In this document: one piece after another, positions 1-64,000 of the stretch
Layout of the letters: every line of letters starts with the position of its first letter
Position numbering within the stretch: position 1 is the stretch's first letter
Source: Psammoneis japonica
Lineage: Eukaryota
DNA: 64,000 nt
Assembly (NCBI GenBank): GCA_008632985.1
Contig: QPGO01000164.1
Coordinates: 62,001 to 126,000, forward strand
Reading direction: 5' to 3'
Translations under genes and position numbers: made by a program
Notes under the pieces: model-generated
The model's input: the letters and a program-made list of their open reading frames with translations, nothing else
Database searches by the model: none
Told to the model about the DNA's origin: nothing

Positions 1-466
1 CTGGAGCCCTCCTTTAGATTCATCCACCGCTTGACGTCGCAGGGGGTTGTTTGAAGTGGCCTCTGGTTGGTGAACTCTTGTTCACATTGACAAGTCACCC
101 CGTCAAGAAATGACATGAGTGCAGTCAAGGTTGGTTTTAGACGGCGCGTTCTCCGTTGTATTGTTGTATAAATCGATCAGAACTGCGACGGACCATGCAA
201 CAAATCGGTTGTTTCGATGCGGAAAAAATTCCCGTGCTTCCTCCACAAAAGCACGGAAGGTACGGTCGCCGAAGAGGGGTAAGGGTCAGTACAACGTGTA
301 GAATTCAACGGAGGAATACAACATGGGTTGTATTCCCGGGATAATGTANGTATGAATACGGTATGTATCGCTCCACGCCACATCCACGCTCCACTCCACA
401 CTGCCATCTATTTTCAACTTCTACCATGGGCCATTCGCCGTTAGGTTCTCCACCACCAGAGAGACC

Positions 467-1491
467 ATGGACAACCGACACAATGCTGAAGCACAATACC
501 AGAACTCTCATAAAACCTCCTCTATAACGGTTCTGTTACTTTGTGGCCTACCAGCTTCGGGTAAATCAACGATGGCGCAGTTTCTCATGCAAGGCAAAAG
601 CAAAGAATTCTTGGGGTTTGATAATGTTGTGCATGTGGAATACGATGAGCTTGTGGATCAAGAGCTGTTCAATACTATGAATGGCGCTGAAGGATCTGAT
701 GTCAGTTTTGAAGAGTTTAACGACGAGTCATTGAAAGCATGGAAAACTACTCGTCAAAGAGCTTTGCAGAGCCTTGACGTTATACTTGACAAGTTCCGTA
801 TAGACGACGAAAACCGCCGAGACCTTGTTATAATGGACGATAACTTTTATCTACGATCCATGAGACGAAATGTATACTCATTGTGTCAGAAGCACAGTGC
901 TAAATCACTGTGTACTACGCCACCATTTGGGTGGATCGAACCGTGAAATCCTGTCTCGAGCTAAACACAACGAGAACAGGATCGCGATGCATACCCAACG
1001 AGGTGATTGAGAAAATGAATGATGCAATGGAACCGCCTGATACCAAGAAAGCGTCGTGGGAAACATGCTCGTTGCAAATTAATGCAACATTGGTGCCTAC
1101 TGCTGGTCTCGACAGTGATGATTTGGTTTTGAAACAAACTCAAGACTTGGTGTCACGAGCCGCGCAACACCCGGTGCAACCCGTGAATACGGTTGACTTG
1201 GAATTGTTGCAACAAGAGAGACAAGCAACACTAGATTCACGATTGCACTCGTACGATGGTTTGCTGCGTTCTTGGGTCGGTTTGGTTGCGCAACGAGACA
1301 AAACCAAAGCCTCGTTAGCGAATACCGCACGAAAGGAAATCATGCAGAAACTCAGACTTGAGCCACAAACGGAACCCAAAAAAGTCATGGCTTGGTTCTT
1401 GGACGCAATGAAAGGTTCATGGCGTGATGATTCAGCTCAAGCAGAACTTGCTCTTGACTTGGAAAAGAGTTTGGAGGGGACAAATCTATGA
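467..1491 (+). CDS. PSTK: L-seryl-tRNA(Sec) kinase (PSTK)-like P-loop kinase; one frameshift near 901-910, probably a consensus error
   Basis: Walker A LLCGLPASGKST, VIMDDNFYLRSMRR motif, then in the next frame YYATIWVD..CLELN..R...IPNEVIEKM..MEPP. ORFs 467-946 and 910-1491 join if one A is added in taaatc at about 902. Confidence 0.8.
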
Positions 1492-1860
1492 GCGTACTAC
1501 ACGGAGCAGGAGTTTTGCGATATTATACGATTTGCGAGGCTGGTCCAAATGTCGCTCCAGGGACTCGCAATGTCGCAAGCCCGCGGCTTTGTATGTCTAT
1601 CCAGCCTTTATGTTTGTGTGATTTCTCCCGAGGATACTTGCAGTGTTGTCTGATTTTCTCCCATAGTCATCGGTGAGGAAGCACCATCACGACGAATCCA
1701 ACAAGTGCCAGCCACGTTTTCCCATGTAATCCACATTCAAGTTGAAATGGGACAGTTTTGAAAGATTGTTAAAATTTACCTGTCTCAATAACTCGCTCAT
1801 TCGAACTAGGAGGGTTCTCTCTTTCTATAGTTAATTGAAAAGAAAGAAAGAACAGTGGCG

Positions 1861-2768
1861 CTAATTAGTATTCTCTTTCTTGTGCCACTTTACCACGTCG
1901 TCGTATTTCATATCTCCACCAAAGCAGTCGAGCGCGCTTCCAATCGTTAGGTCCACCTTGCCACCACCTAGTTTGTTCACCTGGTCCATATCCTCCATGG
2001 ATCGTACACCACCAGCATACGTGACAGGCACGGGCGAGTGCTTTCCGAGCAAAATGACCAAATCTTCCAAGATTCCACATCTCTTCCCTTCCACTTCAAC
2101 CCCATGCACTAAAAACTCATCACAATACTTTGCCAAATCCTCCAGCGTTTCCTTTGTGACGGCAACATCGGTGTACTTTTGCCACCGGTCGGTAACCACA
2201 AAATACGGCCCATCTTGTGTTTTTCTCCGACACGACAAATCCAAAACCAAACGTTCCTTCCCCACCTTGTTCACCAAGGACTTGAGCCGCTCCATATCCA
2301 CAAGACCGTTTCGAAAAACAAAGGACGTGACAATCACGTGGGATGCTCCCGCTTGGATCCATTCCTGGGCATTCGTATCGTTGATTCCTCCGCCAATCTG
2401 CAATCCCTGCGGATAAGCCGACAAGGCAGATTTGGCCTACAAATATAAAGTGAAAATAGAGAAATCGACGTAAAAGTTAACAACAAATTTTTGATATTGA
2501 CAAACACATGCCCGGCTATTATACACGCTGACAAAACTCATACCGCCTCGGTGTTGTTGGGTCCAAGCATAATCACGTGTCCTCCCGTCAGTCCATCACG
2601 TTTGTACATTTGAGCATAGTCAGACGCAGGACGATCCGTTGCAAAATTGGTCGCTGGAGCTTTGTTTGCTTCCGATTCGTTAGTGCTGGATGGGAGGTCT
2701 TGCAGAGTTGATCCCACGATTTGTTTGACTTGACCGCTGTGCAAATCAATGCAAGGACGAAACTTCAT
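1861..2768 (-). CDS. HIS6: Phosphoribosylformimino-5-aminoimidazole carboxamide ribotide isomerase (eukaryotic His6-type HisA), 2 exons
   Basis: [73 protein letters not shown] intron 2543-2437 joins [15 protein letters not shown] in frame. Confidence 0.95.
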
Positions 2769-2972
2769 TCTTTTTTCTTTCGGCTTCAGTACTGTCCCGT
2801 AGTTTTTCTTGTAATTCAACTTCTCAGGAGGTTCCTTTTACCAAGAATGTAGAGGCTCCAAACAGTCAATCCTTTATGAAAGGGGTAAGGGACTGAGATG
2901 ACGACAGCCAAAAACATCATTGTGAGCGCGGATGGAGAAAGGTGGAGGTCGGAGGGAAAGTGACTTCAGACT

Positions 2973-2994
2973 CGCGTGAAATTCACGCGCGAAA
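2973..2994. promoter_or_regulatory. Palindrome CGCGTGAAATTCACGCG overlapping an E2F-like GCGCGAAA site in the divergent His6/BTB intergenic region
   Basis: Palindrome seen directly at 2973-2989. Function is inferred from position only. Confidence 0.25.
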
Positions 2995-3367
2995 ATTAAC
3001 TTATGAAACTTCAAATAAAAATAATACTCTAGACATCGGAGTTCGTCTTTAACTTAGAATATATTCATACGTTAAAATGTATATAAGACGATCAGGCTTG
3101 CAACTGTAGAAAACGTACGAGTCCCGGACAAAAGCAACGAGTTTTGAGTAGATCTCCGTAGATTTAGTACCACAGCCTACAGATTACGGAAACGACACGG
3201 TGACTTCTTACTGTATTTCGCTCAACAACAACAACTCTTCGGCGTTCGGCGTTGCACTCGACAAAGCAAGAGCAAAAGCCAGAAGCTCCTTTGCGACCGC
3301 AAACACATATACAGTAGTACCGATACTCTCTTTGATAAGACTTTTGCGTTTTGCAGTAAACAAAATC

Positions 3368-5419
3368 ATGCAAGCCGATGCACATGACGACGACGAACTA
3401 TGGGCACCGATACCACCGCCTCCACCGCCACCACACGCTGCCGACGAAGACGACGACAATGACGACGACGGCCCAGCGGAGATTATAGGCGATGGAGAAC
3501 GAAATGAAGACGGAGTCTGGGAAGTAGGAATGGCGGAAGCTCCTTCACGGAGCCTTGAAGATGCTGATTTGGTAGGTTGTTGCTTTGCTGCATAATATTA
3601 TCCGGATGGTATGTTTTCATCCGAGTTAGATCTCTGTGCTTTTTGTCTCACTTTTTTCGCATTTCAATTTTGATTTCCATAGGTGCTCTTTCTCGAGTGC
3701 TCCGAGACAATCGACTGCCATCCAGACCATCCGATTCTTCAACCGGGAGAGACGGTCGCAATTGGATTAGAAAAGACTACCAAACTTTCCGAAGTTTTCC
3801 GGCGTTACTGCGCATTTTGCAACGAAAAGAGCAGTCCGTCTTCGTGCCGCGTCCAGCGAGCGGACTTGGAGTTTTTCCACTGCTCGCTCTTGAATGAACA
3901 TGACACTGCAGAGACAGCTGCATTGATGAAGAATGATCGTGTTCAGGTTCGTAAGGTTCGAGCCGATGAGCGGAGGGCCGAAATGGAGCAGAAGCGTTTC
4001 AAGAGGGAATCTGACAGAGAGTACTTTCGAAAGCTTCGTCAATTGCTTCCCGATGTGGTTGGAGCAAAGAGCTGCGACGTCTTATTTGATTGCCAGGGGA
4101 AGCTAACGGATGAAAACGGACTCAATCAACAGGTACTACGGACCTATGTGCAAGGACATTCCGCGATATTGTCCAAGAGATGTCCGTGGTTGGGCGTTAT
4201 TATTCAAACTGTCCGGGATGAGAATGGGCGACGCAGTGTGGTTACCATTCCTGACAACGAAGGAGGAGCTGATGGTGGTGAGGAAGAATCGCCGGTTGCG
4301 GCTGTTCAAAGGGACGAAGAAGGAGTTGAAACGATTCCTCCCAAGCCGCAGGACGAAGATGACGGCATTGAGGCACTTCATTACCCCCTTGACCAGCCTC
4401 GTCTGGAGCCAGGTAAAATGGTTGTCAACGATGACGATGCTCACGAGAGCAACGCTGCGGAAATCGAGAACTCTGAAGACGAGGACAATGGTTTCTCTCT
4501 TCCACGACGCCAAGGAGCCGATGGTGATGCAGACAGAGTTTCATCACCCGTCATCTCCTCAACATCGGGATCTAGCAATATGTTGTGGGTAACACTCGCT
4601 GACCATCCTCCGGAAGCTGTCAAGCTTCTACTGGAGTATTGCTACACGAATCGTGTGCTGGCCTTGGGCTATGAAGCATTCGTGGTGGCTAGTCGTACCA
4701 ACCCCTTGTCGTCGTCCTTGAATGGCAACGTTATGCCGTTTATTGGTACCTCTCGGCGATGGCCGAACAACGGGCTTCCACTAGTTTCGTTTTCTGTTGC
4801 GTTGTCGGGGCTTGCGCTTGCGGAGGAAGCGAGCATGCCGCGACTTGCACTCATGTGTGAAGTTGCTGCGTCTCAGTTGGTAAAAACGTCCAACTTTGTA
4901 GAGGCACTCGACATGTGCAGTACGCAGGAGCGGCTGACTGGTAATGGCTTGACACGACTTCGTGCGGCAGCAATGGACGTCTTGTTGCGTCGCGGCGAAC
5001 GCGGAGTAGTGGATGTCTGCCGACTGCCAACCTTTCAGAAGGCTCTGTTGGAACGTAGCTCAACGGTTGTTCCAAGCTTACTGAGTGGAACAAGAGATGC
5101 AGTGGCACCAAAGAAAGCGTCGACCCCGCTAAGCGGATCGAAGCGACATTGGTCAGAAGTTTCCTCCACTAGACGTTGCTTTGAACAAATGGACAAGGAA
5201 GATTCGTACAAGCGAGAATTGGAGCGCCGAAAACGTCGAAAGGAAAGGAGGAAAGATAGAGGACAGGATAGTGACGAGGACGATTATTCTGTTGCTACTT
5301 CGAAAAAGAGTCTCAAGAGAATGTATCCCCAATCTCTTCTAGGAAAGCGGGGTGCGTCACGAGTCGCAGCTAGCAAATTTTCGAGCAGACGACGAAATGC
5401 ACGAAAGAGAGGTGCCTGA
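3368..5419 (+). CDS. Protein with a ubiquitin/SUMO-like domain and a split BTB/POZ domain, basic C-terminus, 2 exons
   Basis: ATG 3368; intron 3572-3682 (gtaggt...tttccatag) joins in frame. KTTKLSEVFRRY..F..L...DT...L....D.V resembles a SUMO-like domain. CDVLF..VQGHSAILSKRCPWL and VTLADHPPEAVKLLLEYCYT are BTB halves separated by an acidic insert. Confidence 0.75.
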
Positions 5420-6059
5420 GGCGGCGTGGACGTAGAAGAAAGATGTAATTATTGACCTCGGCCAACATAACTGGTCTCGATAGGCACTTTTTAGATGATT
5501 TTATGTATTCCTACAACCGGGAAAGATGTTTCGGCCTGGACAGAGCAGGGGTGTAACTGCACTTTAAGAGGAACCCTGGCTATTTCTGAACAGCACTCCA
5601 TCTTGACTCTTCACAATTCATTCCATTTGCTACATAGAACTCTACTCTAGTAGAGGGCTAGACAGAGCCCGCTGATGAGTTGAGAGATGCCACGCAGTTG
5701 TCATCGAGTTTTGCTTCGGCAGCTGCCGGTACGTATGGACACACCGTAGCATGACAAGTGCCAGCAGTATGGCAGGGGTACAAACAACGACTCCGTAGCT
5801 CAAACCTGGTGTTGTGCAAACAACATAATATGCCGCTGGGTGATTGGATGGCAGATGTTATTTGACGAACCGATCTTTTTAATATTTTGTCTACAAAGAA
5901 TACATGCATTACCGAGACACCTGATTCGTCTCAAGCTCGGAGCAATTACAGAGCAAATCACGTTTGGTTTGTACAATTCAGTGCTGAATGAAAAATGTAA
6001 TGACGGAAGTGTGAAAAAAGAAATCCTCAGCAATGTAGCCAGAGAAGCAGCAAAGTTGG

Positions 6060-8279
6060 TCAGACAATTTCCGGCACAAGCCGGACTTGCTCTGAGGTTG
6101 CTTCCTGGAATATCCCGTTGCCATCCTCATGATCGAGTGGTAGGGGTTTCACATCTGCCGCCACAATCACCTCTCCCGACCCCTCATCCGTTGCCGGAAC
6201 AGTCGCTGCAACCGGAATCGCATCGGCGTATGCAATTGGAATGTCGGTAGGGTTGTTATCGTCCCTCTCCTCTTCACTGCATTCTTGAGTGTCAAATCCC
6301 AACAGACCAGCGTAGTACTTGTAGGTGCTGATACTATGCCAGGGTCTTTGGTGAGGGCGTTTACCAAGAACCACAAACTGGCGTCGAGCCAATTTCCATT
6401 GCTGCGCCTGGAGAAAGCAGAAAGCAAAGTAGCTTCGCGCGAAGCGTTCTTTTGAGGTATTAGGATTGCCATCCTCGAGATGAATTGGCGTTTCAGCGGA
6501 AACAAGCTTTTCATTCGGAAAAGAACGGTAATATGCACCCACGAGTTGCTGTAGAACGTCTGGGCTCTTCCAATACTTTCCACCGTTCGCTGAGGGATCA
6601 ATCAAGGTTCGTTCGTAATGTGCCATAGGCACAAGTACCCACAGTGGGTGGCCGTGTGGTAGCTGCTGCGTGACAGATTTCACATAATCAAACATTTGAT
6701 CATGAGACCCATGCCACTTTTGGCAGTGATATTGCAAAGCACTTAGGTGGAATCCATAGTGCAAGGGGTCTTGGGAGCAAGCCACGGCCGCGCGAGCTTC
6801 CTCCATGGTCATCAAACCAGGATGTTTCAACGACGTCAGACCCAACAAAATAGGATTGGCCGCTTCGTACAACAAGGGGTCGTCCGCAGGGCATATAGCT
6901 CGAGCTCGTTCAAGCTCTTGGGCGGCTTCCTTGAGGCGCTGATGAAACATGGCGAAGCGTTCTTTTGATACATTGCGAGCTAAACCGCCGGTACGGACAT
7001 GCCACGCCCAAGCAGCGTACGTTTCAAGTCGAATCAACCGGCAATCGACATTTTGGGGTTCCGCCGCAAGCCATCCATTGAGCATGGGACTCATGATCAT
7101 TGCACCGCCGCCTTCGGCATCGAATACTTGAGCGGCGGAAGACGACCACGTTTGTTCAATGTAGGTCTGCACCGTTCCAATCCAGAAGGATCGTTCCTCT
7201 TTGGGCAATGTGGCAAAAAAATCTCGAATCACTCGCCAATCTGCCATGGCCACTGCATTCTTGAGGGTCAAGGCTTGCTGAGGGTCAGCCCTGTCAGCGA
7301 TGCCATAAAAGGAAAATCCAGCGCGACCGTCGTCCAAGACTTGTAAATGCTTGCAAGAAGGAGAAGTAGCTGCGGGTCGCTCACCCATTAACAACGCCGC
7401 AACATCAGAGGCAACTTTGCGGATGTCAGGTGGAGCGTTGTCCATACCTAGCTCATCTTTGGCATAAGATAGGACAGGGTTGGTGATGAAGGATCCAAAC
7501 ACTTCAATCAATTCGTATTGTTGGTCAGTCTTGTACTGAATCAATCGAAAAAGACGCTCTTTATTGTCACCGGTTGCCAGAGCCCCAATGGGGTTGGCAC
7601 GAACTTGGTAAAGCATGAGGTACGCATTGCTCTTGTCGGCCTGTCGTTCATAGAATTGCTTGGCTTCCACATGGTAAGGATCTAGTCCTTTGATCAAGAG
7701 GACGCGAGCAAATGCAGCTTCGACTGGGCGCTCAGACACGGGTTGCTGTCGCCAAAGCCTCACAATTTCGTTCGCCACTTGATCTGAAAAATTGGTGAAA
7801 CCAGATCCATTCAGCGCAACATTAAACAGAGTCAGATATTTCAGACAATTCTTGGAATCACTGCTTGGGCAGTGCTTGAGAATTTCGGCCGACAGCATAC
7901 CAGCCGCATCATACCGGCCTTGCTCCATAAGCTGTCGAATCTTGATGTCGGCGGCGACCGAACTGCCACCATCTCGTTCTTGCATGCTGCTAGCAGCGAC
8001 GCCGGCACCGGTCAAACGACGTTGATAGGCCTTGTACTGGTCGAGGTCAAACTGCACTTGGCAGGCGAGACACTTGACAACAAAATGTTCTTCGCCCACT
8101 GGAAAACAGGGGATCCAGTACATGTGACAATGTCTCTGAAGAACAAAAACACGACATTTATTCAACGCCCCACAGCCACGAGCTGGACAGTGAGTGGGGG
8201 CTCCTTGCTCCAACAAACGTGTACCGCCGTTGGCAACCGGCTGGAAAACGTTCTTGTAGCCCCAAATGATGAACACCAT
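6060..8279 (-). CDS. Zinc-ribbon (zinc_ribbon_15-like) plus DUF4034-like protein, intronless
   Basis: MVFIIWG..CPARGC..HMYWIPCFP..KCLAC at the N-terminus. AWAWHVRTGGLARNVSKERFAMFHQRLKEA and YHCQKWHGSHDQMFDY resemble DUF4034 proteins. Confidence 0.7.
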   Translation of the reverse strand: MVFIIWGYKNVFQPVANGGTRLLEQGAPTHCPARGCGALNKCRVFVLQRHCHMYWIPCFPVGEEHFVVKCLACQVQFDLDQYKAYQRRLTGAGVAASSMQERDGGSSVAADIKIRQLMEQGRYDAAGMLSAEILKHCPSSDSKNCLKYLTLFNVALNGSGFTNFSDQVANEIVRLWRQQPVSERPVEAAFARVLLIKGLDPYHVEAKQFYERQADKSNAYLMLYQVRANPIGALATGDNKERLFRLIQYKTDQQYELIEVFGSFITNPVLSYAKDELGMDNAPPDIRKVASDVAALLMGERPAATSPSCKHLQVLDDGRAGFSFYGIADRADPQQALTLKNAVAMADWRVIRDFFATLPKEERSFWIGTVQTYIEQTWSSSAAQVFDAEGGGAMIMSPMLNGWLAAEPQNVDCRLIRLETYAAWAWHVRTGGLARNVSKERFAMFHQRLKEAAQELERARAICPADDPLLYEAANPILLGLTSLKHPGLMTMEEARAAVACSQDPLHYGFHLSALQYHCQKWHGSHDQMFDYVKSVTQQLPHGHPLWVLVPMAHYERTLIDPSANGGKYWKSPDVLQQLVGAYYRSFPNEKLVSAETPIHLEDGNPNTSKERFARSYFAFCFLQAQQWKLARRQFVVLGKRPHQRPWHSISTYKYYAGLLGFDTQECSEEERDDNNPTDIPIAYADAIPVAATVPATDEGSGEVIVAADVKPLPLDHEDGNGIFQEATSEQVRLVPEIV

Positions 8280-8639
8280 TGTTTCGTCGAGATCAGAATG
8301 AGAGCACCTCACTTGCACTGTGATGTTTTGTGTGCAGCCGCCATGAAATAGGCAACAACCAACAACAAGGATACATCACATCGATCCGCGTATCGTCGAG
8401 TCGTGGTTCGCGGTTTTGATTGCTGGTTCGCGGTTCGCGGATCGCGGAAACCGCACAACACACCAACACCTACCTGCAGACCAAACCTGCGCAGGATTAG
8501 CTGGACTAACCAGGCAATCAATCAATCAACTCAACGATTGCTAGTTAATGCTAGCGCCCTCTACACTTGTCACCAAAACACGACCGTGAACACCACGTGA
8601 GAATCTGTTGCAGTCGTTTGTTCTTGTCAACCACAAAGA

Positions 8640-10750
8640 ACCACCATCAAGTCAACAAGATGTGTGTGATCTGAGCAAGTCTGCACAGCAGCTCCAGTGC
8701 TGACTGCTGTCATGGGGCAAATGTGTGACAATGTGTGCTCAAGCAACAAAAAATCTGTTGCTTGCTGGTTGTGGTTTTCACACCAGTCAGCATCATTTTT
8801 TCACTGTTGCTGTGTTGTGTTGTGAGGAAATGCCGTCAAAACAGGTGTGCAAAAATGGCAACACCAGCACTTTCAACAAAACCTTGCATTTGACACCCCC
8901 TCTGCAGTGACCCTTGCACCCAAGTTGATCAAACACTGCAAGTGATGCCCAGCATTCACCTTCAATGCCAAGGAATGTGATGCACCCAAGAAGATGGCAC
9001 AATTCTGGTGCTTCTTTTTTCCATGCTGAGTGGGGCTGCGCTGGATTTTTGTCTTCCAACACTTTGTTGGAGTTGACAGCAATGAAAAGACTGCAAAACT
9101 TGTGTTCAAAGTTTTGGTGGCACAAAAAACAGTGGTGGCAAATGAGCTTGGTTTTGTGCTTGACTCTCCAACCCAGGTGACTTGGGAGAGGCACTTGTGT
9201 GGGTGGTTGTTGATGCCAGTGCCAAGGAAGAGGCAGTGCAAGAAATGTGCAAAGTTGTTGCCCTGTGATGTGGAGGAATGAAAAAAGTGGATCACATTGT
9301 TGTTCAGAAGTCATGGTCCCACAGGCCCAGGCACGTGGGATCTTTGTCATTGATGGATGCACTGTGTCAATTCCTGGTGTCAACAAGTTCCCACGTTCAA
9401 ACCATCTTCAATGAACAGATTTCCCAGCAGGGGCAGAGGTGTTGTGCTGTTGATGAAGATCTTTGGCATGAGCCATGTTCAGCAACTTTTTCACTTGCAG
9501 TGCTGGCTCTCTCTAATCTGCTTTGCACTTGTGAATGAAACCTTTGGTGTTTTCTTGTGCCAGACCAAGCAATGTTCATGATGACAGAGAAAAAAACAAC
9601 TCTTGTCACTGCATTCACTGTGGTGGGACATGGCATGATGTGCACATTTGTTTTCCCACATTTTTGCCACACCAAACAAAAAGCTGCGGGGATGTTTCAA
9701 ACCAGCTTGCAATCCATCAGCACAGATGCTCACAAAATGAAAAACTCAGCACAAATTTTTATGGTGTTCACAGCATGCATGGTGGCATGCTCTTGTGAAG
9801 ATTTGTTCCAGAGTGCACACATTCTGACATGGACTCACACAAAACCTTTGGCAATGTGGCAATTTCAGCAAAAAATTGGGCTAGTCTGTGCCGACTGTGC
9901 CCCCCCCCCTCAAGTTGTTGCTGTGTGCACTCCACATGGCCATTGGTGTGGCACATTGGCGTGCATGCATGCATGCACGCAGAGTTTCTTGGGCCATGTG
10001 GCCAGGCTGTGGGGGCCCGTCATGTCCAAAGAGCGACGAGGCGTGCCTTTCTGACATGTGCAGAGAGAGTGGAAGCCACACAAACATTTCTTTCATGGGT
10101 GCAGCTCTCAGAGTTTCATTCTGGTGTGCAAGCAAAAATTCAATGATGTCTTTCTGCACGCAAAAGTTTTTCTCACACATCACATGCACACGTGTCACCA
10201 GCTCTCCCACAGGTGATGATGCTGAGGCAATGTGTGTTGTGTGGGAGAGTGTGCGAAAATGAGACCATCTTGACAAGTTCAAAGCAGTGTGGCAATGCTA
10301 AAAATTGTTGTTGTGCAGCACCATGCTGCAAATGGTTGGTCTGTCAATGGACAAAATGAGGTCATGGACTGCTTCACGAGAAGCAAAGCTCTTTTCTGTG
10401 CAAGATCACATGTGCTGGAGCCAGCCAGCACACAGAAATGCTCATTTCCATTTAAGCCATAAATTGTCATGTAATTGGTTGCCAACACCGACTGCTCCAA
10501 CACCAACTGCTCCAATGTGCCAATGCTGGCTGCGCTCCACAATCCCAACGCGAGACTGCGGACTGCGCCGCGCGAACCATCCTCAAAGCTCAAAGCCCAT
10601 GCTTCGCGCGAACGCGCATCGCGTCACTCGTCGTTCGCCGCCGCCAACGCGGCAGAGCCGCCGCCCTCCGCCGCTCACTTTTTGCATCCCCTGATCCCTG
10701 ATGCGATGCGTAGTCCATCACGTTTGCACATCACACATCACCGCATCTCA
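8640..10750. mobile_element. Unclassified hypermutated repeat block (TpA- and CpG-depleted)
   Basis: Abrupt shift to TG/CA-rich sequence with Cys/His-rich ORFs in all frames, the same signature as the identifiable TEs. No family motif recognised. Confidence 0.5.
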
Positions 10751-10764
10751 CAGTGCGAATCAAG

Positions 10765-13024
10765 ATGGGAGTAAATCATCTTCTAGGAACCATGATGAGG
10801 CTTTTCGAATTGTTTCTGATGCTAGCTGTTTTCAATGATGTCTCGTTCGGTTTCTCAGTGGGCCGGATTGCATCTCGTCGGACATGCGGCGCCTTGACAC
10901 CATCCCTTATTCGAGAACAATTTCCAATGTGGGCGGCTGCGAGTGCAGACGAGACGGGAGAAGTCGGGAGTGGTCCCAATTGGATCGAACGGTCCTTCCC
11001 TGTAGACGTCGAAGGAGACGAGGAAATGAATGCCAAAAAGGTGGAAGATTATGATTTGGGCATATCGGGCGTGTCGTTTCAGACCGGACCACTTAGCAAA
11101 CGTATGTTTGACGCCATCATGTCCACCAATAAAAACAAAATGGAAATGTCGGACGAAGTGCGTACGGCCTTTACGCTGTATGCAATGGACTTTACGGCCA
11201 AGGAAGCGACAAAGGCTGCTTTAAAACAAAATGGATTGGAAATGGTGCTAGAAACAGACATGGAGGACGAAGTACGTCATTTTCTTTTTGTTTTCCAATG
11301 TTCCATGTTTATTCCAACATATACCGTCTCATAATTTTATCGTTCTCTGTCACATGGCATTTTTCCAGGGTCTTTGGGGCGATGTGGACTCTATTCAACT
11401 GTTGGATCCTGATACCGAAACACCCGTCGGACCCCTTTATGATACGACTGATGATGCGATCAAGGACTGGACACCAGGACAGGGGTTTAACTTTGTCGTC
11501 AGACAAGTGCCTGCAAAGCTTCGAGAGTTATCCTTGGATGAATTGCTACAAGCGCTTGATCCGGATGGTAAATTACGTGAAGAGGCAAAGGCAAAGGGCA
11601 TGACGCTGCCCGATGAAGACCTGACAAGTCTCTCAGCTTTGGCCAATGATTCTTTGCGCCGTAGTCAGTATATACCTGGCGATAACGAGAGCAAGATGAT
11701 GATGAACCGTTTGCTGGAATTGAAAATAAAAGGGGATACAGCGTCATTTCAATGTCTGACTTGCTAAATGACAATATCAACTCGGATGGAACCGAAAACC
11801 AAAAGAGTAAGTTCGCGATCGAGGCACATGTAGCGCATGGTATACGAACCAACGACTAAAATTTCTTTCCAATCTTGTTTCTCTTTAGCTTTAATGCACG
11901 TAATGGATGCTCTTGTATCGCATGGTGCTCTGGTTGTGGACATTACAGATGGTGGAGCGAACTCTAGCCGCGCACTTGTAATGGCAGAAATGTGGAATGA
12001 GACTGAGAAGCTGTTTCGTTATAGGCAGCGACCCTGAGTATTTGAATACAATGTCGGCCGTTTCAACGGCAGTTGGTAGCACCGGATCGAGTCAAGCAAA
12101 GGTGGGATTTAGTAGCTATGACGAGGAGCAACACAAGTGATCGAAACACGTTTTGAAAGGAAGTCAGAAACAAAGATAGGCCCCGAGGGGATTCAAGATA
12201 TCTTGGGACCAGATGGAGTTTCGAAGCTTCGCGCATCGTTTGATTTGCTGACCGATATTGGAAAGAGCGTAGTACGTATTACCAATGCCGCTAGCAGCAT
12301 GGAAGCAAATGCGTTCGCAATGTCGTCGGTTGAGGATGACGGGGATAGTCCGTCAATATCTGGTTTAGCGTTTCTGTCAGGAGAAGAAGATGAAGATGGC
12401 TCAAAGGAAGCAGCAAAAGCCTCAGAAAGGCATCTCGAATGGTGCAAGAGATTATAGACGACGCGACACCTTTTGGACTCTCGGATTCAGAAGAGCAGAG
12501 TATCTCAAGCATGACTTCCCAAAGCTTTCGCCAATACAAATCCAGCGAGAACAATACAGAAGCAGAACGGATGGGTTTGTTTTCTCCACAAGTGGACTCA
12601 TCTTTCGCGGCTTTGTATCCCGTTGCCGCTGATTCGGAAGAGGAAGTATTTGACGAGGACGTGGATCGCTGGTACAGACCCGCTCTAATGGCACGCCGTC
12701 ACTGGGAGTCGCAACATGAAGATTCACTAGAGGACGGCGCACTTCTTCCATGGCACACACGATATGTGATAGTAATGCCCGGAGAACTTCTGCAGCTAAC
12801 CACAAGGGACGAAGTTCCTGCGGCGGTGCACAGATCGCGAAGCTCAACGACGGCGGATTGCCTCGCCTTGCTGCTCCGGTCTTTCTTCATGGTCGCCCCG
12901 AGTCGAAAATGGATGTTGAAAAATACTTTGGAAGGCCAGATAAAGCTGGTCCTTTGCTGATGATTGTCTGGGAATGACACTGGGGGAGATTTCTGATGCT
13001 ATGCAACCTTCATCTTTTCAATAA
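10765..13024 (+). CDS. Multi-exon, probably plastid-targeted protein with a C-terminal 2OG-Fe(II) oxygenase-like fold; several frameshifts
   Basis: Hydrophobic signal followed by VSFG-FSV. Intron about 11272-11368. C-terminal VDSSF..LYPVA, YVIVMPGELLQLTTRDEVPAAVHR, RLAAPVFL resemble the IPNS-like fold. Reading frame shifts several times; stop at 13022-13024. Confidence 0.55.
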
Positions 13025-13117
13025 GGACTTGTTGTGCCGTAACTTGCTGTCTGTTCTTATCCTTTATTTAGTCGTGCATGCAACAATACGATCAATCTTG
13101 AAGGAAGAGGGAAAGTC

Positions 13118-16100
13118 TGTTGATCTAGGGCCGAACCCTCAGGGTACAACAGAACACTTAACAGTGCACCAACATGTCACAAACACTCCTGAGCAAGGGC
13201 CTTCGAGAGATGTGATTGGTGTGGAGTTGATCACTTGCGCCAACAGTTGCCCTGTCAATGTTGAATGTAGTCACTGCCATGCTCAGATCAACGACTCGTC
13301 CAGAGCAGCACCACTGCGACAAGTTCAACAGCAGTGACAGTGGCGCCACGCACCCGAGATGCTTGGTGCATCATCATTTGGTGTGCAAGTTCTCAAAAGA
13401 GTTCCACAATGCCACCAGAGAGGTGCTGGGAATCTCCCATTTCAGCTGAGCTGTGCTTGGTGGTGCTCCTGCACCTGACCCCATTCCAGCAGTGGTGATG
13501 GTGCTTGTGCCAAGTTTGCTGTGATGGTGGACAGCAAATGATGGGACACAAGGGAATTTCCAATGAGATGACAGCTCCCCACCTTCGTGTCAAAGTGACA
13601 AGCCTCTTGCAGGATCTAAGTCCTGCTCCCCCTTTTTTCACAAATCCAGTCAAAGGAGAGGAAGAAGAAATGGCTGGCAGCTTGCTGTCATCCAAGTTGT
13701 GTCATTTGGGTTGTGAATCTTCACCTTCTTGGAGCACTTGTGAGATGCAAGAACTCTCCACTCTCAAAACACATGTTCAGAGCAGCAGGGATGAGGTCAC
13801 TTGCTTCTGCTGCAGAGTTGCAGAAAATGATGACTGGCTTCCTTGGTTCATTGGGTTCACTTGTGCTGGTTTGAGCTTCTTGGAGCTTGTTGTGTGCAGT
13901 GGCCTTGACATTCAAGCCTGTCTCTTAATGTCATCTCAGCCACTGGGTGTCATCTGTGCTGGCAAATTCTTTGGGCTGGCTGGCAGTCATTTGACTTTGA
14001 CAGAGCAATTGAAGTGCACCAAAGTGACACAACTGGCATGTTGAGATGCACAAAAAAGGGGTGGAGCAAACAGAGAGCAGCTCTGCAAGTCATTTGATTT
14101 CCACACAAAGGAAAGAAGCAAATGACTGAAAATGTGGCACTGGCTGTGTTCACACGGCACAGTTGTTGTCACCTCTTGGCTTGCTCCAAGGTTTCAGTTG
14201 CTTGTGTGTTGTCCAGGCTTTGGAGTGTGCATCCACTGCATGGTGCACCAACTGAGATCTCTGGTGGGCCAGTCCCAGATCAAAATCTCCATTTTTTGCA
14301 GGTGAGCACAGTTGAGACAAGAAACTTTGTCATTTCACACATTTTGAGCATGCCAGCTGACTTGAGCAAACTCAACTTTTAAATTGTGAAAGACCTTGAC
14401 TCTCCAACAAAAACTCAAGAGATTTGGCATCCATGGCAAGAGACGAGAGGCGTGTGGAGGAGCGTGGAGCGGGAGGCGGGCTGACGTCAGTTTGCCTTGC
14501 ACAGACAAGAGGGAACCATGACAGATGGTGCCAACCGAGGGTTGGCAATTTTTCCTTGAAGATTTTAACAGTGTCGCAGGTTGCACGCAAAATGTGCTGA
14601 TTCGAGTGAGTCAAAAAAAGTTGTTTCAACGGAATGTTGTCAGTGGAAGAGGTCATTCCCACTTAGATTTTAGTCATCTTTCATCACTGCACCGTGCGCA
14701 GTGACAGATGTCTCGCAATGCCACCACCGTCACGTGTTTTCTGATGCCGCACTTGAGCGTTTCTAACACAAACTTCTGTGCTCTGTCAGCTGCAACGGCA
14801 TCAAATCCATTGCAACAACTTGCACGTTTTTCGACCTCATCTCCCAAAGATTGCATGGTGCGTGGCACTGATTCTATGTGTGCAAGACTTGGTGCATGTG
14901 AATGCTGATGACAATTGCCCCACGTGTCAGCTGTGGCTTTTCGCCACCACCAACCTTCTCCAAGACTCCAGATGGCCCATTCGTCGTCCCCGTTTGGTCG
15001 TGGACAAGACTGGGTGGTGACCCAGATGTTCAACACTTGTGTGTCAATTTCTGCCAGTCTTCGAAAGCATGCCACCAACGACCCCCGAACCCACGCCTTC
15101 GGCTCCTACAACCAGCCCTCGCCGTGGACATCAATGGGTGCAGAAGGTGTCCACTGCCCTGTCCCCTGCCATGGACAAAACACTGTCAAAATCCACACCC
15201 CAGACAGCCTCTGCTGCCACCCAGCAGGGAGCCACACCATTCTGCCGCAGACGTGCGTGGGCACAGAGACTCTCCAGCCGAGTTTTTACCCCTGCCCATG
15301 CTGCCACTCTGCCGGCACCCACTTCACCAGCTGTTTCTTGCTCCCCATGTGAGAACAAAGAGACTGACCCACTGGCTGTTCTCAGGAAAGCTCTTTGCAA
15401 GATTGACCAACTGGTGGAATCCAACAAAGCTGGTGTTGCTGTTGACCGAGTGGCCATCGATGGCATCATGCAAAAGGCGCTTGACAACGTTGACTTTCCG
15501 TCCCTCGATGCTTCACAAGCTCTGGAACATTTCCAGCTCAAGTTGAGGTGCCATCGTCACATGTTGTCTTTGCACTGGAGCATTTGGCCAGAATTCTTTG
15601 ACGGTGCAAGGAAGTCCTCAATCCAGGACTCCGTTGTTGAACCTTGCTCATGCTCTGCCGATGCCACATGCCACCCATTGTGGGGGGGTGCTGCTCCACC
15701 GCGAGATTCGTTCAAGCTGGATAAGATCCTCTACAATGATGTTTCAATGGATTGGAATCATCCCGATGAGATCCTCTACGATGATGTTTCAATGGATTGG
15801 AATCATCCCGACCGGCCTCCCAATTGCCAATTGGGTTGGGCCCGTTCTGGCCGCCCCCTGATCGCCGCTCCTGTCGCCATCCTGGCAGGCCTCCTGGTTT
15901 GATACGATGCCACCACCCCGGACGCCCGCCTGGCATCTCAATGATTTGCTCTTTGATCCATCATTGTGAAAGAGTTTTGAAGTTTCAGAGGTTTGCCATG
16001 CTGTGTCATGACGGCTCTTTCCTCTGTGCTGTCTGTTTTCTTTTGACAGCCGCGACTCTTGCCACTGCCTTTTTGCACTAGAACATCTTCAATCCTGTTT

Positions 16101-16300
16101 TACCAGGCTTTTGATGCTCCTAGTGTGTGTGTGGGGGGTGTTAGTGGAAGAGGTCATTCCTACTTAGATTGGGATCTCTATCAAATGTTGCCAACCGTCA
16201 ACCAGAGGTTGGCAAAAACGTCTGTTTGCCACACCGGAACGCGTCAGCGGTTGGCAGAATTCCGGACTTTCTAATCCGCGATTGGTCAGTCGTGGATACG
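13118..16300. mobile_element. Hypermutated repeat block with internal direct repeats
   Basis: TpA/CpG depleted. 32-bp direct repeat at 14638-14669 and 16139-16170; 45-bp tandem duplication at about 15722-15812; TGCCAACC..GGTTGGCA hairpins at about 14529 and 16189. Confidence 0.5.
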
Positions 16301-16384
16301 CACGAAACGAAGAAATGCTGGATGTGCGTGCTGAGAGGATAGGGCCATCCTGTTGGCACTGTTGGACGAGCACAAGTGCCAACC

Positions 16385-17161
16385 ATGTCATACTACAACT
16401 CAAGACAACAGGCACCAGGTCCAGTTTTCACCTATCATGAGCGGCGAGCAAATGAGGCATCCAATTCTCTACAGAGCATTGATCGGATGGGAGAAGCTCT
16501 TGTGAATGCCGTTTTAACAGGTGCTAAACGTGCGTCAGAGGTCGCGGAACAAGCCAGGCGTCTCGACGAGAGCCGAGCCAAGGTCGAGTTTAAACAATAC
16601 AAGGCTGAAGAGATTAACCGTCGTTCGGCTTGGATGGTTTGTTTCATTTTCATCATTCCTATCATTTACTACTGCGAAGCATATTCTATGGAGTACCCAG
16701 GTTACGCAAGATGGAGGAGAGAACATAAAGTGAGTAGAGATTATTGGTTCGCCATCATCATGGAAGCCGCCGAGGAAGAGAGGAGGAACACCACAGCAAT
16801 CAGTACACCAAGAACAAGAACAACGATAACACGAGTTCCACCACCTCAGAATACTTTATCTGTGCCGCGTTCAATGAGCATGTCAAGAGAAGGTGGCGAT
16901 GACTACGTTTCTGAAGATTTTCACAGCTCGTCGTCTCCACCAGTAGAGCAGTATAGTCCTTCAGAAGTGAACGGGGAACATAAGGGAAAGGTCGATAGTC
17001 CAATCGTGTCTTCGTGTCGAGGAGGATTCCAAGAAGATGATGAAGGGGTTGATCAACCAGAAGCATTTCTTCGGAAGTTTCCAGTACACGTCAAGCAGAT
17101 AAGGTTACCAAGACAAAAGAGTTTAATGCTGATGGGACAGTCACCATCACAGAGGAAGTAA
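16385..17161 (+). CDS. Hypothetical protein with one predicted transmembrane segment
   Basis: ORF of about 258 codons from ATG 16385 in normal-composition DNA, hydrophobic stretch WMVCFIFIIPIIYY. No family recognised. Confidence 0.4.
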   Translation: MSYYNSRQQAPGPVFTYHERRANEASNSLQSIDRMGEALVNAVLTGAKRASEVAEQARRLDESRAKVEFKQYKAEEINRRSAWMVCFIFIIPIIYYCEAYSMEYPGYARWRREHKVSRDYWFAIIMEAAEEERRNTTAISTPRTRTTITRVPPPQNTLSVPRSMSMSREGGDDYVSEDFHSSSSPPVEQYSPSEVNGEHKGKVDSPIVSSCRGGFQEDDEGVDQPEAFLRKFPVHVKQIRLPRQKSLMLMGQSPSQRK

Positions 17162-18269
17162 TAGACACAGACGGTGTCACAAAGGTGCAGAAAACGATCT
17201 ACCCAAGTGCGGAATTCGCCGCTGCCTACGATTTCGCTGCCTAAAACCAACATGATGCGAAACGAGTCTTTCTGTAACATACCGTGTTGTTGAGTGCGCT
17301 CACAAAATGTTTCATTCATCCATTGTTTAATCCGAACCCCAATCTACATACCTGGTATGCAACCCACAACTTCGTAATCCGTATAAAATGTGTCCATAAG
17401 AACTAACTATACTAACTAGCTAGCATCAATCTTTAGCTCTTTATGCGAGAGATGCCGATTGAAATAATCTTTAGAGTCTTGGAATCGGTGCGCAAGGACA
17501 CGAGGCGCCTCCGCCATCAGCTAGCTAGACAACGACGACCTTAGAAGTGATCGCCTCTTGTGTACTCGATCAGTGTCGATGACAGGAGACCAGCCTCAGT
17601 TGCTGACGCCGATCTCACGGACACTCGCTACTTCAGAGTATGAGTTACAGGGGTCGCGGCTCCCCATGAGTCTAAAAACTTCAAAAAATCTTCCTTCCGC
17701 CCTCCAACAAACACATCAGCGCTGGGAAGAAACTGATCCTGAACCCATTGTCGTGCCCTTATTCCTTGAGTAACAAGAAGCGTTCGAATGCCATTAAAAC
17801 TTTCGTCGCAAAAATACCTATTTTTCTGGATGATAGGCATTCCCCACAAAAGGCAAAAATGATTTGTGTTTTCTCGCCCAAGGGCAGGAAGCGGCTTGTT
17901 GAGATGCAAAAAGTTCTGCATGCTGCTTCGAAAGTCAGCTGCCCTACCAACATTTGAGTCCTCAAGTTGCTCGACGGCGTAGAGAAATATCTTGAAAGGA
18001 GTTTGCGGTGCTTCTGTTGCAAAGGTGTCAATTCAGTCTTTCCGAGCTGCATCACGAACACTTCAAACCGGGCTACGTCAGTAGAAACCCCTCTCCAACG
18101 ATTTGAGCAAACATGTTGCGCACTGTATGATGTGGTGGCGCGGCGCCAACAACGGTTTGGTTGAAAATCCTGGACTAAAACTGAAGGGATGAGAAAATGG
18201 ATAACAGTGACACGCGCAATTTCGTAGGCAGTGTGCGCGAATTTTGAACTGATTCTGGCGCCATGTTCA

Positions 18270-19700
18270 GTATGATGATGGGTTTTTGTTGTCTTCCATG
18301 CGTGGTGTCAGTAATCTTTGTGGACTGTCGGTTGGTCAATGGTCTGGATGGGTGGGGGTCGATTGTGTCGGGTTCGTTCAGTGTCTGCAGAGGGACAGAC
18401 CTGTGCCATCTTCCCACTGGGGTCACCTGGAGCTGATCTGAGAGGCAGGAACGCGGGATCCCCTGAGGCAACGGTGGGTTGCCCTGACTGTGGTGACTCT
18501 CATCCTCGCATTCACGTAGCCGCACACTTCAGAATGTGGCTTTTGCCACTTTTCTGAAAGTTTTGACGCCATCTTGCGGAGCATCGCCTTGGCTTCTTTG
18601 CCGAGAAGCCCGCGTCGCATGACACAACGAATGGTGTGAAGTGACGGTGTTGTTCCAGACATGGCTGAAGGCACTTGCGCTTCTTTTCACGTTCATGGCT
18701 TGCTGGGACTTCTTCTGGTGTTTTGGATGGGTGTGACTTCGCATCCGTGTCGGGGGAGCGAATGTCCATCACCATGTCTGTCCTTCCATCCCAAAATCTC
18801 ATGCCGAGAAGGTCTCCACGATCGCCACCCTTGGACTTGTTGGAGGTGGTGTTTCCTGGGGAACTGTTGGGGGTGCTTGAGCTTCCTGCGCTGTGACCAG
18901 CGGGGTTGATCAGAGGTTTGTCGCATGCGCAGGAAGGCTTGCAAGCCTTGCCCATTGGGCCACCGGGTTGTCACGCACTTCATCATGTCATGAGATGACC
19001 AGGCCACCCTTCTTGCACTGAAGAGCGTGATTCACAGAGAACTTGCATCCACATCCATCACAGCACTCCGGGAGGTTGGGTGGAGTGCTGCCACACCGCA
19101 GACAGAGTGTGCAGCGGAACTTTTGGCATGAGAGTTCCATGCCGCTCAGTGATGAAGGGCATGCTGACAGCCATGCAAGGTTGGGTGGGGTCATGAGGAT
19201 CGTTTTTAGGGTCTCCCCACATGCTTTGACTTTTCTGTTGGCTGCTTCCTGCTTCACTTCGCGTGTGGTGTCTTTGTGGACTGCAGAGGAGAACTGGGAG
19301 TGGCCGTGGAGTGAGTCGATCATGTGGGAGCATGTGAGAGCACTCACTTTACAGTTGTGGGCTGCGGACTCAGTTGGACGAGGGATGGACAGTCCCAAAA
19401 AATTGATTGGGAGGGCGGATGGGGCCATTCTCGGATCATTGTCGGCTGAGGTCTCGCCTGTCAGCACTTGCAGAAAGTTGCACTGCATTGTGCATTCTAC
19501 ATTGGTGAACGATTTGCCACAGTCCTTTGCTGCCCATTGGACATGTTGCCGTGTGGGGACTCCTGCAGACCTGCGCAGGCGTTCTGAGGGTGGTGAGTCG
19601 CGATCTTGGCGAGTCCTTGGATGACCGAGGTTCACGACTCGGCTTTTTCCACCAGCCAACGGTCATGTGCATCCGTCTCACCGACGAAGCCTCCGAGGTA
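18270..19700 (-). mobile_element. 3' fragment of a CRE-like (restriction-like endonuclease) non-LTR retrotransposon, degenerate
   Basis: CDGCGCKFSVNHALQCKKGGLVIS zinc finger, RGDLL..FW....VMDIR..DTDAKS, HEREKKRKCLQPCLEQHRHFTPFVVS, LSEKWQKPHSEVCGYVNARM, terminal QWEDG.GL; frameshifted. Confidence 0.85.
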
Positions 19701-20018
19701 ACGGCTGCCAGACTTGACAGTAAAGCCTAAAATTTGTGATGTTCGTGTTGCTCACGGCCAGGAAATCTGGTTTGGATAAAGATTCCGGATTCTGGATCTT
19801 TCCAGATTCCACAAGCAAGAGGATCGAGCGAGCGAGCGAGCGAGCTACTGTAGCTGTTGGCACGATCGACGTCACAGTACCAGAATCGCGTAGAAAGATA
19901 CGTGAGGCTTCGTCGTCGACCCCGGGACGATGCGAACTCTCGTGTCGAAAGCACGACAACAACGACAACAACAACAACAGCAACATCAAAACGACAACAA
20001 CTACTAAACAAATCAATC

Positions 20019-22345
20019 ATGACAAAAGGCCCGGCATTGGTGTTTGGTGCTTCTGGTGTTCAGGGTCACGCGGTTGTGGAGGGCCTCTTGGATGCCAAAT
20101 ACAGTCCGGTCTATGGCGCAACTCGACACGCCACGGACAAGTATCTGACGGACGTGCTGGGAGCGCAATTGCTCCAAGTCAACCTGTCGTCTCGAGACGA
20201 AATCAAAAAGGCTCTTGCGGAAACACGAGCGACGAGTGTGTTTCTAGTAACAACGACTGACGTTCCTGTGGGTATCGGCATGACGGATGGATTTTATACG
20301 GCGCAACAAGAAGAATACAGCGTAACGTGTGGGTTCTTTCAAGCACTTGTGGAAGTGTACAACGACGACAAGCTGGAACGACACGTGGTGCTATCGACGC
20401 TGGATAATGTCGAGCGTATTTGTCAAGACGCTCTGAAAGAAACCGGCGAGACGCTGATTGAACCGCTGGATGATGGAAGTATCGCCGCACATTATTCAGG
20501 CAAAGGCAAGGCTGGAGAAGAAGCAATCAAGCTCTTGGAGCCCATTGAGGGACTCAAGTTGACTCTGTTGAGCTTGCCCTTTTTGCACGGAAACTTTCTG
20601 GGTTTCTTTACTCCCTTACCCAATGATGGTGCCACTCAGTGGACTGTAAGTGTAATTGTTGATTGAAGAAAAAGAAGCTTCTTCGTGTACTCACCACTGC
20701 GTTCTGCTTCTTTCCGTTGTAGATCTCGGCTTGCTTTGGTGAAGACAGCAAGGTCGACATGCTTTCTGAATCGGATCTCAAGTACATTGTTCGTAAGTTT
20801 CCTATTCGCGCCTCTCTATAGTCCTATTTCTGTGCACAACAGTTTTCTTATCACTCACCTTGAATGTTCTCTTTTTAGCTGCTGTTTTGGAAAAACCGGA
20901 CGAGTACAATGGCAAGAATCTTCGCGTTTCAGCTGAAAAAATGTCCATGGAGGAGGTTGCCTTTGAGTTTGCCGATTTGTTTGGCCGTGACGTGATTTAC
21001 AACCCGCTCGATGCCAAGGAAATGGCAGCACTGCCCATTCCGGCGGCGGGTTGCATGCACAAATGTGTCAATTTCTGTTGGCCAACCTCATGGAACACGA
21101 CGTCCAAACGACACGTTCCGTCATGTTTCCTCGAGAACCACAGAAATTTCGAGATTGGCTTTGGTCCATTCGGACAGTGACGCCTTTGAACGAGTAGGAT
21201 TGAGTGTCGATGGAGCGGAAATCATGTCGGTGACTGTGTTTGGTGCCACGGGAATGCAGGGGACCAGTGTCATTAAGGGACTCTTGGCGGATGAACGGAA
21301 ACGATACACGATTCGTGCCACGACCCGAAATGTCGATTCGGAAAAGGCCAAGGCTGTCGTGGCGTTGGATCCCGAGCGAATCACGCTGGTGCAGGCGGAT
21401 TTTGATGACGTGGCGTCCTGCAAAGCGGCGGTTGATGGGATTGATGGAGCCTTTTTGGTGACGGACTTTTTTGGTGGAGCCAATATGGACGCGGAAGCGG
21501 AAGAACGGCATGCGAAAAATGTGATTGATGCTTGTGAGGCGTCTCATTCGGTCAAGCATTTAGTGTTTAGTACTATGGAAAGTGTGGAGGAAATGAACAA
21601 GGTGCTGAAGTTGGGTTTGGAGGACATTGAAGACGCCAAGGGCAATTTGGGCACGCTCCCTCAGTTTGATGCCAAAGCCAGAGCTGCGGCGTATGCGAGA
21701 ACCAAACGGCTCAGCGTCACGTACATTCTCATGCCGTGCTATTCGGAAATGTTTTTTGACTTGATTCAACCCAAGAAACAAGTGGATGAGCACGGTACGG
21801 AGCGATTGGTGGTGGAGGTTCCACTCAAGGACGACACCAAAGTCATGTGTATGAGCGTCGATGACCTTGGACCGGCTGTGGCCAATATATTTGATTCTTA
21901 TCAGGTGAGTGTTGGCATGGTTATCCCCGGATCTTTACGAAAGCTTGTTATTTGTGACTAACGCTTTTTACTTCGAAATGCGTTCCAGTGCTGGGCTGGC
22001 CACGAAATTGGTTTGGTGACTGACTTTGTGACAGTCAAGGAAGCCACGGATGCCATTATGGAGGCGTTTACTGGGGAGGGTAGTGACGAGGATGAACAAC
22101 ACAAGGCCAAGCAACAAAAGGTAGACACAAAACCAGTGGAAATGGGCCAATACCTGGAAGCAAGAGATACGTACATGAAAGACATGGGTCAAATCTTTCG
22201 TTACATGTCTCACACGGATGCTGTTAAGAAACGACGGGATGTGGCGAAAACCATGAAGCTTGTTCCCAACGCCAAGCCATTGCGTTTGTGGGTGGAAGAA
22301 AACAAAGACAATGTTGCATTTCGAGAAAAGTTGGGTTTGCGCTAG
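20019..22345 (+). CDS. NmrA/HSCARG-like NAD(P)-binding protein with two tandem Rossmann domains, about 4 exons
   Basis: LVFGASGVQG and VTVFGATGMQG motifs, GAFLVTDF, KHLVFST, FDAKA. Introns at about 20646-20721, 20793-20878 and 21905-21988. Small frameshifts near 21050-21160. Confidence 0.85.
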
Positions 22346-22748
22346 AATACCGGTAGTTGGGAGTCTGCACATGCGAACCGAGCCACTCTATGAATAATAC
22401 ATCCTGTTGTACTTACCAATTAGCAGATGAGGGTTGATAATGGATAAATATTAGTAGTTCGATAGATAGAGCATGGTCACAGTGGAGGTACTAGTATCGT
22501 CCTGTTGCCGCGACGCTTGTGAGTGTGCAAGCTGATGGAACTATTTGTAAAGTAGGACTTGTGAGTTGATAATGAGAACGTACGAAGTTAGCTAGAGATT
22601 TCCATGTGGTTTGTTCATAGAGAGTATAAAGCACTACCGCATCACAATGTGATAGTAACCTCCTCAACTTGCGCGATCCGGGCGCCGCAAACTTCTAAAA
22701 AGAACGAACAACAGAACTTCTGAAACATGGGAAAGAAATTCGCCCACT

Positions 22749-23150
22749 CTATGATTCTGAAGCGTTGACTTCGGTACATAATTCAACGAGAATCCCGTCC
22801 GGGCAACGAACATATGACACGGTTTGCCCCCACGGTTTTTGCTTTGGTTCTGCCATTTCGGTTGCTCCCGCCTCGATTGCAGCCGCATGAGCCACCACTA
22901 CATCGTCTGTGACAAACGCAACCTCAAACCCAAGCGGAGATTTCGACGCGCTGGCTCGAACGTGACCACCCGCAAAATTCGCATCACCAAGTTCATGACT
23001 GGCAAAGGCAAGCGTCGTGTCGCCCGTGTCCAACTCTCCATAATCGCCAGATTCATGAAGAAACTTTCGACGAAAACCAAACGCCTTTTCAAAAAAACTC
23101 AGCGAGGCTTCCACATTGGGAACGTAGACAATTGTAAAGCCAAACTTCAT
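22749..23150 (-). CDS. VOC/glyoxalase/bleomycin-resistance family protein, bacterial-like, intronless
   Basis: MKFGFTIVYVPNVEASLSFFEKAFG..GDYGELDTG.TTLAFA..FEVAFVTDDV..KPWGQTVSYVRCPDGILVEL. Confidence 0.9.
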   Translation of the reverse strand: MKFGFTIVYVPNVEASLSFFEKAFGFRRKFLHESGDYGELDTGDTTLAFASHELGDANFAGGHVRASASKSPLGFEVAFVTDDVVVAHAAAIEAGATEMAEPKQKPWGQTVSYVRCPDGILVELCTEVNASES

Positions 23151-23969
23151 TCTTGTTGTCTCTTGTCACAACGCAACTGCAGGACGCAATGATGTTTTTT
23201 CAAGTGTCGGAGGGATTTCACGAAAAGGAAAATCAAAAGGATCCGTGACGTCATATTATCGATCCCGTCTAACCGTCGCCACCAAAAAAATTTCACCGCG
23301 CGAAAAAGATCTTTTTTTTTTGTGGAACGAATCAAGCAATCATGCTTTCAGATCTTTCGGTGTGTTTTCTTATCAACCAGGCAACGCCCAGAGACGTCCA
23401 GGTGCGTTTTGTAAACGTCTTTGTATGATTAACAAAGCTTCAATGCAAAAAGAGCTAGTAATGCAAGTTCCAAGAGAGAGAATTGTCAAAATAATGTGCA
23501 AATTGTTGTTTGTTTCCCGTGAAATCGACGAAAGTCGTTTGAAACACAGTACGCACCCTCCCTACCGTACAGTAGATAGGGCCCTACTTGACAAATAATA
23601 TCATGCAAGGCACTGTAGATACTACGGTAAGCTACCGGTACTCTCTACCGGTACAGTAGACTCTCTACTCTAGACGCTATCATAGAGCCTATTGCATCTC
23701 TCTAAGCTACCAGAGGGACTACTAATGCAGGTACATCCCTCTCTCTAGTGGAGAGAGAGTAGAGTAGAGACAAACTTATCATGCTGTCCAAATTGACCAA
23801 ATCCAACAAAGAGGTCAATGACTGCCGACTACCAACAACTTGTCAAAGGGATGAAGGTGCCAAGTCTCACAGGGTGTTCTTCGTCGGATGATCCCTGTGA
23901 CACCAGCATGAGTGCCTCTCTTGTGCGGTGTTGCAGCTAGGTGCATGTATAGATGCTAGGCAGAAAGCA

Positions 23970-24568
23970 GATGCCTCGAGTCGATGGTAGATTGTCCAAC
24001 TCATTCGTCAAGCTACTTCGAAGTGCATAAAAGGAAATTATGGATGGGCCTTCTCAAAAGTGTGTACTTGAGAAAGTGCTCGGTAAGCCTTCTTCTACCT
24101 TGGATTTGCCGGATGGTGCTTCGGCGTGTTGCACCAATTTCAACAGCAACTGAATTTCATCTTGCCTCTCTAACGGAATGATGTCGTGTAAGTCATACAA
24201 AATATTTTAAAATGCGGCCAAAATGCCAGTCACTGGAACGAGATATTAAATGAGCTCGAATCCGCATTTTTCATCAAGGTCTGTCTGGTCCAGTCTCATT
24301 GCATAGAGATCGCTAAGGTATATTCCACTCAGTTCATTCGACAAAACCCTGAGTCGATTCAAGTGCTCTTTGCACCCGTGGTTGGTGTTAAAGTCTTCCT
24401 TGCAGTAACAGCAATCACAGCAGCATACAAACGGCACTGTCATGAGTCGCTGTATTGTTTGTTTCCAGTGTTTCTTCCAGTCTTGTGCCAGCCGCCAAAA
24501 GTTGTCGGAAGATCCTTTGGTATGTTTGATTTTGTATTTTCCGTTCCGATACAAGTGAAGGTCCATAC
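23970..24568 (-). pseudogene. 5'-truncated duplicate of the 3' end and 3' flank of the class-3 lipase gene (36482-37079)
   Basis: ORF 24246-24566 is nearly identical to the last 107 aa of the lipase. Homology extends into the downstream flank and stops abruptly at about 24568. Confidence 0.85.
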
Positions 24569-24812
24569 ATCATTCCGATATCTACGTCCAGAGGACATTT
24601 AGCATTGAAGATTCTATCGAGAAAAGAAGACTGTGTTGCATATCTCTTGTCACTAAACACAAGACCCTTATGTATGTTTTGGTTTCGTTTTACACCGCTT
24701 GGGTGGACCGGGAAGTCTTGTTTCTTGTTTCAGTCTTTTTATCCCTGGGCCATCATGGATACAACAACATATTAGCACTTGCTTCGCTCTTGTGGACTAA
24801 ATCTGAGCCTTT

Positions 24813-25730
24813 CTAGTTGTTTGGCCAGGAAGCCCAATTGCTGCCGAAACCAGCAATGTCAGTGCCCTTGAGGTCACGCTGCGGGTCGAGGTAGACAGCA
24901 TTCATGACTGCTTCAGGAGCCTTCTTGAGATTGCCCTTTTTTTCCAGGAAGACCTTGCCAAAGTGAGCTTGACTCAAACCATGTCCAATCTCATGGAGAG
25001 CCACGGTCTCTAAATCGATGTTGCTCATGCCGTCGTCCTTCCAGCTAAAAGATGGATCATAATAGATCTCGCGAAAAGCTGCATCCAAGCGACCGTTGTT
25101 ATCGACGTCAGTAAACTCACCGCTCCCATCAATGAAACCAAATGTGTATGTAACACCAAGGATGCCGCCCCAAAAGTCGAGGTCGCGAAATCCAGCATGC
25201 TGGATATCAGCAAAAACATACGAACTGCCCACAGCACCACTCGACAAAATGAAAGCAACGACACCAATGTCGAGTCCATAGTCTGGGTTGCGAGTAAGGG
25301 GCAGCGTGGGGCAATTTACATTATCCCATGTGTTGGTGGCTCGGACAATGGCAGCATCAGTCATTGGTTGGGCAAGGCCACCATAAAGTGGCACTGCATC
25401 TAAAGTTGTGTCAATCGCGTAGGTGATGTCAGGAGACGACGTATCACCCGTACCCCAGGGAGCACGCCGAGAATCAAACGGGACGAAATCAAAGCCAAGT
25501 CATTTGTTTCCGACATCCTTGGCAATGACTGTTTGACCTTGAGCTTCAGGATCATCAGCAATGCATTCAACCATCGCGGCTCGGTGGCTTTCCCCAGAGG
25601 CCTCGAGAGCAATGTTTGTTGCATCAAGCACTTCACTCAACTGATCCTGCGGCTTCTTGGGGAGCTCACCAAGCCTGCGGGCTGCACATGTCTGCAAGAA
25701 TGCAAGAAAGGACATGAAGAAGAGCTTCAT
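24813..25730 (-). pseudogene. Secreted matrixin/M10-type zinc metalloprotease with one in-frame TGA at 25500-25502
   Basis: Signal peptide MKLFFMSFLAFLQ; zinc motif VALHEIGHGLSQAH and Met-turn AVMN. ORFs 25500-25730 and 24813-25394 are in the same frame (GNK*LGFDFVPFDSRR...DAVPLYGG). Confidence 0.8.
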
Positions 25731-25748
25731 TTTGTCTTTTGGTGTGTT

Positions 25749-26660
25749 TCAGCTGTGTTGCCATTGCAAGAATTTTAAACAGAAGACCAAGGGAGCCCAT
25801 GCAGAGCGGAAGGGAACAGCAGAGGGAGGCACGGAGGTGGCTGTAGAGACGGCAGAGTAGAAGGGTCGAAGGACGCAAGACGAAGGGCGTTTTGAGGAAG
25901 GCATGGGTGAGGAGGGAGCAGGGAGAGAGGAAGTGAATCGGAGGATGTGCGCAGAAAGGTGAAGAACGACGTTGTGGCCAAGAGTTTGGGTGGCCCACTG
26001 GGATGGGGTGGCCGCACGGCAGGTGCTCCCAAAGCGATCGGCGGACAGGCGACGCTGTGCAAAGTCAGCGGAGGGAAGGATTGCAGATGGAGACGATGAA
26101 GCACAGAGGAAGGCAGAGTGGGAGGCATCGGAGTGACGAAAGTCAGAGGAAGAGGACCAGGGTGGCTTGGGCTGAGAGCAGACGGAGGAGGATGTAGAAC
26201 CAAAGAGCAAGCGGTGAGCAAAGCAGCCGAGACCACCAAGGTGATCTACAGTGAAGGGGAGCAGGAAGATGCCATCGTTGTCAAGCAAAGAAACAACAAG
26301 GGATCCATCGGCAGAGGAAGCAGAGGGGCCAAGAAACTTCAATCTCGTGCTCGAGTGGTGTGCCTCAGTTGAAACAGGAGAAGAGGGGGCAGGCAGACCT
26401 GGAGGAGGGCGAGAGGAAGCTTGAGGGACAGTGACATCCACTGCAATGCAGTGATGGCGGGAGGGAGTGGAAAGGGAGGCGGGAGGGGGAACTGAAATGC
26501 CGACATCGGCGGGATGGAGGAGCGGGCGGGTGGGAAGCAGGTTGGTGGGTTCAAGATGAACGTCATTGGGGGATCGACAGAACTCTGCAAGAGGACCCAA
26601 AGTTTGGGCTAGGATGAAAACAGTGTCATGGAGATTTTGTGAGAGCACTTCGCCCTGCTC
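25749..26660 (-). mobile_element. 3' fragment of an RLE-type non-LTR retrotransposon directly upstream of the matrixin gene
   Basis: LHD.V...V.LEPTNLLP...HPADV..IAVDVTV..LLPFTVDHLGGLG resembles the PD-(D/E)xK endonuclease C-terminus of CRE-like elements. Confidence 0.6.
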
Positions 26661-29099
26661 TCTTCCTTCTTGACATCATGACAAATGTTGTTCCCGCATC
26701 TTTCACTCATCCTCAAGCCATGAACAGCACATTTGTCCCGCGTGCAATGTTCCTTCATCAGACATTAAAATTGTGTCATGTCATTTTACAAGTTTGCTTT
26801 CTGCGAAATCGTCCTCCCGCTTGAAGCCTGTCCGTCGTGCGGTGCTTCTCTGCCGACAGCCAATGATTGGCGTCGCAGCATCGTGCTGATCTGTCTTCAG
26901 CCCATTCCGTTGGAACATTGGGGTTGGAGGCATTTTTGCAGGACAGACAGACAACACCGCAGTGCAAGATGCCATGCATTGATGATTGTGGATGACGTGG
27001 CGAATTTGCACTCGAGAAACTCTGGTTGAGTTGTGGGTTCTGTGCTCACTTTTTGGCTTTTGCGCACCGGTTGACATGGCAACAGCAGTTGACAGCATTG
27101 GGAATGTGTTTGCAAGCCATGCAGTGAGCTTGGAGTTGGCAAGGCTGAATGTGGGCCAGCTGGCAAGCTGCAAGAAACTCCCCGACACAGAGGAGCCAAA
27201 AAGGTCGCCACGCGACACTCTCGACAAAGGAGGAGTGGTGTCATTCAAAGGCAAAGGCTGGGAAGTCATCAGGAATCCAAGAATGTGGGCTGGCAAGTCA
27301 TCAGGAATCTAAGAGTGTGGGCTGGAAAGTTGTTGGGAATCCAAAGGTGCATCTCATGTTGGAGAATTGTGGCAAACAAGCAAGCTGCAGATGAGAACAA
27401 AGAAACAACAATCTCTGGAGGAGTGCCTTGCTGTCAAGAAGCTGTCCAGGGTCTGCTGAAAGAGGTCGTGGCAAGGTTGTGCTGGGGTCAGCAAGACCAA
27501 GCATGTGGCACTGGCTGTCAGCAAGTCATGACACTCCAATGTTGGTCCGGGAAAATGCAAGCAAGAACGCGGCTGGGCTGAGTGCAGAAGCACAAAGGAT
27601 TTGAAGGAGTGGGCATGTGACACCATTGCCAGGTCAGGATGACAGGCAGATGGTCACATGGAAATCACAAGGAAGACCAGCGAGTGTTGGAAGATTGTTC
27701 TGGCTAAAGGTGCAGGTGCTGGTGTCTCCAAAGCAGGAGAGCTCGCCAAAAGAGCCTGGGCGTCCATCAGGAGACACCGCATCAGAGAAGGACAAGGCAA
27801 TCTGCATCTGCATCATGTTTCTGTGCTGAGCTGGAGCAATGCTTGCCAACAATTAAAAACTCCAAATGCCTGCTTGATGTTTCTGCCAATCTTCATTGTG
27901 CACGAATGTCGACTCTTCTTTTTGATGGTTGTCAGCTCGCAAACAATTTGGTTGTCTTTGCTTGATTTAGTTGAGTTGCCAGTTTTGCTTTTTGAGTGCA
28001 CATTGCCAAACTTGTCAAGCATGCATGCATTTTGTCCCTTCTCTTTCCATTTGCAAGCTGCTCTCTTTCTGTTTTGCTCTGTTTCTGCCAGATCTGTCCT
28101 TTTTTCCCACTGCACACACCACAAGCCGCCTGCCGACCTAAAATCTGCCAACGACAATGGCACATGATCCCTGTCATGATCCACTCTGTCCTGGTCAAAT
28201 GTCTGACAACAATGACCAGCGTGCTCTTGCCAACATTTCCAAAGGTGTCCCCAGTGCTCTTCTTTCTTTTGTTGTGGCCTCAACAGTGCATCTTCCTCTC
28301 CCAACCACTCTCTGAGTGACAATGGCGCCTCCATCTCTTTTGATGCATCAGTGCCTCTCAACCATTCCCTTGATTCAAGCACCAAAGGATTCTTGTCTCT
28401 GTCTCTTCATGATGGCAATCCATCCCACCTTTTTCCAGATGGCAGCAATCAAGAGTTTCAACCATCCATCCACGGTGATCCTTCCTCCAATGAACCACCA
28501 TTGGATTTTTTCTTCAACAACAATGATGTTGACTCTCATCCTGCACTGCTGCCGGAAGAACTTGACATTGGCTCTCTTGCCTCAGACCCTCCCAATGATG
28601 GCATCTTCTGCAAGGACTTCCTTTTCATTGAGGAGAGGAGTTTGATGTTGCTTCTTTCAGCACAATTTTCTGTGTCATCCTCTTCCCTCCCTGACAATGA
28701 CAAGGACAATGATGGATTGTGCTGCTTTGATGCACTTGATTTGGAGGAGATGGAAGAAGCTCAACTGTTGCAACCTCCCTGCATTCATGAAACCAATGCC
28801 ACCAAGAAGTTTCATCTGGTGGAGGAAGAGCTGGTTTTGTGATGATGAAGAAGCATCATCTCTCCCGTGGTTTGTACAAGGCTTTTCTTTCTTGGGCTAA
28901 ATGTGCCAAGGAGAGTGACTGTGAGTGCAAGTCTCTCTCCCACTCTGCCACCTTGTGATGCATGAAAGCCAAGCATCTTGATTTTGTTGGTGTCCAGAGC
29001 CCATTTGCTCCACAGCACATGTGGGTCCCAATTTCCCCCCAGTGCATGTGGCGCACCAATTTTCCTTTCTGCATTGTGTGAGAAGGGTCTTTTGCAATC

Positions 29100-30700
29100 C
29101 CCAGGTTGTCCAGTCTTGTCAGTGGTTGCACAATGAGAAGCGCTGCCCCAAAACAAACCAAGTGCAATTGTGACTCTCTTGGCACTGGTGACTGGTGGAA
29201 GCAAGTGGAGCATGATCTCAAATCTTCCCTTGATCAACTTGGCAATGGCTGCCCCTCTTGGTCACACTTTGTTTGCTCAGCTGTGCTGTTTGATGATTCC
29301 ACCCTTTTTGACAACATGGGACATTTACAAGCACAACCCATTCTTGTGCCATCAGGCAATTTTGACAATGAGTGTTGTTGCAGCCACTCCCTTTGGTTGA
29401 CATGTGGAATGGTGCCACTGCACCCCAAGACAAGCAATGAGTGCACCACAAACTGTCAGTCCTCAAAGCTTGGACAGGAGATGCACATCAAGTTCTGCCA
29501 CTGCACTTTGCATGAGATGTTCACTGAGTTGCTTCAACTGTCAAAGTGAAAGACTGGTTTCCCGATTGTGATGCCATCTCTTGACTTTTTTCATCTCCAC
29601 TTTCAACACCAGTGCATGACAATCGGCAATGCAAAAGGTCACAATGACATGGCTTGTCACTGCAACTCCCGTTCCAGCAACCTCTCCCAGATGAACAGGG
29701 GTTGTGACATGCCACAGCATTTTGGTGACAACCCCTTGTTTGGCTGCAATTCGGTGGAACAAGAGAACATCAAGGGGACAGTGGAGGCTGCCATGACAGT
29801 TGTGGAGGAAAGGCATCATGGCAAGGCAACCGCCGCTTGTGAATGGTGCAAGGACATTTCTCAGCACTTGGCTCATCCCGTGTTTTGGGACATCCCTCAC
29901 GGCAGAAGAAAGCATGGCATTTTGGGCATCCTCTCCTGGGAACTGTCACATGCATTGCACTTGGGTCTTTGCAAGCATCTGCTTCATGCCTTCTTCAACT
30001 GACAGCATCAAGTCCAAGAAAACATGTTGTCATGGCACCATGAACATCATGTTGCTGGGGAGTGCACAATGGATGACTGACCGTCTGTCACATTCAAGGA
30101 GCTCCCCTAGCTGTTTGACAAAGCTGAGTTTGAGAGACACTTTGGAGTTGTCACACATGTGTCCAGGAGGCAAAGTGATTGGAAAATGCCACAAACTCCA
30201 TTTGAGAACAGAGTCACCAACCAGACTGGTCTTTCTGGCCAAGAGCATCCAGGTTTGTTGCTTGTGGCACTTGCTGCAAAGAAAGGCATGCTTTCAAAGG
30301 AAGACAAAAGCCTCAAGCCACTGGAGAGTTGCTTTGCCCACCTCATGTTCATGTTGTTGGATTGGATGCAGCACTGTCCATGTCCTCTGAAAAGGAAAGC
30401 TTTCTCACTTGGCTTCAGAATTGCCTTCTCAAGTGTCTCCAATTGTTTCAATTCATGGTCGGCCCATTCAAAGAGTGCCGCTCTCATTCCGGACTTTGCA
30501 TGTCCAAGTTCCATTGCCTTCTTCACTTCCTTGCAATGCTGACATTTTTTTTGGTGGAATCTGTGAAGCTCTTCTCAAGATGCTTTTGAAGCAACCTGCT
30601 AAAAACACATGTTGTTGGCAAGACAGGCTTGACCTGAATTTGATGAATTGCCACTGCAAGGACCTTGTGGCTCATTGTCACACTGCACAGAGGGTGGGAA
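29100..30700 (+). mobile_element. Plavaka/CACTA-like DNA transposase remnant
   Basis: TGDWWKQ, LFDDSTLFDNMGHLQAQP, IGNAKGHNDMAC, HGILG...ELSHALHLGLCK, RQSD...P.TPF...T.QT.LSGQE.PGLLL, KFHCLLH in successive frames. Confidence 0.6.
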
Positions 30701-33659
30701 ATTGACTTGTTCCAATGGGACAAGGTTGCTGTTGCCTGTTCCCTTGGTGTGTGACAGAAAGTCAAGAGTTGGTCCAACTGGGGTGTCCATTGCAAGAGCA
30801 GCCGAACCTGCATTTGTAGCAACAGCTGGCTGATTTGGTTCCTCTGCCTCCAAATTGTTTTTCAACAAAACAAAGGCAAGCCTGCACCCTGAGCTGGGGT
30901 TCCCAGGTTCATCAAGAGCACCATCCAATGCCCAGTTGGAGCTTGTGATGATGTTGCACCACTTTGTGAAATGTGCAAAATGTCCAGGGCAGCATGCCTC
31001 AGCTTGGATTTTGCCAAAGGGACACTGGCAATGAAATGATTGTGCAAATGTGCACATTCTTGAATGCCATCCTCAGCAGCTGGATCACTGCTTTCAGGTG
31101 CAGCTGGCACATCATCCATGTTGTGCAGGCTGTTGATCAGATCATCCTCATGATGCAGGAACACATTGGTGAGGAGAAACTTTGCAGTGATCAACTGGGC
31201 AAGTGCCTCCTGAATGGGTCACAGTTGGCCCATTGTTCTTGGCACAGCAGTTGTCAACTTTGTTGTGGCTCTGCTTGCATCATTTCATTGGCTTTTGAGT
31301 GCAACAAAGGCAGACAGTGGCAGTGAGAGGCAAGAAAAAATTCACCCACAGAGACCAGACCTGTCGTCCAAAGTGGCAGGCAGTGCAGAGATGGGCTGCA
31401 TTGCAATGATGCATGATGGTGCTGTTTTCCTCGACCGTCAATTCAGTGCCAGTGGGAGGGGCATTGAACAAGTCAACAGGACACGCGAGTGCACTGACCT
31501 GCAAAAGACAGATGAACCATGAAGCCATTGTGAGCAACATGGAGAACATTTGAAGAAGAGGGGGAAAAGGATTTGCATCACCTGCACCACCATGATTGGA
31601 GCTGCAGACTCTGCAACATTTCTCAAAGACACTTTGCAGGATGTTGGGAAACAAGGCACTGCCAGTCTTTGGTGGCAGAATGTGATCAATTTGTGTTTGA
31701 AGGTGGGGTGCAAAGGCACTTCATTCTTGATTCATGAAGTTGAGGGCCAAGGAGCCAACCTTCTCCCAAAACTTTTGACAAACTTTGGGTTTGTTGAACA
31801 CATTGTCAGACCTGTCCTTGTCATTTTTTTGGGTGTTTTGGGAAGACAAGTTCCCAAACCATCAAGGTGAAGGGACATTTGGAGGTCACACTGGCATCCA
31901 GCAGTGAGTGGCAATTCATGGTGTTTCCAATCTCTTGTGTTTGGATGGAAAACCAAGAGAAAATGGAAGAGCACAACCCACCTTCAAGTTGCCCACTTTC
32001 TTTGCAAGGTTGGTCTCCAAATTTGTCATTTTGCTGGACAAAGGGTCTGTTTCTGAGCTTTCTGGAGAGAGGCAATGATCTTGTTGGAAACGGCAATTTT
32101 TGCACCATGGGATCTGCACTTTTGCTGTGCAGTTGCTTGTGTGCATCTTTTTGTTTTGGTTTTTGCATGGGCTGTGCATCCTCCAGCAAAACAAAAGCTG
32201 CACTCTGCAATCCCTGCCAGACATTTGGTTTGGGTTGATGCCACAGGTGGCAGGGTGTTCAGAGGCTCCAAGCAGCTCAGAAGTCTTGCAGGAAATGGTT
32301 GTCAGACACATCATCAGAGGAGTCAGCTTCTTCATTGATGGAGGCTGCAGCAGCAATGGCAGATGCTGGGTCATCAGCCAGTGGAGCAGCTCTGGACAAA
32401 GAGCCTTGATGTTGCCAAGGGCTGGTCCCAGAGCCTTGCCTGGGCTGCCCAGGAGGAACTGAGCCCAGTTCTTGAGCACCATGAGCAGCACCTCCATCAC
32501 GACCTCCACCACAGCCACCGGTGGCACTGGCGCAACTGGCATTGTTGCGGCCAGCAACTGGTTGGTTCAGCTTCTTCTTTGAAACAAAATTGTCACTGAA
32601 AAAGAGATGCTGGTGGAAATCAACTGTGACAGCGAGGCTCACAATTTGGCCAAAAACATGAATTGTCCCTCCCTCACAAGAAACAAAAATGCAAACTCAA
32701 GTTGCACGCGACACATGAAAATGAGAGCAGTGGTGACAGGCAGCAGCATTGCAGATGGGACAGAGTAAAATGCAGGACACAAGGCAAGAAAGAGGAAACA
32801 AGCAGCAAATGCATGGAGATCAGGCACAAAATGCAAACGACTGGCACTTGTGCACATCTTTGCACACAGACACACAGACATGCAACCTGTGCTGCAAAGA
32901 AAGACAGGCAACAGGGAAGGGCACAAAGGTGAGCAGAAGCAGGAGCATGTGAAACGAGATTGTGAGAAACACAAGACATGCAAAAAGACTGATCATTGAC
33001 ACAAAGTTTTCTCCAGTTGCAGGTGACGCTTTGGCCAACCAAACAGAAGGAATGCAAAATTGATGATTGGAGGATGATGCTGTTGCCTGGTGCAGATGAT
33101 CGTGAAGAGAGCAAGAGTGGTTGCAAGGGAGAACACAAGGACCAAAACATCACACCTGCAGTGTGGGGACTGCAAAGCACAACAAGGACTGGCAGAGAGC
33201 AGGACAAAAAAAAAGAGTGAGAAAAGGGGAGCATTTTTTAGCACACAGTGTAGAAACAACAAAACAGAACAATTGCACATTGCACATCAGACAATGAGCA
33301 GCACAGAGCCAATGTGCAAACAGCTTGGCAAGACAATTGAACATCAATGTTGTCAGAAATGAACAATGTCAGAATGTCGTTGCAAACACACAGTTGTTGA
33401 GATGGAAACAGAAGCAAGCAACAAGTTTTGTCAACTGTTGTTTCCTGCTTGGAAGGTTGGTTTAACTGTGGACAGATGCAAAAACAATGTTGAAACAAAC
33501 AGATGTAAAAAGTTGTCAAGAATGTGTGTGCAAAGAGACTGATTTCCATCAACTGTTAAATCCCACTTGGAAGGTTCCCCAGGTTGACAGTTGTTCAGGG
33601 CTTGTCAAGAACACAGGATGCTGAACAAAAGAATGTGAACTCTGAACAAGAGCCACAAT

Positions 33660-34330
33660 GTTTTGCAGACATGGGGCAAGCAATGCAGTCAATGTGCAAA
33701 ACAGAGCACAATCTGCAGGACACAGAAGATGAAAGCATCCAACACAATGTGGGACAATGCACAAAAGCCATTTGTCACAAGACTGGAGGAGGGACAGAGG
33801 GACGTGGTCATGGCGCCAACACTGGAACTCCTCACATTGATCTCCTCATTCAGTGCCGCAAATGAGAAGATGTGTCTGCATGTCCAGGTGGTCAAGGCTT
33901 GGAAGCCGCTGGTGCTCATTTGTCAAGATGAAGGAGAGGAACTTCAAGATCATCACAACAGGTTCATGAGCATTGTCAAGGTGGTGGAAATGTCCTGTGA
34001 CAGGATCATCTCAGAAGAAATCACCAAGAAAGAAGATGGGTTCAGCAAGGACACTGATGACACTCAGAACAAAGAACAATGCAAGCCGTTGGTGGTGATG
34101 CTGATGGAAGGCACCAAGGAACATTGGCTTGTCTCAAAAGACCCACATTGGCAGCCCACACTGGGGGTTGACAGTTGCCCCAATTTTTTGACCAATGAGG
34201 CACTGCAGGTGTTGGGCACATGTGGGGCCAACAAGAAGCCTGAGGGAACAAGTTCTGTGTAGAATGAGAAGAAGCAGATTGGATGCTGGGAATGCAATGA
34301 GGTTGGGCACATGTGAAAAAGGACTGTCCT
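33660..34330 (+). mobile_element. Ty1/copia (CoDi-like) gag fragment
   Basis: Q...EELQDHHNRFMSIVKVVE, Q.TLGVD.CP, and zinc knuckle CWECNEVGHM*KKDCP at about 34280-34330. Confidence 0.6.
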
Positions 34331-36752
34331 GATGATGATCCTTTTTTGGCAGAGTCAGATGATGTGAGCCATGGGAGTCAGTGGAGTGGTCAAAGCAGCA
34401 TTGGGTGACAATGGCTTTCATGTGTCATGTCCTCCTGTGCTTGATGTGCATGAGGCCAATCAATTGACGGCTTGTGCAAAGGAGTGTGTTGGAACATTGG
34501 GGTCAGAGGCAGTTTTTGCAGGGACAGACAGACAAGGTTGCAGCAGTGCAAGAATTGATGACAACATTTGTGGACAATGTGGCAAATTTGCACTTGCAAA
34601 TCAGGTTGAGTCGTGGGTTTTGTGCTCACTTTTTGGCTTTTGTGCATCCGGGTTGACCCAGCAACAGCAGTTGGTGGCACCAGGAATGTGTTTGTGCCAC
34701 ACGGTGAGCTTGGAGTTGGTGAGACCAAACATGCACTGGTTGGCAAACCATGGAACTTTTGCACATTCTCCTTTCTTGATCTGCTCCAGCTCTCTGAATG
34801 GAGCTGTGTGTGACATTGGGCCCTTGACATCGGGCCCACAGAATTCCATGTGCAAGCTCTGCAGTGAAACTGCCAAGCAGCAGACATGCAAATGATCACC
34901 AATGGAAAAAGAGGCAATTTTGCTGATGCATCTCCTCCTTCACTCTTGAAGCACATCATTTGTGGTTTGCCTGGGCACACTCAGCAGAGTCAAAGAATGT
35001 GCCCAGCCCTCCTTTGTTCCATTTTTTGCACCCAGTGGCAAAACAGTTGTCTCCTCACAATTTGTGCAAAAATGGAAAATGCTGGTGGGGTCAGGTGCGT
35101 TGTTGCAAATGGGTTGATCTGAAATGTGTCTGGCCAGTTGCCAACATTTTCCATTTTTTGCAGAGACAAAATTCACTGTGGAAGACAGACACGCCTTTTT
35201 TTTTTCTTGGCACTGGCCCACACAGTTTCTGCATGATGACTCCACAGAAAGACTGCTGTTGTGAGCAGATCTTTTTGTGGTTTGCCTGTCATTCTCTTTT
35301 GCTGCAGGACTTGTGTCATTCCAGTCCTGGTGCTCAGGGAGTCCACCATGTTGCTGCTGTCTTTGCCCTTTGGTGTTCTGCCTCAATGCCAAAATGTCTG
35401 TTCTTGCAAAACCTGGTGTCACACACGTGGGGTTTCATGTGCAACAGCACCCATCAAAGCTGTTGTGGAGGCAACACACAAGAAAAGAAGCAGCAGAGCA
35501 CACACACAAATGTGGTGCTTGTTCATCCACAGCATCAGCTGCTGTTGTGGAACACAATTGCAAGGATTTCATGTTCCAGTGTTGCTCTGTTGGCTCAGTT
35601 GACATCCAAGACAACCAAGCAGCAAAAAACAGATGTGAAAGGAAGTGCATCATTGCTGTGTTTCAAACTGGCTTTCCTTCTGGCAAATTTTTGTTGGTGT
35701 TCTGGTGGTGGTCTCATTGCACAAAAGGTGACATTGTTGATTTTTTTGATCTACTTTTTGTCCAGTCCAGTGCTTTTTGATGATGGAGCTTTTCTTTCTG
35801 AGAGACAAGCAGCCCAAGTGTTGGGAGTTTTGGCTGCACAAGTGTCCTCTGGACACAGCCAGATGTTGGAACATGTTGGCATTGAACCAGCTGGGACATG
35901 TGGCCACACTGTGACTTTCATGTTTGACTCAAGATGCCAGCAGAGAAAGGACCCATCATTCCACCATCAGCAGATGGTTGGCTGGCAACATTGAGTGCAC
36001 TTGACCTTGCATCCATGAGCACTTGTGGGCTGGCTCAGGGGCCTCACACTTCCACTTGGCTGACAAAACCAAGAGATGCAGGTTGCTGGTGGCTCTGTCA
36101 TGCTCAAGGGGCTTCACTGGGGGGCATTTTGTGTTGAACAAGAAGGCTGCTTCTGGTGTGACCAATTTTGCCCTTCAGTGTCCTCCCAAGCCAGCATTGA
36201 ACAGATTGACATGCTGCAGAGCAACAGTGCTGAGATGGGTTGTTGCACACCTCTTTTTTAGACTGATGCGTGCGTTTCAGCATGCATTCACCCCACACTC
36301 CCACATGGTTTGGTGGCATCAAGCTGCCACTCTGTGCCTCTGTCATTGCTGGTTTACATGCAGACCAGACACACAAGAGCACACACCAAAGTTTTCTGTC
36401 CGTGTGCACCAAGACGTGCAGTGCACAGCCATCGGCACAGTGGGAATGATCGGGCTGATGACATCATGCCAGCAAGGAAGAAGATGCCTCAAGTCGATGA
36501 TAGAAATTTTCCCATTTGTCCGTCAAGCCACGTACAGAGATTGTAGATGGAGCTTCTCAAAGGCGTGTACTCTTCATCTTTGAAAGTGCTAAGTAACCTT
36601 CTTCTACCTTGGATTTGCTGAATGTGCTTTGGCGTGTTGCAACAATTTCAACAACAACTGATCTAATCTTGCCTCTCTGGCGGAATGTAATCATGTCGTA
36701 AGCCATAGGCACATTACAAACAAAGACAGTGACCAATCACTGGATCGAGATA

Positions 36753-38120
36753 TTAAATGAGCTCGAATCCGCATTCTTCAGAAAGGTCTGTCTGGTCCAG
36801 TCTCATTGCGTAGAGATCGCTAAGGTATATTCCACTCAGTTCATTCGACAAACCCCTGAGTCGATTCAAGTGCTCTTTGCACCCGTGGTTGGTATTGAAG
36901 TCTACCTTGCAGTAACAGCAATCACAGCAGCATACAAACGGTACTGTCATGAGTCGCTGTATTGTTTGCTTCCAGTGTTTCTTCCAGTCTTGTACCAGCC
37001 GCCACAAAAAGTTGTCGGAAGATCCTTTGGCATGTTTGATTTTGTAGTTTCCTTTCCGATACAAGTGAAGGTCCATACCGACGTGTCGGTACACGCGATT
37101 TTGGCAGCACATGAAAAACATCAAGCTCCAACCCAAAAAGGAAAGCAGATGCAAACCACAACAACAAATATAGGTATACAGATACAATCCTCGGTCGGGT
37201 AGCTGTGTAAAAATATCAAAATGATTGGTCACTCGAAGACAACGAATGCGCCCTTGACTCTCCAACATCTTGAAGGCTTGTTCAAAGGAGAGATTTCCAA
37301 CCATTGGTGAGGCAAAGGTAATGCAACTGACTGGCCAAAACTTCAATGCAGCATGAAAGGAAAAAACAGTCGCCAGAGCTCCTCCCAAACTATGCCCGGT
37401 GGAATAGACATGATAGCCTGGGTATCGTTCCAACAATCGGTTGACGTCGTTGCATATTTGATCAAATTTGCTTATTGAAGAAGAATCTTGCCGAAACAAG
37501 TAATTGTAAAATCCGTGATGAATCGAAACATTCCTACTGTTGTCGCCATCCTCCTCCAATTGGCATTTGTGTTGACTGAGAAAGGGATCGGCACTGACTT
37601 GCCAATCCTTTCGCGTCGTACAACCACGAAAGATGACGGCAATTTGTTTTCGGGCACTATTGACACAGATTCCATAAACTAGCTCCGTCTTCATATTCTC
37701 GTCACCGACAACTACAATGTCAAAGGAAGCCAAGGATGTTTCTCCAGTATCGGCATTAAACTCCACTTCCAATGCATTATTCTCTTGGACAATCGAATCA
37801 AAGGCCGACAGGTACAGCTCGGTGGATTCTTTACCAATTTCTTCTTGAATAACAAGCCGGTTTTGGGACACAAGTCGAACAATGTCGGCGGCCGAGATTG
37901 GTAGTTCGAGCAAACCGTGAATATCGCCACCTCGTGTCAACAATCCCTTGTTGGCCAGTGTTCGTAAATCGACGACACCGTACAAAATGATGGAGGCCAA
38001 GAGCATTTCGTACGTTTCATCAAATATATTCGGCCATTCAGCAGCAGCAGCAGCAGAATGCTGCTGATTAGTGTTCATATAAGATGGTAAGAAAGGCTCT
38101 TGCTTGCTGGGCGACGACAT
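36753..38120 (-). CDS. Class 3 (fungal-type) triacylglycerol lipase
   Basis: IAVIFRGCTT, IHHGFY, STGHSLGGALAT nucleophile elbow, TFASPMVGN, RVTNHFD, YRHVG. Start uncertain (38120 or up to 38228). Confidence 0.9.
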   Translation of the reverse strand: MSSPSKQEPFLPSYMNTNQQHSAAAAAEWPNIFDETYEMLLASIILYGVVDLRTLANKGLLTRGGDIHGLLELPISAADIVRLVSQNRLVIQEEIGKESTELYLSAFDSIVQENNALEVEFNADTGETSLASFDIVVVGDENMKTELVYGICVNSARKQIAVIFRGCTTRKDWQVSADPFLSQHKCQLEEDGDNSRNVSIHHGFYNYLFRQDSSSISKFDQICNDVNRLLERYPGYHVYSTGHSLGGALATVFSFHAALKFWPVSCITFASPMVGNLSFEQAFKMLESQGRIRCLRVTNHFDIFTQLPDRGLYLYTYICCCGLHLLSFLGWSLMFFMCCQNRVYRHVGMDLHLYRKGNYKIKHAKGSSDNFLWRLVQDWKKHWKQTIQRLMTVPFVCCCDCCYCKVDFNTNHGCKEHLNRLRGLSNELSGIYLSDLYAMRLDQTDLSEECGFELI

Positions 38121-38299
38121 GGTGAACGCAGGAAAGCCCATCACACAAAATGAGCAACGACGAGGGCGAGGATACGACGACGAGGTGCGATGCAGCTTTT
38201 GTCGTGTTTGGCATAAGAAATCGAACAAATCGGGCTCTATTTTTCACGAAAAGCAGTGTCCGTTGAAAAAATGTGAGCGAGCATGGAGCCCACAAACAA

Positions 38300-40190
38300 A
38301 AAATCTCGACCGCTCCTCAACAGACAAGGCCCTGCAACGAGGACTTGACCATGCTGGATGAAAATGGCTTGGGGTGTCCCTCCTTGGTCGGTGCTTTGTT
38401 TTCACTTGATGCTAAATGGCACTGTGCAAAAGAGTTCTCAAAAAGCGAACAATTGGCTCCGCTGTGCACAGCAGACATCAGCTGGTGGTCTGCTGACTCG
38501 CCCATTCTTGCGTCGCTTTGTGGTCATGGCAACACAGCTGAAATTCTTTGTTTCCCAAAAAGTGTCCAACTGTGAACAAATGAGCAGATTGCCAAGTTCT
38601 TCCTTTTCAGATCAGAAGCCTGGGGGAGAGCTTGTGCTCCCTGTTCTTGGCCATCATCAACAGCCTCAGAGGGCTTGCTGGTGAGCTCTTGTCCAGAGCG
38701 CTTGGCATTTGTCATCACCAGAGCTGTGGAACTGATGCACCAACTTTAAATTGGATCTCATAAAGCTTCTCTAACTCAGCTTCCAAGTTGGCACATTTCC
38801 AAACCTCTTGTTTGTGAGCCAAGCAGCCTCTGCTTTGGTGGGGCAACAAGCAGCAGAGCCACTTGCAGTCATGCGCAGCCCCCCGGCCATCAACGGGTCT
38901 TGCTTGTGACAGCCATGAATGAATGTGAATGTTGCCAAGTTTCCTGTCAGATCAGAAGCTTGGCCAAGAGTTTGCTCCTTGCTTGGTGCTTGGCCATTGT
39001 TTTGGCCTGAGCTTGCTCAGCTTGTCCAGTGTTTGATGCTTGTGCTTGGACTTTGTCGTCATGGAGCTCTGCAGAGCTTCTTGTGCACCAACTTGACATG
39101 GGATGTGTCAAAGTTTACCTGACTTGGCTCTCCAGATGGCACATCTCCAAGTTCTTGTGCATGTGCACCAAAGAGCCTGTTTTGGGGGAAAGTGGATGTC
39201 CATGTGTCACCCTGTTGTGCAAACCTGGCACACAGTCAACCTTGTTTGTGGTGCCAAAGGCAGCTGCTGTCAGTCAGTCTGTCCATCCACATCAGAGCGT
39301 CAACTTTTTGGTGCGTCAATTGAAATGTTGTCTGATCAAAGGTGTTGCTCTTTGCCGTGCAAATCAAGCACCTTTGATCAGATGGCATTTCAATTGAGTT
39401 CCCGCAAATTGCTGGCAGCTCCAATCACTCCATCTCTAATCACATTGTGCACATTTCTGCATGATTTTGCATGTTTTTCCTTGCGCAAATTGTCAATTGT
39501 GGCTGACACGATGTTCAAATGATTTCTGTTGCACCAAACAAAACACAAGGGGCAAAGTGTGCCTCCAACATGCAGCAACCAGAAAGCTGAGCACTTTGGC
39601 TGACCACCACACCTGGTGTGCTTGAGTGCACAAATCACAACTCAAAACCAGCATGGCTGTGCCACCCAAGCCATGTCTTTGCTGTTCTTTCCTCTCACAG
39701 GCCTTTCCTTGCACTTGTTTGCTTTTCTCATGTGAAGGCCAATGCATCCCATCTGACCTTTTCAGCCTTGTGTGTCTCAACACAAGCTTTGGCTGCCCAT
39801 TTTCTTGCTCAGCAACCCAGTCAAATGAAGGCAGATGGGAGCAGAAAATAGAAAGCTGATTTCCAAGATGGAGTGGGAGAAGCAAGAATGCCCTGGTGCC
39901 TCATGAGAGCCAAACAAGAGTTGGCAGGTGCGGAGCCCACCCAAGCAAGCCCAGATGATCACAATTGTCTCCACCGGTGGAGCAGAGTGCATGGATGTCC
40001 GTTGGAAAAAAAAAACAGCAGAGTTTGTTTTGTTGAGCACAAACGACAGAACCAAGCGTGCAGTGTGTTTTGAAACATGCAAAGTATTTTAGTGGAATAA
40101 TTGTGCAATTTTTTATGGACACAGAAAATGTGGCTTAAAATGCCTCAAGACACAAACAAGAAACAGCATGGGACCGATGGCTGTTGTAAG
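38300..40190. mobile_element. Hypermutated repeat block
   Basis: TpA/CpG depleted. Segment 39270-39510 is homologous to 56105-56345, part of the non-autonomous TIR element. Confidence 0.6.
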
Positions 40191-40211
40191 CCATTCACAA
40201 TTAAACACGAA

Positions 40212-42404
40212 TCAGTTAAAAACTGTCCAGCCGTACACCGTGCCAGAGTCTTGGGCGAAATAGAGAGTTGTGCCATCTGGGCTGAGTGACATCTCGGCAG
40301 TCACTGCGTCACCAAATCCAAGGGATATCGCAAAGTAGTCTACACCGTCAGCCGTCTGAGTGGAGTGGATAATGGCAGGGTCAGACTCGGCAAAGAAGAC
40401 TGCACTCTCGTCATGAGAAAGCACAGCTCGCGTCAGCACAAGCGAGCCCAAACCCTTGCTCCACCGCTCGTCCAACGTCGGGACATCGGCGACAAGGGCG
40501 GCGAAGACAGGAGATGCCATACCAATGTAGAGCGAAGTTGCAGCTTCATTCACAGTAGGGGTATTAGGAGGATCGAGGGACCTCGGGTTGCCACGGCCAT
40601 ACGGTTCGTTGCTTGACCCAATGGCAGCTTCATCCCAACGGCCACGAAGCAGATGGCTGGGGATCCAGCAGCGAAAGGAGTTACGTGCGATTCCGTAGTA
40701 TTGACGAAGGCCATTGGCGGCAATGGCGGGTGGGTTCCTCGAGAGCCAACCAGTTCCAGAAAGATATTTGACCGCAAAGCCAGTGGTGTCATCCCCGGAG
40801 ACAAAGTTGACCGGAAGCTGAAAGGCAAAGGTTTGTCCTCCTCCAATGTCGAATGGAATTACCGTGGCCGCCCAGGCAAGAATGTCATTCGTGTTGTCCA
40901 GGCCCTGGGCGTTGTTAAGAGCGGGATCAAACCCACCAATGTAATTGCCATAAGCGGGGTTGTGATAAATGGCGGGTGCAGTGTACGCCAAGGTACCGTT
41001 GAGGTTTGTCTCGGTGTAAAAGATTGCACCGCCGTCGGAGGCATCAAGGACCGTGAAAGATCCAACGGCGCCATTGTTGTGGGTCAAGTACACAAAGTCA
41101 CCAAGAGCCGAGATGACAGGAGTACCTTCGGCAACTCCACGGACTTCTGTGGCCCAAAGCACTGCACCGTCCGGGTGCGAAATCGCGGCGGTGTATCTGC
41201 GAGGAGTGAAAAGTACCAAATGTCAGATCTCTAATCTCATATCAACACACGCGCAACACATTCTTATAGTGCATCTGGCGAGCACAAGCAAAAGGGCATG
41301 ATGGACATAATTACACATGCAAACGCATGATAAAGTTGAAAGCGTATGCTTTAACACGATTATCAGGATACAGCATACAAGCAAAACGCCTACTCAACCA
41401 TCACAACAAGTATATAGAAAATGACTGGACAGCAACAACAAGATTGTTCGAAAGCGAAGAATGACTTACGTGTTACCAGCATCCATAATGACAGAGTAGA
41501 CAAGGAAGGCATCAGCACCAGTCGCACCATCGTGGATGAAAACTCCACTCTGACAAGTGTGCCGGGTTCCACCTGTGAAGGATCCGGGGCTGATTGGAAA
41601 TCCATCCAGAGACTCACCGGTCTCAGGGTCGAGTCCATCCAAAGTACCATCGGTACGAGTGACGTAAAGCACCGCGTTGTCGGGAGAAACCGTCACAGCA
41701 TTCTTGCCACCAACCGCACGGCCTCCCACAGCGAACTTTTCCCAAGGTTCCTTAAGAAATTCAAATGCACGAGGGGTTGGGCTTGGCGTTGGCGACTGAG
41801 TTGTCGGCGGCGAAGTAGATTGAGGAGTAGGGCTTTGCGTTGACGTTGATGGAGGTGAAGTAGGCTTGGTTGGAGGCAAAGTGGGACTGTTTCCGCTGTC
41901 AGAGCCTTTAGAATGGGAGACAGCAAGTGGAATTGATACCGCCAAGACCACCACCAGTGCGCATACTCCCAAAGCAATTAAACGATTACGCTTCTTGCTA
42001 CCACCACTGTCGACATCCGAAGCGCGCTCTTCCTCCTCTTCATGTTGCTGGCGTTGCCGACGAGGCTCCTCTTCGTCCACTCCACCAACGGGCATCGCTT
42101 CCGCAGCCTCAACAAATCGAAGGAGTTCGATCTGCGCTTGCATACGTTCGTTTTGTGCTTCAAGATAGTCCATTCGTGCTTGTACATCAGCAACAGAAGG
42201 TTCCTCTCGACGCTCCTCTCCATGGCTTGTGCGACGGTGTCCACGCCATGTTACTGGTGGCACTTTTTCATCATCAGTAGGAAGCTGGCATGAGATATGG
42301 TCTTGTACAGGGGTTGGAGGTTGCAACGACGGAAAATCATCGCCATCTTCGTCATCACAACTAATGGCCGAAGCTCTATCTTGGTCTTCTGGGTCGCCGT
42401 CCAT
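40212..42404 (-). CDS. Type II membrane protein with Pro/Thr stalk and PQQ-like beta-propeller (paralogue A)
   Basis: ATG 42404, TM LIALGVCALVVVLAVSIPLAV, PT linker, intron 41469-41197 joining NT|YTAAISHPDG, propeller-like VSPDNAVLYV and LSPDGTTLYF..GTVYGW. Confidence 0.75.
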
Positions 42405-43819
42405 GGTCGTGTTGCTGATATACACAATCTTCTGCTGGGTTTCGTCCTCTCGCTTTTCAGTCCTTCTTTTTGTATGGAGCAAAACAACCGCACTCTTCCT
42501 TCTTTTGGTTTGTATGGAGCAAAACAACCACACTTCTGGGAAATGAGATGCGCGACTCGCAGTCGCGTATTCACAAAACTTCTTTGCGACCTCGAGCAGG
42601 CTGCAATGAAAACATTATGTAGGCAAAGCTAGAGGTTGCAAAAATCAACGCAACGCAGACGCAAAACCATCATTTTTACGAAAATGGGGCAGGCAAAGAA
42701 TCAGCGTCGCGTGCTAGTTGATGTGGGCCAAGTAGTGAATGACATTTGGGCGTCGAACACGTCACAGCTCGCCAACCGACTCAATGTTCTCCGCATTTCA
42801 GTGTGGATGCAAAATCTAACTCAACGAGAATAATGAGCGCAAAGCAATGTGGTATTTCTGACTTTGGCGACAAGGTAAATTCAAAATGGAGGCAAGGCAA
42901 AAAGAATTTTATGTCGAACTTCAGCCCAAGCACGAAAATCGTCGTCACATCTTTCACGGCACACAAGAACGTCCTCCACAGTTGAACCCAACAATGAGAT
43001 GCAATGGAGAGTGTTGCACATCCAACAGTGGCCATGCTGCCAGCTAGGATGCTGCAGCGGGCGAGGCTCATAGCTACAACCGCACAGCTTCAGAAGCCCA
43101 TCATACCTGTCGTCCGTCCTTACGCGCTCACATATGGCATACTTTATCATGAGCTATAGCTAGCACGCTCTACTTACGGAGCTCTTCGTATCTCTTAGCT
43201 ACTCTAGAGTAGAGAGGGCTAGCTAGAGAGCTCTCTAGAGCTAGCTAGGCGGACGACTGCTACCGGTAAACTAGTAGCTAGTCGTAGCTAGATAGAGCAG
43301 AGAGTTGCGATTGAGATACCCTAAAGCAGCCTAAAGAGATGGCACACCAGTAAATTCTGGAAAATGGGTCGGGATTTCGTAAGTTCGATCTTTCGGCAGG
43401 TGAAGATACATAGCAGGTGCACAGTGCTCTGTGCCACACCCCCACACGATTGCTGGTGCTGGTGAGATTTTGACTATAAGACCTCTCCTAGAGCGCTTAC
43501 AAAGCTAATTTTTTCAGCAAGTAGGCCCCATCATGACATGCCTCTCAGACAGCAACCAGATCCTTTCTTAGTCCATCTGGCAGAGAAAAAATAAGCCCTT
43601 TCATCCCGGGTAGTTATGACGCGCCTCTACATTGCACAATTTATCAAATGCTTTTTACTTCACGTATCCCCCTGACCCCTGCTATGCTACAACACCCCCG
43701 TCGTGTCATTATTCGCACCAAAATAATTGGCAAAGTCCATACAGTCAAGAAGTGAGCGGAACGTGGACTCTACTCTGTAGCATCATTTCTTTTTCGACGA
43801 GCTCGCTTCTGAGGTTTGG

Positions 43820-45309
43820 CACCTATCCTGAGACAGCGGAATAGGGTTTCTCTTGCTCTTCTTTGTCAACTCCCGTTTGTTGCACAGCCTGCGGTTTCTC
43901 TTTACTGTTCAATGTCGCTTGAGCAGCCGCAACTGGCAATCCCTTGTTGTTGGGTAGCTGCTGAGCGATTGCAGGGCGCTTCAGCTGCTTGTTCAATGCC
44001 ATCATTGTAGCAGCTACGTACGGATTATTTTGCATGTTAAAAGCCTGAGGAGGACCGCAAGAGGTCTAACTGATGGCTTGTTGAATGGCATCGGAGGAGG
44101 AGGAGCTCCAGGCGGTTTGTGTAGCCTGTTGAGCGGCAACGGGGGGTGCGGAAACGGTCTCGTCCCGAACGCCGGAGGAGGAGCAAGATTTCTATTTGGA
44201 TTCCCGATAGGGCCCAACGGCCTCTGCACAAACGGTTTCTTGCCCCCCAGAGCCATTGCAGGAGGCGATTTTCCGACAAGAGCAGTTGAAGGATGCGGCT
44301 TTGCGCCCACAGCAATTGCAGAAGGCGGCTTTCCACCAAGTGCACCTGTGGGAGGCGGCTTTCTACCCACAGCAACTGAGGCAGGCGGTTTTCCGCCAAG
44401 AGCACCAGGAGGCGGATTTCTGACAAAAGCAGTTGCGGGAGGCGGTTTTCCATCAAGAGCACCTGTTGTGGGAAGCGCTTTCCTCCCACAGCAATGGAGG
44501 CAGGCGATTTTCCATCAAGAGCAATTGTGGGATCCCTTTTGTATCAACCATCCTCTGAAGATACGTGTACGGTTTCACAATTCTTTCAAACGCCCTCTGA
44601 GCCAATAACGGATCGCTTTTTCTTTCTTCTTGGGAGATTTCTGAGCAGATGCATGGGGCTTCACGTTTTTTACCCCAGGAGCATTCTTCTTATACGGCTT
44701 TGATACCAAAATATGTTCACTCAGCTCTTCTTGCCTGGCGATTCCTATCCGTTTCAATCGCTTAATCTCGTCCTCGAGTGACTGAATATTTTTCTTTAGC
44801 CGTTCTTCCCGTCTGCGACTGGCGTTTAGATCGGTTCGTATTTCTTGTATGGTTTCATGAATGACATCTCCCGACATGAGGTCCAATGCTTCTGCCTTGC
44901 ATCGCATCTTTGAATTGGCCTTTTTCGTCGCAATGCGTCTCACCACTTTTCGGAGCTCGCCCGCCGCTTTCTTGAGGTCGGAGCAAGGACCACACAGAGT
45001 GTACCAAATTGCCGGATCATGCTCATGGAATCTCCTGATTCCCGTGCAATTCTTTGCGCGAAGATTATACGTCAAATCTGGCTCTACCGATATTTCCATC
45101 TTGTCTGCATCAGGAACGGTCGAAAAGTATTTTGCAAGCGGAATCGTTTCACCAGCAGCGAGCGAGCGGGGTTCTTCTGAAACGTACTCTTTGAGAGATG
45201 CAGCAATTAGACCGTAATCCGGTTCTCCAAGTTCTCGTCCGACGCAATCATCACTATCTGTTAATTTCATTTTCTTTCGTGGCGGTGTTTCACTGGTATT
45301 ACCGCCCAT
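43820..45309 (-). CDS. Hypothetical coiled-coil protein followed by Gly/Pro-rich 11-aa repeats; frameshifted, exon structure uncertain
   Basis: ORF 44575-45372 (PPRKKMK NLS-like, coiled coil) and ORF 44014-44370 (GGKPP repeats) on the same strand. Confidence 0.35.
44240..44530. repeat. Degenerate 33-bp minisatellite (about 8 units, encodes xGGKPPxxxAx on the minus strand)
   Basis: Recurring ggaggcggctttcc...agc units. Confidence 0.8.
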
Positions 45310-46001
45310 CGTGGCCAGAGCCGAGATGGACCAATGTTGACTCTGAAGGGAATCGCACATCGCACGGCGCACGGCAGAACGAAAAAAACAAGTCAGTGTG
45401 CAATTCCGTAAGCTTCAAAATTTAGTACAAAACACTTCAGTGATGCCAACGGAATTTAACATCTCAACAATAGGCGTGACAACTGACAACTCTATCGTCA
45501 AGCTTACCATCGTCGAGGGTCTTTGTCACTGGAGATAGAGTTTGTGCGGGAGGGTTGAGTTGTCGGTGAGATGGGTGTGTGGTGTTTGTTTGATTCTGTT
45601 CACCATTTTTTTTTGTTTTACTACAAGTAGAGTAGTTTTGTACCGTAGACAAAATGACTTCTGCAAGCAGGATTTGTACAGAGAAATTGGTATTGAAGTA
45701 CGCAACCGTTTAGTAAATACCACACCGACGTATGTACATTGCAATACAAAATTACGACAAATGTTAGTATCGCAAGAAGATAGGATGTTTCTTAGTATAA
45801 AAAGTGTCTCAATTACGTATTCAACAATTCCTACTACTAAGGACAGAGGTCTTTTTCCTATCTGAGGGCTGTATCGAAAGGTCATAGACTGAACTGAATT
45901 TTTAACCTAAATTGACATGTTCAACCTCAATGTGATACTTATGAATACGTAGAATCCGTACTGTTTCAAAATCTATTCATCAACACATAATATAAATGGG
46001 C

Positions 46002-46102
46002 CGCTCCGGGAAACAAAAAACATAAATTTTGATCATTAATTATTACTCAGTGCTAGATATAATTTATCATCATAAATTTATGTCTTCATGTTTTCCGGAG
46101 CG
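46002..46102. repeat. 101-bp AT-rich foldback inverted repeat
   Basis: cgctccgggaaacaaaaaacataaattttgatcattaattat pairs imperfectly with ataatttatcatcataaatttatgtcttcatgttttccggagcg around a loop of about 15 nt. Confidence 0.7.
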
Positions 46103-46319
46103 TTATGTACCTATCGTGCTACCTGTAGCTCTGATTATGGCCCAACATTGTAAAAGAGCCCGGATGCCAGAGTGGACACAATCGTCGATCGAATGAGGGA
46201 AAGTGAGTTACAGTAGAGGTATTGTCTACGGTATACGAGCACTCCATAGCGCAAGCTTCACATCGCTAAGAAGAGGTAGGCGTCAGAACTCGTTTTCAGT
46301 TCTTTCTAACCGCAACAAA

Positions 46320-48098
46320 ATGGGCAAGGAAGCAGAAGATGGATCATCTCCTTCAAGGACGACCGGGGATGACTGCTTCTCCGAGAATGAAGAGGTAGGC
46401 AAGTTAGAGATGCCGTCCCACCAGAGCAGTCGGATGCTCGAGCGGAAGCGCTCTGTGTCTGAGATCGCGGAATCGGATTCTTCTGGACGTTTCACGTCCC
46501 CCAAGTGGCTGAGTTGGATTGAGTATCCTTTTCGCGTCAAGTGTCCCAGTTCTGGCGCCCAGTTGAAGGAAGCGACTGGATGGTCGATGGACGCAGTCGG
46601 TAGGGGCGTTATCAACCAACTAGGTGGCTTTATAGCCCCCGCCATTTTGCGCTCGGCCTTTGTTGAAGCTGAGTGCAAAAGCAGTGACTGCACCAACACG
46701 GTGTACGGACTCAAGCCGTCATCTCTGCTTACATGTACGTAAGGGGTGTGGTGTGTGCGTGTTTGCCTCATTCATCTTATGTCGTCAATGGAAACACGAT
46801 TTCAATCGCCGTTGTTTATTCTCTCCACAGTCACTGCTTCCATGGTTGGAATCATCGCTGCGGTCCTGTTGCCGTTTGTGGGAGCCATTGTTGATCACAC
46901 TCGTCATCGCAAGACTTTGGGATGGGTATCAGGTGGAATCCTCGTTGTTGTTACAGGAATACAGATAAGCATTTCTCAAGAGAATTGGTTCTTCATTCTT
47001 ATCCTGGAAGCCATCGGTGCCTTTTTCGCGCTCGTTCATATTGTGGTCGTATTCGCGTATCTATCGGACATGACGACCCTCGAGAGTGATCTTGCACACT
47101 TGACAAGCAGATTCAACATGAATCAATATACTGGCCAGTTCCTCTTTGTCCTGACTATCATCATCATTACGTTGATCGAAGACGCCAACGTAACCGTTGA
47201 GAGCACTATCAATACTGCTCGCCAAGCCGCCATTATTGCATTTGCAATTGGTTTCATTACTATTCCCTACGCCTGGATCTTTCTCTTTCGCAAGCGTTCC
47301 GCCTTGTCAGAAGTGCCAGAGGGAAGCAACCTATTAACTGCTGGATTTGTGAAAGTTGGAAGGACCTCCAAGACCATCTGGAAGAAATACCATGCACTCA
47401 AGTGGTTCATGATTTCTCTCTTGATCAGTCCAGAGTCGGGCGCCGGCAGTATACTCACCATTATGTCGACGTACGCAGTTGTCTTTCTGGGACTCTCTTC
47501 CCGAGAGATCGGATATGCCACATTGGCATTCCAGTTTGGCACCCTTCCAGGGGCGATGATTGCCAAATGGTTGTGTGCCAAGATCAATCCGCTCAACACC
47601 TATAGGCTTAGTCTCTTTTTGTTGGGGCTTTTCGCTTTTGGGACCTTCATGACGCTTACGTCAGCCGACCGCAAGAACGGATTTTACCCATGGATCTTAT
47701 TCTGGGGATTCTTCGTTGGGGGCATCTATCCTTCGCAGCGAGTGCTTTTATGCACCCTCATCCCCAAGGGCCAGGAAACGGAAATGATGGGATTGTTCAC
47801 TTTTTGTGGACAAATCTTGGGTTGGCTGCCACCCGTTCTTTTCACAGCCATGAATCAGCGCGGAGTCAGCATGCAATGGTCTGCGATGGTCATTCCCGCT
47901 ATTTGCATTGGAGCTGTACTACTCACACTTCCGATGGGTTCCTACCAGAATGCGGTGCGTGTAGTGGGAATTGGAGATAAAGTGGAAGTGGAAGGCGGAG
48001 CCGACAATGAGGTGGAGAAATCTCGTGGCACAACGGATTCGTCAGATGAAGAGATTGGAGGCTTATCCACAGAGCGTGAAGCAGCCCCTAGTTGTTAG
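46320..48098 (+). CDS. MFS transporter, ATG22/UMF1-like, 2 exons
   Basis: EATGWSMD, LPFVGAIVDHTRHRK, about 12 hydrophobic segments, LIPKGQETEMMGLF. Intron 46735-46830 (gtacgt...ccacag). Confidence 0.85.
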
Positions 48099-48565
48099 AT
48101 GAGGCAGAGCTACATAGGGCCCTATGCATGTGTATCTTGTACGCGAAGCCGCTCCTTGTCGTTAGGTGGGACAGAGCAGAGCATGTGTGTCTTGCGTGTT
48201 ACTTTAGAAAATAGACTTGACCCTCGTAGCATTATTGATTACCGATAGTTCATAAGGGCAATATGTTTCAACCTTGCTTTTGCGTACATTTGTTTCGAAG
48301 GATTCTTCGTCTCGGATAGTAGCATGAGTTCAAGCAAGAGCAGAAACAGCGCTTTCCTCAAAACGGCACAGTGCTATCGGTGAATAAGTTCACTGTAGGA
48401 CTCTGTCGGTAAGGACAGCGCGCCCTTCTCGAAAGGTGTGACTTGAATGTTTTCTCTTGAGCACTGCAGGTGCTAGTTCCGTTTGCGTTCTCGAGGACGT
48501 CACATTTTTCTCTTAATCATGAGAAAGAGCTGTCTGGCTTATTGTAGCTCGGTCGGTCTCAATTC

Positions 48566-49093
48566 TCAATCGTCTCTAAACTCCTCTGGATAGTCAAAGC
48601 GATCACGCCAACGAATGTCCAAAAATGCAGTCACAAAAGAAAACCCACCAATCACTAGCTCTACCGTTTTGGCTTCCGGAATGGGCATTGGTACTCCTTG
48701 AGGTGCGGAAACTAGCATGGACAAGACGAGCGTCACTGCGGCTATTGCTCCCGGAACGCGGCGATCCACAATGGTGTGTCGTTTTGGGTCTGCGGGAAGC
48801 CACTTTTTTGCGGTTGCAAATGCTGCAGCCAGCGACAACACGACAAACACGCCACCAAACACAACGTCTCGTGTTGCACCGGCAGCCACAAAGGAGAGAA
48901 ATCCAAAACAATCATCCTTGTATTCATAGTTTTGCGGAGTTGCATGAACCATCACTGACGCTGCTGTCTTTTGGGGCAAATTGTGGTGGCGATTCAAGGT
49001 TGACGCCGAAACGGATGCCACTGGACAAAAGGCGGCTGCTTCAAAAGTGACCAGTAGAAGGGAGATTGCAGCAATGATTGCTTGTATTCTCAT
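48566..49093 (-). CDS. Hypothetical plastid-targeted membrane protein
   Basis: Signal peptide ending AAA-FCP (ASAFAP-like), Ser/Thr-rich transit region, 3-4 hydrophobic segments. Confidence 0.6.
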   Translation of the reverse strand: MRIQAIIAAISLLLVTFEAAAFCPVASVSASTLNRHHNLPQKTAASVMVHATPQNYEYKDDCFGFLSFVAAGATRDVVFGGVFVVLSLAAAFATAKKWLPADPKRHTIVDRRVPGAIAAVTLVLSMLVSAPQGVPMPIPEAKTVELVIGGFSFVTAFLDIRWRDRFDYPEEFRDD

Positions 49094-49167
49094 TTTAGTG
49101 CCCTTGTTCTACCGTATTGCTTTGTGCTTTGCGCTGTCTTTGTTATTGTTTGATGGTGTTTTTGGCG

Positions 49168-49383
49168 ATATTGGGGGAAGTCTCCAGCCAGCTGCTGGCT
49201 GAAGAATCTTGTGTAGAATTTATACTGAAAGAGTCTGTCAATCTGTGCGTTAGGGTGTTTTGGTGAACGCTGGACAGACTCGTCGTCATTCGCGCATGTA
49301 AAAATTCTACTGGCAAAACCCCCGAACGCACTGACGAGCAGACTTTTTTCAGCCAGCAGCTGGCTGGAGACTTCCCCCAATAT
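49168..49383. mobile_element. MITE-like element with a perfect 36-bp inverted repeat
   Basis: atattgggggaagtctccagccagctgctggctgaa (49168-49203) is the exact reverse complement of 49348-49383. The outer ATAT or TA may be the TSD. Confidence 0.75.
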
Positions 49384-50055
49384 TGTTGAAGGTATCTTTC
49401 TGGCTGGGATTTTGACATTTTCATCGAATTTTTATTCAGAAATTGAGCTGTGAAAAGTTTCGAAAAACGAAAATTGCAAAAAGATTACAATTTTGTTGTT
49501 GCATGATGAGTGATGAGCGCGTCGCGTCAATAACGCTGATGGTTGTTATGAGCGCGGCAATGATGGACTGTTGACCTTCGATGCTCTCTTCTTTCAACGT
49601 TGTCTGCTGTCCACAGTGTCACGGTGTTTTGTGCCTCATGTGAAACTCGCTTCAAAACTTCGAGCTGCGTTGACATGCCCGCGCCGAATCACAAATAATG
49701 AGACAAATGACACCAAAATGATTGCTCGTGTTCTGATATGATAGATCAGAAACAACAGAGTGGGACAAGATTTGGCACGATCGATTATTGATGACTTTTG
49801 GTTGCTATGATATAACTCTTCCTCTCTACTACCGGTAGCTAGCTAGAGCGAGTATGATAGGCATGGCAATTCCATTGAGGCGTGGCCTCGAGGTCACAAA
49901 GGAAGTTTTGCGATTACGCGACTACGAGGTCGTGCTACGGGAAAGATAGAGTTCGCATTTCCCAGAGAGTGGTCGCATTTTGCTTCCTTTTTGCATTTTT
50001 GCATCGAGAGGGGGGAAACCCATCAGAAGATTGTCGCTGCACCAGCAACGTAACC

Positions 50056-52602
50056 ATGGACCGCCACCCAGAAGACAAAGAGAAAAGGGCATACATTCAT
50101 TCTACTAGAGCTTCGGCCAGGAGGTGGTATGACGAAGATGACGACGATTTTGCATCGCTGCAGCCTCCAACCCGGATGCAAGACCAAAACTCATGCCAGG
50201 TTCTCATCGATGATGGAAAACTGCCACCAGCAACAAGGCGCGGACACCGTCGCACAAGCGATGGAGAGGAGCTTCGAGAAGAAACTGTTGTGGAAGATCC
50301 AAGAAGAAGCGATGCCGTCGCCAGCAGCAGCATAGCTCCGACAGGCACAGGGGCTTTTGCCATCCGTGGCAGTCAGGTCCGCCATCGGTCTTCTCCTGGG
50401 ACTCATCATGATGAGGAGACTCTTTTTTCCGATGCGCCAACCGTCGCCACGCCACCACCTCCGCCGGCGCCAGATGAAAGGACCGTACTCGTTGAAGCTG
50501 AGATTGCACAAGAAGATGCTGATGTACGAGCACGAATGGACTATCTCGAAGCACAAAATGAACGCATGCAAGCGCAGATGGAACGCCTTCGATTGGCGGA
50601 GGTTGCGGAAGTTGTGCCCATTGGCGGTTTGCCTTTTGATGGAGAGGAAGATGGCATGGTGGACAATGAAGAGCCTCGGCAACAACAGCAAAATGAAGAG
50701 GAGGAAGTGCTCGCTTCGGATGTTGACAATGGCGGAAGCAAGAAGCGCAACCGTTTAATTGCTTTAGGAGTATTCGCACTGGTAGTGATTGCCTTGGCGG
50801 TGTCAATTCCACTTGCTGTCTCCAATTCTACAGGCGCTAGCAGCGGAAACAACGCAAGTCCCAATTTGCCTCCAACCGAGCCTGCTTCGCCTCCTTCAAC
50901 ATCAACTCCAAGCCCAACTCCTCAATCTACTTCACCGCCGGCAGCTTTGCCTCCGACGTCAACTCCAAGCCCAACTCCCCAATCTACTCCGCCGCCGACT
51001 CCACCACCAACTCCTCGAAGGTTTGAATTCTTAACGGTACCTCGGCAGAGGTTCGCTGTGGCAGGCGGACCGGTGGGTGACAGCAATGCCGTGACCATTT
51101 CTCCCGATAGTGCGGTACTTTACGTCACTCGTGCCGATGGTACTCTGGATGGACTCAACCCAGAGACGGGTGAGTCTCTTACTGGATTCCCAATCAGCCC
51201 CGGATCCTTCACCGGTGCAGCCTCGCACTCTTGTAACAGTGGGGTTTTCATTCACGATGGTTCGGCTGGCGCAAATGCCTTCGTTGTCTACTCTGTCATC
51301 ACGGGCGAGGGAAACACGTAAGTGGATTTGTGCTCGCGTGACGATGCTGTTATTATTGTTGTTATTGCTGCGTCTAGTCCTGAATATGTGGTTGTGTGGT
51401 ACATGCGAGTGGCCGGGTCATTGGCTTTGTCTTTGCGTATGAGAGCCAATGCGTTGTCTGTCGTGATTCGTGGTTCCTTCATCGTACTCTTTCGAACGTG
51501 ATATGATGGCGATCGTGCCAAGTGACGACCTGAGTCATGCATGGGTCACCCGTTATGCATGTTTCTAGCCATTTCACTGCCTCATGAATTGGCGATCTAT
51601 ACTTTTCTACGCAGATTCACCGCGGCGATCTCGCACCCGGATGGTGCCCTTCTTTGGGCCACTGAAGTCCCTGGAATCTCTGAAGGTACTCCTGTCATCG
51701 CAGCTCTTGGTGACTTTGTGTACTTGACTCACAACCAAGGCGCGGTCGGATCTTTTACTATCCTTGATGCTACAAACGGCGGTGCAATCTTTTACACCGA
51801 GGAGAACCTCAACGGTACGTTTGCGTACACCGCCCCAGCCATTTACCACAACCCCGCGTATGGCAACTACATTGGTGGCTTTGATCCTACTCCCAACAAC
51901 CCTCAGGGCTTGGACAACACGAACGACATTCTCGCCTGGTCAGCCACGGTCATTCCATTTGACAGTGGAAGAGGCCAGACCTTTGCCTTTCAGCTTCCAA
52001 CCAACTTTATCACCGGGGACGACAGCACCGGTTTTGCGGTCAAGTACCTTAGTGGAACTGGTTGGCTCTCGAGAAACCCACCCGCCATTGCCGTCGATGG
52101 TCTTCGCCAATACTACGGAATCTCGCGTAATTCCCTCAGATGCTATATCCCCACCGCTACGCTTCGTGGACGTTGGGATGAAGCTGCCATTGGAACAAGC
52201 AACGAGCCGTATGGCCGTGGCAACCCGAGGTTCAACGATCCTCCCAATACCCCGACTGTGAACGAAGCTGGCAGTGAGCTCTACCTTGGCTTTGCAAGTC
52301 CTGTCTTTGCCTCCCTCGTCGCCGATGTCCCAGGCTTGGACGAGAGGTGGAGTAAGAATTTGGGCTCGATCGTTAATACCAGAGCCGTGCTTGCTCAAGA
52401 CGAGAGCGCAGTCTACTTTGCCGAGTCTGACCCTGCCGTTATCCACTCCACCAAGACGGCCGACGGAACAGACTACTTTGCGGCACCACTTGCTGGAGAT
52501 GGTGCCATTGTGACTGCCGAGATGTCACTTAGCCCAGATGGAACAACTCTCTATTTCGCCGAAAACTCGGGCACGGTGTACGGCTGGACAGTTTTTAACT
52601 GA
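50056..52602 (+). CDS. Type II membrane protein with Pro/Thr stalk and PQQ-like beta-propeller (paralogue B)
   Basis: Colinear with 40212-42404 on the opposite strand, same intron position (about 51318-51614), shared C-terminus GTVYGWTVFN. Confidence 0.75.
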
Positions 52603-53272
52603 TTCGCGGAAGGGTGAATGCAACAACCATTGGTGCCATTCTCTTTCTTATATTTGCATCTTGAGGCGTTTTTAAGCTACCAGTTGCTGTGTCCGTAAAA
52701 TAATGCACACTTATTGTACGAAGATACTTTGCAAGTTTCAAAATGCACTGCGCAATTGATTCTGTCCTTCGTTCCCAACAAAGTGCTACACTCCGATGTA
52801 GGGTCTCGAAGTGATCGCCATCAGGTTCAGCCATTAACAGCAGAGACAATCGCCCACTTTCAGCATAACGCATGCGTCATATAAATCTATACCGGTATGC
52901 GTTTGACGCGGTCGAATCTCATGCATGGAAAACCACAGAAAACCTTGATGGTTCTTTGTTTTGCGCGTCTGCGCTGTCATGTACGTGCAACCGCCGACAG
53001 GTCGTCATACAAACATTGTTGGGCTCTGTAGCTGGGAGCGATCTTGGTGTGTTGATCCGAAGAATGCCAAGTTTGAAACCTGTTGAAAGTTAAGATTGCG
53101 AATTTCGCAACCTAGCTGTGTTCAGCTCTTATGTGTACAGAAGAGGATATAAGCCAGATATTAGTTTGGACAATGCACACAGATCACAGTAAAGCGATAG
53201 CATGAGTAGTGTAGTCGTACCGTAGATTGCCGCCGAATTGTCCGTTTAGAATTATCTGCTTTCGTGCTTATT

Positions 53273-54253
53273 CTATTTTTGGACAAGACTGCTTTTATCA
53301 AAGAGATGTGAATACACCTCATTGTTGTAATCCATCTTGTAAAATTCATGGATTCGGTCTTCAAACTCGGTGTTGTTGAAATGCAAATGCGTCGTCTTGG
53401 CTGCGGTTGTTTGATGGCCGGGCTTTACAGCAAACATCGACTCGTTACCAAAAGGACCCCACCCACTCTTTCCATACTTTTCCCACAATCCAACACGTTT
53501 CAGGAGCCTTTCGGCATCCCCCGCTATATTCTTAAAGTCCCCCACAAAGTTAATATAGGGCCAGTATTTTGCCTCCATTCGGTTCCACTGTGGTCTCCAG
53601 TGAATGTCTTGGGTAAAGTTCTTTTCGACAATGTAATCAAAGAACGTCTCGAGAGATCCCAAATGTTTCCAACACATTTCTTTTGTCTGACCCTTGCACT
53701 GTCTTTTATAAAAGTAATTCCCAAAGTCATTAATACCCTTGTTCATGTACGCCGAAACCATGCGCTCTTTGGGATCTCGCACAAAAATGGCTCTCGTCCA
53801 CGTGGGATCCGTCATTTGTTTCGTTGCCTCTTGAATGGAATAACTGGATAGAAACTTGAGGCCATTGTACGAGGGATCGTAGGGCAATTTCGCACCGTCC
53901 GTCACGTTCCAATCCGAGTATCCCATGGCACGTCGACAGAGCTTTAGAAACTCGGAACAACCCACCTTGGCGGTTGCAAAAAAGATAAATTTGTACTCCT
54001 CCAATACAACGGGAGCTTGTTCATATCCAACTGTATAGACCGTGTCATATTTTGATATTGTCAGAGGTAGCGGTGGTTGTAATTGTGGTGCATGAGAAGT
54101 TGTGTTCTGGACGTGGGGGTCCAAGTTTATGGCCGTGAGAATCATAATGGTCACGCAACCTGCCGTCAATGCCAGCGCAAGAACCAGCACTAGAAACGGA
54201 GGCTTTTTTCTTGTACGTCTTGTTTGAAGAGGACGGTGTACATGATGTTTCAT
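53273..54253 (-). CDS. Sulfotransferase family 2 (Golgi carbohydrate sulfotransferase-like)
   Basis: N-terminal TM anchor, 5'-PSB FFATAKVGCS, 3'-PB IFVRDPKERMVSAY, DIHWRPQ, INFVGDF. Confidence 0.85.
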   Translation of the reverse strand: MKHHVHRPLQTRRTRKKPPFLVLVLALALTAGCVTIMILTAINLDPHVQNTTSHAPQLQPPLPLTISKYDTVYTVGYEQAPVVLEEYKFIFFATAKVGCSEFLKLCRRAMGYSDWNVTDGAKLPYDPSYNGLKFLSSYSIQEATKQMTDPTWTRAIFVRDPKERMVSAYMNKGINDFGNYFYKRQCKGQTKEMCWKHLGSLETFFDYIVEKNFTQDIHWRPQWNRMEAKYWPYINFVGDFKNIAGDAERLLKRVGLWEKYGKSGWGPFGNESMFAVKPGHQTTAAKTTHLHFNNTEFEDRIHEFYKMDYNNEVYSHLFDKSSLVQK

Positions 54254-54728
54254 CTTGCGTTTTTTTTTTTTTCAAAGTCTTTGACAACGCGGACAGGGAC
54301 GATGTTGGCGTCGCCGCTTTTGCAGAGCGTTGCAATGTGTGCCATGGGGGTGATGACCCTGTGCATCGAAATCGAAACCGCAAGTCCTCCCATCAGGTCG
54401 CGGATTTCAGTCCCGAGTACAGTATGGTAATTGACTTCTTGTCTCGCGCACGTAGTGCGCGGTTATTAGACTGTGTAGGTGTGTGTACGTGTGTGAGGTG
54501 TAAGTAGAATATACGTAGAATTACTGCTGAGTGAGTTGACATGCGGTGGATTTTCCGCCGGTACACAATCTACGTGGTCTACTTGGAAGATAAATTTATG
54601 TTTATCTCCGATGCTTTTACACATCATTAAAATTGCTTCTGTCTTTTAAATGTGTGTGCCGCAATTCAAAAATCTTACAGAACACCCCGAAAGAATTCTG
54701 GAATCTGCACAAAAAAATTTCTATTTAA

Positions 54729-55261
54729 CACGGGATCCGTGGATGCACCAGGGGAATCTGCGAAATGCGGGATGAAAGGGGAAAGGGGCAAATGTGAATG
54801 GTGGAAAAGTGACATGCTGTTGTTTTACCTTGAGGGACCCTTTGGTCAGCCAAACACGCTCATTGCTGATTTGACCCTCGCAGGTCCGTCCTTTCGGGGG
54901 TCGTGAAATTGTAGAGCAGACGCGGTCTCGAGAAATAATTTTGCACATTGTGTGTTTGACCATTGGCATCATGTAAATCTGAAAACGACACACACAAAAA
55001 ACGCGCATGCACGTTTTTCAACTTTGCATGACCTTCATAGCCAAATGTGTCATGTGACGATTGATCCTCAAGACGCGTCCCGTCACAACATTTTGACACC
55101 CCCCACAAGACGGACCTGTGATGGTCAGATGACAAGTGTGCGTGTTCGGCTCACCAAAGGGACCCTTGGGGCACAACAACAGCCCCTTGCTTTCCTGACA
55201 TTCCCATTTGCCCCTTTCCCCTTTCATCCCGCAATTCCCGGGTGCACCCGTGGATCCCGTG
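54729..55261. mobile_element. piggyBac-like MITE with long imperfect TIRs
   Basis: Ends CACGGGATCC...GGATCCCGTG with inverted similarity over more than 150 bp. Flanks are TTAA (54725-54728) and TCAA (55262-55265). Absent from unit 2 (empty site TTGA at 61982-61985). Confidence 0.85.
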
Positions 55262-55577
55262 TCAACGGTCCGAACAGGTTTCTCAAAATGACTTCAGATT
55301 AACCACAGTGAAACATCCACTGTTGCCAAAACACAGTGACTGTCGGATGAACAGATCCCGTGTTCTTCGCTCGCAAACAACACAACAACGCACAACAACA
55401 CCATGGCGAGAAACGCGAACGCCATCCCCTCATCTACAAGCTGGAAATGCAAGATGCTGTTGAAGCGGTTGGACAATGTGTGTGTGCTGTTTTCATGGGT
55501 CAAGTTGGGTTTCTTCTCGCTGCTTGTTGTTGCGTCATTTTACAACATTTTGACCCACGCCGTGTTCTTTGCTTTGT

Positions 55578-58500
55578 TGTGGCTGTTCGCCACCAACGCT
55601 GCTGGGGGGTGCGTCCCACTGTAGTTGGGAGGCGGCAGTTGGTGGTGTCAGCGCTTTGCTGGGGTTTCTTGCCCTGACGGGTTCCAGTCCCAGGTGGGAC
55701 TCCATGTGACATTGGGCCTGTAGAATTCTGCATGCGAGCTCTGCAGTGAATTTGCACTGCAATGAAAATGTGAATGATCGCCAACAGAAAAAGAGGCAAT
55801 TTTACGAACATGTCTCCTCCTTCATGCTTGGAGCACATCATTGACAGTTTGCCCGGGTGTGTTCTTCAGACATTGAAGAATGCACCCAGCGCATTTTCAC
55901 TCTCATGAATGTTGAAAATAGAAAGCCTTTGGCTTCGCAAAACAGGGAGTGTGAAACAATTTCGTAGAATTTTACACGTGGAAATGTGCGTGCGCGACAT
56001 GCGGCGCGATCCAAAAAACTGTTGATGTCACAGTGCCAATGGGAATCATTCAGCTCTCAGAGTCATTGCGTGGAAGTTGTGCAGAAGAGCACCAGAAATG
56101 TTTGTCATCAGTCTGTCCACCTGTCCGCACTCGAATGTCAACTCCTCGGGAAATCAATTGAAATGTTGTCTGACCAAGGGCATTGCTCTTCACCATCTAA
56201 ATCAAAACACCCTTGGTCAGACAACATTTCAATTGAGTTCCCGAAAAGTCAGTAGCCCCAATCACCCTCTCGTATGACATTGTGCATGTTTCTGCACGAT
56301 TTGGCATTTTTCCTCATGCAAAATGCCAGTTGTGACTCTTGCGACATTTTCGAATGATTCCCATTGAGCAGTGCGAGGTCCCACCTAGAGCTGGAACGCG
56401 TCCCCTCTTTGGGCTCACCAGCAACAGAGACCGCCGGTGCTGGGTGGGAGTGGAGGGTCAAAAAGCCACAACTGCTGCTGCGGCCTCGACAGGTGGCGAT
56501 GAGTTGCAAAGAATGCCACTGGCATTCAGGTTCGTTCAAGGCTGCATGCGGTGGGAGGTGGATGCATCTGTCCTTCCCCCTGCACTGCTGCAATGGCTGT
56601 TCGCCACCAACGCTGCTGGGGGGTGCATCCCACTGCAGTTGGGAGGCAGTGGTTGGTGGTGTCAGCGCTTCACTGGGGTTTCTTGCCCTCTTTGGGCTCA
56701 CCAGCAACAGAGACCGCCTCCAATCCGCCACTCTTGGAGTGCCAACAAGTGAGAAGGGGTTGGGCCAGAAGCGCAGCTGAGGGTGGGCACCGTTGCGAAC
56801 CCATCAGTTGGTGGGTGCTTCGGCTTGATTGATGATGTTTTGTGCCACAGGGGGGACCTCGGAGCCCGGGAGCAACGTGAAGTTGGACCGTCTTTGGAGC
56901 ACGCGCTGTGCAGGCGAGTGATGCGAGGATCCATGGTGCCATGTGGGGTCAAGCGTGGGTCCGGGGCCCCCAGTTGGTGAACGTCTTCGAGCGTGAAGGA
57001 CTTCGTCACGAACATGCGGAGCTGAGATTGGGTTGCCGCTGCGGCTGAGGCGTCCATCCCCAAGGTGACAGGCAAAGACTCGGAGTGTCGGGATTTTGTC
57101 TTGGACACTGGTGAGGAGAGGGTTGTCGACTCCTGATGTCGGACAGGAAAGGTGACCAACATTTGGCCCAGACGGTGTCCGTGGCACGGGCTCGCTCGTC
57201 AGTGACAGCTTCGTGGGCCTTTGCCGTCACAAGGCGGAGATCAGTGAAGAAACGATGTTGGGCGGTGGGAGTGGCATTTGCCAAGGTTTTGTCTGTGGGG
57301 CAAGGCGAGTGAGAGTGGCAAGGAGGTGAGACGGTGCACTGAATTTGCGGGAGCACGTGTTGGCGAGCAGATTTGCTGGCCCAGGTGTGCAATGAAAGTG
57401 GGAGACGTGTCGCAGCTTTCATTGTTGCAGGCTGCCGGTCCGCAGCATGTCGGCGCCGGGGTCGTCGGTGGTGATGGAGCCTTTGCCGCGTCGAGAAATG
57501 GAAGGCATGTTGTCACAGCACGTGTGGACAATGCGTTCTCTGACATTGACAGCGATGCCTGCAACGGATTCTTGCAGAGCCATTCCGGCAAGTTGGAGAT
57601 CAGAGTTTGTTGTTGCACCATCGGGGTTGTCGTCCGAGACAACAGCAGCTTGCAGATCTGGTGGCAGTGGAATTTGCCAGGCGGCAGGAGGGAAGTCGTC
57701 GTGGGGGCCTGGCAACAACACGCCGCCAAAACCTGGTTTGGCTGCGTCGCACGCACCGCAGCAATGCCCGTCGGCGGCAAGGAACAGTTCGGCAAGCCTC
57801 GTTGGATGAGAAGCAATGTCCATTGCCAAGGTGTGCAAGTCTTGGAGTTGGCAGCGAGCATGACGGTTGATTCGAGTGCGGGAGTTGCTCGAGGTGGCTG
57901 GAGAGTGCTGGAGATTGGAGAGCAGGCCAGCGCTGCCAGACACCACCAACAGCATGCTGCGCACTTCGCCCACAAGTTTGTGGCATTGCTTGTTGGACAT
58001 GCGGCGGCATGGAATGGTGTCGGCAAGCATGTCCAGGAGGCGTTGTCGTCGATGTGACGGCAACTGGATTGTCCCTGCTAGCGTGTCAATGAGCCAGCCC
58101 AAAATGACTTTGACAGTTGACCAAGACGCATCACCTTTAAGAAGCTTCTTGAGCGAGATAGTTTCGCGCCGCCAGTGAGCATCGGAAGGTGTGTTGGGCC
58201 GGAAGACTTGGTCGTCAATGTGCAAGAGGCGGCGATGTAACTTGTTGAGGCAAGCTTTCGATCCTTGCGCGGCGCACATCTTGTCGTTGATGTAGACATC
58301 AAAGTGCTCCAACAGTTGGGAGCCTCGCTGGTGTCTGTGACGAAGAGCGGCGGGAGAAGGCAGGCGTGACACACGGCTGGCTGGAGCTGCAGTGGAAGGC
58401 GGCGGCACGTCGATGCGCGGGGCATCGTCGTGGGGTGCTGGAGTGGATGCCGCCTGTTCAAGTGGATGAATCGGAGGGTCCCAGGCTGTGGGATGATGGC

Positions 58501-61500
58501 TGTTTGCCAAATCGACAACAGTTTCCGTTCCCACACAAAAGAACGGTGGACTCTCGGTCCAGCCCATGGGTGGGACGAGAGGCAGCGCTGTCAACGGTTC
58601 CTCGCCCGGGCCCACTGGGAAGGCTGCCCCAAGCTTTGGCATGTCCTGGGGGCAGAGCCCAACACGACAGAAGCCGTCTGAGAGATCGAGCTTAAGCATG
58701 TGCACTGGGCCATGCTTCGGATCAGCTCAAAAGATCTTGCAGAGGGACCTGTCGAGAGCTCGGCCGAATTGCATTGCCTCCGGTGGGGCGTGTTTCACGG
58801 TTTCGTCATTGATCCCGTAGAAACTGTAATCAATGATGGTGCGTGGGTGGCGGTCGCGTTGCGGCACCACGCCCATCGGTGAGACGTGCAGGTGGGGCAA
58901 CTTGCAGGCTTCGCGGTGTGGCAGGACTGTCCAGCATCGCTTCTGGATCATGTCCGCCATGTCAGACTCGAGGAAACCCAGGCACTCGTTGGTGGACGGA
59001 TGGCTTCCGCGCTCTGTGGCCATCCGAACCTGGTCAGGTGTCCAGTCCTCCGTTGAGAACTGGACCGGTGCTCCGTCGGTGCGGAGATCGGAAAGAAGCT
59101 TGGCAGCTGGATGAGGCAACTGCTGAACATTCTCGGCCAGACACGGCTCCCTGCGCAGATGTGCAACGAACTGGCTCCAGCTTGAAGTTGGCAAGAGTTT
59201 GACATGCTCCTCTGCTGACTCACCCAGTCCATTGCTGCGTGGGCACTGCTGGTGCAGATCTGGCAAGTGGGCAGAGGAGGGCTGCAGGCCAGCTCTGGGG
59301 CTGGCCGGCCCCTGTCCTCAGATGGACGCCGCCGGCGCCGGCGCGGGTGCCGGTGCCGGTGCTGGGGCGCCACCTTCTTGAGGGTTGGACACGTGGTCGC
59401 AAACGAAGGCGCTCATTGCCGTCCTTTCTTGCGGTGAGAGGTTCCGGTGGGTGCTGCTGCGCTCACAGTTGGCGAAGCACGCACCCTTTAGATGATGCGA
59501 AAGGCACACTTCGCACGCGGTGCCACTCGGGTCCGTGGTTCGAGGCGCGAAGCGTCGCACCGTGGCCAAACAGATCCCAGCTTGTGCAAAGGCTGCTGGC
59601 CAAGCTCGCACCGGGTTGGAATTTGCAACGGCCGTGCCGGGGTCGCGACGCCCAGTGGCAGCAGCTGGTGCAGAGGTGGTCCCACTGTTGTGGGTGCTGG
59701 TCGAGCTCGTCTGGGGATTGATCGCCCTGTCTGGCTGGCCAAGCAAATGACGGGGCAACTGTGCCAGCAGGGAGAATTGCCCGTGTGGCACCTTGTGCGC
59801 CACTGCGGTGTAGTCGGGCACCCGGGGCACACTGCCTTGCATGAGCCTGCAAAGATGGACCCCCATGAGTGTCTGCACCTTGCAACAAATGCGGGGAAGG
59901 ACGTTTCCTTCGGCCAGAAGGGCTCCTGATTGCTTGAGCAAGTCGACCATGTCCCGCCAGTCGTCCAAGCAGAACTGCTGGAAAGCCACAGCATGTGGAT
60001 GGTCTGAGCCTTGGATGACATCCAAGACTGAGCTGGTGGCTTGGAGCATGCTTCCACAATGGCAAGTGGACGTTGGCAGCGGCACATCCTTGGTGCGGAA
60101 CTCCTCTTGTTCTGCAACGGTGGGTGTCAGGTTGCCTGCCAATGCAAGGTCGTGGCGTTCGGCCCAGACTTGCACAGCAGAACCTTGTCTGGCAAGGAAG
60201 AAGCCACAGGTGAAGGGTGATGCACCGGTGGTTAAGTCATTCACTTGGTGCACATGGGGTGCAACCTTCCCTTGCAACACCATCTCTTGTGGCTCCTTCG
60301 AAACCACAGGTGCCACACGAGACGCCGCGTCGGGTTCTTGGGCACGCGCCTCCAAGGCACAAGCAAAACACAGGCACCGCTTGGCTTTTGTGCTGTTGGC
60401 CCAAGCGTGGCACAGCACGGGCAAGGGTGCATCATCCAGCATGCTCAAAAGCAAGAGCCACACGGGTGTGGTCTGAGGGAAGGCTTCCACCAGAGTTTTG
60501 GGTGCTGCGGCTGCGGCTGCGGCTGCCAAGCGTGTTGCTTCCGCGCGTGCTGCATTGGCTCGGACTGTGTCAGCGAAGGCTGGCACGTGGTCGGTGTCAT
60601 CAACGGCCATTGAATCCAAGGCGGGCAGGTCCTGCAACAACGTGTGCCAACAATGCTCTTGCAGTCTGGCGTCCACCGCCAGTGGCGGCAAGGCTGTGGC
60701 ACGGTCGCCCAGACAATGGACCGGATCTGGATTCGCCGCGGTGTCGGTGGTGAGTGCCGTGCGCAACCAGTCGATGAGAGCACTCAAGTCCCCCACGCGA
60801 CCGTCATTTTGAATTGCTCCTGCTGGTTCCCACCAGGCTTGCAGTGGGGTGAGATCCCGAGTCAGCACGAGATGCAGGCAGGCAAGGGGGGCTTGTGCAA
60901 GATGGCGGATGTAGATGGTGTCGGTTTCCGGGGCGCCATCGGTCTGCGGCGGTGTCAGGTCGTCATCATCCACCAAGGTGCCTTCGAGGGCAGCCATGTT
61001 GGCCACAGCAGGTGCCACTTGAGGGCCCACAATGTCGAACGGAGCGTTGGGCATCTCGAGAATGGCAACAAAATTACCAGGTGGGACGTCTCCATGAAAA
61101 CAAAACACGCGTCCGTCCCACGGCGAGGTCTCCACCGGGTCTCTGATGTGTGCAGAGGGCCGGTGGATGCAGGTGATGCGACAACCTGTGCCTTGCCGCA
61201 CTGGCGCCAAAGGGGCCTTGGGCACCATGTCGCTCGAGTCGATGATGTGCTCGAGCAGCGTGGCGGCCAGGTCGGGAGCAGTGACGGCAGTGTCGTGCCA
61301 ACGGAACAAATTTGCGCACTCCCCACCCAAGTGATCTCCTTGGCTCATCCACTTGTCGTGGCATGTTTTTGGAGGGGCCGGTGGTGCTCCACCGGCGTCC
61401 ACAGGAGGGACAGCAGCCATGAAGGGACAAAGGTTGGTGCATGTCGCTCCCTTTGTCAAAAAGTTGCAACTGCTGCTGCGGCCTCGACAGGCGGCGATGA

Positions 61501-61590
61501 GTTGCAAAGAATGCCACTGGCATTCAGGTTCGTTCAAGGCTGCGCACGGTGGGAGGTGGATGCATCTGTCCTTCCTCCTGCGCTGCCACA
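55578..61590 (-). mobile_element. Ngaro/DIRS-type tyrosine-recombinase retrotransposon, degenerate, with split direct repeats
   Basis: gag 61420-59318 ending CLSHHLKGACFANCERSSTH. RT SPMGVVPQRDRHPRTIIDYS, KLDLSDGF, PMGWTESPP, VYIND. RNase H CDAAKPGFGG, TNSDLQLAG, CDN. YR N-terminal fragment LGAPDPRL. Repeats A1 61457-61590 = A2 56457-56590; B1 56595-56720 = B2 55580-55675 plus 56403-56440. Confidence 0.9.
55676..56402. mobile_element. Non-autonomous TIR element inserted into the Ngaro B2 repeat
   Basis: Imperfect TIRs of about 26 bp (gacgggttccagtcccaggtgggact / ggtcccacctagagctggaacgcgtc). 4-bp TSD CCCT at 55672-55675 and 56403-56406; uninterrupted B1 has a single CCCT. Confidence 0.8.
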
Positions 61591-62586
61591 ACTTCTGCTT
61601 GAGCACAACCAACAGCTCTTCCTGCAGGGTGTGGCCAGTTGCACGGCTGCATCGAACCCAAACGCGCGCGACCAACTGGCCCCACCCCGGCCAACTCATC
61701 TCGCACACGTGTGCGCGGTTGTCAGACTGTGCAGGCGTGCACACGTGTGTGAGGTGCAAGCAGAACATGCACAGAATTGCTGCTGACTGAGTTGACAGGC
61801 GGTGGATTTTCCGCCGGCACACAATCTACAGGCTCTGCAGGGAAGACAAATTTATTTTGGCCCCTGAGGCTTTTAAATGTCATTGAATTTTCTAACGCCT
61901 TTTGTTCACACATGTGCCAATTCAAAAGTCTGACAGAACACCCCGAAAGAACTGTGGAATCTGCACAAAAAAAATTTCTATTTGACGGTCCGAACAAAGT
62001 TGTCGCGAAGCGCTTCTCAAAATGTCTTCCAATTGAACACAGCAAAATGTCTGCTGTTGGCAAAACAGAGTCACTGTGGGCAAAATAGATCCCCGTCCTT
62101 TGCGTGCAATGACAGCGGCACGACAATGCAATGCACAACAACACCATGGCGAGCAATGCAAACACCATTCACTCATCCACCAGCTGGCATTTCCAGACAA
62201 GATCAAAGCTGTTGGACAATGTTCATGTGCTTCATTCCTGGGTCAAGTTGGGTTTCTTCTCATTGCTTGTTGTCGTGTCACTGCTTGCTTTACAACGTCT
62301 TGACCCACGCCATGTTTTTTGCTTTCTTCGCTTCTGCTCCATCGCGTGCGTGCCACAGCTTTTCCTGCAGGGTGTGGCCAGTTGCTCATCACATCAAACC
62401 CAAATGTGCGCGACCAACTGGCCTTGCCCTGGCTAACTCATGCAGCACTGCACTCCCCCGCGCTGACCGCGCTGACCCCCGGCTGACCCAGGGCTGACAC
62501 CGCGTGCAATCCCACAGCGCGCGGCACTGCACGTCAGCAGTGCGGAAAAAATGACCGTGCATTCCATGCAGACCACGAGCTCTGGC

Positions 62587-62712
62587 GCCACCCGAGTGTG
62601 TCACTCGAACTCTGACGTCCGCAAACACTGGAGCGAACCCCAAAGTTCCGCCACCCGAGTGCGTCACTCGAACTCTGACGTCCGCGAACACCGGAGCGAA
62701 CCCCAAAGTTCC
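62587..62712. repeat. 63-bp tandem duplication
   Basis: gccacccgagtg(t/c)gtcactcgaactctgacgtccgc(a/g)aacac(t/c)ggagcgaaccccaaagttcc x2; all three differences are at CpG sites. Confidence 0.85.
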
Positions 62713-62719
62713 GACCATT

Positions 62720-64000
62720 TGCTCACCCGAATCGCTCGCTCTCTCCCCCTCCTCCTCCTCCTCCTCCACACACACACAAAGATGTGACCAACCAAATGCA
62801 AACACCACATCGTGTCGCATCCGGACGACCTGCAATGACTGCTGTCAACATGCCCCACCCAACTTGACAAGCAAATCTCAAAGATGGTGGAGGTGAGTTG
62901 TTGCCATGAACCGTGGCTTCCTTCCTCTTTGGAAACAGGAGGTTTGTTGTTTTGTCTTTGCTTCTCAGCTGTGCTGCTGCACGTGCGTGGCACACCACTG
63001 GTGGTTTTTGGTGTTGGTTTCCACTCAGCTGAGCCCCATTCTCCAGCTCAGCCCACCCACTCAGCTGAGCACAATGATCCCTCATCGGCTCAGCTGAGCC
63101 TTTTGTTGAATTTTTTCTCAGCTGAAGGATTTCACTCACCTGAGATTCTTTCTTCCTTTGTTTGCAGACCCATCTCCACCCCCACCAGGGCGAAGTTCTG
63201 CTGCTTTGGTGTCTCAGCAGAGGACTGCTGAGATTGCCAGTGCTGGGAGACGTGTTGCTGGAGCTCCTCCTCCTGGTGGTGCCTCCACAGCTGCAGCTGT
63301 TGGCGGCGGCAGTGCTGGTGCCAGCGCCGCTGGAGCCCGTGGCAAGGGCAAGCGCAAGGGTGCCAAGGGCCAGAGCCAGCCCAAGAGGCACACAAGGGTG
63401 CACACCAGGCTGCATCTGCCCATGCTTCTTCTGTGGAACCTGGCATCATTCCCTTGCCTCAGGGCGAAAAGGAGCTGTTGCAGCACCTCATTGCTTGCTG
63501 CAAGGAAATTATGGATCTGAAGGTTCCGCCCACTGTTGGGGAAGGCCTGATGCCCAGCAACCCCAAGGCTGCTCACAAAAGTTTTGCTGAAAATTTGGGT
63601 GCTGTTTTTGCCTTCAAGGCGGTGTTTGGATCTGGCCAGAAGGTCCCTGGCAAGGTTTTTGCCACCATGCATGGAACAAACTGTCTGCCTGACCACGTCA
63701 AGAGGCTTCGTTCTGAGGACACTGAGGCCAATTGTGAACATCTCTGTGCCAAGTGTTTCAATGTTTTAGACAAGCACTTTCCCCTGGGACACTCCATGGG
63801 TTTTGGGGCATGGTGGGGCCGACTTCAAGCCGCAATCAAGGAGGACAAATTTTGGGCCCCCGGTGTTCATGGCTGCAATGCACCTGGAAAGGGTTTGCTG
63901 TGTTGCGGATTCCTCATCATTCTTCTCAAGCACCAAGTGGTGAAGGACCGTCAGCACCAGTTGGAGCTGGTTGTAAAACTCTAGGTTGCAGTCTGTAAAA
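62720..64000. mobile_element. Unclassified hypermutated repeat, runs off the window end
   Basis: TpA-depleted, Cys/His-rich ORF remnants such as 63433-63984. No family motif recognised. Confidence 0.4.

Follow-up and report, generated by a model that had tools for sequence, protein, structure and literature searches.

Point mutation serves as a genome defense in several lineages. In ascomycete fungi, the process called RIP converts C to T at CpA, which creates TpA and stop codons, and its trigger is duplication as such. In animals, clustered and context-dependent transitions that disable mobile elements are produced by ADAR, which acts on the double-stranded RNA of repeats and favors a U before the edited A (its preference being U or A on the 5′ side and G on the 3′ side), and by APOBEC3, which acts on retroviral cDNA. 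Adenine deaminases of the ADAT2/TadA kind naturally target a tRNA adenosine preceded by U (A34 after U33), which for bacterial TadA, the source of DNA base editors, lies within U-A-C-G. Among the cases cited in the main text of a recent preprint, natural editing of DNA by ADAT2 is known from amphioxus and trypanosomes only (Mettrop et al., bioRxiv 10.64898/2026.01.13.699255). DNMT5-dependent methylation of transposable elements has been reported for Phaeodactylum tricornutum (PMC9998398).

The same preprint describes the removal of TpA in the rhizarian alga Bigelowiella natans. In mutation-accumulation lines, two integrated viral regions acquired 231 mutations, of which 230 were A>G or T>C, all of them at TpA, with a rate ~1000-fold that of the background. 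The long-term footprint is a depletion of TpA with a gain of CpA and TpG, clustered in 1-kb windows, and reverse transcriptase and DDE endonuclease domains are overrepresented among coding sequences low in TpA. The main targets are still rich in TpA, with odds of 0.45 for the giant-virus region and a TpA content of 9.2% for the virophage region, and ADAT2 is discussed as a candidate (Mettrop et al., bioRxiv 10.64898/2026.01.13.699255). The original prediction for the window, by which we mean the whole 64-kb stretch of DNA analyzed here, held that no described process removes TpA from repeats; that statement is out of date, because this preprint of 2026 presents the same spectrum.

The process in B. 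natans was observed directly, whereas that in our window, from a diatom-like stramenopile, is known from its footprint alone. As far as the preprint describes its system, the two are alike in that A>G and T>C changes occur only at TpA, with the strand deciding whether TpG or CpA results, and in that discrete foreign or mobile regions are affected, and we infer by analogy that they are processes of the same kind. They differ in extent and in target: depletion is saturated over 44% of the window, whereas many TpA steps are left in the targets of B. natans, and the main target is high-copy repeats here but single-copy DNA there. The terms ‘CpG’, ‘trinucleotide’, and ‘diatom’ are absent from the main text of the preprint, and relative to that text the context preference and the co-located CpG decay described below are new.

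Blocks depleted of TpA and CpG

The window contains 1494 TA steps, whose odds in 1-kb bins are 0.00-0.25 inside the blocks named in the original prediction, whereas most other bins fall at 0.4-0.7 (0.33-0.98 overall). A two-state HMM applied to the occurrence of TA calls six TA-poor blocks with a sum of 28,309 bp, located at 8563..10710 (TpA odds 0.05, CpG odds 0.39, CA/TG 1.89), 13160..16078 (TpA 0.09, CpG 0.42), 18313..19698 (TpA 0.06, CpG 0.62), 25452..36500 (block 4, 11 kb; TpA 0.04, CpG 0.23), 38239..40084 (TpA 0.06, CpG 0.26), and 55039..63999 (block 6, which continues past the window end; TpA 0.09, CpG 0.69, GC 57%). These segments match the named blocks within a few hundred bases, and dinucleotide odds in 1-kb bins across the 64-kb window, a local version of the genome-wide check that had been proposed with them, reproduce the same TA-poor blocks. 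Depletion is uniform, with per-block TpA odds of 0.04-0.09 versus 0.55-0.60 in the intervening genes. There are 48 TA-free gaps of at least 200 bp in the window, nearly all within the blocks, and the longest spans 1949 bp (30817-32766); likewise, the claimed absence of TA from 29341-30100 holds, as there is no TA anywhere between 29326 and 30108. TA occurs every ~20-40 bp up to each border and is then missing for 108-324 bp or more, such that the borders, which coincide with gene edges, are resolved to tens of bases. Decayed non-coding repeats in the blocks are as TA-free as the rest. The six-block depletion of TpA is therefore real.

Pooled odds in the blocks versus the rest of the window are 0.06 versus 0.58 for TA, 0.46 versus 0.96 for CG, 1.72 versus 1.21 for CA, and 1.62 versus 1.17 for TG, and the remaining 12 dinucleotides shift by 0.11 or less. 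Compared with what normal odds would give, the blocks are short of 843 TA and 960 CG steps (-1803) and carry a surplus of 830 CA and 855 TG steps (+1685). The deficit thus roughly matches the gain, as anticipated from the proposal that both losses converge on TG and CA.

The two losses share the same blocks, and to this extent their proposed coupling stands, but they are separable, since TpA loss is complete even where CpG odds remain 0.69-0.74. The description of the blocks as mostly poor in CG fits the pooled odds but conceals their unevenness, which ranges from 0.23-0.26 at 25.5-36.5 and 38.2-40.1 kb to 0.62-0.69 at 18.3-19.7 and 55-64 kb. Because CpG odds vary this widely within uniformly TA-poor blocks, CpG decay appears to be a separate and slower process; a young element is missing ~85% of its TpA, compared with just about a quarter of its CpG. 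Conserved Arg codons of the form CGN in the blocks now read TGC, CAG, or CAT. Decay of CpG to TpG or CpA most likely reflects deamination of 5-methylcytosine on methylated repeats, which on methylated transposons causes the same loss as that seen here but accounts for the CpG half only, being slower, uneven, and incapable of removing TpA.

The blocks consist of repeats from unrelated families that share the TA-poor state. Summed contig depth is 580-6274 in the blocks versus ~50-110 over the flanking genes (220 in one bin), and the full range of 580-6274 is found at 25.3-35.3 kb, marking this part of block 4 as high-copy repeats. A homologue search identified a remnant ORF here (25752..26675, minus strand) of a repeat-borne protein family with the motif LLPFTVDHLGGLG (seven homologues, best E 2e-31); a Pfam search found no domain in it. 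It has 0.3% Tyr and 2.9% Cys, and two conserved Arg are now His (CAT). The tail of block 4 (35341..36259; TpA 0.02, CpG 0.02) has single-copy contig depth at 80% likeness, and is either an old diverged repeat or a sign that the process spreads. Among gene duplicates, copies of 2.4-2.8 kb that are 75-83% identical still have TpA odds of 0.54-0.56, and a 340-bp stretch with 95% identity is also untouched. The window therefore resembles RIP in its transitions in one dinucleotide context, its sharp repeat domains, and its intact genes, as befits a mutational genome defense, but low-copy duplicates are spared, and for these the ‘RIP-like’ label, in the sense of a duplication trigger, is not supported. 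The polarity is also opposite to that of RIP, with TpA lost and no new in-frame stops able to arise.

Direction, context, and timing of the change

Block 6 carries a retroelement on the minus strand. Its ORF1 (59369..61420), recognized through homologues, belongs to a ~700-aa family, lies within an 835-codon open frame, and gave no Pfam domain; homologue alignment places a divergent reverse-transcriptase (RT) ORF of the same element at 56915..59317, where a single frame aligns over 710 codons (57131-59242) with three in-frame stops and no frameshifts. Of 11 family-conserved Tyr columns in the two ORFs, none retains Tyr, the replacements being four Cys (TGY), four His (CAY), Trp, Leu, and Asp, versus retention of 280 of 413 residues at all conserved columns (Fisher p = 2.9e-6). 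The RT motif LDLSDGFY is accordingly LDLSDGFC here, and at 14 aligned Tyr of the nearest RT homologue, the element has Cys seven times, His three times, Tyr twice, and Glu and Asp once each. ORF1 contains 0.3% Tyr, 3.6% Cys, and 4.1% His, versus 2.6%, 1.4%, and 2.6% in 72 homologues of at least 600 aa, the lowest of which has 1.5% Tyr. This replacement of conserved Tyr by Cys or His gives the polarity as TA to CA or TG. Conserved Lys (9/9), Asn (6/6), and Gln (5/5) are all retained (20/20), and AA/TT and AT odds are essentially unchanged (AA 1.24 in blocks versus 1.15 outside), so a general A>G change is not involved. Together with the high copy depth and the presence of a retroelement in one block, the fate of Tyr bears out the prediction of a directional A:T>G:C change at TpA limited to repeat blocks. 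Relatives at 78 metagenome loci have TpA odds of 0.35-1.02, versus 0.09 for the element in the window, in a set skewed to unmutated copies because one of two search patterns demanded a conserved Tyr and assemblies favor young copies; judged from these sequences, the TA-free state is probably not a trait of the retroelement family.

Both DNA strands are affected symmetrically. On the sense strand, CA and TG number 254 and 231 in ORF1 and 131 and 106 in the RT ORF, and Cys and His outcomes at conserved Tyr are about equal. Loss is heavier at TAY than at TAR: the block-to-normal frequency ratio is 0.02 for TAT, 0.07 for TAC, 0.14 for TAG, and 0.17 for TAA, and ATAT is found 0 times in blocks versus 174 times in normal segments, with TTAA still at a ratio of 0.33. 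Two of the four Tyr>His cases follow a pyrimidine, and thus TAY/RTA is a preference rather than a law.

Repeat pairs reveal when the change took place. Internal direct repeats of one element, at 55580..55675 and 56594-56689 (93% identical) and at 56457..56593 and 61455-61591 (92% identical), differ at 7 of 7 and 9 of 11 sites, respectively, in YpR steps. Overall, 16 of 18 differences over 233 positions are in YpR steps (binomial p = 8e-4), including five CA<->TG doublets, five CG<->CA/TG, and one TA<->CA. Because these repeats differ almost only at YpR, change persisted after integration and far faster than background, at a rate that we estimate roughly as 100-1000 times background from two short pairs (233 bp) with two background differences. 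Across nine repeat pairs inside blocks, CA<->TG makes up 46 of 118 adjacent double differences, versus 3 of 109 in gene duplicates (p = 2e-12). Another repeat has one copy (A, 54442..54729) beyond the TA-poor domain, within the 5′ flanking region of a sulfotransferase gene, where it keeps 23 TA (odds 0.88), and one within the domain (A′, 61699..61986). Twenty TA of A face a YpR step in A′, which reads CA in nine, TG in seven, and TA in four, with no reverse cases (16 versus 0); polarity here rests on parsimony plus the protein evidence. With 27 differences outside YpR steps, and 38 in a further pair (B/B′), these pairs are old copies and do not mark the two ends of a single insertion. Some, at least, of the TpA change has occurred after integration.

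A probable targeted mutator and its rivals

We consider it very likely that a locally targeted mutator turned TpA into CpA or TpG in silenced repeats and retroelements that are present in many copies in this diatom-type genome. The blocks would be such silenced DNA, in which A:T>G:C changes at TpA on both strands, at 5′-TAY more than at 5′-TAR, would have run nearly to completion. The substrate of the mutator would be the chromosome itself, within a domain delimited by chromatin, and a second, slower process would convert CpG to TpG or CpA in the same blocks. The data establish the direction, the dinucleotide specificity, the strand symmetry, and the sharp borders at genes. By analogy, an ADAT2/TadA-type polynucleotide adenine deaminase with DNA as its substrate is a tentative but quite possible candidate for the enzyme, in line with the TadA-like deaminase named in the original prediction, as the U-A-C-G substrate of TadA fits the T-A-Y target.

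An artefact, in which a long-read basecaller misreads a modified TpA base in heterochromatin as C (G on the other strand) and the assembly stays uncorrected, was raised with the original prediction and is very improbable. We examined k-mer contigs (exact 31-mers) from a public run, X1, the only run with this sequence, whose library type is unrecorded and which may be the assembly's own sample. The CA and TG letters do appear in these contigs, which match 24405-25829, 27241-28120, 34835-36840, 36912-39345, and 39374-40237 with 0-1 differences and cover TA-poor stretches of 0.9-2.4 kb at a single-copy depth of 55-71, although a check of this kind is not fully independent; noisy reads would probably not yield such matches. 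Moreover, a strand-specific misread would make the strands disagree and leave TA and CG in the mix, but both are depleted and balanced by CA and TG. Other repeat copies in X1 show the alternative outcome, namely CA where the window reads TG (26056/7, 29547/8, and 33913/4), and at 32785 and 34925 some read TA in place of the CA or TG of the window. Mobile elements are known to avoid short words, and RT homologues are somewhat low in Tyr (median 1.9%), which would suit families that are TA-free by origin, whether acquired from a TA-poor donor or shaped by pressure to escape a nuclease that cuts TA or transposons that target it. We give this idea equally little credence, given the one-step products at conserved Tyr, the 78 relatives with normal TpA, the unrelated families and decayed non-coding repeats that share the TA-free state over six blocks, and the borders at gene edges. 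Editing before integration by an ADAR- or APOBEC-like activity, acting on retroelement RNA or cDNA at UA/TA such that copies land TA-free and the chromosome is never mutated, is improbable but less so. It fits the retroelement in at least one block and the near-exclusive damage of frames by point changes, and work on APOBEC3G indicates that editing of a cDNA can make its twin repeats diverge. One single-stranded RNA or cDNA intermediate should give one outcome, but CA and TG, and Cys and His, are balanced on the sense strand; TA-poor domains run continuously over unrelated nested repeats to shared borders at genes, and copy A just beyond one of them keeps TA. The sparing of AA, with TAG less depleted than TAT (a 3′ pyrimidine rather than G), departs from the ADAR preference, and B. 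natans, as described, exhibits this spectrum in integrated single-copy DNA. Editing of both RNA and cDNA before integration is, strictly speaking, still conceivable.

Error-prone patch repair of the Pol eta type, set off by the deamination of 5-methylcytosine in analogy with somatic hypermutation, had been put forward as a candidate, and the shared blocks of TpA and CpG loss speak for it. Its WA hotspot should deplete ApA as well, but AA is spared and all 15 conserved Lys (AAR) and Asn (AAY) columns are intact; TpA loss also fails to scale with CpG loss, both across the blocks and in the young element. These results contradict the proposal, which now has hardly any likelihood. Every sequence result fits equally well with a TET/JBP-type oxidation of thymine at TpA in silenced DNA, giving 5-hydroxymethyl- or 5-formyl-uracil that mispairs with G and causes T>C. 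TpA is self-complementary, and therefore T>C in 5′-RTA equals A>G in 5′-TAY on the opposite strand. Substituted uracils of this type (at position 5) cause A:T>G:C transitions, and dinoflagellate hydroxymethyluracil favors TpA. The sole experimental study of the spectrum proposes, by homology only and as far as its main text goes, a deaminase instead, and we regard thymine modification as unlikely, though the least so among these rivals.

The window appears to be a diatom example, saturated and directed at repeats, of the hypermutation described for B. natans, and in the literature represented by that preprint the footprint of a TpA-erasing mutator has so far been reported in this one unrelated alga only. 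Such a mutator would scramble proteins through Tyr>Cys/His, Ile>Thr/Met, Leu>Pro/Ser, and Val>Ala replacements. Because TAA yields just TGA or CAA, a change of TA to CA or TG never makes a new in-frame stop, and long open frames would thus persist while the proteins that they encode are altered.

Extent and composition of the TpA-poor blocks

The 1494 TA dinucleotides of the window are distributed very unevenly. With 1-kb bins as the unit, the odds ratio for TpA drops to 0.00-0.25 in the stretches that the original prediction had singled out, compared with 0.4-0.7 in most other bins, and 48 gaps of at least 200 bp are devoid of TA, the longest of which spans 1949 bp (30817-32766). A two-state HMM of TA occurrence, which defines the block borders used here, resolves six TA-poor blocks at 8563-10710 (block 1), 13160-16078 (block 2), 18313-19698 (block 3), 25452-36500 (block 4), 38239-40084 (block 5) and 55039-63999 (block 6), which together make up 44% of the window (28,309 bp). 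Their borders are sharp to tens of base pairs, such that a TA is found each 20-40 bp before the sequence becomes TA-free for at least 108-324 bp. The bins, the HMM and the TA spacing at the borders thus bear out the earlier description of sharp-edged, TA-poor blocks, and the claim that 29341-30100 contains no TA also holds, given that the TA-free stretch runs from 29326 to 30108. The sequence is complete except for one N at window position 349.

Inside the blocks, the odds ratios for TA and CG are 0.06 and 0.46, compared with 0.58 and 0.96 elsewhere, whereas those for CA and TG are raised from 1.21 to 1.72 and from 1.17 to 1.62, respectively. The remaining 12 dinucleotides differ by no more than 0.11. 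Relative to normal odds, the blocks are short of 843 TA and 960 CG and carry a surplus of 830 CA and 855 TG, and so loss and gain are nearly balanced. Stop codons are nearly all TGA throughout the blocks; between 25.4 and 36.5 kb, for example, the two strands hold 24 TAA, 22 TAG and 513 TGA codons.

Depletion of CpG occupies the same segments, with odds of 0.23-0.69 in all six blocks versus 0.92-1.02 outside, and conserved arginine CGN codons read TGC, CAG or CAT at several places. The proposal that the two losses are coupled stands with respect to location, but not with respect to extent. Loss of TpA is uniform among blocks (odds of 0.04-0.09 per block), such that blocks with CpG odds of 0.23 and 0.69 are equally TA-free, and the young retroelement of block 6 has lost approximately 85% of its TpA but just one-quarter or so of its CpG (odds of 0.09 and 0.74). 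We read this pattern as the probable outcome of two processes that share a chromatin domain, of which one is a fast TpA mutator and the other the ordinary, slow decay of methylated CpG. Decay of the latter type, driven by 5-methylcytosine, converts CG to TG or CA, and this loss is seen in the repeat blocks of the window too. Methylation of transposons is on record in a diatom, according to the available text of one report (PMC9998398).

Two small structures lie in and beside block 6. An inverted repeat with 151-nt arms (54751-54901 and 55098-55248; 77% complementary, 196 nt apart) falls exactly in the 550-bp piece between repeat copies A and B, each of which belongs to a repeat pair, and TpA density drops from normal to depleted within this piece. 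The inverted repeat may represent a small insertion capable of forming a hairpin, which would then mark the edge of the domain. Within the block, a 63-bp unit is present in two tandem copies that are 95% identical (62586-62711).

Genes, repeats and a divergent retroelement

The long open reading frames between the blocks are ordinary genes, including those for NmrA-like, class-3 lipase, MFS/ATG22-like and sulfotransferase proteins. The best named relatives of the lipase are from the raphid pennate diatoms Seminavis robusta (47%) and Nitzschia inconspicua (44%), and its best match without a name reaches 74%. This one lipase gene and a Thalassiosira oceanica match in the reverse transcriptase (RT) family described below provide a limited basis for regarding the genome as probably that of a diatom-type stramenopile.

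Some of this genic DNA is duplicated. The segments at 40029-42452 and 50005-52782 form an inverted pair approximately 7.5 kb apart, both arms of which have normal TpA and CpG, and the MFS/ATG22-like gene (46743-48098) is among the genes that the pair encloses. A contig from X2, the second of two public sequencing runs consulted, joins 41196 to 41470 and skips 273 bases (41197-41469) with CT..AC ends, which are GT..AG on the minus strand, as expected of a spliced transcript from a minus-strand gene. Although X2 is recorded as ‘DNA?’, it behaves like an RNA run; it has next to no cover over 26003-36674, which is not informative on expression. Block 4, 11 kb long, separates the lipase gene from its partial copy, with 36466-37078 duplicating the 3′ part of the lipase (23953-24568) at 84% identity overall and 95% over 24226-24568. 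The TpA odds of these two segments (0.58 and 0.56) are normal, and we regard the partial duplicate as a case of ordinary divergence that is uninformative on a mutator.

The blocks were originally labelled as transposable elements. A Pfam scan of 175 open reading frames of at least 70 amino acids (27 + 148) from the TA-poor blocks revealed no transposon domains, no recognizable viral genes and two chance-level DUF matches (E of 0.005-0.006), and therefore the label had to rest on other evidence. Contig depth supplies this evidence for block 4, and homology to a retroelement supplies it for block 6. When 2420 k-mer contigs from X1, the first of the public runs, were placed on the window between 22 and 42 kb at 80% likeness, summed contig depth was 580-6274 over 25.3-35.3 kb versus approximately 50-110 (one bin at 220) over the flanking genes, indicating that block 4 is composed of high-copy repeats.

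The block 6 retroelement, which lies on the minus strand, was recognized by reading its translation and by homology searches. A minus-strand frame at 57422-58726 resembles a reverse transcriptase (LDLSDGF-C-R, Y-I-N-D) and has 69 homologues of approximately 780-800 amino acids. These match RVT_1 only under the Pfam cut-off (E of 6e-4 to 0.07), and the family profile matches HIV-1 RT with an E of 0.005. An 835-codon frame at 59321-61825 on the same strand (ORF1) belongs to a family of approximately 700 amino acids that has no Pfam domain and 574 matches at E <=0.001. Members of this family (59369-61420 in the window, minus strand; homologous proteins P0132-P0281) exhibit a conserved C-terminal Cys/His motif with the consensus CLSYHLRGxCxxNCxRxxTHR.

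Elements of the DIRS/Ngaro type combine a reverse transcriptase with split direct repeats and a tyrosine recombinase. The order of the internal direct repeats in the element at 55.6-61.6 kb (D′ ... C′D ... C) resembles split direct repeats, and its RT is divergent, but Pfam scans of the block frames and of their homologues found no tyrosine recombinase for it, and we have left it outside this class.

A tblastn search with 45 family proteins matched the window at 56915-59317 and 59369-61420 and at no other site, indicating that the other blocks are different repeats. A remnant frame in block 4 (25752-26675, minus strand) represents a third, unnamed family with seven homologues from environmental assemblies (P0285-P0291). 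This repeat-borne family has no Pfam domain and shares the conserved motif LLPFTVDHLGGLG. Coding remnants were not recognizable in four of the six blocks.

Direction, target and timing of the change

Two repeat copies cannot separate a change from TA to CA from the reverse, and so we took protein families of other organisms as the outgroup. A column of the RT and ORF1 families was counted as conserved when at least half of the homologues had the same residue, and at these columns 280 of 413 residues overall, but none of 11 tyrosines, survive in the window copy (Fisher p = 2.9e-6). The lost tyrosines read Cys (four, TGY), His (four, CAY), Trp, Leu and Asp (one each). Likewise, the 14 tyrosines of the nearest RT homologue align to seven Cys, three His, two Tyr, one Glu and one Asp. 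Cysteine and histidine are the exact one-step products of TAY changing to TGY and CAY. In contrast, A-rich codons without TpA are intact at conserved columns (Lys 9/9, Asn 6/6, Gln 5/5), and thus A-to-G change is not general. The overall composition of ORF1 (Tyr 0.3%, Cys 3.6%, His 4.1%) differs in the same way from that of its homologues of at least 600 amino acids (72 of the 150 listed), which have Tyr 2.6%, Cys 1.4% and His 2.6% and never fall below 1.5% Tyr. Among the 69 RT and 150 listed ORF1 homologues, the lowest tyrosine content is 0.46%, in one 436-residue fragment.

A composition inherited by the element can be rejected on these grounds, given the complete loss of conserved tyrosines, and also because related elements in metagenomes are not TA-poor. 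TpA odds are 0.35-1.02 for these relatives versus 0.09 for the window element, and none of the 78 is TA-poor, in a set that leans toward unmutated copies since one of the two search patterns demanded a conserved tyrosine; this comparison is therefore no evidence that other genomes lack the process. Moreover, among the 40 best-supported differences, other copies in X1 carry a TA opposite the CA at 32785 and the TG at 34925 of the window. Taken together, these observations make it highly probable that the footprint on the repeat DNA of this diatom-type genome is the product of real, directional and TpA-specific hypermutation.

CA and TG products are about equally frequent on the sense strand (254 and 231 in ORF1, 131 and 106 in the RT), as are the replacement cysteines and histidines, indicating that both DNA strands are hit. 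The nucleotide after the TpA also matters. Relative to normal segments, frequencies in the blocks are 0.02 for TAT, 0.07 for TAC, 0.14 for TAG and 0.17 for TAA; ATAT is absent (0 versus 174), GTAC is at 0.01 and TTAA is at 0.33. The A of 5′-TAY describes the target best, as a preference rather than a rule, and two of the four Tyr-to-His cases follow a pyrimidine. In 2-kb bins, AT skew follows GC skew instead of opposing it, and hence there is no sign of long single-strand tracts.

The internal direct repeats of the element, C/C′ (55580-55675 and 56594-56689) and D/D′ (56457-56593 and 61455-61591), are 92-93% identical. Over 233 bp they differ at 18 positions, 16 of which fall at YpR steps and two elsewhere (p = 8e-4), and those at YpR steps include five CA/TG doublets, five exchanges of CG with CA or TG, and one of TA with CA. 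A CA/TG doublet is the trace expected when a single ancestral TA (or CG) is hit twice independently. Such exchanges make up 46 of 118 adjacent double differences in nine in-block repeat pairs, versus 3 of 109 in gene duplicates (p = 2e-12). Terminal or internal repeats of LTR- and DIRS-type elements are identical at integration, and if this was true of the present element, then the TpA hits post-date integration. As a rough inference from the two background differences, TpA change outpaced ordinary change by approximately two to three orders of magnitude.

Position relative to the domain matters as well. Repeat copy A (54442-54729) lies just outside the domain, flanking the sulfotransferase gene on its 5′ side, and retains 23 TA. 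The partner copy A′ (61699-61986) lies inside and is 80% identical, and at 20 of the TA sites of A it reads CA at nine, TG at seven and TA at four, with no site changed in the opposite direction. This pair is old (27 further differences), and so it establishes position dependence and not timing.

Several known processes would produce related patterns. Fungal repeat-induced point mutation (RIP) changes C to T at CpA, thereby creating TpA, and mutates duplicated DNA in general, from a few hundred base pairs at more than approximately 80% identity. The window does not fit RIP: the polarity is the opposite, as the original description of a reverse-polarity, RIP-like process had noted, and low-copy gene duplicates are spared. 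With TpA odds of 0.56 and 0.54 in the inverted gene pair (75-83% identity over 2.4-2.8 kb), a duplication trigger of the RIP type is unsupported for low-copy duplicates. DNA polymerase eta, whose WA motif yields A-to-G changes at both TpA and ApA, had been suggested as a source through patch repair, but ApA is untouched (odds of 1.24 in the blocks versus 1.15 elsewhere), as are all 15 conserved Lys and Asn residues. ADAR enzymes edit A to G on the transcript strand only, tolerate a 5′ U or A and favor a 3′ G. Hyperediting of RNA in this manner was rejected because both strands are hit, AA is unchanged and a 3′ G is disfavored relative to T.

A base-calling artefact is unlikely to account for the CA and TG letters. 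Contigs built from exact k-mers of X1 with single-copy depth (55-71) match TA-poor stretches with zero or one difference, and a misread confined to one strand would have kept TA and CG in the consensus, where both are instead depleted; X1, whose library type is unrecorded, is possibly the assembly's own data, such that this check is not fully independent. Editing at the RNA or cDNA stage, ahead of integration, is still a viable explanation, albeit a weaker one, as it predicts changes on one strand only. Most likely, the mutations would have been made on chromosomal DNA within silenced domains. Oxidation of thymine at TpA would have the same sequence outcome as deamination of adenine, and the two cannot be told apart here.

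A precedent in Bigelowiella natans and a possible genome defence

The original prediction held that no described process removes TpA from repeats, but one has since come to light. The sole report of TpA-directed hypermutation that we found is a 2026 bioRxiv preprint on one rhizarian alga, the chlorarachniophyte B. natans (10.64898/2026.01.13.699255), the available text of which describes mutation-accumulation lines. In two integrated viral regions, 230 of 231 mutations were A to G or T to C, every one at TpA, with a TpA mutation rate approximately 1000 times background that was restricted to some lines. The same text reports 124 genomic clusters of windows poor in TpA and rich in CpA and TpG, and an excess of reverse transcriptase and DDE domains among low-TpA coding sequences. 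On the basis of homology only, its authors put forward a candidate enzyme, an ADAT2-like DNA adenine deaminase. The main text of the preprint mentions neither diatoms, stramenopiles, CpG nor trinucleotide context, and our literature searches returned no diatom or stramenopile report of TpA-directed hypermutation. One paper that mentions both diatoms and hypermutation (PMC10370119, on SPLASH) appears unrelated from the text available.

Insofar as that text allows comparison, the window shares with B. natans the restriction to A-to-G and T-to-C transitions at TpA, the formation of both TpG and CpA, and the confinement of the footprint to discrete domains of mobile DNA with normal genes as neighbors. 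The differences are that the window represents another lineage, known here from its sequence footprint alone; that its targets are high-copy repeats; that depletion is far closer to saturation (TpA odds of 0.04-0.09 versus 0.45 in the giant-virus region of B. natans); and that CpG decay is co-located and TAY preferred. The footprint in the window would thus appear to be a further case of the process described once, in 2026.

With respect to mechanism, we tentatively prefer a candidate adenine deaminase of the ADAT2/TadA type, although we hold this with less than even confidence. A more speculative and rather doubtful extension is that in diatoms, and perhaps in much of SAR, repeat silencing recruits an ADAT2/TadA-descended deaminase as a dedicated, DNA-level genome defence. 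Such a deaminase would erase TpA on both strands of chromosomal repeats, TAY first, at 100-1000 times the background rate and long ahead of CpG decay, and would wreck the encoded proteins by missense without ever creating stop codons. If true, this system would mirror fungal RIP and would amount to a naturally occurring adenine base editor of DNA. The preference for TAY over TAR is a property that any candidate enzyme must reproduce, and any natural enzyme able to edit A within double-stranded chromosomal DNA would be of interest for base editing.

There are also consequences for reading such genomes. Long open frames persist on both strands of the hypermutated, GC-rich element (835 codons at 59321-61825, minus; 390 codons at 60614-61783, plus) because changing TA to CA or TG removes TAA and TAG and creates no in-frame stops, and gene finders are likely to mis-annotate elements of this kind as genes. 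Repeat copies would quickly drift 10-25% apart, so that similarity-based masking and the dating of transposon bursts would go wrong. Elements in which TpA is gone and CpG largely intact offer an internal relative clock, according to which the process is fast. A second footprint-bearing lineage would also permit comparative gene hunting for deaminase or thymine-modifying genes common to both. Finally, the finding is less unprecedented than had been thought, but it would carry the process into transposons and into a second of the major algal lineages, and a footprint on diatom transposons would show that it is neither a one-species curiosity nor restricted to viral inserts.

Follow-up and report, generated by a model that had tools for sequence, protein, structure and literature searches.

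A matrixin-like gene and its bacterial relatives

The window, by which we mean the whole 64,000-nucleotide stretch of DNA analysed here, contains a single-exon pseudogene of the matrixin-like (bacterial-type metzincin) type on the minus strand at positions 24813..25730, with an ATG at 25730 and a stop codon at 24815-24813. In the list of open reading frames, the frame between these two codons has a sole interruption, a TGA at 25502-25500, as the preliminary description had reported. The N-terminus of the translation resembles a signal peptide and the motif HEIGHGLSQAH is present in the frame; the product would be a single-copy, secreted, matrixin-like zinc protease. We found 705 homologues of this protein, the best of which is 66% identical, and compared conserved sites using 120 listed homologues out of these 705. 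Relatives that carry a name or an automatic label come from bacteria, namely from the Acidobacteriota, Chloroflexi, and Gemmatimonadota. The match to the Pfam family Peptidase_M10 (PF00413) is weak and misses the threshold (21.8 bits vs the gathering cut-off of 24, E = 1.9e-4), and PF00413 is annotated in 7 of the 120 listed homologues according to a precomputed column. Searches of PDB by sequence and of NCBIfam returned no match for the protease family, and a metagenome scan queried with P0002, the nearest intact relative, yielded nothing beyond proteins of 45-55% identity (L001-L003), which are too distant for codon-level ancestry.

The structural model of P0002 (pLDDT 83, pTM 0.83) has its best PDB matches among the catalytic domains of karilysin and MMP-13 (Foldseek probability 1.00, TM-score on target 0.60-0.70), and this relative is thus predicted to possess the MMP/karilysin catalytic fold, although the sequence identity to karilysin and MMP-13 is only ~20%. 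The canonical zinc motif of matrixins is HExxHxxGxxH, accompanied by a Met-turn. The protease shares with matrixins such as karilysin the HExxHxxxxxH pattern, in which the three His and the Glu are kept within HEIGHGLSQAH, as well as an invariant downstream Met (M282); it differs from them by a Ser in place of the canonical Gly, by an additional N-terminal helix and strand in the P0002 model, and in that the cysteine-switch propeptide is not seen.

A retrotransposon tail upstream of the start codon

Upstream of the gene and on the same strand lies the degenerate C-terminal tail of a reverse-transcriptase-bearing retrotransposon protein (25749..26675, minus strand), for which 236 homologues were found and which agrees with the retrotransposon fragment named in the preliminary description. 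The tail aligns to residues ~900-1280 of proteins of 1,000-1,360 aa; the fragment is 5'-truncated, with its 3' end toward the ATG of the gene. Its relatives contain a central RVT_1 domain, a C-terminal Cys/His motif, and then the conserved motifs RPADV...AIDVT. RVT_1 was detected in seven of the ten full-length relatives scanned (E < 1e-3), with four of them at or above the 29.6-bit cut-off. The element may be a non-LTR retrotransposon with a C-terminal restriction-like endonuclease, of the R2/NeSL/CRE type; RVT_1 and the C-terminal motifs of the relatives, the 5' truncation of the copy described here, and the high copy number of the family are as in such elements. The RVT_1 scores of the relatives are near the cut-off. 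The tail retains one Tyr, compared with 2-13 in 30 relatives, one of the replacements being GYF to GCF. A short A-run is visible by eye near 25776-25785.

Read depth separates the gene from this repeat. In the DNA run X1, the depth is 57 over 24937-25737 and 6,226 over 25738-26004, with a range of 3,594-6,226 within the repeat, which corresponds to a copy number of ~100 for the retrotransposon tail. The X1 contig covering 24405-25829 shows no differences from the window at depth 57, and neighbouring unique DNA has a depth of 53-55. The repeat edge lies within 25738-25829, probably at ~25800-25805 and ~70 bp upstream of the ATG, and the boundary is located to within ~45 bp. Farther from the gene, over 26806-30000, the summed contig depth is 101-827, that is ~2 to 15 times the single-copy value of 57, and is greater nearer the gene. 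Transduction of the 5' end of the gene by the 3' end of the retrotransposon was ruled out, as the bacterial homology is continuous across 25452 and the depth is that of single-copy DNA.

TA-depleted blocks in the window

The retrotransposon tail belongs to the fourth of ten blocks in the window that are almost devoid of the dinucleotide TA. The ten blocks, which total 26.3 of 64 kb (41% of the window), have a TA observed/expected ratio of 0.02-0.13 and TG/CA ratios of 1.2-1.9, compared with a TA ratio of 0.55 and TG/CA of 1.2 in the rest of the window; CpG is also lost in most of them. Block 4 (25451..36259, ~11 kb) has TG and CA ratios of 1.4-1.9 and is composed of a part next to the gene (25451-27705) with a TA ratio of 0.07 and a CG ratio of 0.54, and a part at 27968-36259 with ratios of 0.03 and 0.12, respectively. 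Among the block ORFs, no Pfam family was found at E <= 0.001 save one weak DUF match, and the 20 ORFs of block 4 gave only one sub-threshold match, DUF5888; a Pfam search with 110 ORFs across the window identified host genes outside the blocks only.

The direction of change can be read from a repeat pair, 54455-54720 and 61711-61976, where the unmutated copy has 20 TA dinucleotides and its counterpart shows CA or TG at 15 of these sites, while the reverse occurs at none. Judged from this sequence comparison, the substitutions in the window are A:T to G:C transitions that affect TpA alone.

The TA-free zone within the gene

The loss of TA does not stop at the repeat edge. In the single-copy DNA at 25452..25775, no TA starts (a 325-bp gap), and this run comprises the first 93 codons of the gene (279 bp of coding sequence) together with the 45 bp that precede the ATG. 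The remaining 639 bp contain 21 TA, starting between 24814 and 25451, and their TA ratio of 0.51 is at the host level (0.55 in non-block DNA). The transition between these two parts is a step, as there is no TA up to 25451 and then five within 70 bp (25451, 25442, 25420, 25401, and 25384). These results bear out the earlier observations that ~300 bp at the 5' end of the gene lack TA and that the distal part keeps it, and the proposed reach of the mutator, a few hundred bp from the transposable element, stands as well, since the TA-free run crosses the repeat edge into single-copy DNA.

One possible explanation is chance combined with lineage-specific divergence, by which 93 codons happen to lack TA and the residues that are unusual for the family are ordinary substitutions. 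Host ORFs can indeed be TA-poor, as in the NmrA and glyoxalase genes (0.021 and 0.017 TA per bp, respectively), and the N-terminal third of the protease family is the less conserved one, with positions 1-99 holding 24 of the 117 columns that are conserved at >=90%. However, none of the 33,138 sliding windows of 279 bp outside the TA-depleted blocks is free of TA; the same is true for all 4,470 such windows in seven host ORFs, where the minimum is two TA. When the ten blocks are set aside, the longest of 1,410 TA-free gaps is 262 bp (55038-55300) and belongs to an insert, itself poor in TA, that lies at the left edge of block 6, while the maximum in ordinary host sequence is 214 bp. Moreover, the zone is contiguous with the 11-kb block. 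In back-translations of the present proximal protein with host codon usage, the probability of obtaining no TA was 0.00025, for which ~0.01 is a fairer value because the simulation over-predicts TA (19 observed vs 29.4 simulated in the distal part). A comparison of NNT|A with NNC|A codon junctions, 0 of 8 in the proximal zone vs 85 of 297 elsewhere, was not significant (p = 0.11).

The gene itself could also have been treated as foreign DNA, and thus have been a direct target of the mutator and not collateral damage. It is of bacterial type and intronless, and together with block 4 it is bracketed by the copies of a ~600-bp direct duplication of the 3' end of a lipase gene, namely a partial copy at 23975..24570 on the minus strand and its partner at 36480-37080, the cores of which are ~95% identical. 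We nevertheless regard this possibility as improbable, as the distal 639 bp remain at the host TA level and have even gained Tyr codons containing TA, and it is precisely where the gene abuts the transposon block that TA has been lost.

Substitutions at conserved sites

Three residues of the proximal zone deviate from the family in the manner predicted for TpA transitions. Codon 55 (CAC, His; 25584..25586, minus strand) is Tyr in 116 of the 120 listed homologues and fits TAC to CAC. Codon 62 (TGC, Cys; 25563..25565, minus strand) is Tyr in 101 of 120 and fits TAC to TGC. Codon 64 (GCT, Ala; 25557..25559, minus strand) follows ATT and is Thr in 96 of 119 homologues, which corresponds to ATT|ACN becoming ATT|GCN, so that a TpA spanning two codons turned into TpG. 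The conservation of these sites among the listed homologues is 97% for Tyr55, 84% for Tyr62, and 81% for Thr64, whereas the derived residues are nearly absent from them (His55 in 1 of 120, Cys62 in 0 of 120, and Ala64 in 4 of 119). Tyr55 and Tyr62 map to a beta-strand (residues 59-68, pLDDT ~90) in the P0002 model; they are outside any disordered leader because this strand is confidently modelled.

The contrast between the two parts of the gene is significant for the changes at conserved sites, which are of the TpA type in 3 of 5 cases in the proximal zone and in none of 15 in the distal part (Fisher p = 0.009); the ancestral codons behind this count were deduced from proteins with no more than 66% identity, and the diagnostic amino acid changes are three in total. 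Both Tyr-majority columns of the proximal zone are lost vs none of four in the distal part (p = 0.067, not significant alone). All four distal Tyr-majority columns keep TAC or TAT, in line with the Tyr codons noted there before, and the distal part has gained Tyr in F157Y, F177Y, and F201Y. The preliminary description had suspected several proximal residues of being derived from Tyr or Val codons. This is correct for His55 and Cys62 with respect to Tyr, but the Ala residues of the 'RAAM' segment are ancestral and do not come from Val. In the same region V60 (GTT), at a position where 108 of the 120 listed homologues have Ala, does not fit a TpA change.

Among the 120 listed homologues, 31 deviate at two or more of the proximal conserved columns, which speaks for chance. 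However, all three changes are the exact products of TpA transitions and lead to residues that homologues hardly use, and divergence by chance is in our view very unlikely to account for them together with the TA-free run. The leakage of a TpA to CpA/TpG mutator into the gene is instead well supported, because the changes of TpA type are found in the proximal zone only, the distal Tyr codons are kept, and the zone lies in single-copy DNA.

The in-frame TGA and the loss of the gene

The TGA (25500..25502, minus strand) is codon 77 from the ATG and codon 83 from the start of the stop-to-stop frame at 25748. Among the 120 listed homologues, its column holds 106 Gln, 8 Arg, 5 His, and 1 Met. Both nearest relatives, the sister P0002 (support 0.94) and the next one, P0064 (0.89), have Arg; CGA to TGA, a CpG transition, is therefore the most parsimonious and most likely origin of this codon, as had been proposed from the sequence, with CAA to TAA to TGA as an alternative route. 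Transitions of A to G or T to C at TpA can convert TAA to TGA only and are unable to produce a stop from any sense codon, which means that the TA-erasing mutator alone did not make the TGA. The CpG observed/expected ratio is 0.54 in the adjacent transposon segment, 0.59 in the proximal zone of the gene, and 0.77 in its distal part, which amounts to a mild loss, and the gap between 0.59 and 0.77 is too small to call.

Could the gene be alive, with the TGA being an assembly error, spliced out, read through, or decoded as selenocysteine? Its other 304 codons are open and the HExxH...H motif is intact. In run X1, on the other hand, the TGA form alone is found, the contig being identical to the window over 24405-25829 with no listed variant; this contig derives from short reads of what is possibly the assembly's own sample, and for this reason it provides no independent support for the TGA. 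A second contig, X2, is from the same sample as X1 and spans only 22000-24796. An intron removing the TGA was ruled out, as the homologue alignment is collinear through G80-N81-K82-X-L84 without inserted residues, and so was decoding as selenocysteine or Trp, since none of the 120 listed homologues has Cys or Trp in that column. Neither of the two conditions named in the preliminary description as refuting its idea therefore holds, as the homologues lack the suspicious residues at codons 55, 62, and 64 almost entirely and splicing does not remove the TGA. That the gene still functions is scarcely credible on this evidence; as read from the sequence, the matrixin-like gene is now dead.

The preliminary description attributed this inactivation to hypermutation, a claim that is partly supported: missense changes of the TpA type have leaked into the gene, but its stop codon did not come from the TA-erasing process. 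Since the TGA needs another process, the death of the gene would have had several causes, together or in turn, namely insertion of a transposon near the promoter, the leaked missense changes, and one nonsense change.

The order of these events may have been different. The gene could first have become an ordinary pseudogene, silenced by the retrotransposon ~70 bp upstream or by the CpG nonsense change, with the TA-free domain spreading over it later; the leak would then be real, but a consequence of gene death rather than its cause. We give this sequence of events a substantial, though minority, chance. The inability of TpA transitions to create the stop, the Arg of both nearest relatives at the TGA column, and the position of the repeat edge (25738-25829) next to the ATG at 25730 are all in its favour. 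So are seven non-TpA changes in the distal part at columns conserved at >=90%, including the replacement of the invariant Cys302 by Gly. The distal part thereby departs from the family at seven of its 93 highly conserved columns, whereas only 2 of the 120 listed homologues have at least seven deviations; because no TpA-type change is among these deviations, relaxed constraint may predate the leak or be independent of it. Against an early death, the 305 codons contain no frameshift and no second stop and the catalytic motif is intact, which indicates that the gene died recently. Furthermore, the change of Tyr55, 97% conserved and located in a core strand, to His could by itself disable the protein.

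A probable overrun of the mutator domain past the end of the retrotransposon

The explanation that we favour, and consider probable as a whole, is that the domain of a TpA mutator overran the end of the retrotransposon by ~350 bp and thereby entered the single-copy protease gene. Transposon-rich DNA would have lost nearly all of its TpA through A:T to G:C transitions (TpA to CpA/TpG), and in most blocks CpG would also have decayed to TpG/CpA. The high-copy, 5'-truncated retrotransposon fragment would form the left edge of the 11-kb block, and the mutated domain would pass the repeat edge and end abruptly at 25452 within unique DNA. Every TpA in the first 93 codons would have been converted, with the result that two conserved, strand-forming Tyr residues became His and Cys and a conserved Thr became Ala.

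As both strands and a unique flank are affected, we infer that the mutator works in place, on the DNA of the chromosome itself. It would be aimed at a chromatin-like domain and not at repeated sequence as such, and the enzyme may be a DNA adenine deaminase. The leak into the unique flank is direct sequence evidence on this mechanism (in place, chromosomal, on both strands); it speaks against an editing of the transposon RNA before reverse transcription and suggests that a factor other than sequence repetition determines how far the mutator reaches. The locus would thus represent a genome defence with a collateral cost to host genes, comparable to RIP in fungi but with another spectrum, in which the collateral changes are of the missense type (Tyr to His or Cys) and nonsense changes do not arise.

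Comparison with known hypermutation systems

Direct measurements in mutation-accumulation lines of Bigelowiella natans revealed hypermutation by A:T to G:C transitions at TpA only, according to the accessible part of a preprint (Mettrop et al., bioRxiv 10.64898/2026.01.13.699255). As reported there, the process is restricted to foreign or mobile DNA, the targets being integrated viral and transposon-like sequences, both strands are affected, the de novo mutation rate is raised ~1000-fold in living lines, and 124 clusters were identified in the 95-Mb genome. The long-term footprint consists of TpA depletion with CpA/TpG enrichment, and the TpA-poor sequences are enriched in coding sequences with reverse-transcriptase and endonuclease domains (bioRxiv 10.64898/2026.01.13.699255). 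The accessible main text of the preprint makes no mention of flank, spread, boundary, neighbour, adjacent, or CpG (bioRxiv 10.64898/2026.01.13.699255). The blocks described here share with that system the TpA to CpA/TpG transitions on both strands and the block footprint enriched in CpA and TpG, and the edge of block 4 is a reverse-transcriptase tail of ~100-fold depth, though most other block ORFs have no Pfam match. They differ from it in that the depletion is saturated and covers 41% of the window, most blocks lose CpG too, and the host is probably a diatom, a stramenopile, whereas B. natans is a rhizarian. As far as the accessible part of that source goes, this preprint on one alga is to date the sole report of targeted TpA hypermutation, without information on the bounds of its targets; the TpA mutator itself is therefore already known from B. 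natans, where no leak was described. We found no report of a TpA mutator in diatoms in the literature.

Taken jointly, these observations can be read as a diatom with a TpA mutator of the B. natans type, which saturates over transposon blocks, targets a chromatin-like domain, and erases TpA in a manner coupled to, but separable from, CpG decay. The edges of its domain would overshoot one transposon end by ~350 bp and undershoot another by ~265 bp, and the overshoot would kill or finish off a host gene. We put this joint reading forward tentatively, at slightly less than an even chance. If it is true, the mutator works on chromosomal double-stranded DNA and not on retrotransposon RNA, and the system occurs widely across the SAR supergroup, with a measurable collateral cost to neighbouring genes. 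If the host is a diatom, the system is present in a second lineage that is distant from the first, ecologically dominant, and well supplied with genetic tools, and in which the hunt for the enzyme and its guide becomes experimentally tractable.

The preliminary description had likened the leak to that of repeat-induced point mutation (RIP). RIP is a fungal, premeiotic process triggered by duplication, and it consists of C:G to T:A changes, mostly at CpA, that create TpA and stop codons. Its leakage into single-copy genes next to repeats has reportedly been studied in Neurospora crassa as well as in Leptosphaeria maculans. In N. crassa, the leakage forms a gradient reported, in the part of the literature accessible here, out to at least 930 bp. 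In L. maculans, single-copy genes are altered when degenerated transposons lie no more than a few hundred bp away, and the leakage, which depends on proximity, causes missense changes and contributes to gene inactivation, as stated in the accessible part of PMC2973834. The likeness holds in so far as the signature reaches the single-copy flank, where 25452-25737 is TA-free. It fails in the direction of mutation, which is opposite here, with TpA destroyed and stop codons not creatable, and in the form of the edge, which is a step at ~350 bp without a gradient; the host, moreover, is not a fungus.

Other block edges

At the lipase-side edge, TA persists to 38238, ~100 bp upstream of the first ATG, and no leak is seen there. 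Near 40,000, a comparison of inverted paralogues gave 3 vs 0 asymmetric TA sites, which is not significant. At 54455-54720, the mutated domain begins inside a repeat.

TA-depleted blocks of the window

Ten blocks of the window, comprising 26.3 of its 64 kb, are depleted of TA, with observed-to-expected (o/e) ratios of 0.02-0.13 as compared with 0.55 in the DNA outside them, and with TG/CA at 1.2-1.9 (TG and CA are enriched, at most nearly two-fold). The TA-poor stretches lie at 8562-10711, 13268-16079, 18312-19207, 25451-36259, 38238-40085, and 55973-63974. Comparison of two repeat copies shows that the loss is mutational and directional, since 15 of the 20 TA in the retaining copy (54455-54720) read CA or TG in the other (61711-61976), and the reverse occurs at none. 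TA erasure and CpG decay are distinct, separable processes, as CpG o/e, which is 0.12-0.59 in most blocks, is retained in two others, at 0.98 and, in the block 55973-61827 with a GC content of 59%, at 0.74.

The matrixin-like gene and its relatives

As the preliminary description had stated, the matrixin-like frame is continuous except for one stop codon: an intronless gene runs in one reading frame on the reverse strand from the ATG at 25730 to the stop at 24815-24813, interrupted solely by a TGA at 25502-25500. Its 305-residue product, translated across the TGA with the stop position as X, retrieved 705 homologues (3,656 candidates scored), mostly of about 305-325 aa, the best of which is 66% identical over 92% of the length. 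Pfam gave Peptidase_M10 at 21.8 bits, below the cut-off of 24, and there was no match to PDB sequences or NCBIfam; for P0002, the closest intact relative, an AlphaFold model (pLDDT 83, pTM 0.83) is most similar to the catalytic domains of karilysin and MMP-13 (probability 1.00, TM-score on target 0.60-0.70), and Atlas neighbours are bacterial clusters with PF00413. The label matrixin-like is thus fair at the level of the predicted fold, not of strict family membership. The few named homologues are bacterial (Acidobacteriota, Chloroflexi, and Gemmatimonadota). The gene has no intron and its identifiable relatives are bacterial or metagenomic; it is a candidate for horizontal acquisition.

The TA-free zone and the retrotransposon beside it

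The 5' 300 bp or so of the gene lack TA and the distal part keeps it, in agreement with the preliminary description: TA starts at 21 positions within 24814-25451 and at none within 25452-25775, a gap that takes in the gene's first 93 codons together with 45 bp ahead of its ATG and makes up the left end of block 25451-36259, the largest of the ten. Host DNA of the window does not ordinarily contain such a zone. Outside the TA-poor blocks, none of the 33,138 sliding windows of 279 bp is without TA, and seven Pfam-supported host ORFs have a minimum of 2 TA per 279 bp; the largest TA-free gap is 214 bp in ordinary host sequence and, outside the ten blocks, 262 bp, in the TA-poor insert bordering block 6. 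Simulation of codon usage conditioned on the present protein gave a probability of zero TA of 0.00025, for which about 0.01 is a fairer conditional value, given that the simulation overestimates distal TA (29.4 simulated versus 19 observed). TA density differs two-fold among host genes, as shown by an NmrA-like ORF (20996-21958, forward; 0.021 TA per bp) and a glyoxalase ORF (22752-23165, reverse; 0.017 per bp); both have normal CpG and adjoin no block, and their low TA is probably due to codon usage.

A 308-codon ORF at 25749-26675, on the gene's own strand, has 236 homologues at E <=1e-3 (best identity 46%) and aligns with the last ~250 residues of proteins of 1,000-1,360 aa, 7 of 10 of which, among the long relatives scanned, match RVT_1 (reverse transcriptase). 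It contains a single Tyr, as compared with 2-13 in 30 relatives (e.g. their GYF is GCF here). The retrotransposon fragment noticed earlier is a hypermutated, 5'-truncated tail with its 3' end toward the gene. The end of the repeat falls between 25738 and 25829, as follows independently from contigs of DNA sequencing run X1, in which summed depth rises from 57 over 24937-25737 to 6,226 over 25738-26004, and in which one contig of 1,425 nt is identical to 24405-25829 (depth 57; neighbouring unique DNA 53-55). Homology of the tail to its relatives fades near residue 290, at about 25805. By X1 depth, the single-copy portion of the TA-free zone measures at least 286 bp and includes its whole coding part.

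Substitutions in the TA-free zone

Comparison with 120 homologues by alignment column bore out the suspicion that a His and a Cys in the proximal zone derive from Tyr codons. Both of the majority-Tyr columns inside the zone are lost: one is His (CAC), where homologues have 116 Tyr and 1 His, and the other Cys (TGC), where they have 101 Tyr and no Cys, so that the odd residues are not shared. The four such columns outside the zone are all still TAC or TAT, as had been claimed, and the distal part has gained three Tyr (F157Y, F177Y, and F201Y). Thr64 (96 of 119 homologues) is replaced by Ala, whose codon GCT, following ATT, is the expected product of ATT followed by ACN through a TpA-to-TpG change at the junction. 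Among window-specific changes at sites conserved in >=80% of homologues, TpA transitions account for 3 of 5 in the proximal zone versus 0 of 15 in the distal part (Fisher p = 0.009). In the P0002 model both tyrosines belong to a strand predicted with confidence (residues 59-68) rather than to a disordered leader. Spread of the mutator over a few hundred base pairs from the transposon is well supported, and we consider it likely that a TpA-erasing mutator leaked into this single-copy host gene.

The stop codon and the death of the gene

The stop column holds 106 Gln, 8 Arg, 5 His, and 1 Met in the 120 homologues. As the tree places P0002 as sister of the gene (support 0.94) and P0064 next (0.89), and both carry Arg, the proposed origin of TGA from CGA is the most parsimonious. 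An intron removing the TGA is excluded by the collinear, insertion-free alignment through G80-N81-K82-X-L84. Neither of the two observations named beforehand as telling against the preliminary description, an intron of this kind or odd residues shared by homologues, was therefore made. Under the genetic code, A-to-G or T-to-C changes at TpA yield TGA only from TAA and cannot make a stop out of a sense codon; CGA to TGA is a C-to-T change at CpG, not a TpA change. CpG loss is modest both in the adjacent transposon segment (o/e 0.54) and in the proximal zone of the gene (0.59, as compared with 0.77 in the distal part), so the stop is not established as the product of a transposon-directed process. 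Of 93 highly conserved columns, the distal part departs from 7, among them the invariant Cys302, in no case by a change of TpA type; seven or more such departures occur in only 2 of the 120 homologues.

The leak cannot on its own be held responsible for the death of the gene. The claim that the mutator inactivated it is only partly supported. The retrotransposon ~70 bp from the ATG, the leaked missense changes, and the one nonsense change may all have contributed, together or one after another. The death is recent, since there is no frameshift or second stop and HEIGHGLSQAH is intact.

Comparison with known mutators and the host lineage

A 2026 preprint on mutation-accumulation lines of Bigelowiella natans measured changes that were exclusively from A:T to G:C and confined to TpA, in two integrated viral regions, reports an excess of reverse-transcriptase and endonuclease domains among coding sequences poor in TpA and rich in CpA+TpG, and proposes an ADAT2-like DNA adenine deaminase (bioRxiv 10.64898/2026.01.13.699255). 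As described there, this spectrum is exactly the one inferred here; the preprint's main text uses none of the words flank, spread, boundary, neighbour, adjacent, and CpG. Fungal RIP is a well-known case of a repeat-directed mutator that leaks into single-copy genes nearby; as described, it works in the opposite chemical direction, introduces stop codons, and leaves a graded signature, unlike the leak here (PMC2973834). The present case adds a new form to a kind of system that was described only very recently.

The host is probably a diatom, in contrast to the chlorarachniophyte for which TpA hypermutation was described, and the finding indicates a second host lineage, distant from the first; TpA hypermutation in diatoms is not reported in the literature searched. 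Diatoms (Epithemia, Entomoneis, Phaeodactylum, Thalassiosira, Skeletonema, Cyclotella, and others) make up nearly all the named relatives of an MFS/Atg22-like transporter ORF (46743-48095, forward), with identities of 39-47%; one EukProt row is labelled Alexandrium.

Block edges and targeting

The leak is not uniform among block edges. On the 5' side of a class-3 lipase gene (36756-38141, reverse), TA persists to 38238, ~100 bp ahead of the gene's first ATG (38141); at the edge near 40,000, for which the inverted paralogue (50-52.6 kb) served as reference, asymmetric sites number only 3 versus 0; and in the repeat copy 54455-54720 the outer 265 bp escaped mutation, keeping 20 TA. Since edges of mutated domains are displaced from repeat ends by a few hundred base pairs, outward or inward, targeting of a domain, for example one of chromatin, would fit better than targeting by homology. 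The mechanistic value of the leak is that it points to domain-type targeting and to a mutator acting in place on DNA.

The mutated domain starts inside the LTR-like direct repeat 54455-55578/61711-62328, whose left copy contains an insert of 650 bp that has hairpin arms (54751-54901 and 55098-55248). The last 107 codons of the lipase gene and downstream DNA are directly duplicated (23975-24570 and 36480-37080, ~95% identical in the core), bracketing both the matrixin-like gene and the transposon block of 11 kb. An inverted duplication of ~2.3 kb (40208-42378 and 50106-52606, 80-90% identical) carries two long ORFs without Pfam hits, and a tandem array (family D2) with a period of ~30 bp lies at 44231-44525 inside ORFs on both strands.

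Follow-up and report, generated by a model that had tools for sequence, protein, structure and literature searches.

A probable TpA-specific A:T-to-G:C conversion of repeated and mobile DNA in the diatom Psammoneis japonica

Two copies of one repeat in the genome of the diatom Psammoneis japonica differ in a peculiar manner: within a patch of 104 nucleotides, every TpA of one copy reads CpA or TpG in the other. What process could replace a single dinucleotide so completely, in which direction did it run, and did it act on DNA or on RNA? We analysed these questions in a stretch of 64,000 nt (contig QPGO01000164.1, positions 62,001 to 126,000, assembly GCA_008632985.1), hereafter the window, whose relevant features are collected in Table 1. 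The two copies probably record a TpA-specific A:T-to-G:C process whose targets are the repeated or mobile DNA of this diatom genome.

Table 1. Positions in the window of the repeat copies, the retroelement and the TpA-free blocks (o/e, observed/expected)
Feature	Position	Strand	Characteristics
Copy 1 patch	54461..54564	+	unconverted, 11 TpA
Copy 1, first part (A1)	54442..54729	+	TpA-normal, 23 TA in 288 nt
MITE-like insertion in copy 1	54727..55270		544 bp, 151-nt inverted arms, TpA-poor (5 TA)
Copy 1, second part (B1)	55280..55578	+	TpA-poor, 3 TA
Copy 2 patch	61717..61820	+	converted, 0 TpA; 8 CpA and 3 TpG at the 11 sites
Copy 2 with flanking 88-nt direct repeats	61612..62441	+	direct repeats at 61612-61699 and 62355-62441
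Decayed retroelement coding region	56934..61825	-	frame of 1468 codons
Young TpA-free block	56386..64000		TA o/e 0.08, CG o/e 0.69, CA+TG o/e 1.55, GC 58%
Old TpA-free block	25451..36259		28 TA in 10.8 kb (o/e 0.04), CG o/e 0.22, CA+TG o/e 1.74, no Pfam match
TpA-free block	8562..10299		TA o/e 0.03
TpA-free block	13268..15722		TA o/e 0.07
TpA-free block	18517..19207		TA o/e 0.03
TpA-free block	38413..39849		TA o/e 0.06; palindromic repeat in common with 56103-56359

Two copies of one repeat and their TpA sites

The patches of copy 1 and copy 2 align over all 104 positions, 17 of which differ. Eleven of these differences alter the 11 TpA of copy 1, one base in each, and the other six lie at positions 54480, 54484, 54485, 54515, 54531 and 54542. 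The patch of copy 1 contains 11 TA and one CA, that of copy 2 no TA and 11 CA, with 15 TG in each. Alternating GT/CA is abundant in the patch. The sequence-only reading had presented the copies as a before/after pair with all 11 consecutive TpA converted. Both copies were found at the positions claimed and the alignment reproduces the 11 conversions exactly, but the label is loose: with about 80% identity in the first part of the repeat and about 74% in the second, the copies are not parent and daughter. The context bias that it proposed to examine is significant. T/A positions in the patch changed at 11 of 22 inside TpA versus 2 of 35 elsewhere (Fisher p 2e-4), and 13 transitions pair A/T of copy 1 with G/C of copy 2, whereas two run in the opposite sense (binomial p 0.007). 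The same asymmetry holds for the whole first part (24 versus 5, p 5e-4), where 15 TA of copy 1 correspond to CA (nine sites) or TG (six sites) in copy 2 with no case of the reverse, and where transitions outside TpA are roughly symmetric (9 versus 5). It was not seen in the second part (16 versus 22).

The repeat of copy 2 spans 61699-62328, with a first part at 61699-61986 (A2) and a second at 62014-62328 (B2). In copy 1, A1 borders on the upstream side of a minus-strand sulfotransferase gene (53273-54253), and the DNA switches from TpA-normal to TpA-poor at the left edge of the MITE-like insertion. Contigs elsewhere fuse the second part straight to the 61592-61699 segment, and a head-to-tail arrangement of units therefore exists as well. 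Across the patch, two further contigs from this sample match copy 1 better than copy 2, with 11 differences from copy 1 over 174 nt and 5 over 66 nt, a stretch in which copies 1 and 2 differ at 14 positions. These contigs are partial evidence that the TA did not arise in copy 1 alone. At the 11 patch sites themselves, the polarity from TpA to CpA/TpG would follow from the context rather than site by site.

TpA-free blocks and the tyrosine codons of a retroelement

The context is provided by six blocks that make up about 24.7 kb (38%) of the window, with a TA o/e of 0.054 and a CA+TG o/e of 1.68, versus 0.54 and 1.22 in the remainder. The blocks were delimited by gaps of at least 300 nt between TA, which makes their TA level partly circular but not the CG, CA+TG, flank and doublet results. 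The longest TpA-free run is 1949 bp, and the edges of the blocks against gene DNA are sharp. At the four R-TA-R contexts, the gain of CA approximately balances the TA lost. As the young block combines a CG o/e of 0.69 with a TA o/e of 0.08, the loss of TpA is separate from that of CpG. Stop codons in the blocks comprise 110 TAA and TAG versus 1022 TGA. Along TpA-free stretches of 303-415 nt, contigs from sequencing run X1, which may be the assembly's own data, show at most one difference, with word depths of 39-70.

The blocks are poor in recognisable proteins. None of 57 block ORFs gave a Pfam match, a 355-aa ORF of the old block found no relative among 1.84 billion proteins, and the three Pfam-matching genes all lie in TpA-normal DNA. 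TpA has been depleted in the retroelement, in its terminal repeats and in MITE-like repeats, and four blocks are without recognisable content. The affected DNA is multi-copy where measurable, repeat status outside 54300-62500 being judged by repeats within the window, and three pairs of gene duplicates (75-84% identity) are unaffected.

The frame of the retroelement contains two internal stops and one closing stop, all of them TGA. Its 3' half (59245-56934) resembles reverse-transcriptase-like proteins at 38-53% identity, and the homology search gave 65 homologues at E <= 1e-3 and 37-54% identity. RVT_1 was matched below threshold by six of ten tested homologues (E 2.6e-5 to 2.5e-3), and the ORFs of the window itself gave no Pfam match supporting the retroelement. 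Judged by homology and conserved motifs, the element beside copy 2 is a reverse-transcriptase retroelement. Tyrosine accounts for 0.34% of its residues, and for 0.2% of the 435-aa query versus about 2% across the 65 homologues. The DGFYR motif now has Cys in place of a Tyr that is shared by 42 of 42 homologues, and YVDD reads YIND. At nine columns with at least 30% Tyr in the homologues, the element has CAC, TGC or TGT in five (three His and two Cys), Tyr in two, and Phe or Asp in two, and no His or Cys column of the homologue alignment turned into Tyr. The element has kept 240 of the 328 conserved columns overall, compared with two of the six majority-Tyr columns. At the Tyr codons of the element, this comparison with homologues gives the direction as TA to CA/TG, on evidence independent of the patch.

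Strands, flanks and alternative explanations

CA and TG are about equally frequent in every block (for example, 380 and 447, or 1165 and 1182); both strands were converted to about the same extent. Nine repeat pairs (1768 aligned nt) contain 40 double differences between TG and CA versus a shuffled mean of about 4.4, and no TA/CG doublets. In three gene-duplicate pairs (2480 nt), three TG/CA doublets were found versus 1.7. The excess implies that the copies were converted independently and in place. Some of the TG/CA doublets must derive from ancestral CpG instead of TpA. Conversion also depends on the flanks and ends at sharp block edges. R-TA-Y makes up 1 of 71 surviving TA versus 433 of 1411 in normal DNA, and Y-TA-R 36 of 71 versus 239 of 1411 (flank comparison, chi-square p 4e-14). 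In the copy pair, the changed strand is the one whose A precedes a pyrimidine at eight of nine informative sites. Alternatively, the surviving TA may be recent regains, and their flank bias would then reflect a C-to-T context. The TpA-free blocks with a matching rise in CpA+TpG, the lost tyrosines and the parity of CA and TG thus uphold the earlier claims that TpA was converted to CpA/TpG and that both DNA strands were hit.

The same direction and the same DNA targeting could be reached from the opposite base. The T of 5'-R-T-A-3' in silenced repeats might be modified, for example through oxidation by a TET/JBP-type enzyme to 5-hydroxymethyl- or 5-formyluracil, or wrongly excised, with C put in its place during copying or repair. 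Both of these oxidised bases mispair with G. T-to-C at R-T-A exactly complements A-to-G at T-A-Y, and the context, flank and doublet counts fit equally. We nevertheless regard this chemistry as unlikely: no sign of thymine modification in diatoms appears in our data or in the portions of relevant literature consulted, where adenine deamination is the sole proposal published for the signature.

The direction might instead be that of classical repeat-induced point mutation (RIP), with CpA/TpG ancestral in the family and copy 1 having gained its 11 TpA by C-to-T changes at CpA on both strands, via a RID/DNMT4-type or other cytosine-deaminating process. The patch of copy 1 is indeed odd for the window in composition (TA/AT 1.83 versus 0.42; (CA+TG)/(AC+GT) 0.67 versus 1.47), only 1.6% of 104-nt windows contain at least 11 TA, and C/G positions of the copy 2 patch differ at 12 of 27 in CpA/TpG versus 1 of 32 others. 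Diatom DNMT4 enzymes are relatives of fungal RID and have no function assigned in the sections consulted of PMC9998398. However, loss of CpA together with gain of TpA was found nowhere else in the repeats of the window, which show the opposite; Tyr codons became His or Cys and never the reverse; the copy 1-like form of the patch recurs in the other contigs of the sample; and only the first part of copy 1 would have been struck, B1 being free of the asymmetry. We consider this direction decidedly improbable.

Editing of the element's RNA from A to I by an ADAR- or ADAT-like enzyme, with U before the edited A and fixation by reverse transcription, would suit the context and the retroelement next to copy 2. 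It predicts only sense-strand changes of TA to TG, whereas CA equals TG approximately and His (CAY) is at least as common as Cys. Moreover, the copies were converted independently after duplication, the non-retro MITE-like insertion is TpA-poor too, and edges of chromosomal insertions coincide with block edges. These observations agree with the sequence-only reading, which had argued against RNA editing and reverse-transcriptase error, and leave RNA editing very little probability. Least credible is the absence of any special process, with the pattern due to chance or to divergence between subfamilies in low-complexity DNA rich in CA/TG, to selection for few UpA in the transcripts of the element, or to errors of assembly or base calling. 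In its favour are the abundance of GT/CA in the patch and the possibility that the confirming run supplied the assembly itself. Against it, the Fisher and binomial tests are significant, a complex sequence of 1949 nt without TA is beyond chance, selection would not swap an invariant Tyr of a catalytic domain, and the X1 contigs agree with the TpA-free stretches.

Known systems and a proposed process

The closest parallel comes from the chlorarachniophyte Bigelowiella natans, where measurements of de novo mutations revealed hypermutation of TpA to TpG/CpA in the integrated DNA of giant viruses and virophages (Mettrop et al., bioRxiv 10.64898/2026.01.13.699255). According to the main text of this preprint, the changes are strand-symmetric and occur in single-copy integrated DNA, and the authors propose an ADAT2-like deaminase, with no enzyme identified. 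As in the diatom, only A-to-G and T-to-C changes are described there, only at TpA and giving TpG or CpA by strand; here, this pattern is seen in the first part of the repeat and in Tyr codons now read as CAY/TGY. The bias likewise opposes the usual GC-to-AT direction, and the long-term trace consists of clustered 1-kb windows with a deficit of TpA and an excess of CpA+TpG. Both cut-offs for such windows are passed in the diatom by nine bins at 27001-35001, three at 13001-15001 and eight of nine at 55001-63001, where bin 58001 has 1.38. TpA-poor coding sequences of B. natans are reported to be enriched for reverse-transcriptase and DDE domains. The hosts differ, a stramenopile here and a rhizarian there. 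The erasure is near total in the diatom (TA o/e 0.03-0.08 over 38% of the window), as compared with a reported Rho of 0.45 in the NCLDV region of B. natans, and the recognisable targets are a retroelement, terminal repeats and MITE-like repeats rather than the viral inserts reported there. De novo mutations were measured in the preprint, whereas the diatom process is deduced from traces in the sequence. The preference for R-TA-Y over Y-TA-R, least converted, and the independent conversion of paralogues were seen here; a sequence-context or flank preference was not found in the preprint's main text. Our literature search found no report of a TpA-only signature in diatoms.

Fungal RIP resembles the diatom pattern as a copy-by-copy transition hypermutation of repeated or mobile DNA with sharp edges, ruined coding sequences and a dinucleotide signature. 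It runs in the opposite direction: RIP turns CpA/TpG into TpA, lowers GC and creates stops, whereas here TpA became CpA/TpG, GC rose and stops were removed. Accordingly, the gain of TpA and loss of CpA/TpG expected of RIP in repeats is reversed, and premature stops are few, with TAA and TAG scarce. RIP also acts on duplicated sequence as such; the affected diatom DNA is multi-copy where measurable, and the three pairs of gene duplicates were spared. CpG decay by deamination of 5-methylcytosine in methylated transposons likewise feeds CpA/TpG, and has left its mark on the older blocks (CG o/e about 0.2), but it cannot remove TpA, and the young block lost TpA while retaining most CpG. ADAR hyper-editing and ADAT/TadA deamination share the A-to-G change with a 5' U/T neighbour; they act on RNA, whereas both DNA strands were changed here, non-retro repeats included. 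The natural target of TadA is the A of U-A-C-G in the tRNA anticodon loop, which resembles the T-A-Y preference in the diatom.

The process proposed here would act on chromosomal double-stranded DNA, in place, copy by copy and on either strand, turning TpA into TpG or CpA. In this way, all 11 patch TpA would have been lost from copy 2, a continuation of the TpA-free retroelement block. The first approximately 285 nt of copy 1 adjoin the upstream region of a gene, outside the TpA-poor domain, which may be why they kept their TpA. Conversion would outpace the decay of CpG. As it eliminates the stops TAA and TAG without giving rise to new ones, frames stay open although the proteins are ruined by replacement of Tyr with His or Cys. 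Chemically, an enzyme might deaminate adenine to hypoxanthine at 5'-T-A-3', preferentially before a pyrimidine, and an ADAT/TadA-like deaminase aimed at silenced repeats appears the most likely putative agent. Tentatively, diatoms might possess a repeat-directed DNA base-editing defence that mirrors RIP, in which deamination of the adenine of 5'-T-A-Y-3', on one strand or the other of mobile DNA that has been silenced, would continue until almost no TpA is left, with frames open and proteins dead; it might be homologous to the chlorarachniophyte process and hence an ancient defence of the SAR lineages.

Targeted A:T-to-G:C editing of chromosomal DNA is hardly known from nature; the 2026 preprint, which as far as consulted concerns a single alga, is the only report found. 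The traces in the diatom add mechanistic constraints, namely both strands, independent copies, a preference for R-TA-Y and a rate faster than CpG decay. Diatoms are a lineage with genetic tools for seeking a natural DNA adenine deaminase. For annotators, TpA-free open frames in such genomes are no evidence of function, and the process would explain why many diatom repeats have long open frames yet no protein-family matches. A TpA-only signature in a diatom, far more complete than in B. natans, suggests a widespread genome defence of marine protists.

The repeat pair and the retroelement

The two copies of the repeat flank a retroelement, with copy 2 at its head and copy 1 past its tail. Direct inspection of the sequence and alignment agree with the sequence-only reading on the position of both copies (see the feature table), whose identity is ~80% in part A (A1 and A2 in copies 1 and 2) and ~74% in part B (B1 and B2). 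That reading had also claimed that every TpA in one patch of copy 1 was converted in copy 2, and the alignment bears this out. Among 17 differences in 104 aligned positions, all 11 of the 11 copy 1 TpA dinucleotides changed once each, eight to CpA and three to TpG, leaving no TpA in the copy 2 patch. Transitions with A/T in copy 1 and G/C in copy 2 numbered 13, against 2 in the opposite sense (p = 0.007). The context bias that the reading left to be checked is evident, as 11 of 22 T/A positions within TpA changed compared with 2 of 35 outside (p = 2e-4). Over the whole of part A the same asymmetry was 24 versus 5 and was confined to TpA (15 versus 0 there; 9 versus 5 among non-TpA transitions), and part B had none (16 versus 22). 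A1 contains 23 TpA in 288 nt, the insertion that splits copy 1 contains five, and B1 three. Five TpA are retained in both copies (54571, 54597, 54618, 54722 and 55541, corresponding to 61827, 61853, 61874, 61979 and 62291), with a pyrimidine 5' in all and a pyrimidine 3' in 9 of 10 (the exception being TTAA at 61874); they may be protected or merely slower targets.

Coordinates of features in the window
Feature	Position	Strand	Details
Copy 1, part A	54442-54729		global alignment and BLAST
Copy 1, part B	55280-55578		global alignment and BLAST
Copy 2, parts A and B	61699-61986 and 62014-62328		global alignment and BLAST
Patch with 11 sites	54461-54564 / 61717-61820		copy 1 / copy 2
MITE-like insertion	54727-55270		544 bp; splits copy 1; 151-nt inverted arms, 77% complementary
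Permuted repeat pair	55580-55675 = 56594-56689		BLAST/alignment
Permuted repeat pair	56457-56593 = 61455-61591		BLAST/alignment
Permuted repeat pair	61612-61699 = 62355-62441		BLAST/alignment
Tandem pair	62586-62711		63-nt unit, 95% identical; within TpA-free block
Retroelement reading frame	61825 to 57419	minus	1468 codons; two internal stops and one closing, all TGA
Young block	56386-64000		TpA-free, around the retroelement
Old block	25451-36259		TpA-free
TpA-poor 1-kb bins	9001-10000, 13001-16000, 18001-20000, 26001-36000, 39001-40000, 55001-64000		0-12 TA per kb
Class-3 lipase ORF	36753-38228	minus	best match 74% identical
Inverted duplication	49882-52782 / 40029-42533		~2.5 kb, ORF-bearing, TpA-normal; 75-83% identity
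Duplicate pair	36466-37078 / 23953-24568		84% identity

Database searches with the downstream half of the retroelement frame found 65 relatives, 37-54% identical to it. A tblastn search of the window with eight reverse transcriptase (RT) homologues matched a sole region, 56934-59245; sub-threshold RVT_1 matches were found in 6 of 10 relatives tested, and the alignment shows the RT motifs. One relative of the RT ORF comes from Epithemia clementina. This copy of the retroelement is dead despite its open frame because the catalytic YVDD reads YIND. A simple LTR pair from one insertion was rejected, as ~80% identity between copies contrasts with a nearly open frame and the repeat pieces are permuted. 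Head-to-tail units occur elsewhere, because contigs of the sample fuse part B directly to the 61592-61699 piece. The MITE-like insertion is missing from copy 2 and from another family copy in X2, one of two public sequencing runs of the same sample. With contigs of the other run, X1, at ≥80% likeness, summed depth was ~500 over the coding part versus 39-70 for near-identical contigs, thousands over the A and B parts, and 25,000-121,000 at 55670-56491. These summed contig depths are not copy numbers and support multi-copy status only, since they far exceed the depths of near-identical contigs. The depth at 55670-56491 marks very high-copy short repeats; a palindrome lies at 56146-56244, with related pieces at 34825-34975 and 39268-39524.

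TpA-free blocks and flanking bases

Over the whole window the observed/expected ratio (o/e) of TpA is 0.37, and those of CpA and TpG are each ~1.4. The loss is unevenly distributed: 1-kb bins over recognisable genes have TA o/e 0.5-0.7, CG ~1 and CA+TG ~1.2, and TpA-poor bins 0.00-0.23, 0.06-0.9 and 1.4-1.9, respectively. Delimited by TpA gaps of at least 300 nt, six blocks total 24.7 kb, with TA o/e 0.054 (partly circular given the gap criterion, which leaves the other measures unaffected), CG 0.43 and CA+TG 1.68, compared with 0.54, 0.93 and 1.22 in the remainder of the window. The longest gap, 1949 bp (30817-32766), consists of complex sequence rather than simple repeat. Block edges are sharp, as TpA occurring every 10-40 nt ends abruptly, for example at 8562 and 25451. 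In copy 1, TpA-normal sequence gives way to TpA-poor sequence at 54726/54727, on the left boundary of the MITE-like insertion, and a 752-nt TpA-free run extends from the retroelement into the copy 2 patch. The ~2.5-kb inverted and the 84%-identical duplicate pairs are both free of TpA loss. The lipase ORF in TpA-normal DNA has its best named relatives in Seminavis robusta, Nitzschia inconspicua, a Bacillariaceae sp. and Asterionellopsis glacialis; with the Epithemia clementina relative of the RT ORF, these indicate that the window is from a diatom, probably pennate. Two patches, 43055-43382 and 23514-23806, deviate in the opposite direction from the repeat blocks, with TpA in excess (o/e 1.68 and 1.45), CpA+TpG of 0.66 and 0.81, GC of 45-49% and many CTAG-type words. 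The window contains a single N at position 349.

Stop codons follow the same composition: TAA+TAG versus TGA number 110 versus 1022 in the blocks and 1217 versus 1438 in the remainder of the window. None of 57 ORFs from the TpA-free blocks matches Pfam, and a 355-aa ORF in the old block has no relative among 1.84 billion representative proteins. The long empty frames without Pfam matches arise because TpA to CpA/TpG changes delete stops and create none.

The surviving TpA depend on the flanking purines (R) and pyrimidines (Y). R-TA-Y, in which both strands read T-A-pyrimidine, accounts for 1 of 71 TA in the blocks and 433 of 1411 in normal DNA (density 0.4% of normal); mixed flanks, with one such strand, for 34 and 739 (7%); and Y-TA-R, with none, for 36 and 239 (24%; chi-square p = 4e-14 for the class distribution). 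Between the two copies, the T-A-Y strand was the one changed at 8 of 9 sites where one strand alone reads T-A-Y, and a T-A-C-only rule for strand choice was replaced by T-A-Y on tetranucleotide counts. The flank preference at surviving TpA is a lead and no proof, because these TpA could have been regained recently.

Within sharp-edged blocks, A:T to G:C change is TpA-specific, strand-symmetric and separate in each copy; it outpaces CpG decay and is flank-dependent. We infer an enzyme that would deaminate adenine at T-A(-Y) within silenced mobile DNA. A complementary description, in which the T in R-T-A is modified or mis-repaired, fits all counts as well as adenine deamination does. A1 adjoins the upstream side of a sulfotransferase gene, so it may have been spared by lying outside the targeted chromatin domain.

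Direction, strands and timing

Several independent results point to change from TpA to CpA/TpG. The young block has CG o/e 0.69, TA 0.08, CA+TG 1.55 and 58% GC, and the old block CG 0.22, TA 0.04 and CA+TG 1.74; this contrast fits TpA and CpG both draining to CpA/TpG, TpA much faster. In all four R-TA-R contexts, the gain of CA roughly equals the deficit of TA. Tyr makes up only 0.2% of a 435-aa retroelement query and 0.34% of the entire frame, compared with ~2% in the 65 relatives, and His and Cys are elevated. In nine columns where Tyr is commonest (≥30%, 42 long relatives), the element has CAC, TGC or TGT in five, Tyr in two, and Phe or Asp in two. The DGFYR Tyr, invariant in 42 of 42 relatives, is TGT (Cys) in the element, and no majority-His or majority-Cys column turned to Tyr. 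Conserved columns were kept in 240 of 328 cases overall versus 2 of 6 for majority-Tyr columns.

Two RT-ORF relatives, P0118 (no Tyr in 406 aa) and P0120 (one in 353 aa), also stand apart from the ~2% Tyr of other relatives; they cover few Tyr columns and may be hypermutated copies in other public assemblies.

At the 11 patch sites themselves, TpA would, on indirect evidence, be the older state. The copy 2 patch lies within the TpA-free domain and the copy 1 patch outside it, and the differences are exactly the product expected from a TpA-erasing process. Copy 1 is not alone in carrying its form of the patch, because two X2 contigs fit copy 1 more closely than copy 2 there, one with 11 differences over 174 nt and the other with 5 over 66 nt, whereas the two copies themselves show 14 differences across those 66 nt. 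Summed contig depth over part A is as high for copy 1 as for copy 2. With 4841 X1 contigs aligned to 54300-62500, the 11 sites were absent among the 40 of 1756 variant rows listed. A 17-mer scan of metagenomes returned at least 120 loci, and those listed were all chance matches of 20-21 nt; longer patterns had no match in a genome-contig or a viral-contig collection, and a protein search with the frame across the copy 2 patch found none in a collection that lacks the proteins of this organism. The reverse polarity, a RIP-like gain of TpA in copy 1, seems improbable to us. In composition, the copy 1 patch stands out from the window (TA/AT = 1.83; at least 11 TpA in only 1.6% of 104-nt windows), which a RIP-like gain would equally produce.

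Blocks, Tyr codons, strand symmetry and doublets support loss of TpA to CpA/TpG, as the sequence-only reading had interpreted the patch. Its further claim that both DNA strands were struck also holds, as CA and TG are near equal in each block (380/447 in the retroelement frame, 1165/1182 in the old block) and Tyr codons show His as well as Cys outcomes. Its argument against RNA editing stands likewise: if sense RNA had been edited and then reverse-transcribed, a single outcome would result. In nine repeat pairs within the blocks (1768 nt), we counted 40 adjacent double differences of TG against CA, compared with a shuffled mean of ~4.4, and no TA-against-CG doublets; three gene-duplicate pairs in TpA-normal DNA (2480 nt) gave three TG-against-CA doublets versus 1.7 expected. 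The simplest reading of these doublets is that ancestral TpA, and some CpG, were converted independently in each copy on either strand, and therefore that the change came after duplication, in the chromosome.

Relation to known systems

The closest system comes from mutation-accumulation lines of Bigelowiella natans. According to a 2026 preprint (10.64898/2026.01.13.699255), 231 of 302 nuclear single-nucleotide mutations fell within two integrated viral regions, and 230 of those 231 were A-to-G or T-to-C, all at TpA. It also describes clusters of 1-kb windows depleted in TpA and enriched in CpA+TpG, enrichment of RT and DDE domains among TpA-poor coding sequences, and an ADAT2-like candidate deaminase proposed by the authors. 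Its main text mentions no diatom, stramenopile, context, flanking or trinucleotide. Among the papers retrieved on TpA dinucleotides and hypermutation, this preprint alone deals with such a process, judged by titles and abstract openings, and full-text literature searches turned up none that describes TpA-targeted hypermutation for diatoms. According to passages of Hoguin et al. 2023 (PMC9998398), diatoms possess DNMT4 enzymes akin to fungal RID whose function is unknown; these passages do not report RIP from diatoms. Our reading of the present finding is that diatom repeats have undergone TpA-erasing hypermutation, a kind of process described only once before, to which mechanistic detail is added here.

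Follow-up and report, generated by a model that had tools for sequence, protein, structure and literature searches.

A 533-bp element in the genome of the diatom Psammoneis japonica was probably inserted at a TTAA site at the edge of a repeat island, nearly all of whose TpA steps were then converted in place by A:T to G:C hypermutation. As a whole, this reading is given a probability of about 70%. The window, that is, the whole stretch of DNA analyzed, comprises 64,000 nucleotides of contig QPGO01000164.1, and positions are counted from its first letter. The target site of the element is found in three states, TTAA, TCAA, and TTGA, which had been reported in the first-pass annotation and were confirmed by direct reading of both loci.

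The element and its target site

The site of insertion is upstream of a diatom sulfotransferase gene, at a distance of about 470 bp. The predicted protein matches the Pfam family Sulfotransfer_2 (PF03567, E 2.9e-20), and those of its homologues that carry names are from diatoms. The element interrupts one copy (copy A) of a flanking repeat, and a second copy (copy B) contains the empty site. The features of this part of the window are as follows.

53273..54253, (-): sulfotransferase gene, a single ORF with its first Met at about 54253, in TA-normal DNA
54441..54728, (+): left part of copy A (A-left) of a high-copy repeat, 288 bp, TA-rich (23 TA, o/e 0.88)
54725..54728: left copy of the target site duplication, TTAA, which carries the last TA ahead of the depleted domain
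54729..55261: non-autonomous MITE of 533 bp with terminal inverted repeats, with 5 TA left (o/e 0.16)
54729..54749, (+): left terminal inverted repeat, first letters CACGGGATCC, from a terminus pattern search
55241..55261, (-): right terminal inverted repeat, identical to the left one at 18 of 21 positions
55262..55265: right copy of the target site duplication, TCAA (TA to CA), by direct reading
55266..55578, (+): right part of copy A (A-right), TA-depleted (3 TA, o/e 0.13), truncated at 55578
61699..62328, (+): copy B, TA-depleted on either side of the empty site, from alignment and composition
61982..61985: empty target site in copy B, TTGA (TA to TG), by direct reading

Copy A reads tctat-TTAA-[CACGGGATCCGTGGATGCACC ... 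GGGTGCACCCGTGGATCCCGTG]-TCAA-cggtcc, and the empty site of copy B reads tctat-TTGA-cggtcc. The two copies are colinear, with A-left (from 54442) aligned to 61699-61985 at 79.4% and A-right aligned to the remainder of copy B at 78.2%. Because copy A without the element and one flank copy is colinear with copy B, the duplication is 4 bp long and the element ends in CAC...GTG, precisely as the empty site predicts. The element is present once in the window: the only two matches to a degenerate terminus pattern are at its two ends, and none of 100 shuffled sequences gave two.

Contigs of other copies were used for comparison. This comparison covered 581 contigs and the stretch 54300-55700; all of these contigs derive from a single sample, possibly the one used for the assembly, and are thus not independent. 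Summed contig depth is 54-66 in bins up to 54440 and 1,689-11,364 from 54441 onward. Copy B had been described as a sister unit and is in fact a member of a high-copy dispersed repeat, with a summed depth of 30-200 times that of the single-copy flank. Element-free copies of the flanking repeat appear as contig joints from 54729 to 55280, 55339, and 55490, and loose contig ends at 55579 show that other copies go on like copy B. The MITE family is also multi-copy (summed contig depth of 458-6,838, together with separate diverged contigs). A metagenome scan yielded three loci, with similarity limited to the 21-mer terminus.

Superfamily of the element

Leaving its superfamily aside, the element very probably targets TTAA, as read from one copy. 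The label "piggyBac-type" given to it earlier is unproven, as it relied on one copy only, with termini of CACG...CGTG instead of CC[C/T]T. The argument was also circular because piggyBac was inferred from TTAA and then TTAA from piggyBac. Members of the piggyBac superfamily are described as having terminal inverted repeats of 12-19 bp and a CC[C/T]T terminal motif (PMC2872659). Like the piggyBac and TTAA MITEs in that account, the element is short and non-coding, with terminal inverted repeats, a 4-bp duplication, and an intact site copy of TTAA. Unlike them, it has CACG...CGTG ends and a terminal repeat of about 21 nt (18/21 matching) running into imperfect arms of 151 nt paired at 77%, in the one copy examined. 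No transposase was found among 7 ORFs and 100 of the 136 ORFs of at least 130 aa in the window. The diatom Phaeodactylum is listed as having piggyBac elements, MITEs, and DIRS (PMC5859163). Kolobok elements, reported from the diatom Fragilariopsis cylindrus, share the TTAA-specific 4-bp duplication and are described with 5'-RR...YY-3' termini, whereas the element has 5'-CA...TG-3' (PMC9587614).

A rather unlikely alternative is a TA-duplicating Tc1/mariner element, that is, a Stowaway-like MITE with ACAC...GTGT ends. A 2-bp TA duplication fits the filled and empty sites equally well, and the piggyBac motif CC[C/T]T is absent; however, the target TA must then sit in T-TA-A by chance, a coincidence found for 25 of the 562 TAs (4.4%) in the window's normal DNA. 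With such an element the "piggyBac" label would fall and the polarity argument would survive.

The TpA-depleted domain and the direction of change

Whether three single-base states of one 4-mer are above chance depends on the surrounding domain of TA loss, which is itself separately confirmed. This domain and the main coding remnant within it are as follows.

54727..64000: TpA-depleted, CpA/TpG-enriched domain (island f), delimited by change point analysis and reaching the window end
57131..59212, (-): degraded reverse-transcriptase-like frame of a retroelement, with 3 in-frame stops, all TGA, and 3 Tyr in 694 codons

The window contains six sharply bounded, CpA/TpG-rich islands with a TpA o/e of 0.00-0.10, against about 0.6 outside, and their 11 sharp edges have support intervals of 25-350 bp. 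The gain in CpA/TpG equals the loss of TpA, plus that of CpG in the islands where CpG is lost too. Island f is at least 9.3 kb long and contains the MITE, the high-copy repeat, and the retroelement; islands d and e have repeats in common with it. Across 55001-64000, TpA o/e per kilobase is 0.00-0.19 and CpA/TpG o/e reaches 1.4-1.7, and 56387-58078 has no TA at all. The TpA o/e of normal DNA at 40086-54440 is 0.60.

The left edge of island f coincides with the left end of the element. The share of TA among TA, CA, and TG is 0.25 left of the edge (0.233 in the sulfotransferase gene) and 0.053 right of it. The maximum-likelihood change point falls at 54726/54729 (2-lnL support interval, 54647-54789), and the TA share is 23/64 in A-left and 8/170 across the element and A-right together (Fisher p 5.5e-9). 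The edge, which the first-pass annotation had placed within 0.5 kb, is therefore at the element and more tightly located. The same annotation held that the copy nearest the gene had escaped mutation. The left flank copy is indeed still TTAA, but A-left itself is partly converted: sites 54622 and 54652 read CA/TG here, and other copies have TA there in 94% and 82% of depth. These two or more majority-rule conversions, together with five CA/TG double differences between A-left and copy B, suggest that about a fifth of the A-left TA sites were hit. The escape thus seems to be a matter of degree, with one intact TA in A-left an expected outcome.

Several comparisons indicate that TA was changed to CA or TG. 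Of the 23 TAs in A-left, 9 are CA, 7 TG, 4 TA, and 3 something else in copy B. None of the five TAs in the left part of copy B is CA or TG in copy A, which gives a 16:0 split (p 3e-5). Sites 54965 and 54973 in the element are TA in three of three contigs of other copies and TG/CA here, and A-right sites 55449, 55456, and 55459 are TA in 50-73% of the depth of other copies and TG/CA here. The private TA to TG changes of the element are known from three contigs. For the target site, parsimony over TA, CA, and TG requires two changes from a TA root and three from CG or CA.

Tyrosine codons of the reverse-transcriptase-like frame point in the same direction. A tblastn search with P0121 covered residues 2-701 at 53% in a single frame. 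The frame has 65 homologues, one of them from Epithemia clementina, and weak RVT_1 matches were obtained with homologues. Its tyrosine content (1 of 435 residues) is the lowest among 45 aligned sequences. At one position, every one of the 43 homologues that have a residue carries tyrosine, and the frame carries cysteine; at another, a tyrosine of the five closest homologues is histidine in the frame. The earlier claims that TA is ancestral at the site center and that the right flank changed after insertion, in chromosomal DNA, thus hold without the piggyBac premise, as does the position of the domain edge at the element. For the former, the support comes from parsimony, the asymmetry between copies A and B, the lost tyrosines, and the other repeat copies.

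Ordinary neutral drift is a quite improbable explanation of these patterns. With repeat copies of this age (about 79% identity), a 4-mer or flank would be expected to differ by single bases without any special signal; at 20% divergence, about 59% of 4-mers should differ between copies A and B, and the element termini already mismatch at 3 of 21 positions. However, more than half of the differences between the two copies are at TA, CA, TG, or CG steps, and the residual divergence elsewhere is about 10%. The 16:0 asymmetry, the 11 sharp change points, and a TpA o/e of 0.00-0.05 across kilobases are impossible under unbiased drift.

It also has little likelihood that the TA loss is a sequencing or assembly artefact absent from the DNA, caused by systematic miscalling of base modifications in silenced repeats, such as altered T or A at TpA or 5mC at CpG. 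In favor of an artefact, TA loss is confined to repeats, the very sequences for which polishing with short reads works badly, just 0.39 of the 31-mers sampled from 54300-55700 were present in the best run, and a 128-nt contig of single-copy depth (50.9), which spans the right flank at 55228-55355, has two other letters. Against this, 98 of the 581 contigs are at least 99% identical to that stretch, and the 128-nt contig, which lies in the depleted part, matches at 126 of 128 letters. TA and TG forms of the same sites are both present in short-read contigs, from different copies. Strand-specific miscalls at the palindromic TpA would leave TA and new CG, yet TA is nearly gone and CpG is not raised. 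Moreover, the same type of mutation is reported de novo from Illumina data in Bigelowiella natans (bioRxiv 10.64898/2026.01.13.699255).

A reverse polarity, with the TA-free state original and a fungal RIP-like change of CpA/TpG to TpA in A-left, is very improbable: the TA share of A-left (0.359) does exceed that of normal DNA (0.209, p 0.008), but 9-11 kb of originally TA-free sequence is not credible, the conserved tyrosines read Cys or His in the island's frame, TA is the majority reading of other copies at sites that are CA/TG in copy A, and outside 54545-54672 another copy (X2 record 10) has at most six letters different from A-left, so that most of the 10 TAs in 54455-54544 were kept.

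Proposed hypermutation in place and its relation to known systems

The element was inserted at a T-TA-A site inside the truncated copy A, with a 4-bp duplication, and the TpA of the island was turned almost wholly into CpA or TpG. In our preferred reading, TTAA insertion with TpA-specific hypermutation in place, the copies of the repeat would first have separated, the element would then have entered a TTAA that was still intact, and the island would have been hypermutated last. The conversion would consist of A:T to G:C changes in chromosomal DNA, making TCAA in the right flank and TTGA in the empty paralogue alternative products of the same process. The left TTAA would lie just beyond the heavily mutated domain. 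The likeliest chemistry may be deamination of adenine in 5'-TA-3' by an ADAT2- or TadA-like enzyme, which would be aimed at silenced or repeated DNA.

Action on chromosomal DNA in place is inferred from fixed differences. The flank copies, which started out identical when the element inserted, today differ at the TA, which argues for action in place, and a right flank changed after insertion was changed in chromosomal DNA. The depleted domain continues without a break through four or more distinct repeats (the element, the repeat unit, the retroelement, and copy B). Six CA/TG double differences between A-right and the right part of copy B suggest that each copy was converted independently. An ancestral CpG is an alternative origin of CA/TG double differences.

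The nearest known parallel comes from the chlorarachniophyte B. natans, for which TpA-specific hypermutation was reported in 2026. Of the 302 de novo mutations in the mutation-accumulation lines described in that preprint, 231 changed TpA to TpG/CpA within two integrated viral regions; an enrichment of RT and DDE domains is also described for 124 clusters that are poor in TpA and rich in CpA+TpG (bioRxiv 10.64898/2026.01.13.699255). As in that account, the changes in the diatom are regional, form TpA-poor clusters in chromosomal DNA, and are confined to TpA, with CpA and TpG as products (A-left against copy B; balanced TpA loss). They occupy discrete regions of foreign or mobile DNA (six islands and their repeat contents), and the flank copies, private changes, and CA versus TG outcomes are consistent with action in place. 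By contrast, the host is a stramenopile, the targets are repeats and retroelements rather than giant-virus or virophage inserts, CpG is also lost in some islands, and a fixed, near-saturated signature (TpA o/e 0.00-0.10) is seen instead of de novo events and the Rho of 0.45 given for the B. natans NCLDV region. The literature searched yielded this 2026 preprint as the one report of TpA-specific A:T to G:C hypermutation of invading DNA.

Fungal RIP changes C to T in a CpA context in duplicated DNA, raises TpA, and has a length threshold; the polarity found here, TpA to CpA/TpG, is the opposite. Both cases involve dinucleotide-specific transitions that saturate repeats in place, with sharp limits and wrecked reading frames (PMC3318451). 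RIP acts on repeated DNA, whereas the target described in B. natans is single-copy. APOBEC/ADAR editing of retroelements is similar as a deaminase-type transition hypermutation of mobile elements, and is described as acting on RNA or cDNA before integration (PMC4866542). Here, in contrast, a DNA transposon, a chromosomal flank copy, and adjoining repeats form one continuous domain. The preference of ADAR for a 5' U, as quoted in the B. natans preprint (bioRxiv 10.64898/2026.01.13.699255), mirrors the TA context.

A more specific proposal, which we offer tentatively and regard as doubtful, is a RIP-like genome defence of diatoms with the opposite chemistry. TpA-directed adenine deamination of DNA would act in place on repeat islands to saturation, with the ends of homology blocks as its boundaries, and the 288-bp piece severed by the MITE would have been spared for being shorter than a recognition threshold, not by proximity to a gene.

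This locus adds three things to composition alone. The target site duplication shows a chromosomal change after a dated event, the edge is located to about ±70 bp, and a natural comparison between both halves of a single repeat copy can distinguish homology from chromatin targeting. Islands that have lost TAA/TAG stops and Tyr codons give rise to long but spurious ORFs in every frame and cause transposon proteins to be missed by profile searches, and both effects were encountered in this window. If true, the occurrence of the saturated signature in a diatom would extend the process to a second lineage, and an ecologically dominant one, and would suggest that an editing-type genome defence is widespread among eukaryotes.

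Element and target site

A MITE-like inverted-repeat element is inserted in copy A of a high-copy repeat (the unit), where it separates A-left (54441-54728) from A-right (55266-55578). A second copy, copy B (61699-62328), lies about 7.2 kb downstream and is colinear with the two flanks of the element (79.4% and 78.2%). The relevant letters are as follows.

Element, its flank copies and the empty site, read from the window letter by letter
54729-55261, MITE-like element of 533 bp, beginning CACGGGATCC... and ending ...GGATCCCGTG
54725-54728, left flank copy of the element, TTAA
55262-55265, right flank copy of the element, TCAA
61982-61985, empty site in copy B, tctat-TTGA-cggtcc, with exactly one 4-mer

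The three states TTAA, TCAA and TTGA are, letter for letter, those recorded in the first-pass annotation, which had read them as states of one piggyBac-type site. The 21-nt termini of the element match at 18 of 21 positions; within the window the terminus pattern matches only these two ends, and two matches occurred in 0 of 100 shuffles. Pairing of the arms is imperfect (77%) and extends over 151 nt. Because the empty site holds exactly one 4-mer and the element ends in CAC...GTG, the duplication is taken to be 4 bp, although the letters fit a 2-bp (TA) duplication with ends ACAC...GTGT equally well. Only 25 of the 562 TAs in normal DNA of the window (4.4%) are embedded in TTAA, so duplication of TTAA is favoured here over duplication of TA. 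An ancestral TCGA altered by CpG decay was rejected, as it requires three changes instead of two as well as insertion at a non-TTAA site.

The piggyBac label is not supported as first given. According to an excerpt of PMC2872659, the termini of piggyBac elements "generally" read CC[C/T]T, which the CACG of this element does not match; Kolobok termini, described in an excerpt of PMC9587614 as 5'-RR...YY-3', are likewise unmatched by 5'-CA...TG-3'. An excerpt of PMC5859163 lists piggyBac, MITEs and DIRS elements for the diatom Phaeodactylum. A profile search of 100 of the 136 ORFs of at least 130 aa found no transposase in the window. The other 36 ORFs all lie between 49879 and 63981; three were covered separately in the form of their stop-inclusive frames, while most of the remainder are overlapping alternative frames in or around the TA-free island. 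Since both terminal motifs misfit and no transposase was found among the ORFs searched, we describe this as a probably TTAA-targeting inverted-repeat element and assign it to neither superfamily. A metagenome scan with the 21-nt terminus returned three loci that share the 21-mer only, and these were taken as chance matches.

Repeat families and the retroelement between the copies

Contigs of three sequencing runs (one sample from one study, possibly the source of the assembly itself) were aligned to 54300-55700 only, and 581 aligned at 80% likeness or more. Summed over contigs, depth stays at 54-66 as far as 54440 and runs into the thousands from 54441 onward; it does not measure copy number. 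Joints from 54729 to 55280, 55339 and 55490 come from unit copies without the element, and separate diverged contigs are present inside the element. The contigs with these three joints align through TTAAC, to which no weight was given as evidence on the insertion site. The unit and the element are thus each a multi-copy family, and copy B, previously regarded as a sister unit, is better described as one of many dispersed members. Copy A is a truncated member, as other copies run on past 55579 in the same manner as copy B.

A degraded retroelement lies between the two copies.

Retroelement frame
59212-57131, minus strand, degraded reverse-transcriptase-like (RT-like) frame, aligned in a single frame with residues 2-701 of homologue P0121 at 53%

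This frame contains three in-frame stops, all of them TGA. Pfam found nothing on the frame itself, and RVT_1 is weakly detectable, below threshold, in its homologues. The reading of copies A and B as the LTRs of this element was considered unproven and dropped: the copies have a likeness of 79% and enclose a long internal frame, TG...CA ends were not seen, and copy A stops at 55578 where others continue like B. Split direct repeats surround the frame (56457-56593 with 61455-61591, 92-93%; 55580-55675 with 56594-56689, 93%), as does a further pair, 61612-61706 with 62355-62448. This suggestive layout recalls tyrosine-recombinase retroelements of the DIRS/Ngaro type; a search for a recombinase that would fit this reading found none. 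On the plus strand of 55579-61698, TG exceeds CA (628 versus 515, three segments summed), which may indicate a strand bias of conversion relative to the sense strand of the retroelement or plain coding composition.

TpA-poor islands and direction of change

Dinucleotide counts divide the window into ordinary gene-bearing DNA and sharply edged islands that are poor in TpA and rich in CpA and TpG.

TpA-poor islands by dinucleotide counts
about 8562-10766
about 13159-16076
about 18312-19679
about 25451-36498
about 38238-40080
54727 to window end

TpA o/e is 0.00-0.10 and CpA/TpG o/e 1.4-1.95 in the islands, against about 0.6 and about 1.2 elsewhere, and the gain in CpA/TpG equals the loss of TpA (plus that of CpG where present). 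CpG is also lost (o/e 0.06-0.2) at 9-10, 13-14, 27-36, 39-40 and 63-64 kb and is largely kept in the 56-63 kb part, which suggests that TA loss is faster than CpG decay. Change-point analysis of TA/(TA+CA+TG) detected 11 sharp edges, whose support intervals span 25-350 bp. Stops in 54729-64000 comprise 14 TAA and 18 TAG versus 161 TGA. The near absence of TAA and TAG leaves long open frames in all six frames of 55000-64000 and 25452-36498; profile searches also miss mobile-element proteins in these two stretches. The 64-kb sequence is unambiguous apart from one N at position 349.

Host genes near the element
53273-54271, minus strand, Sulfotransfer_2 protein ORF (PF03567, E 2.9e-20)
46743-48095, Atg22-like transporter

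The named homologues of both are all from diatoms (Fistulifera, Staurosira, Epithemia, Entomoneis, Phaeodactylum, Thalassiosira and others), and none exceeds about 53% identity. Segmental duplications with normal TA content, apparently genic, are also present at 75-84% identity (40029-42452 versus 52782-50005, inverted; 23953-24568 versus 36466-37078). For two of them, the start is no more than about 50 bp away from an island edge (at 40080 and at 36498).

Several comparisons give the direction of change. The 23 TAs of A-left appear in copy B as CA (9), TG (7), TA (4) or other (3), and none of the five TAs in the left part of copy B is CA or TG in A, a 16:0 split (p 3e-5). With one Tyr among 435 residues, the RT-like frame ranks last for Tyr among 45 aligned sequences. 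At one position it has Cys where every one of the 43 homologues that have a residue there shows Tyr, and at another it has His where the five closest homologues have Tyr; these are the outcomes of TAY to TGY and TAY to CAY. Contigs from other copies read TA where the window has TG or CA, both inside the element (54965 and 54973, 3/3 contigs) and in A-right (55449, 55456 and 55459, 50-73% of depth) and A-left (54622, 94%; 54652, 82%). At the target site, parsimony requires two changes from TA and three from CG or CA. Two further repeat pairs of the window show the same contrast: 16139-16170, just outside an island, has TA where 14638-14669, inside, has CA/TG (full pair 14511-14669 versus 16139-16197), and 38736-38802 keeps three TAs gone from 39084-39150, both being inside. 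The polarity from TA to CA/TG, with TA ancestral as first proposed, stands without the piggyBac premise and is strengthened by this independent evidence.

Edge, order of events and precedent

Insertion produced two identical flank copies, so their present difference at TA arose afterwards and in chromosomal DNA, as had been claimed. The depleted domain continues without a break across element, unit, retroelement and copy B. A-right and B-right show six CA/TG double differences, as independent conversion of the two copies would produce; an ancestral CpG is another possible source of them. In the proposed order, the copies would have separated, the element would have landed in a site still intact, and hypermutation of the island would have come last. 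This order is probabilistic, as partial mutation of an island could leave a TTAA unchanged.

The domain edge had been placed within 0.5 kb at the element, and the change point agrees, falling between 54726 and 54729, where the left flank copy meets the element end (2-lnL support interval 54647-54789). TA makes up 23/64 of TA+CA+TG in A-left versus 8/170 in the element and A-right (p 5.5e-9). Within the element the shares are 4/51 (left half) and 1/51 (right half), and a gradient was not significant (p 0.36). The copy near the sulfotransferase gene, said to have escaped, has largely kept its TA but is not untouched, with two majority-rule conversions and five double differences with copy B; a role for the nearby gene is not upheld as stated. 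These comparisons suggest that about a fifth of TA sites were converted in A-left versus roughly 75-95% right of the edge. With these rates, TA kept in the left flank copy and lost in the right is the most likely outcome, and the edge is placed by the TA map, not by the flank pair alone. Its position at the element end has three possible explanations: the 288-bp piece is a separate homology block too short for recognition, a chromatin boundary lies near the gene promoter, or A-left was restored via gene conversion from an unmutated copy without the element.

A sequencing or assembly artefact is an unlikely source of the TA loss: the contigs may derive from the assembly's own reads and cover only 54300-55700, but those of about single-copy depth match the depleted part at 126/128 letters, 98 contigs reach a likeness of 99% or more, and miscalls specific to one strand of a palindromic step would be expected to leave TA behind and to generate CG, neither of which is seen.

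A full-text literature search found one matching process, TpA-specific hypermutation in Bigelowiella natans (2026 preprint, bioRxiv 10.64898/2026.01.13.699255), and returned no diatom report. In that preprint, 231 of 302 de novo mutations fell in two integrated viral regions, where all but one were A to G or T to C at TpA. It also describes 124 clusters poor in TpA and rich in CpA+TpG, in which RT and DDE domains are enriched, and names an ADAT2-like deaminase as a candidate enzyme. The window bears the same signature, here in a diatom host, near saturation and in repeat islands.
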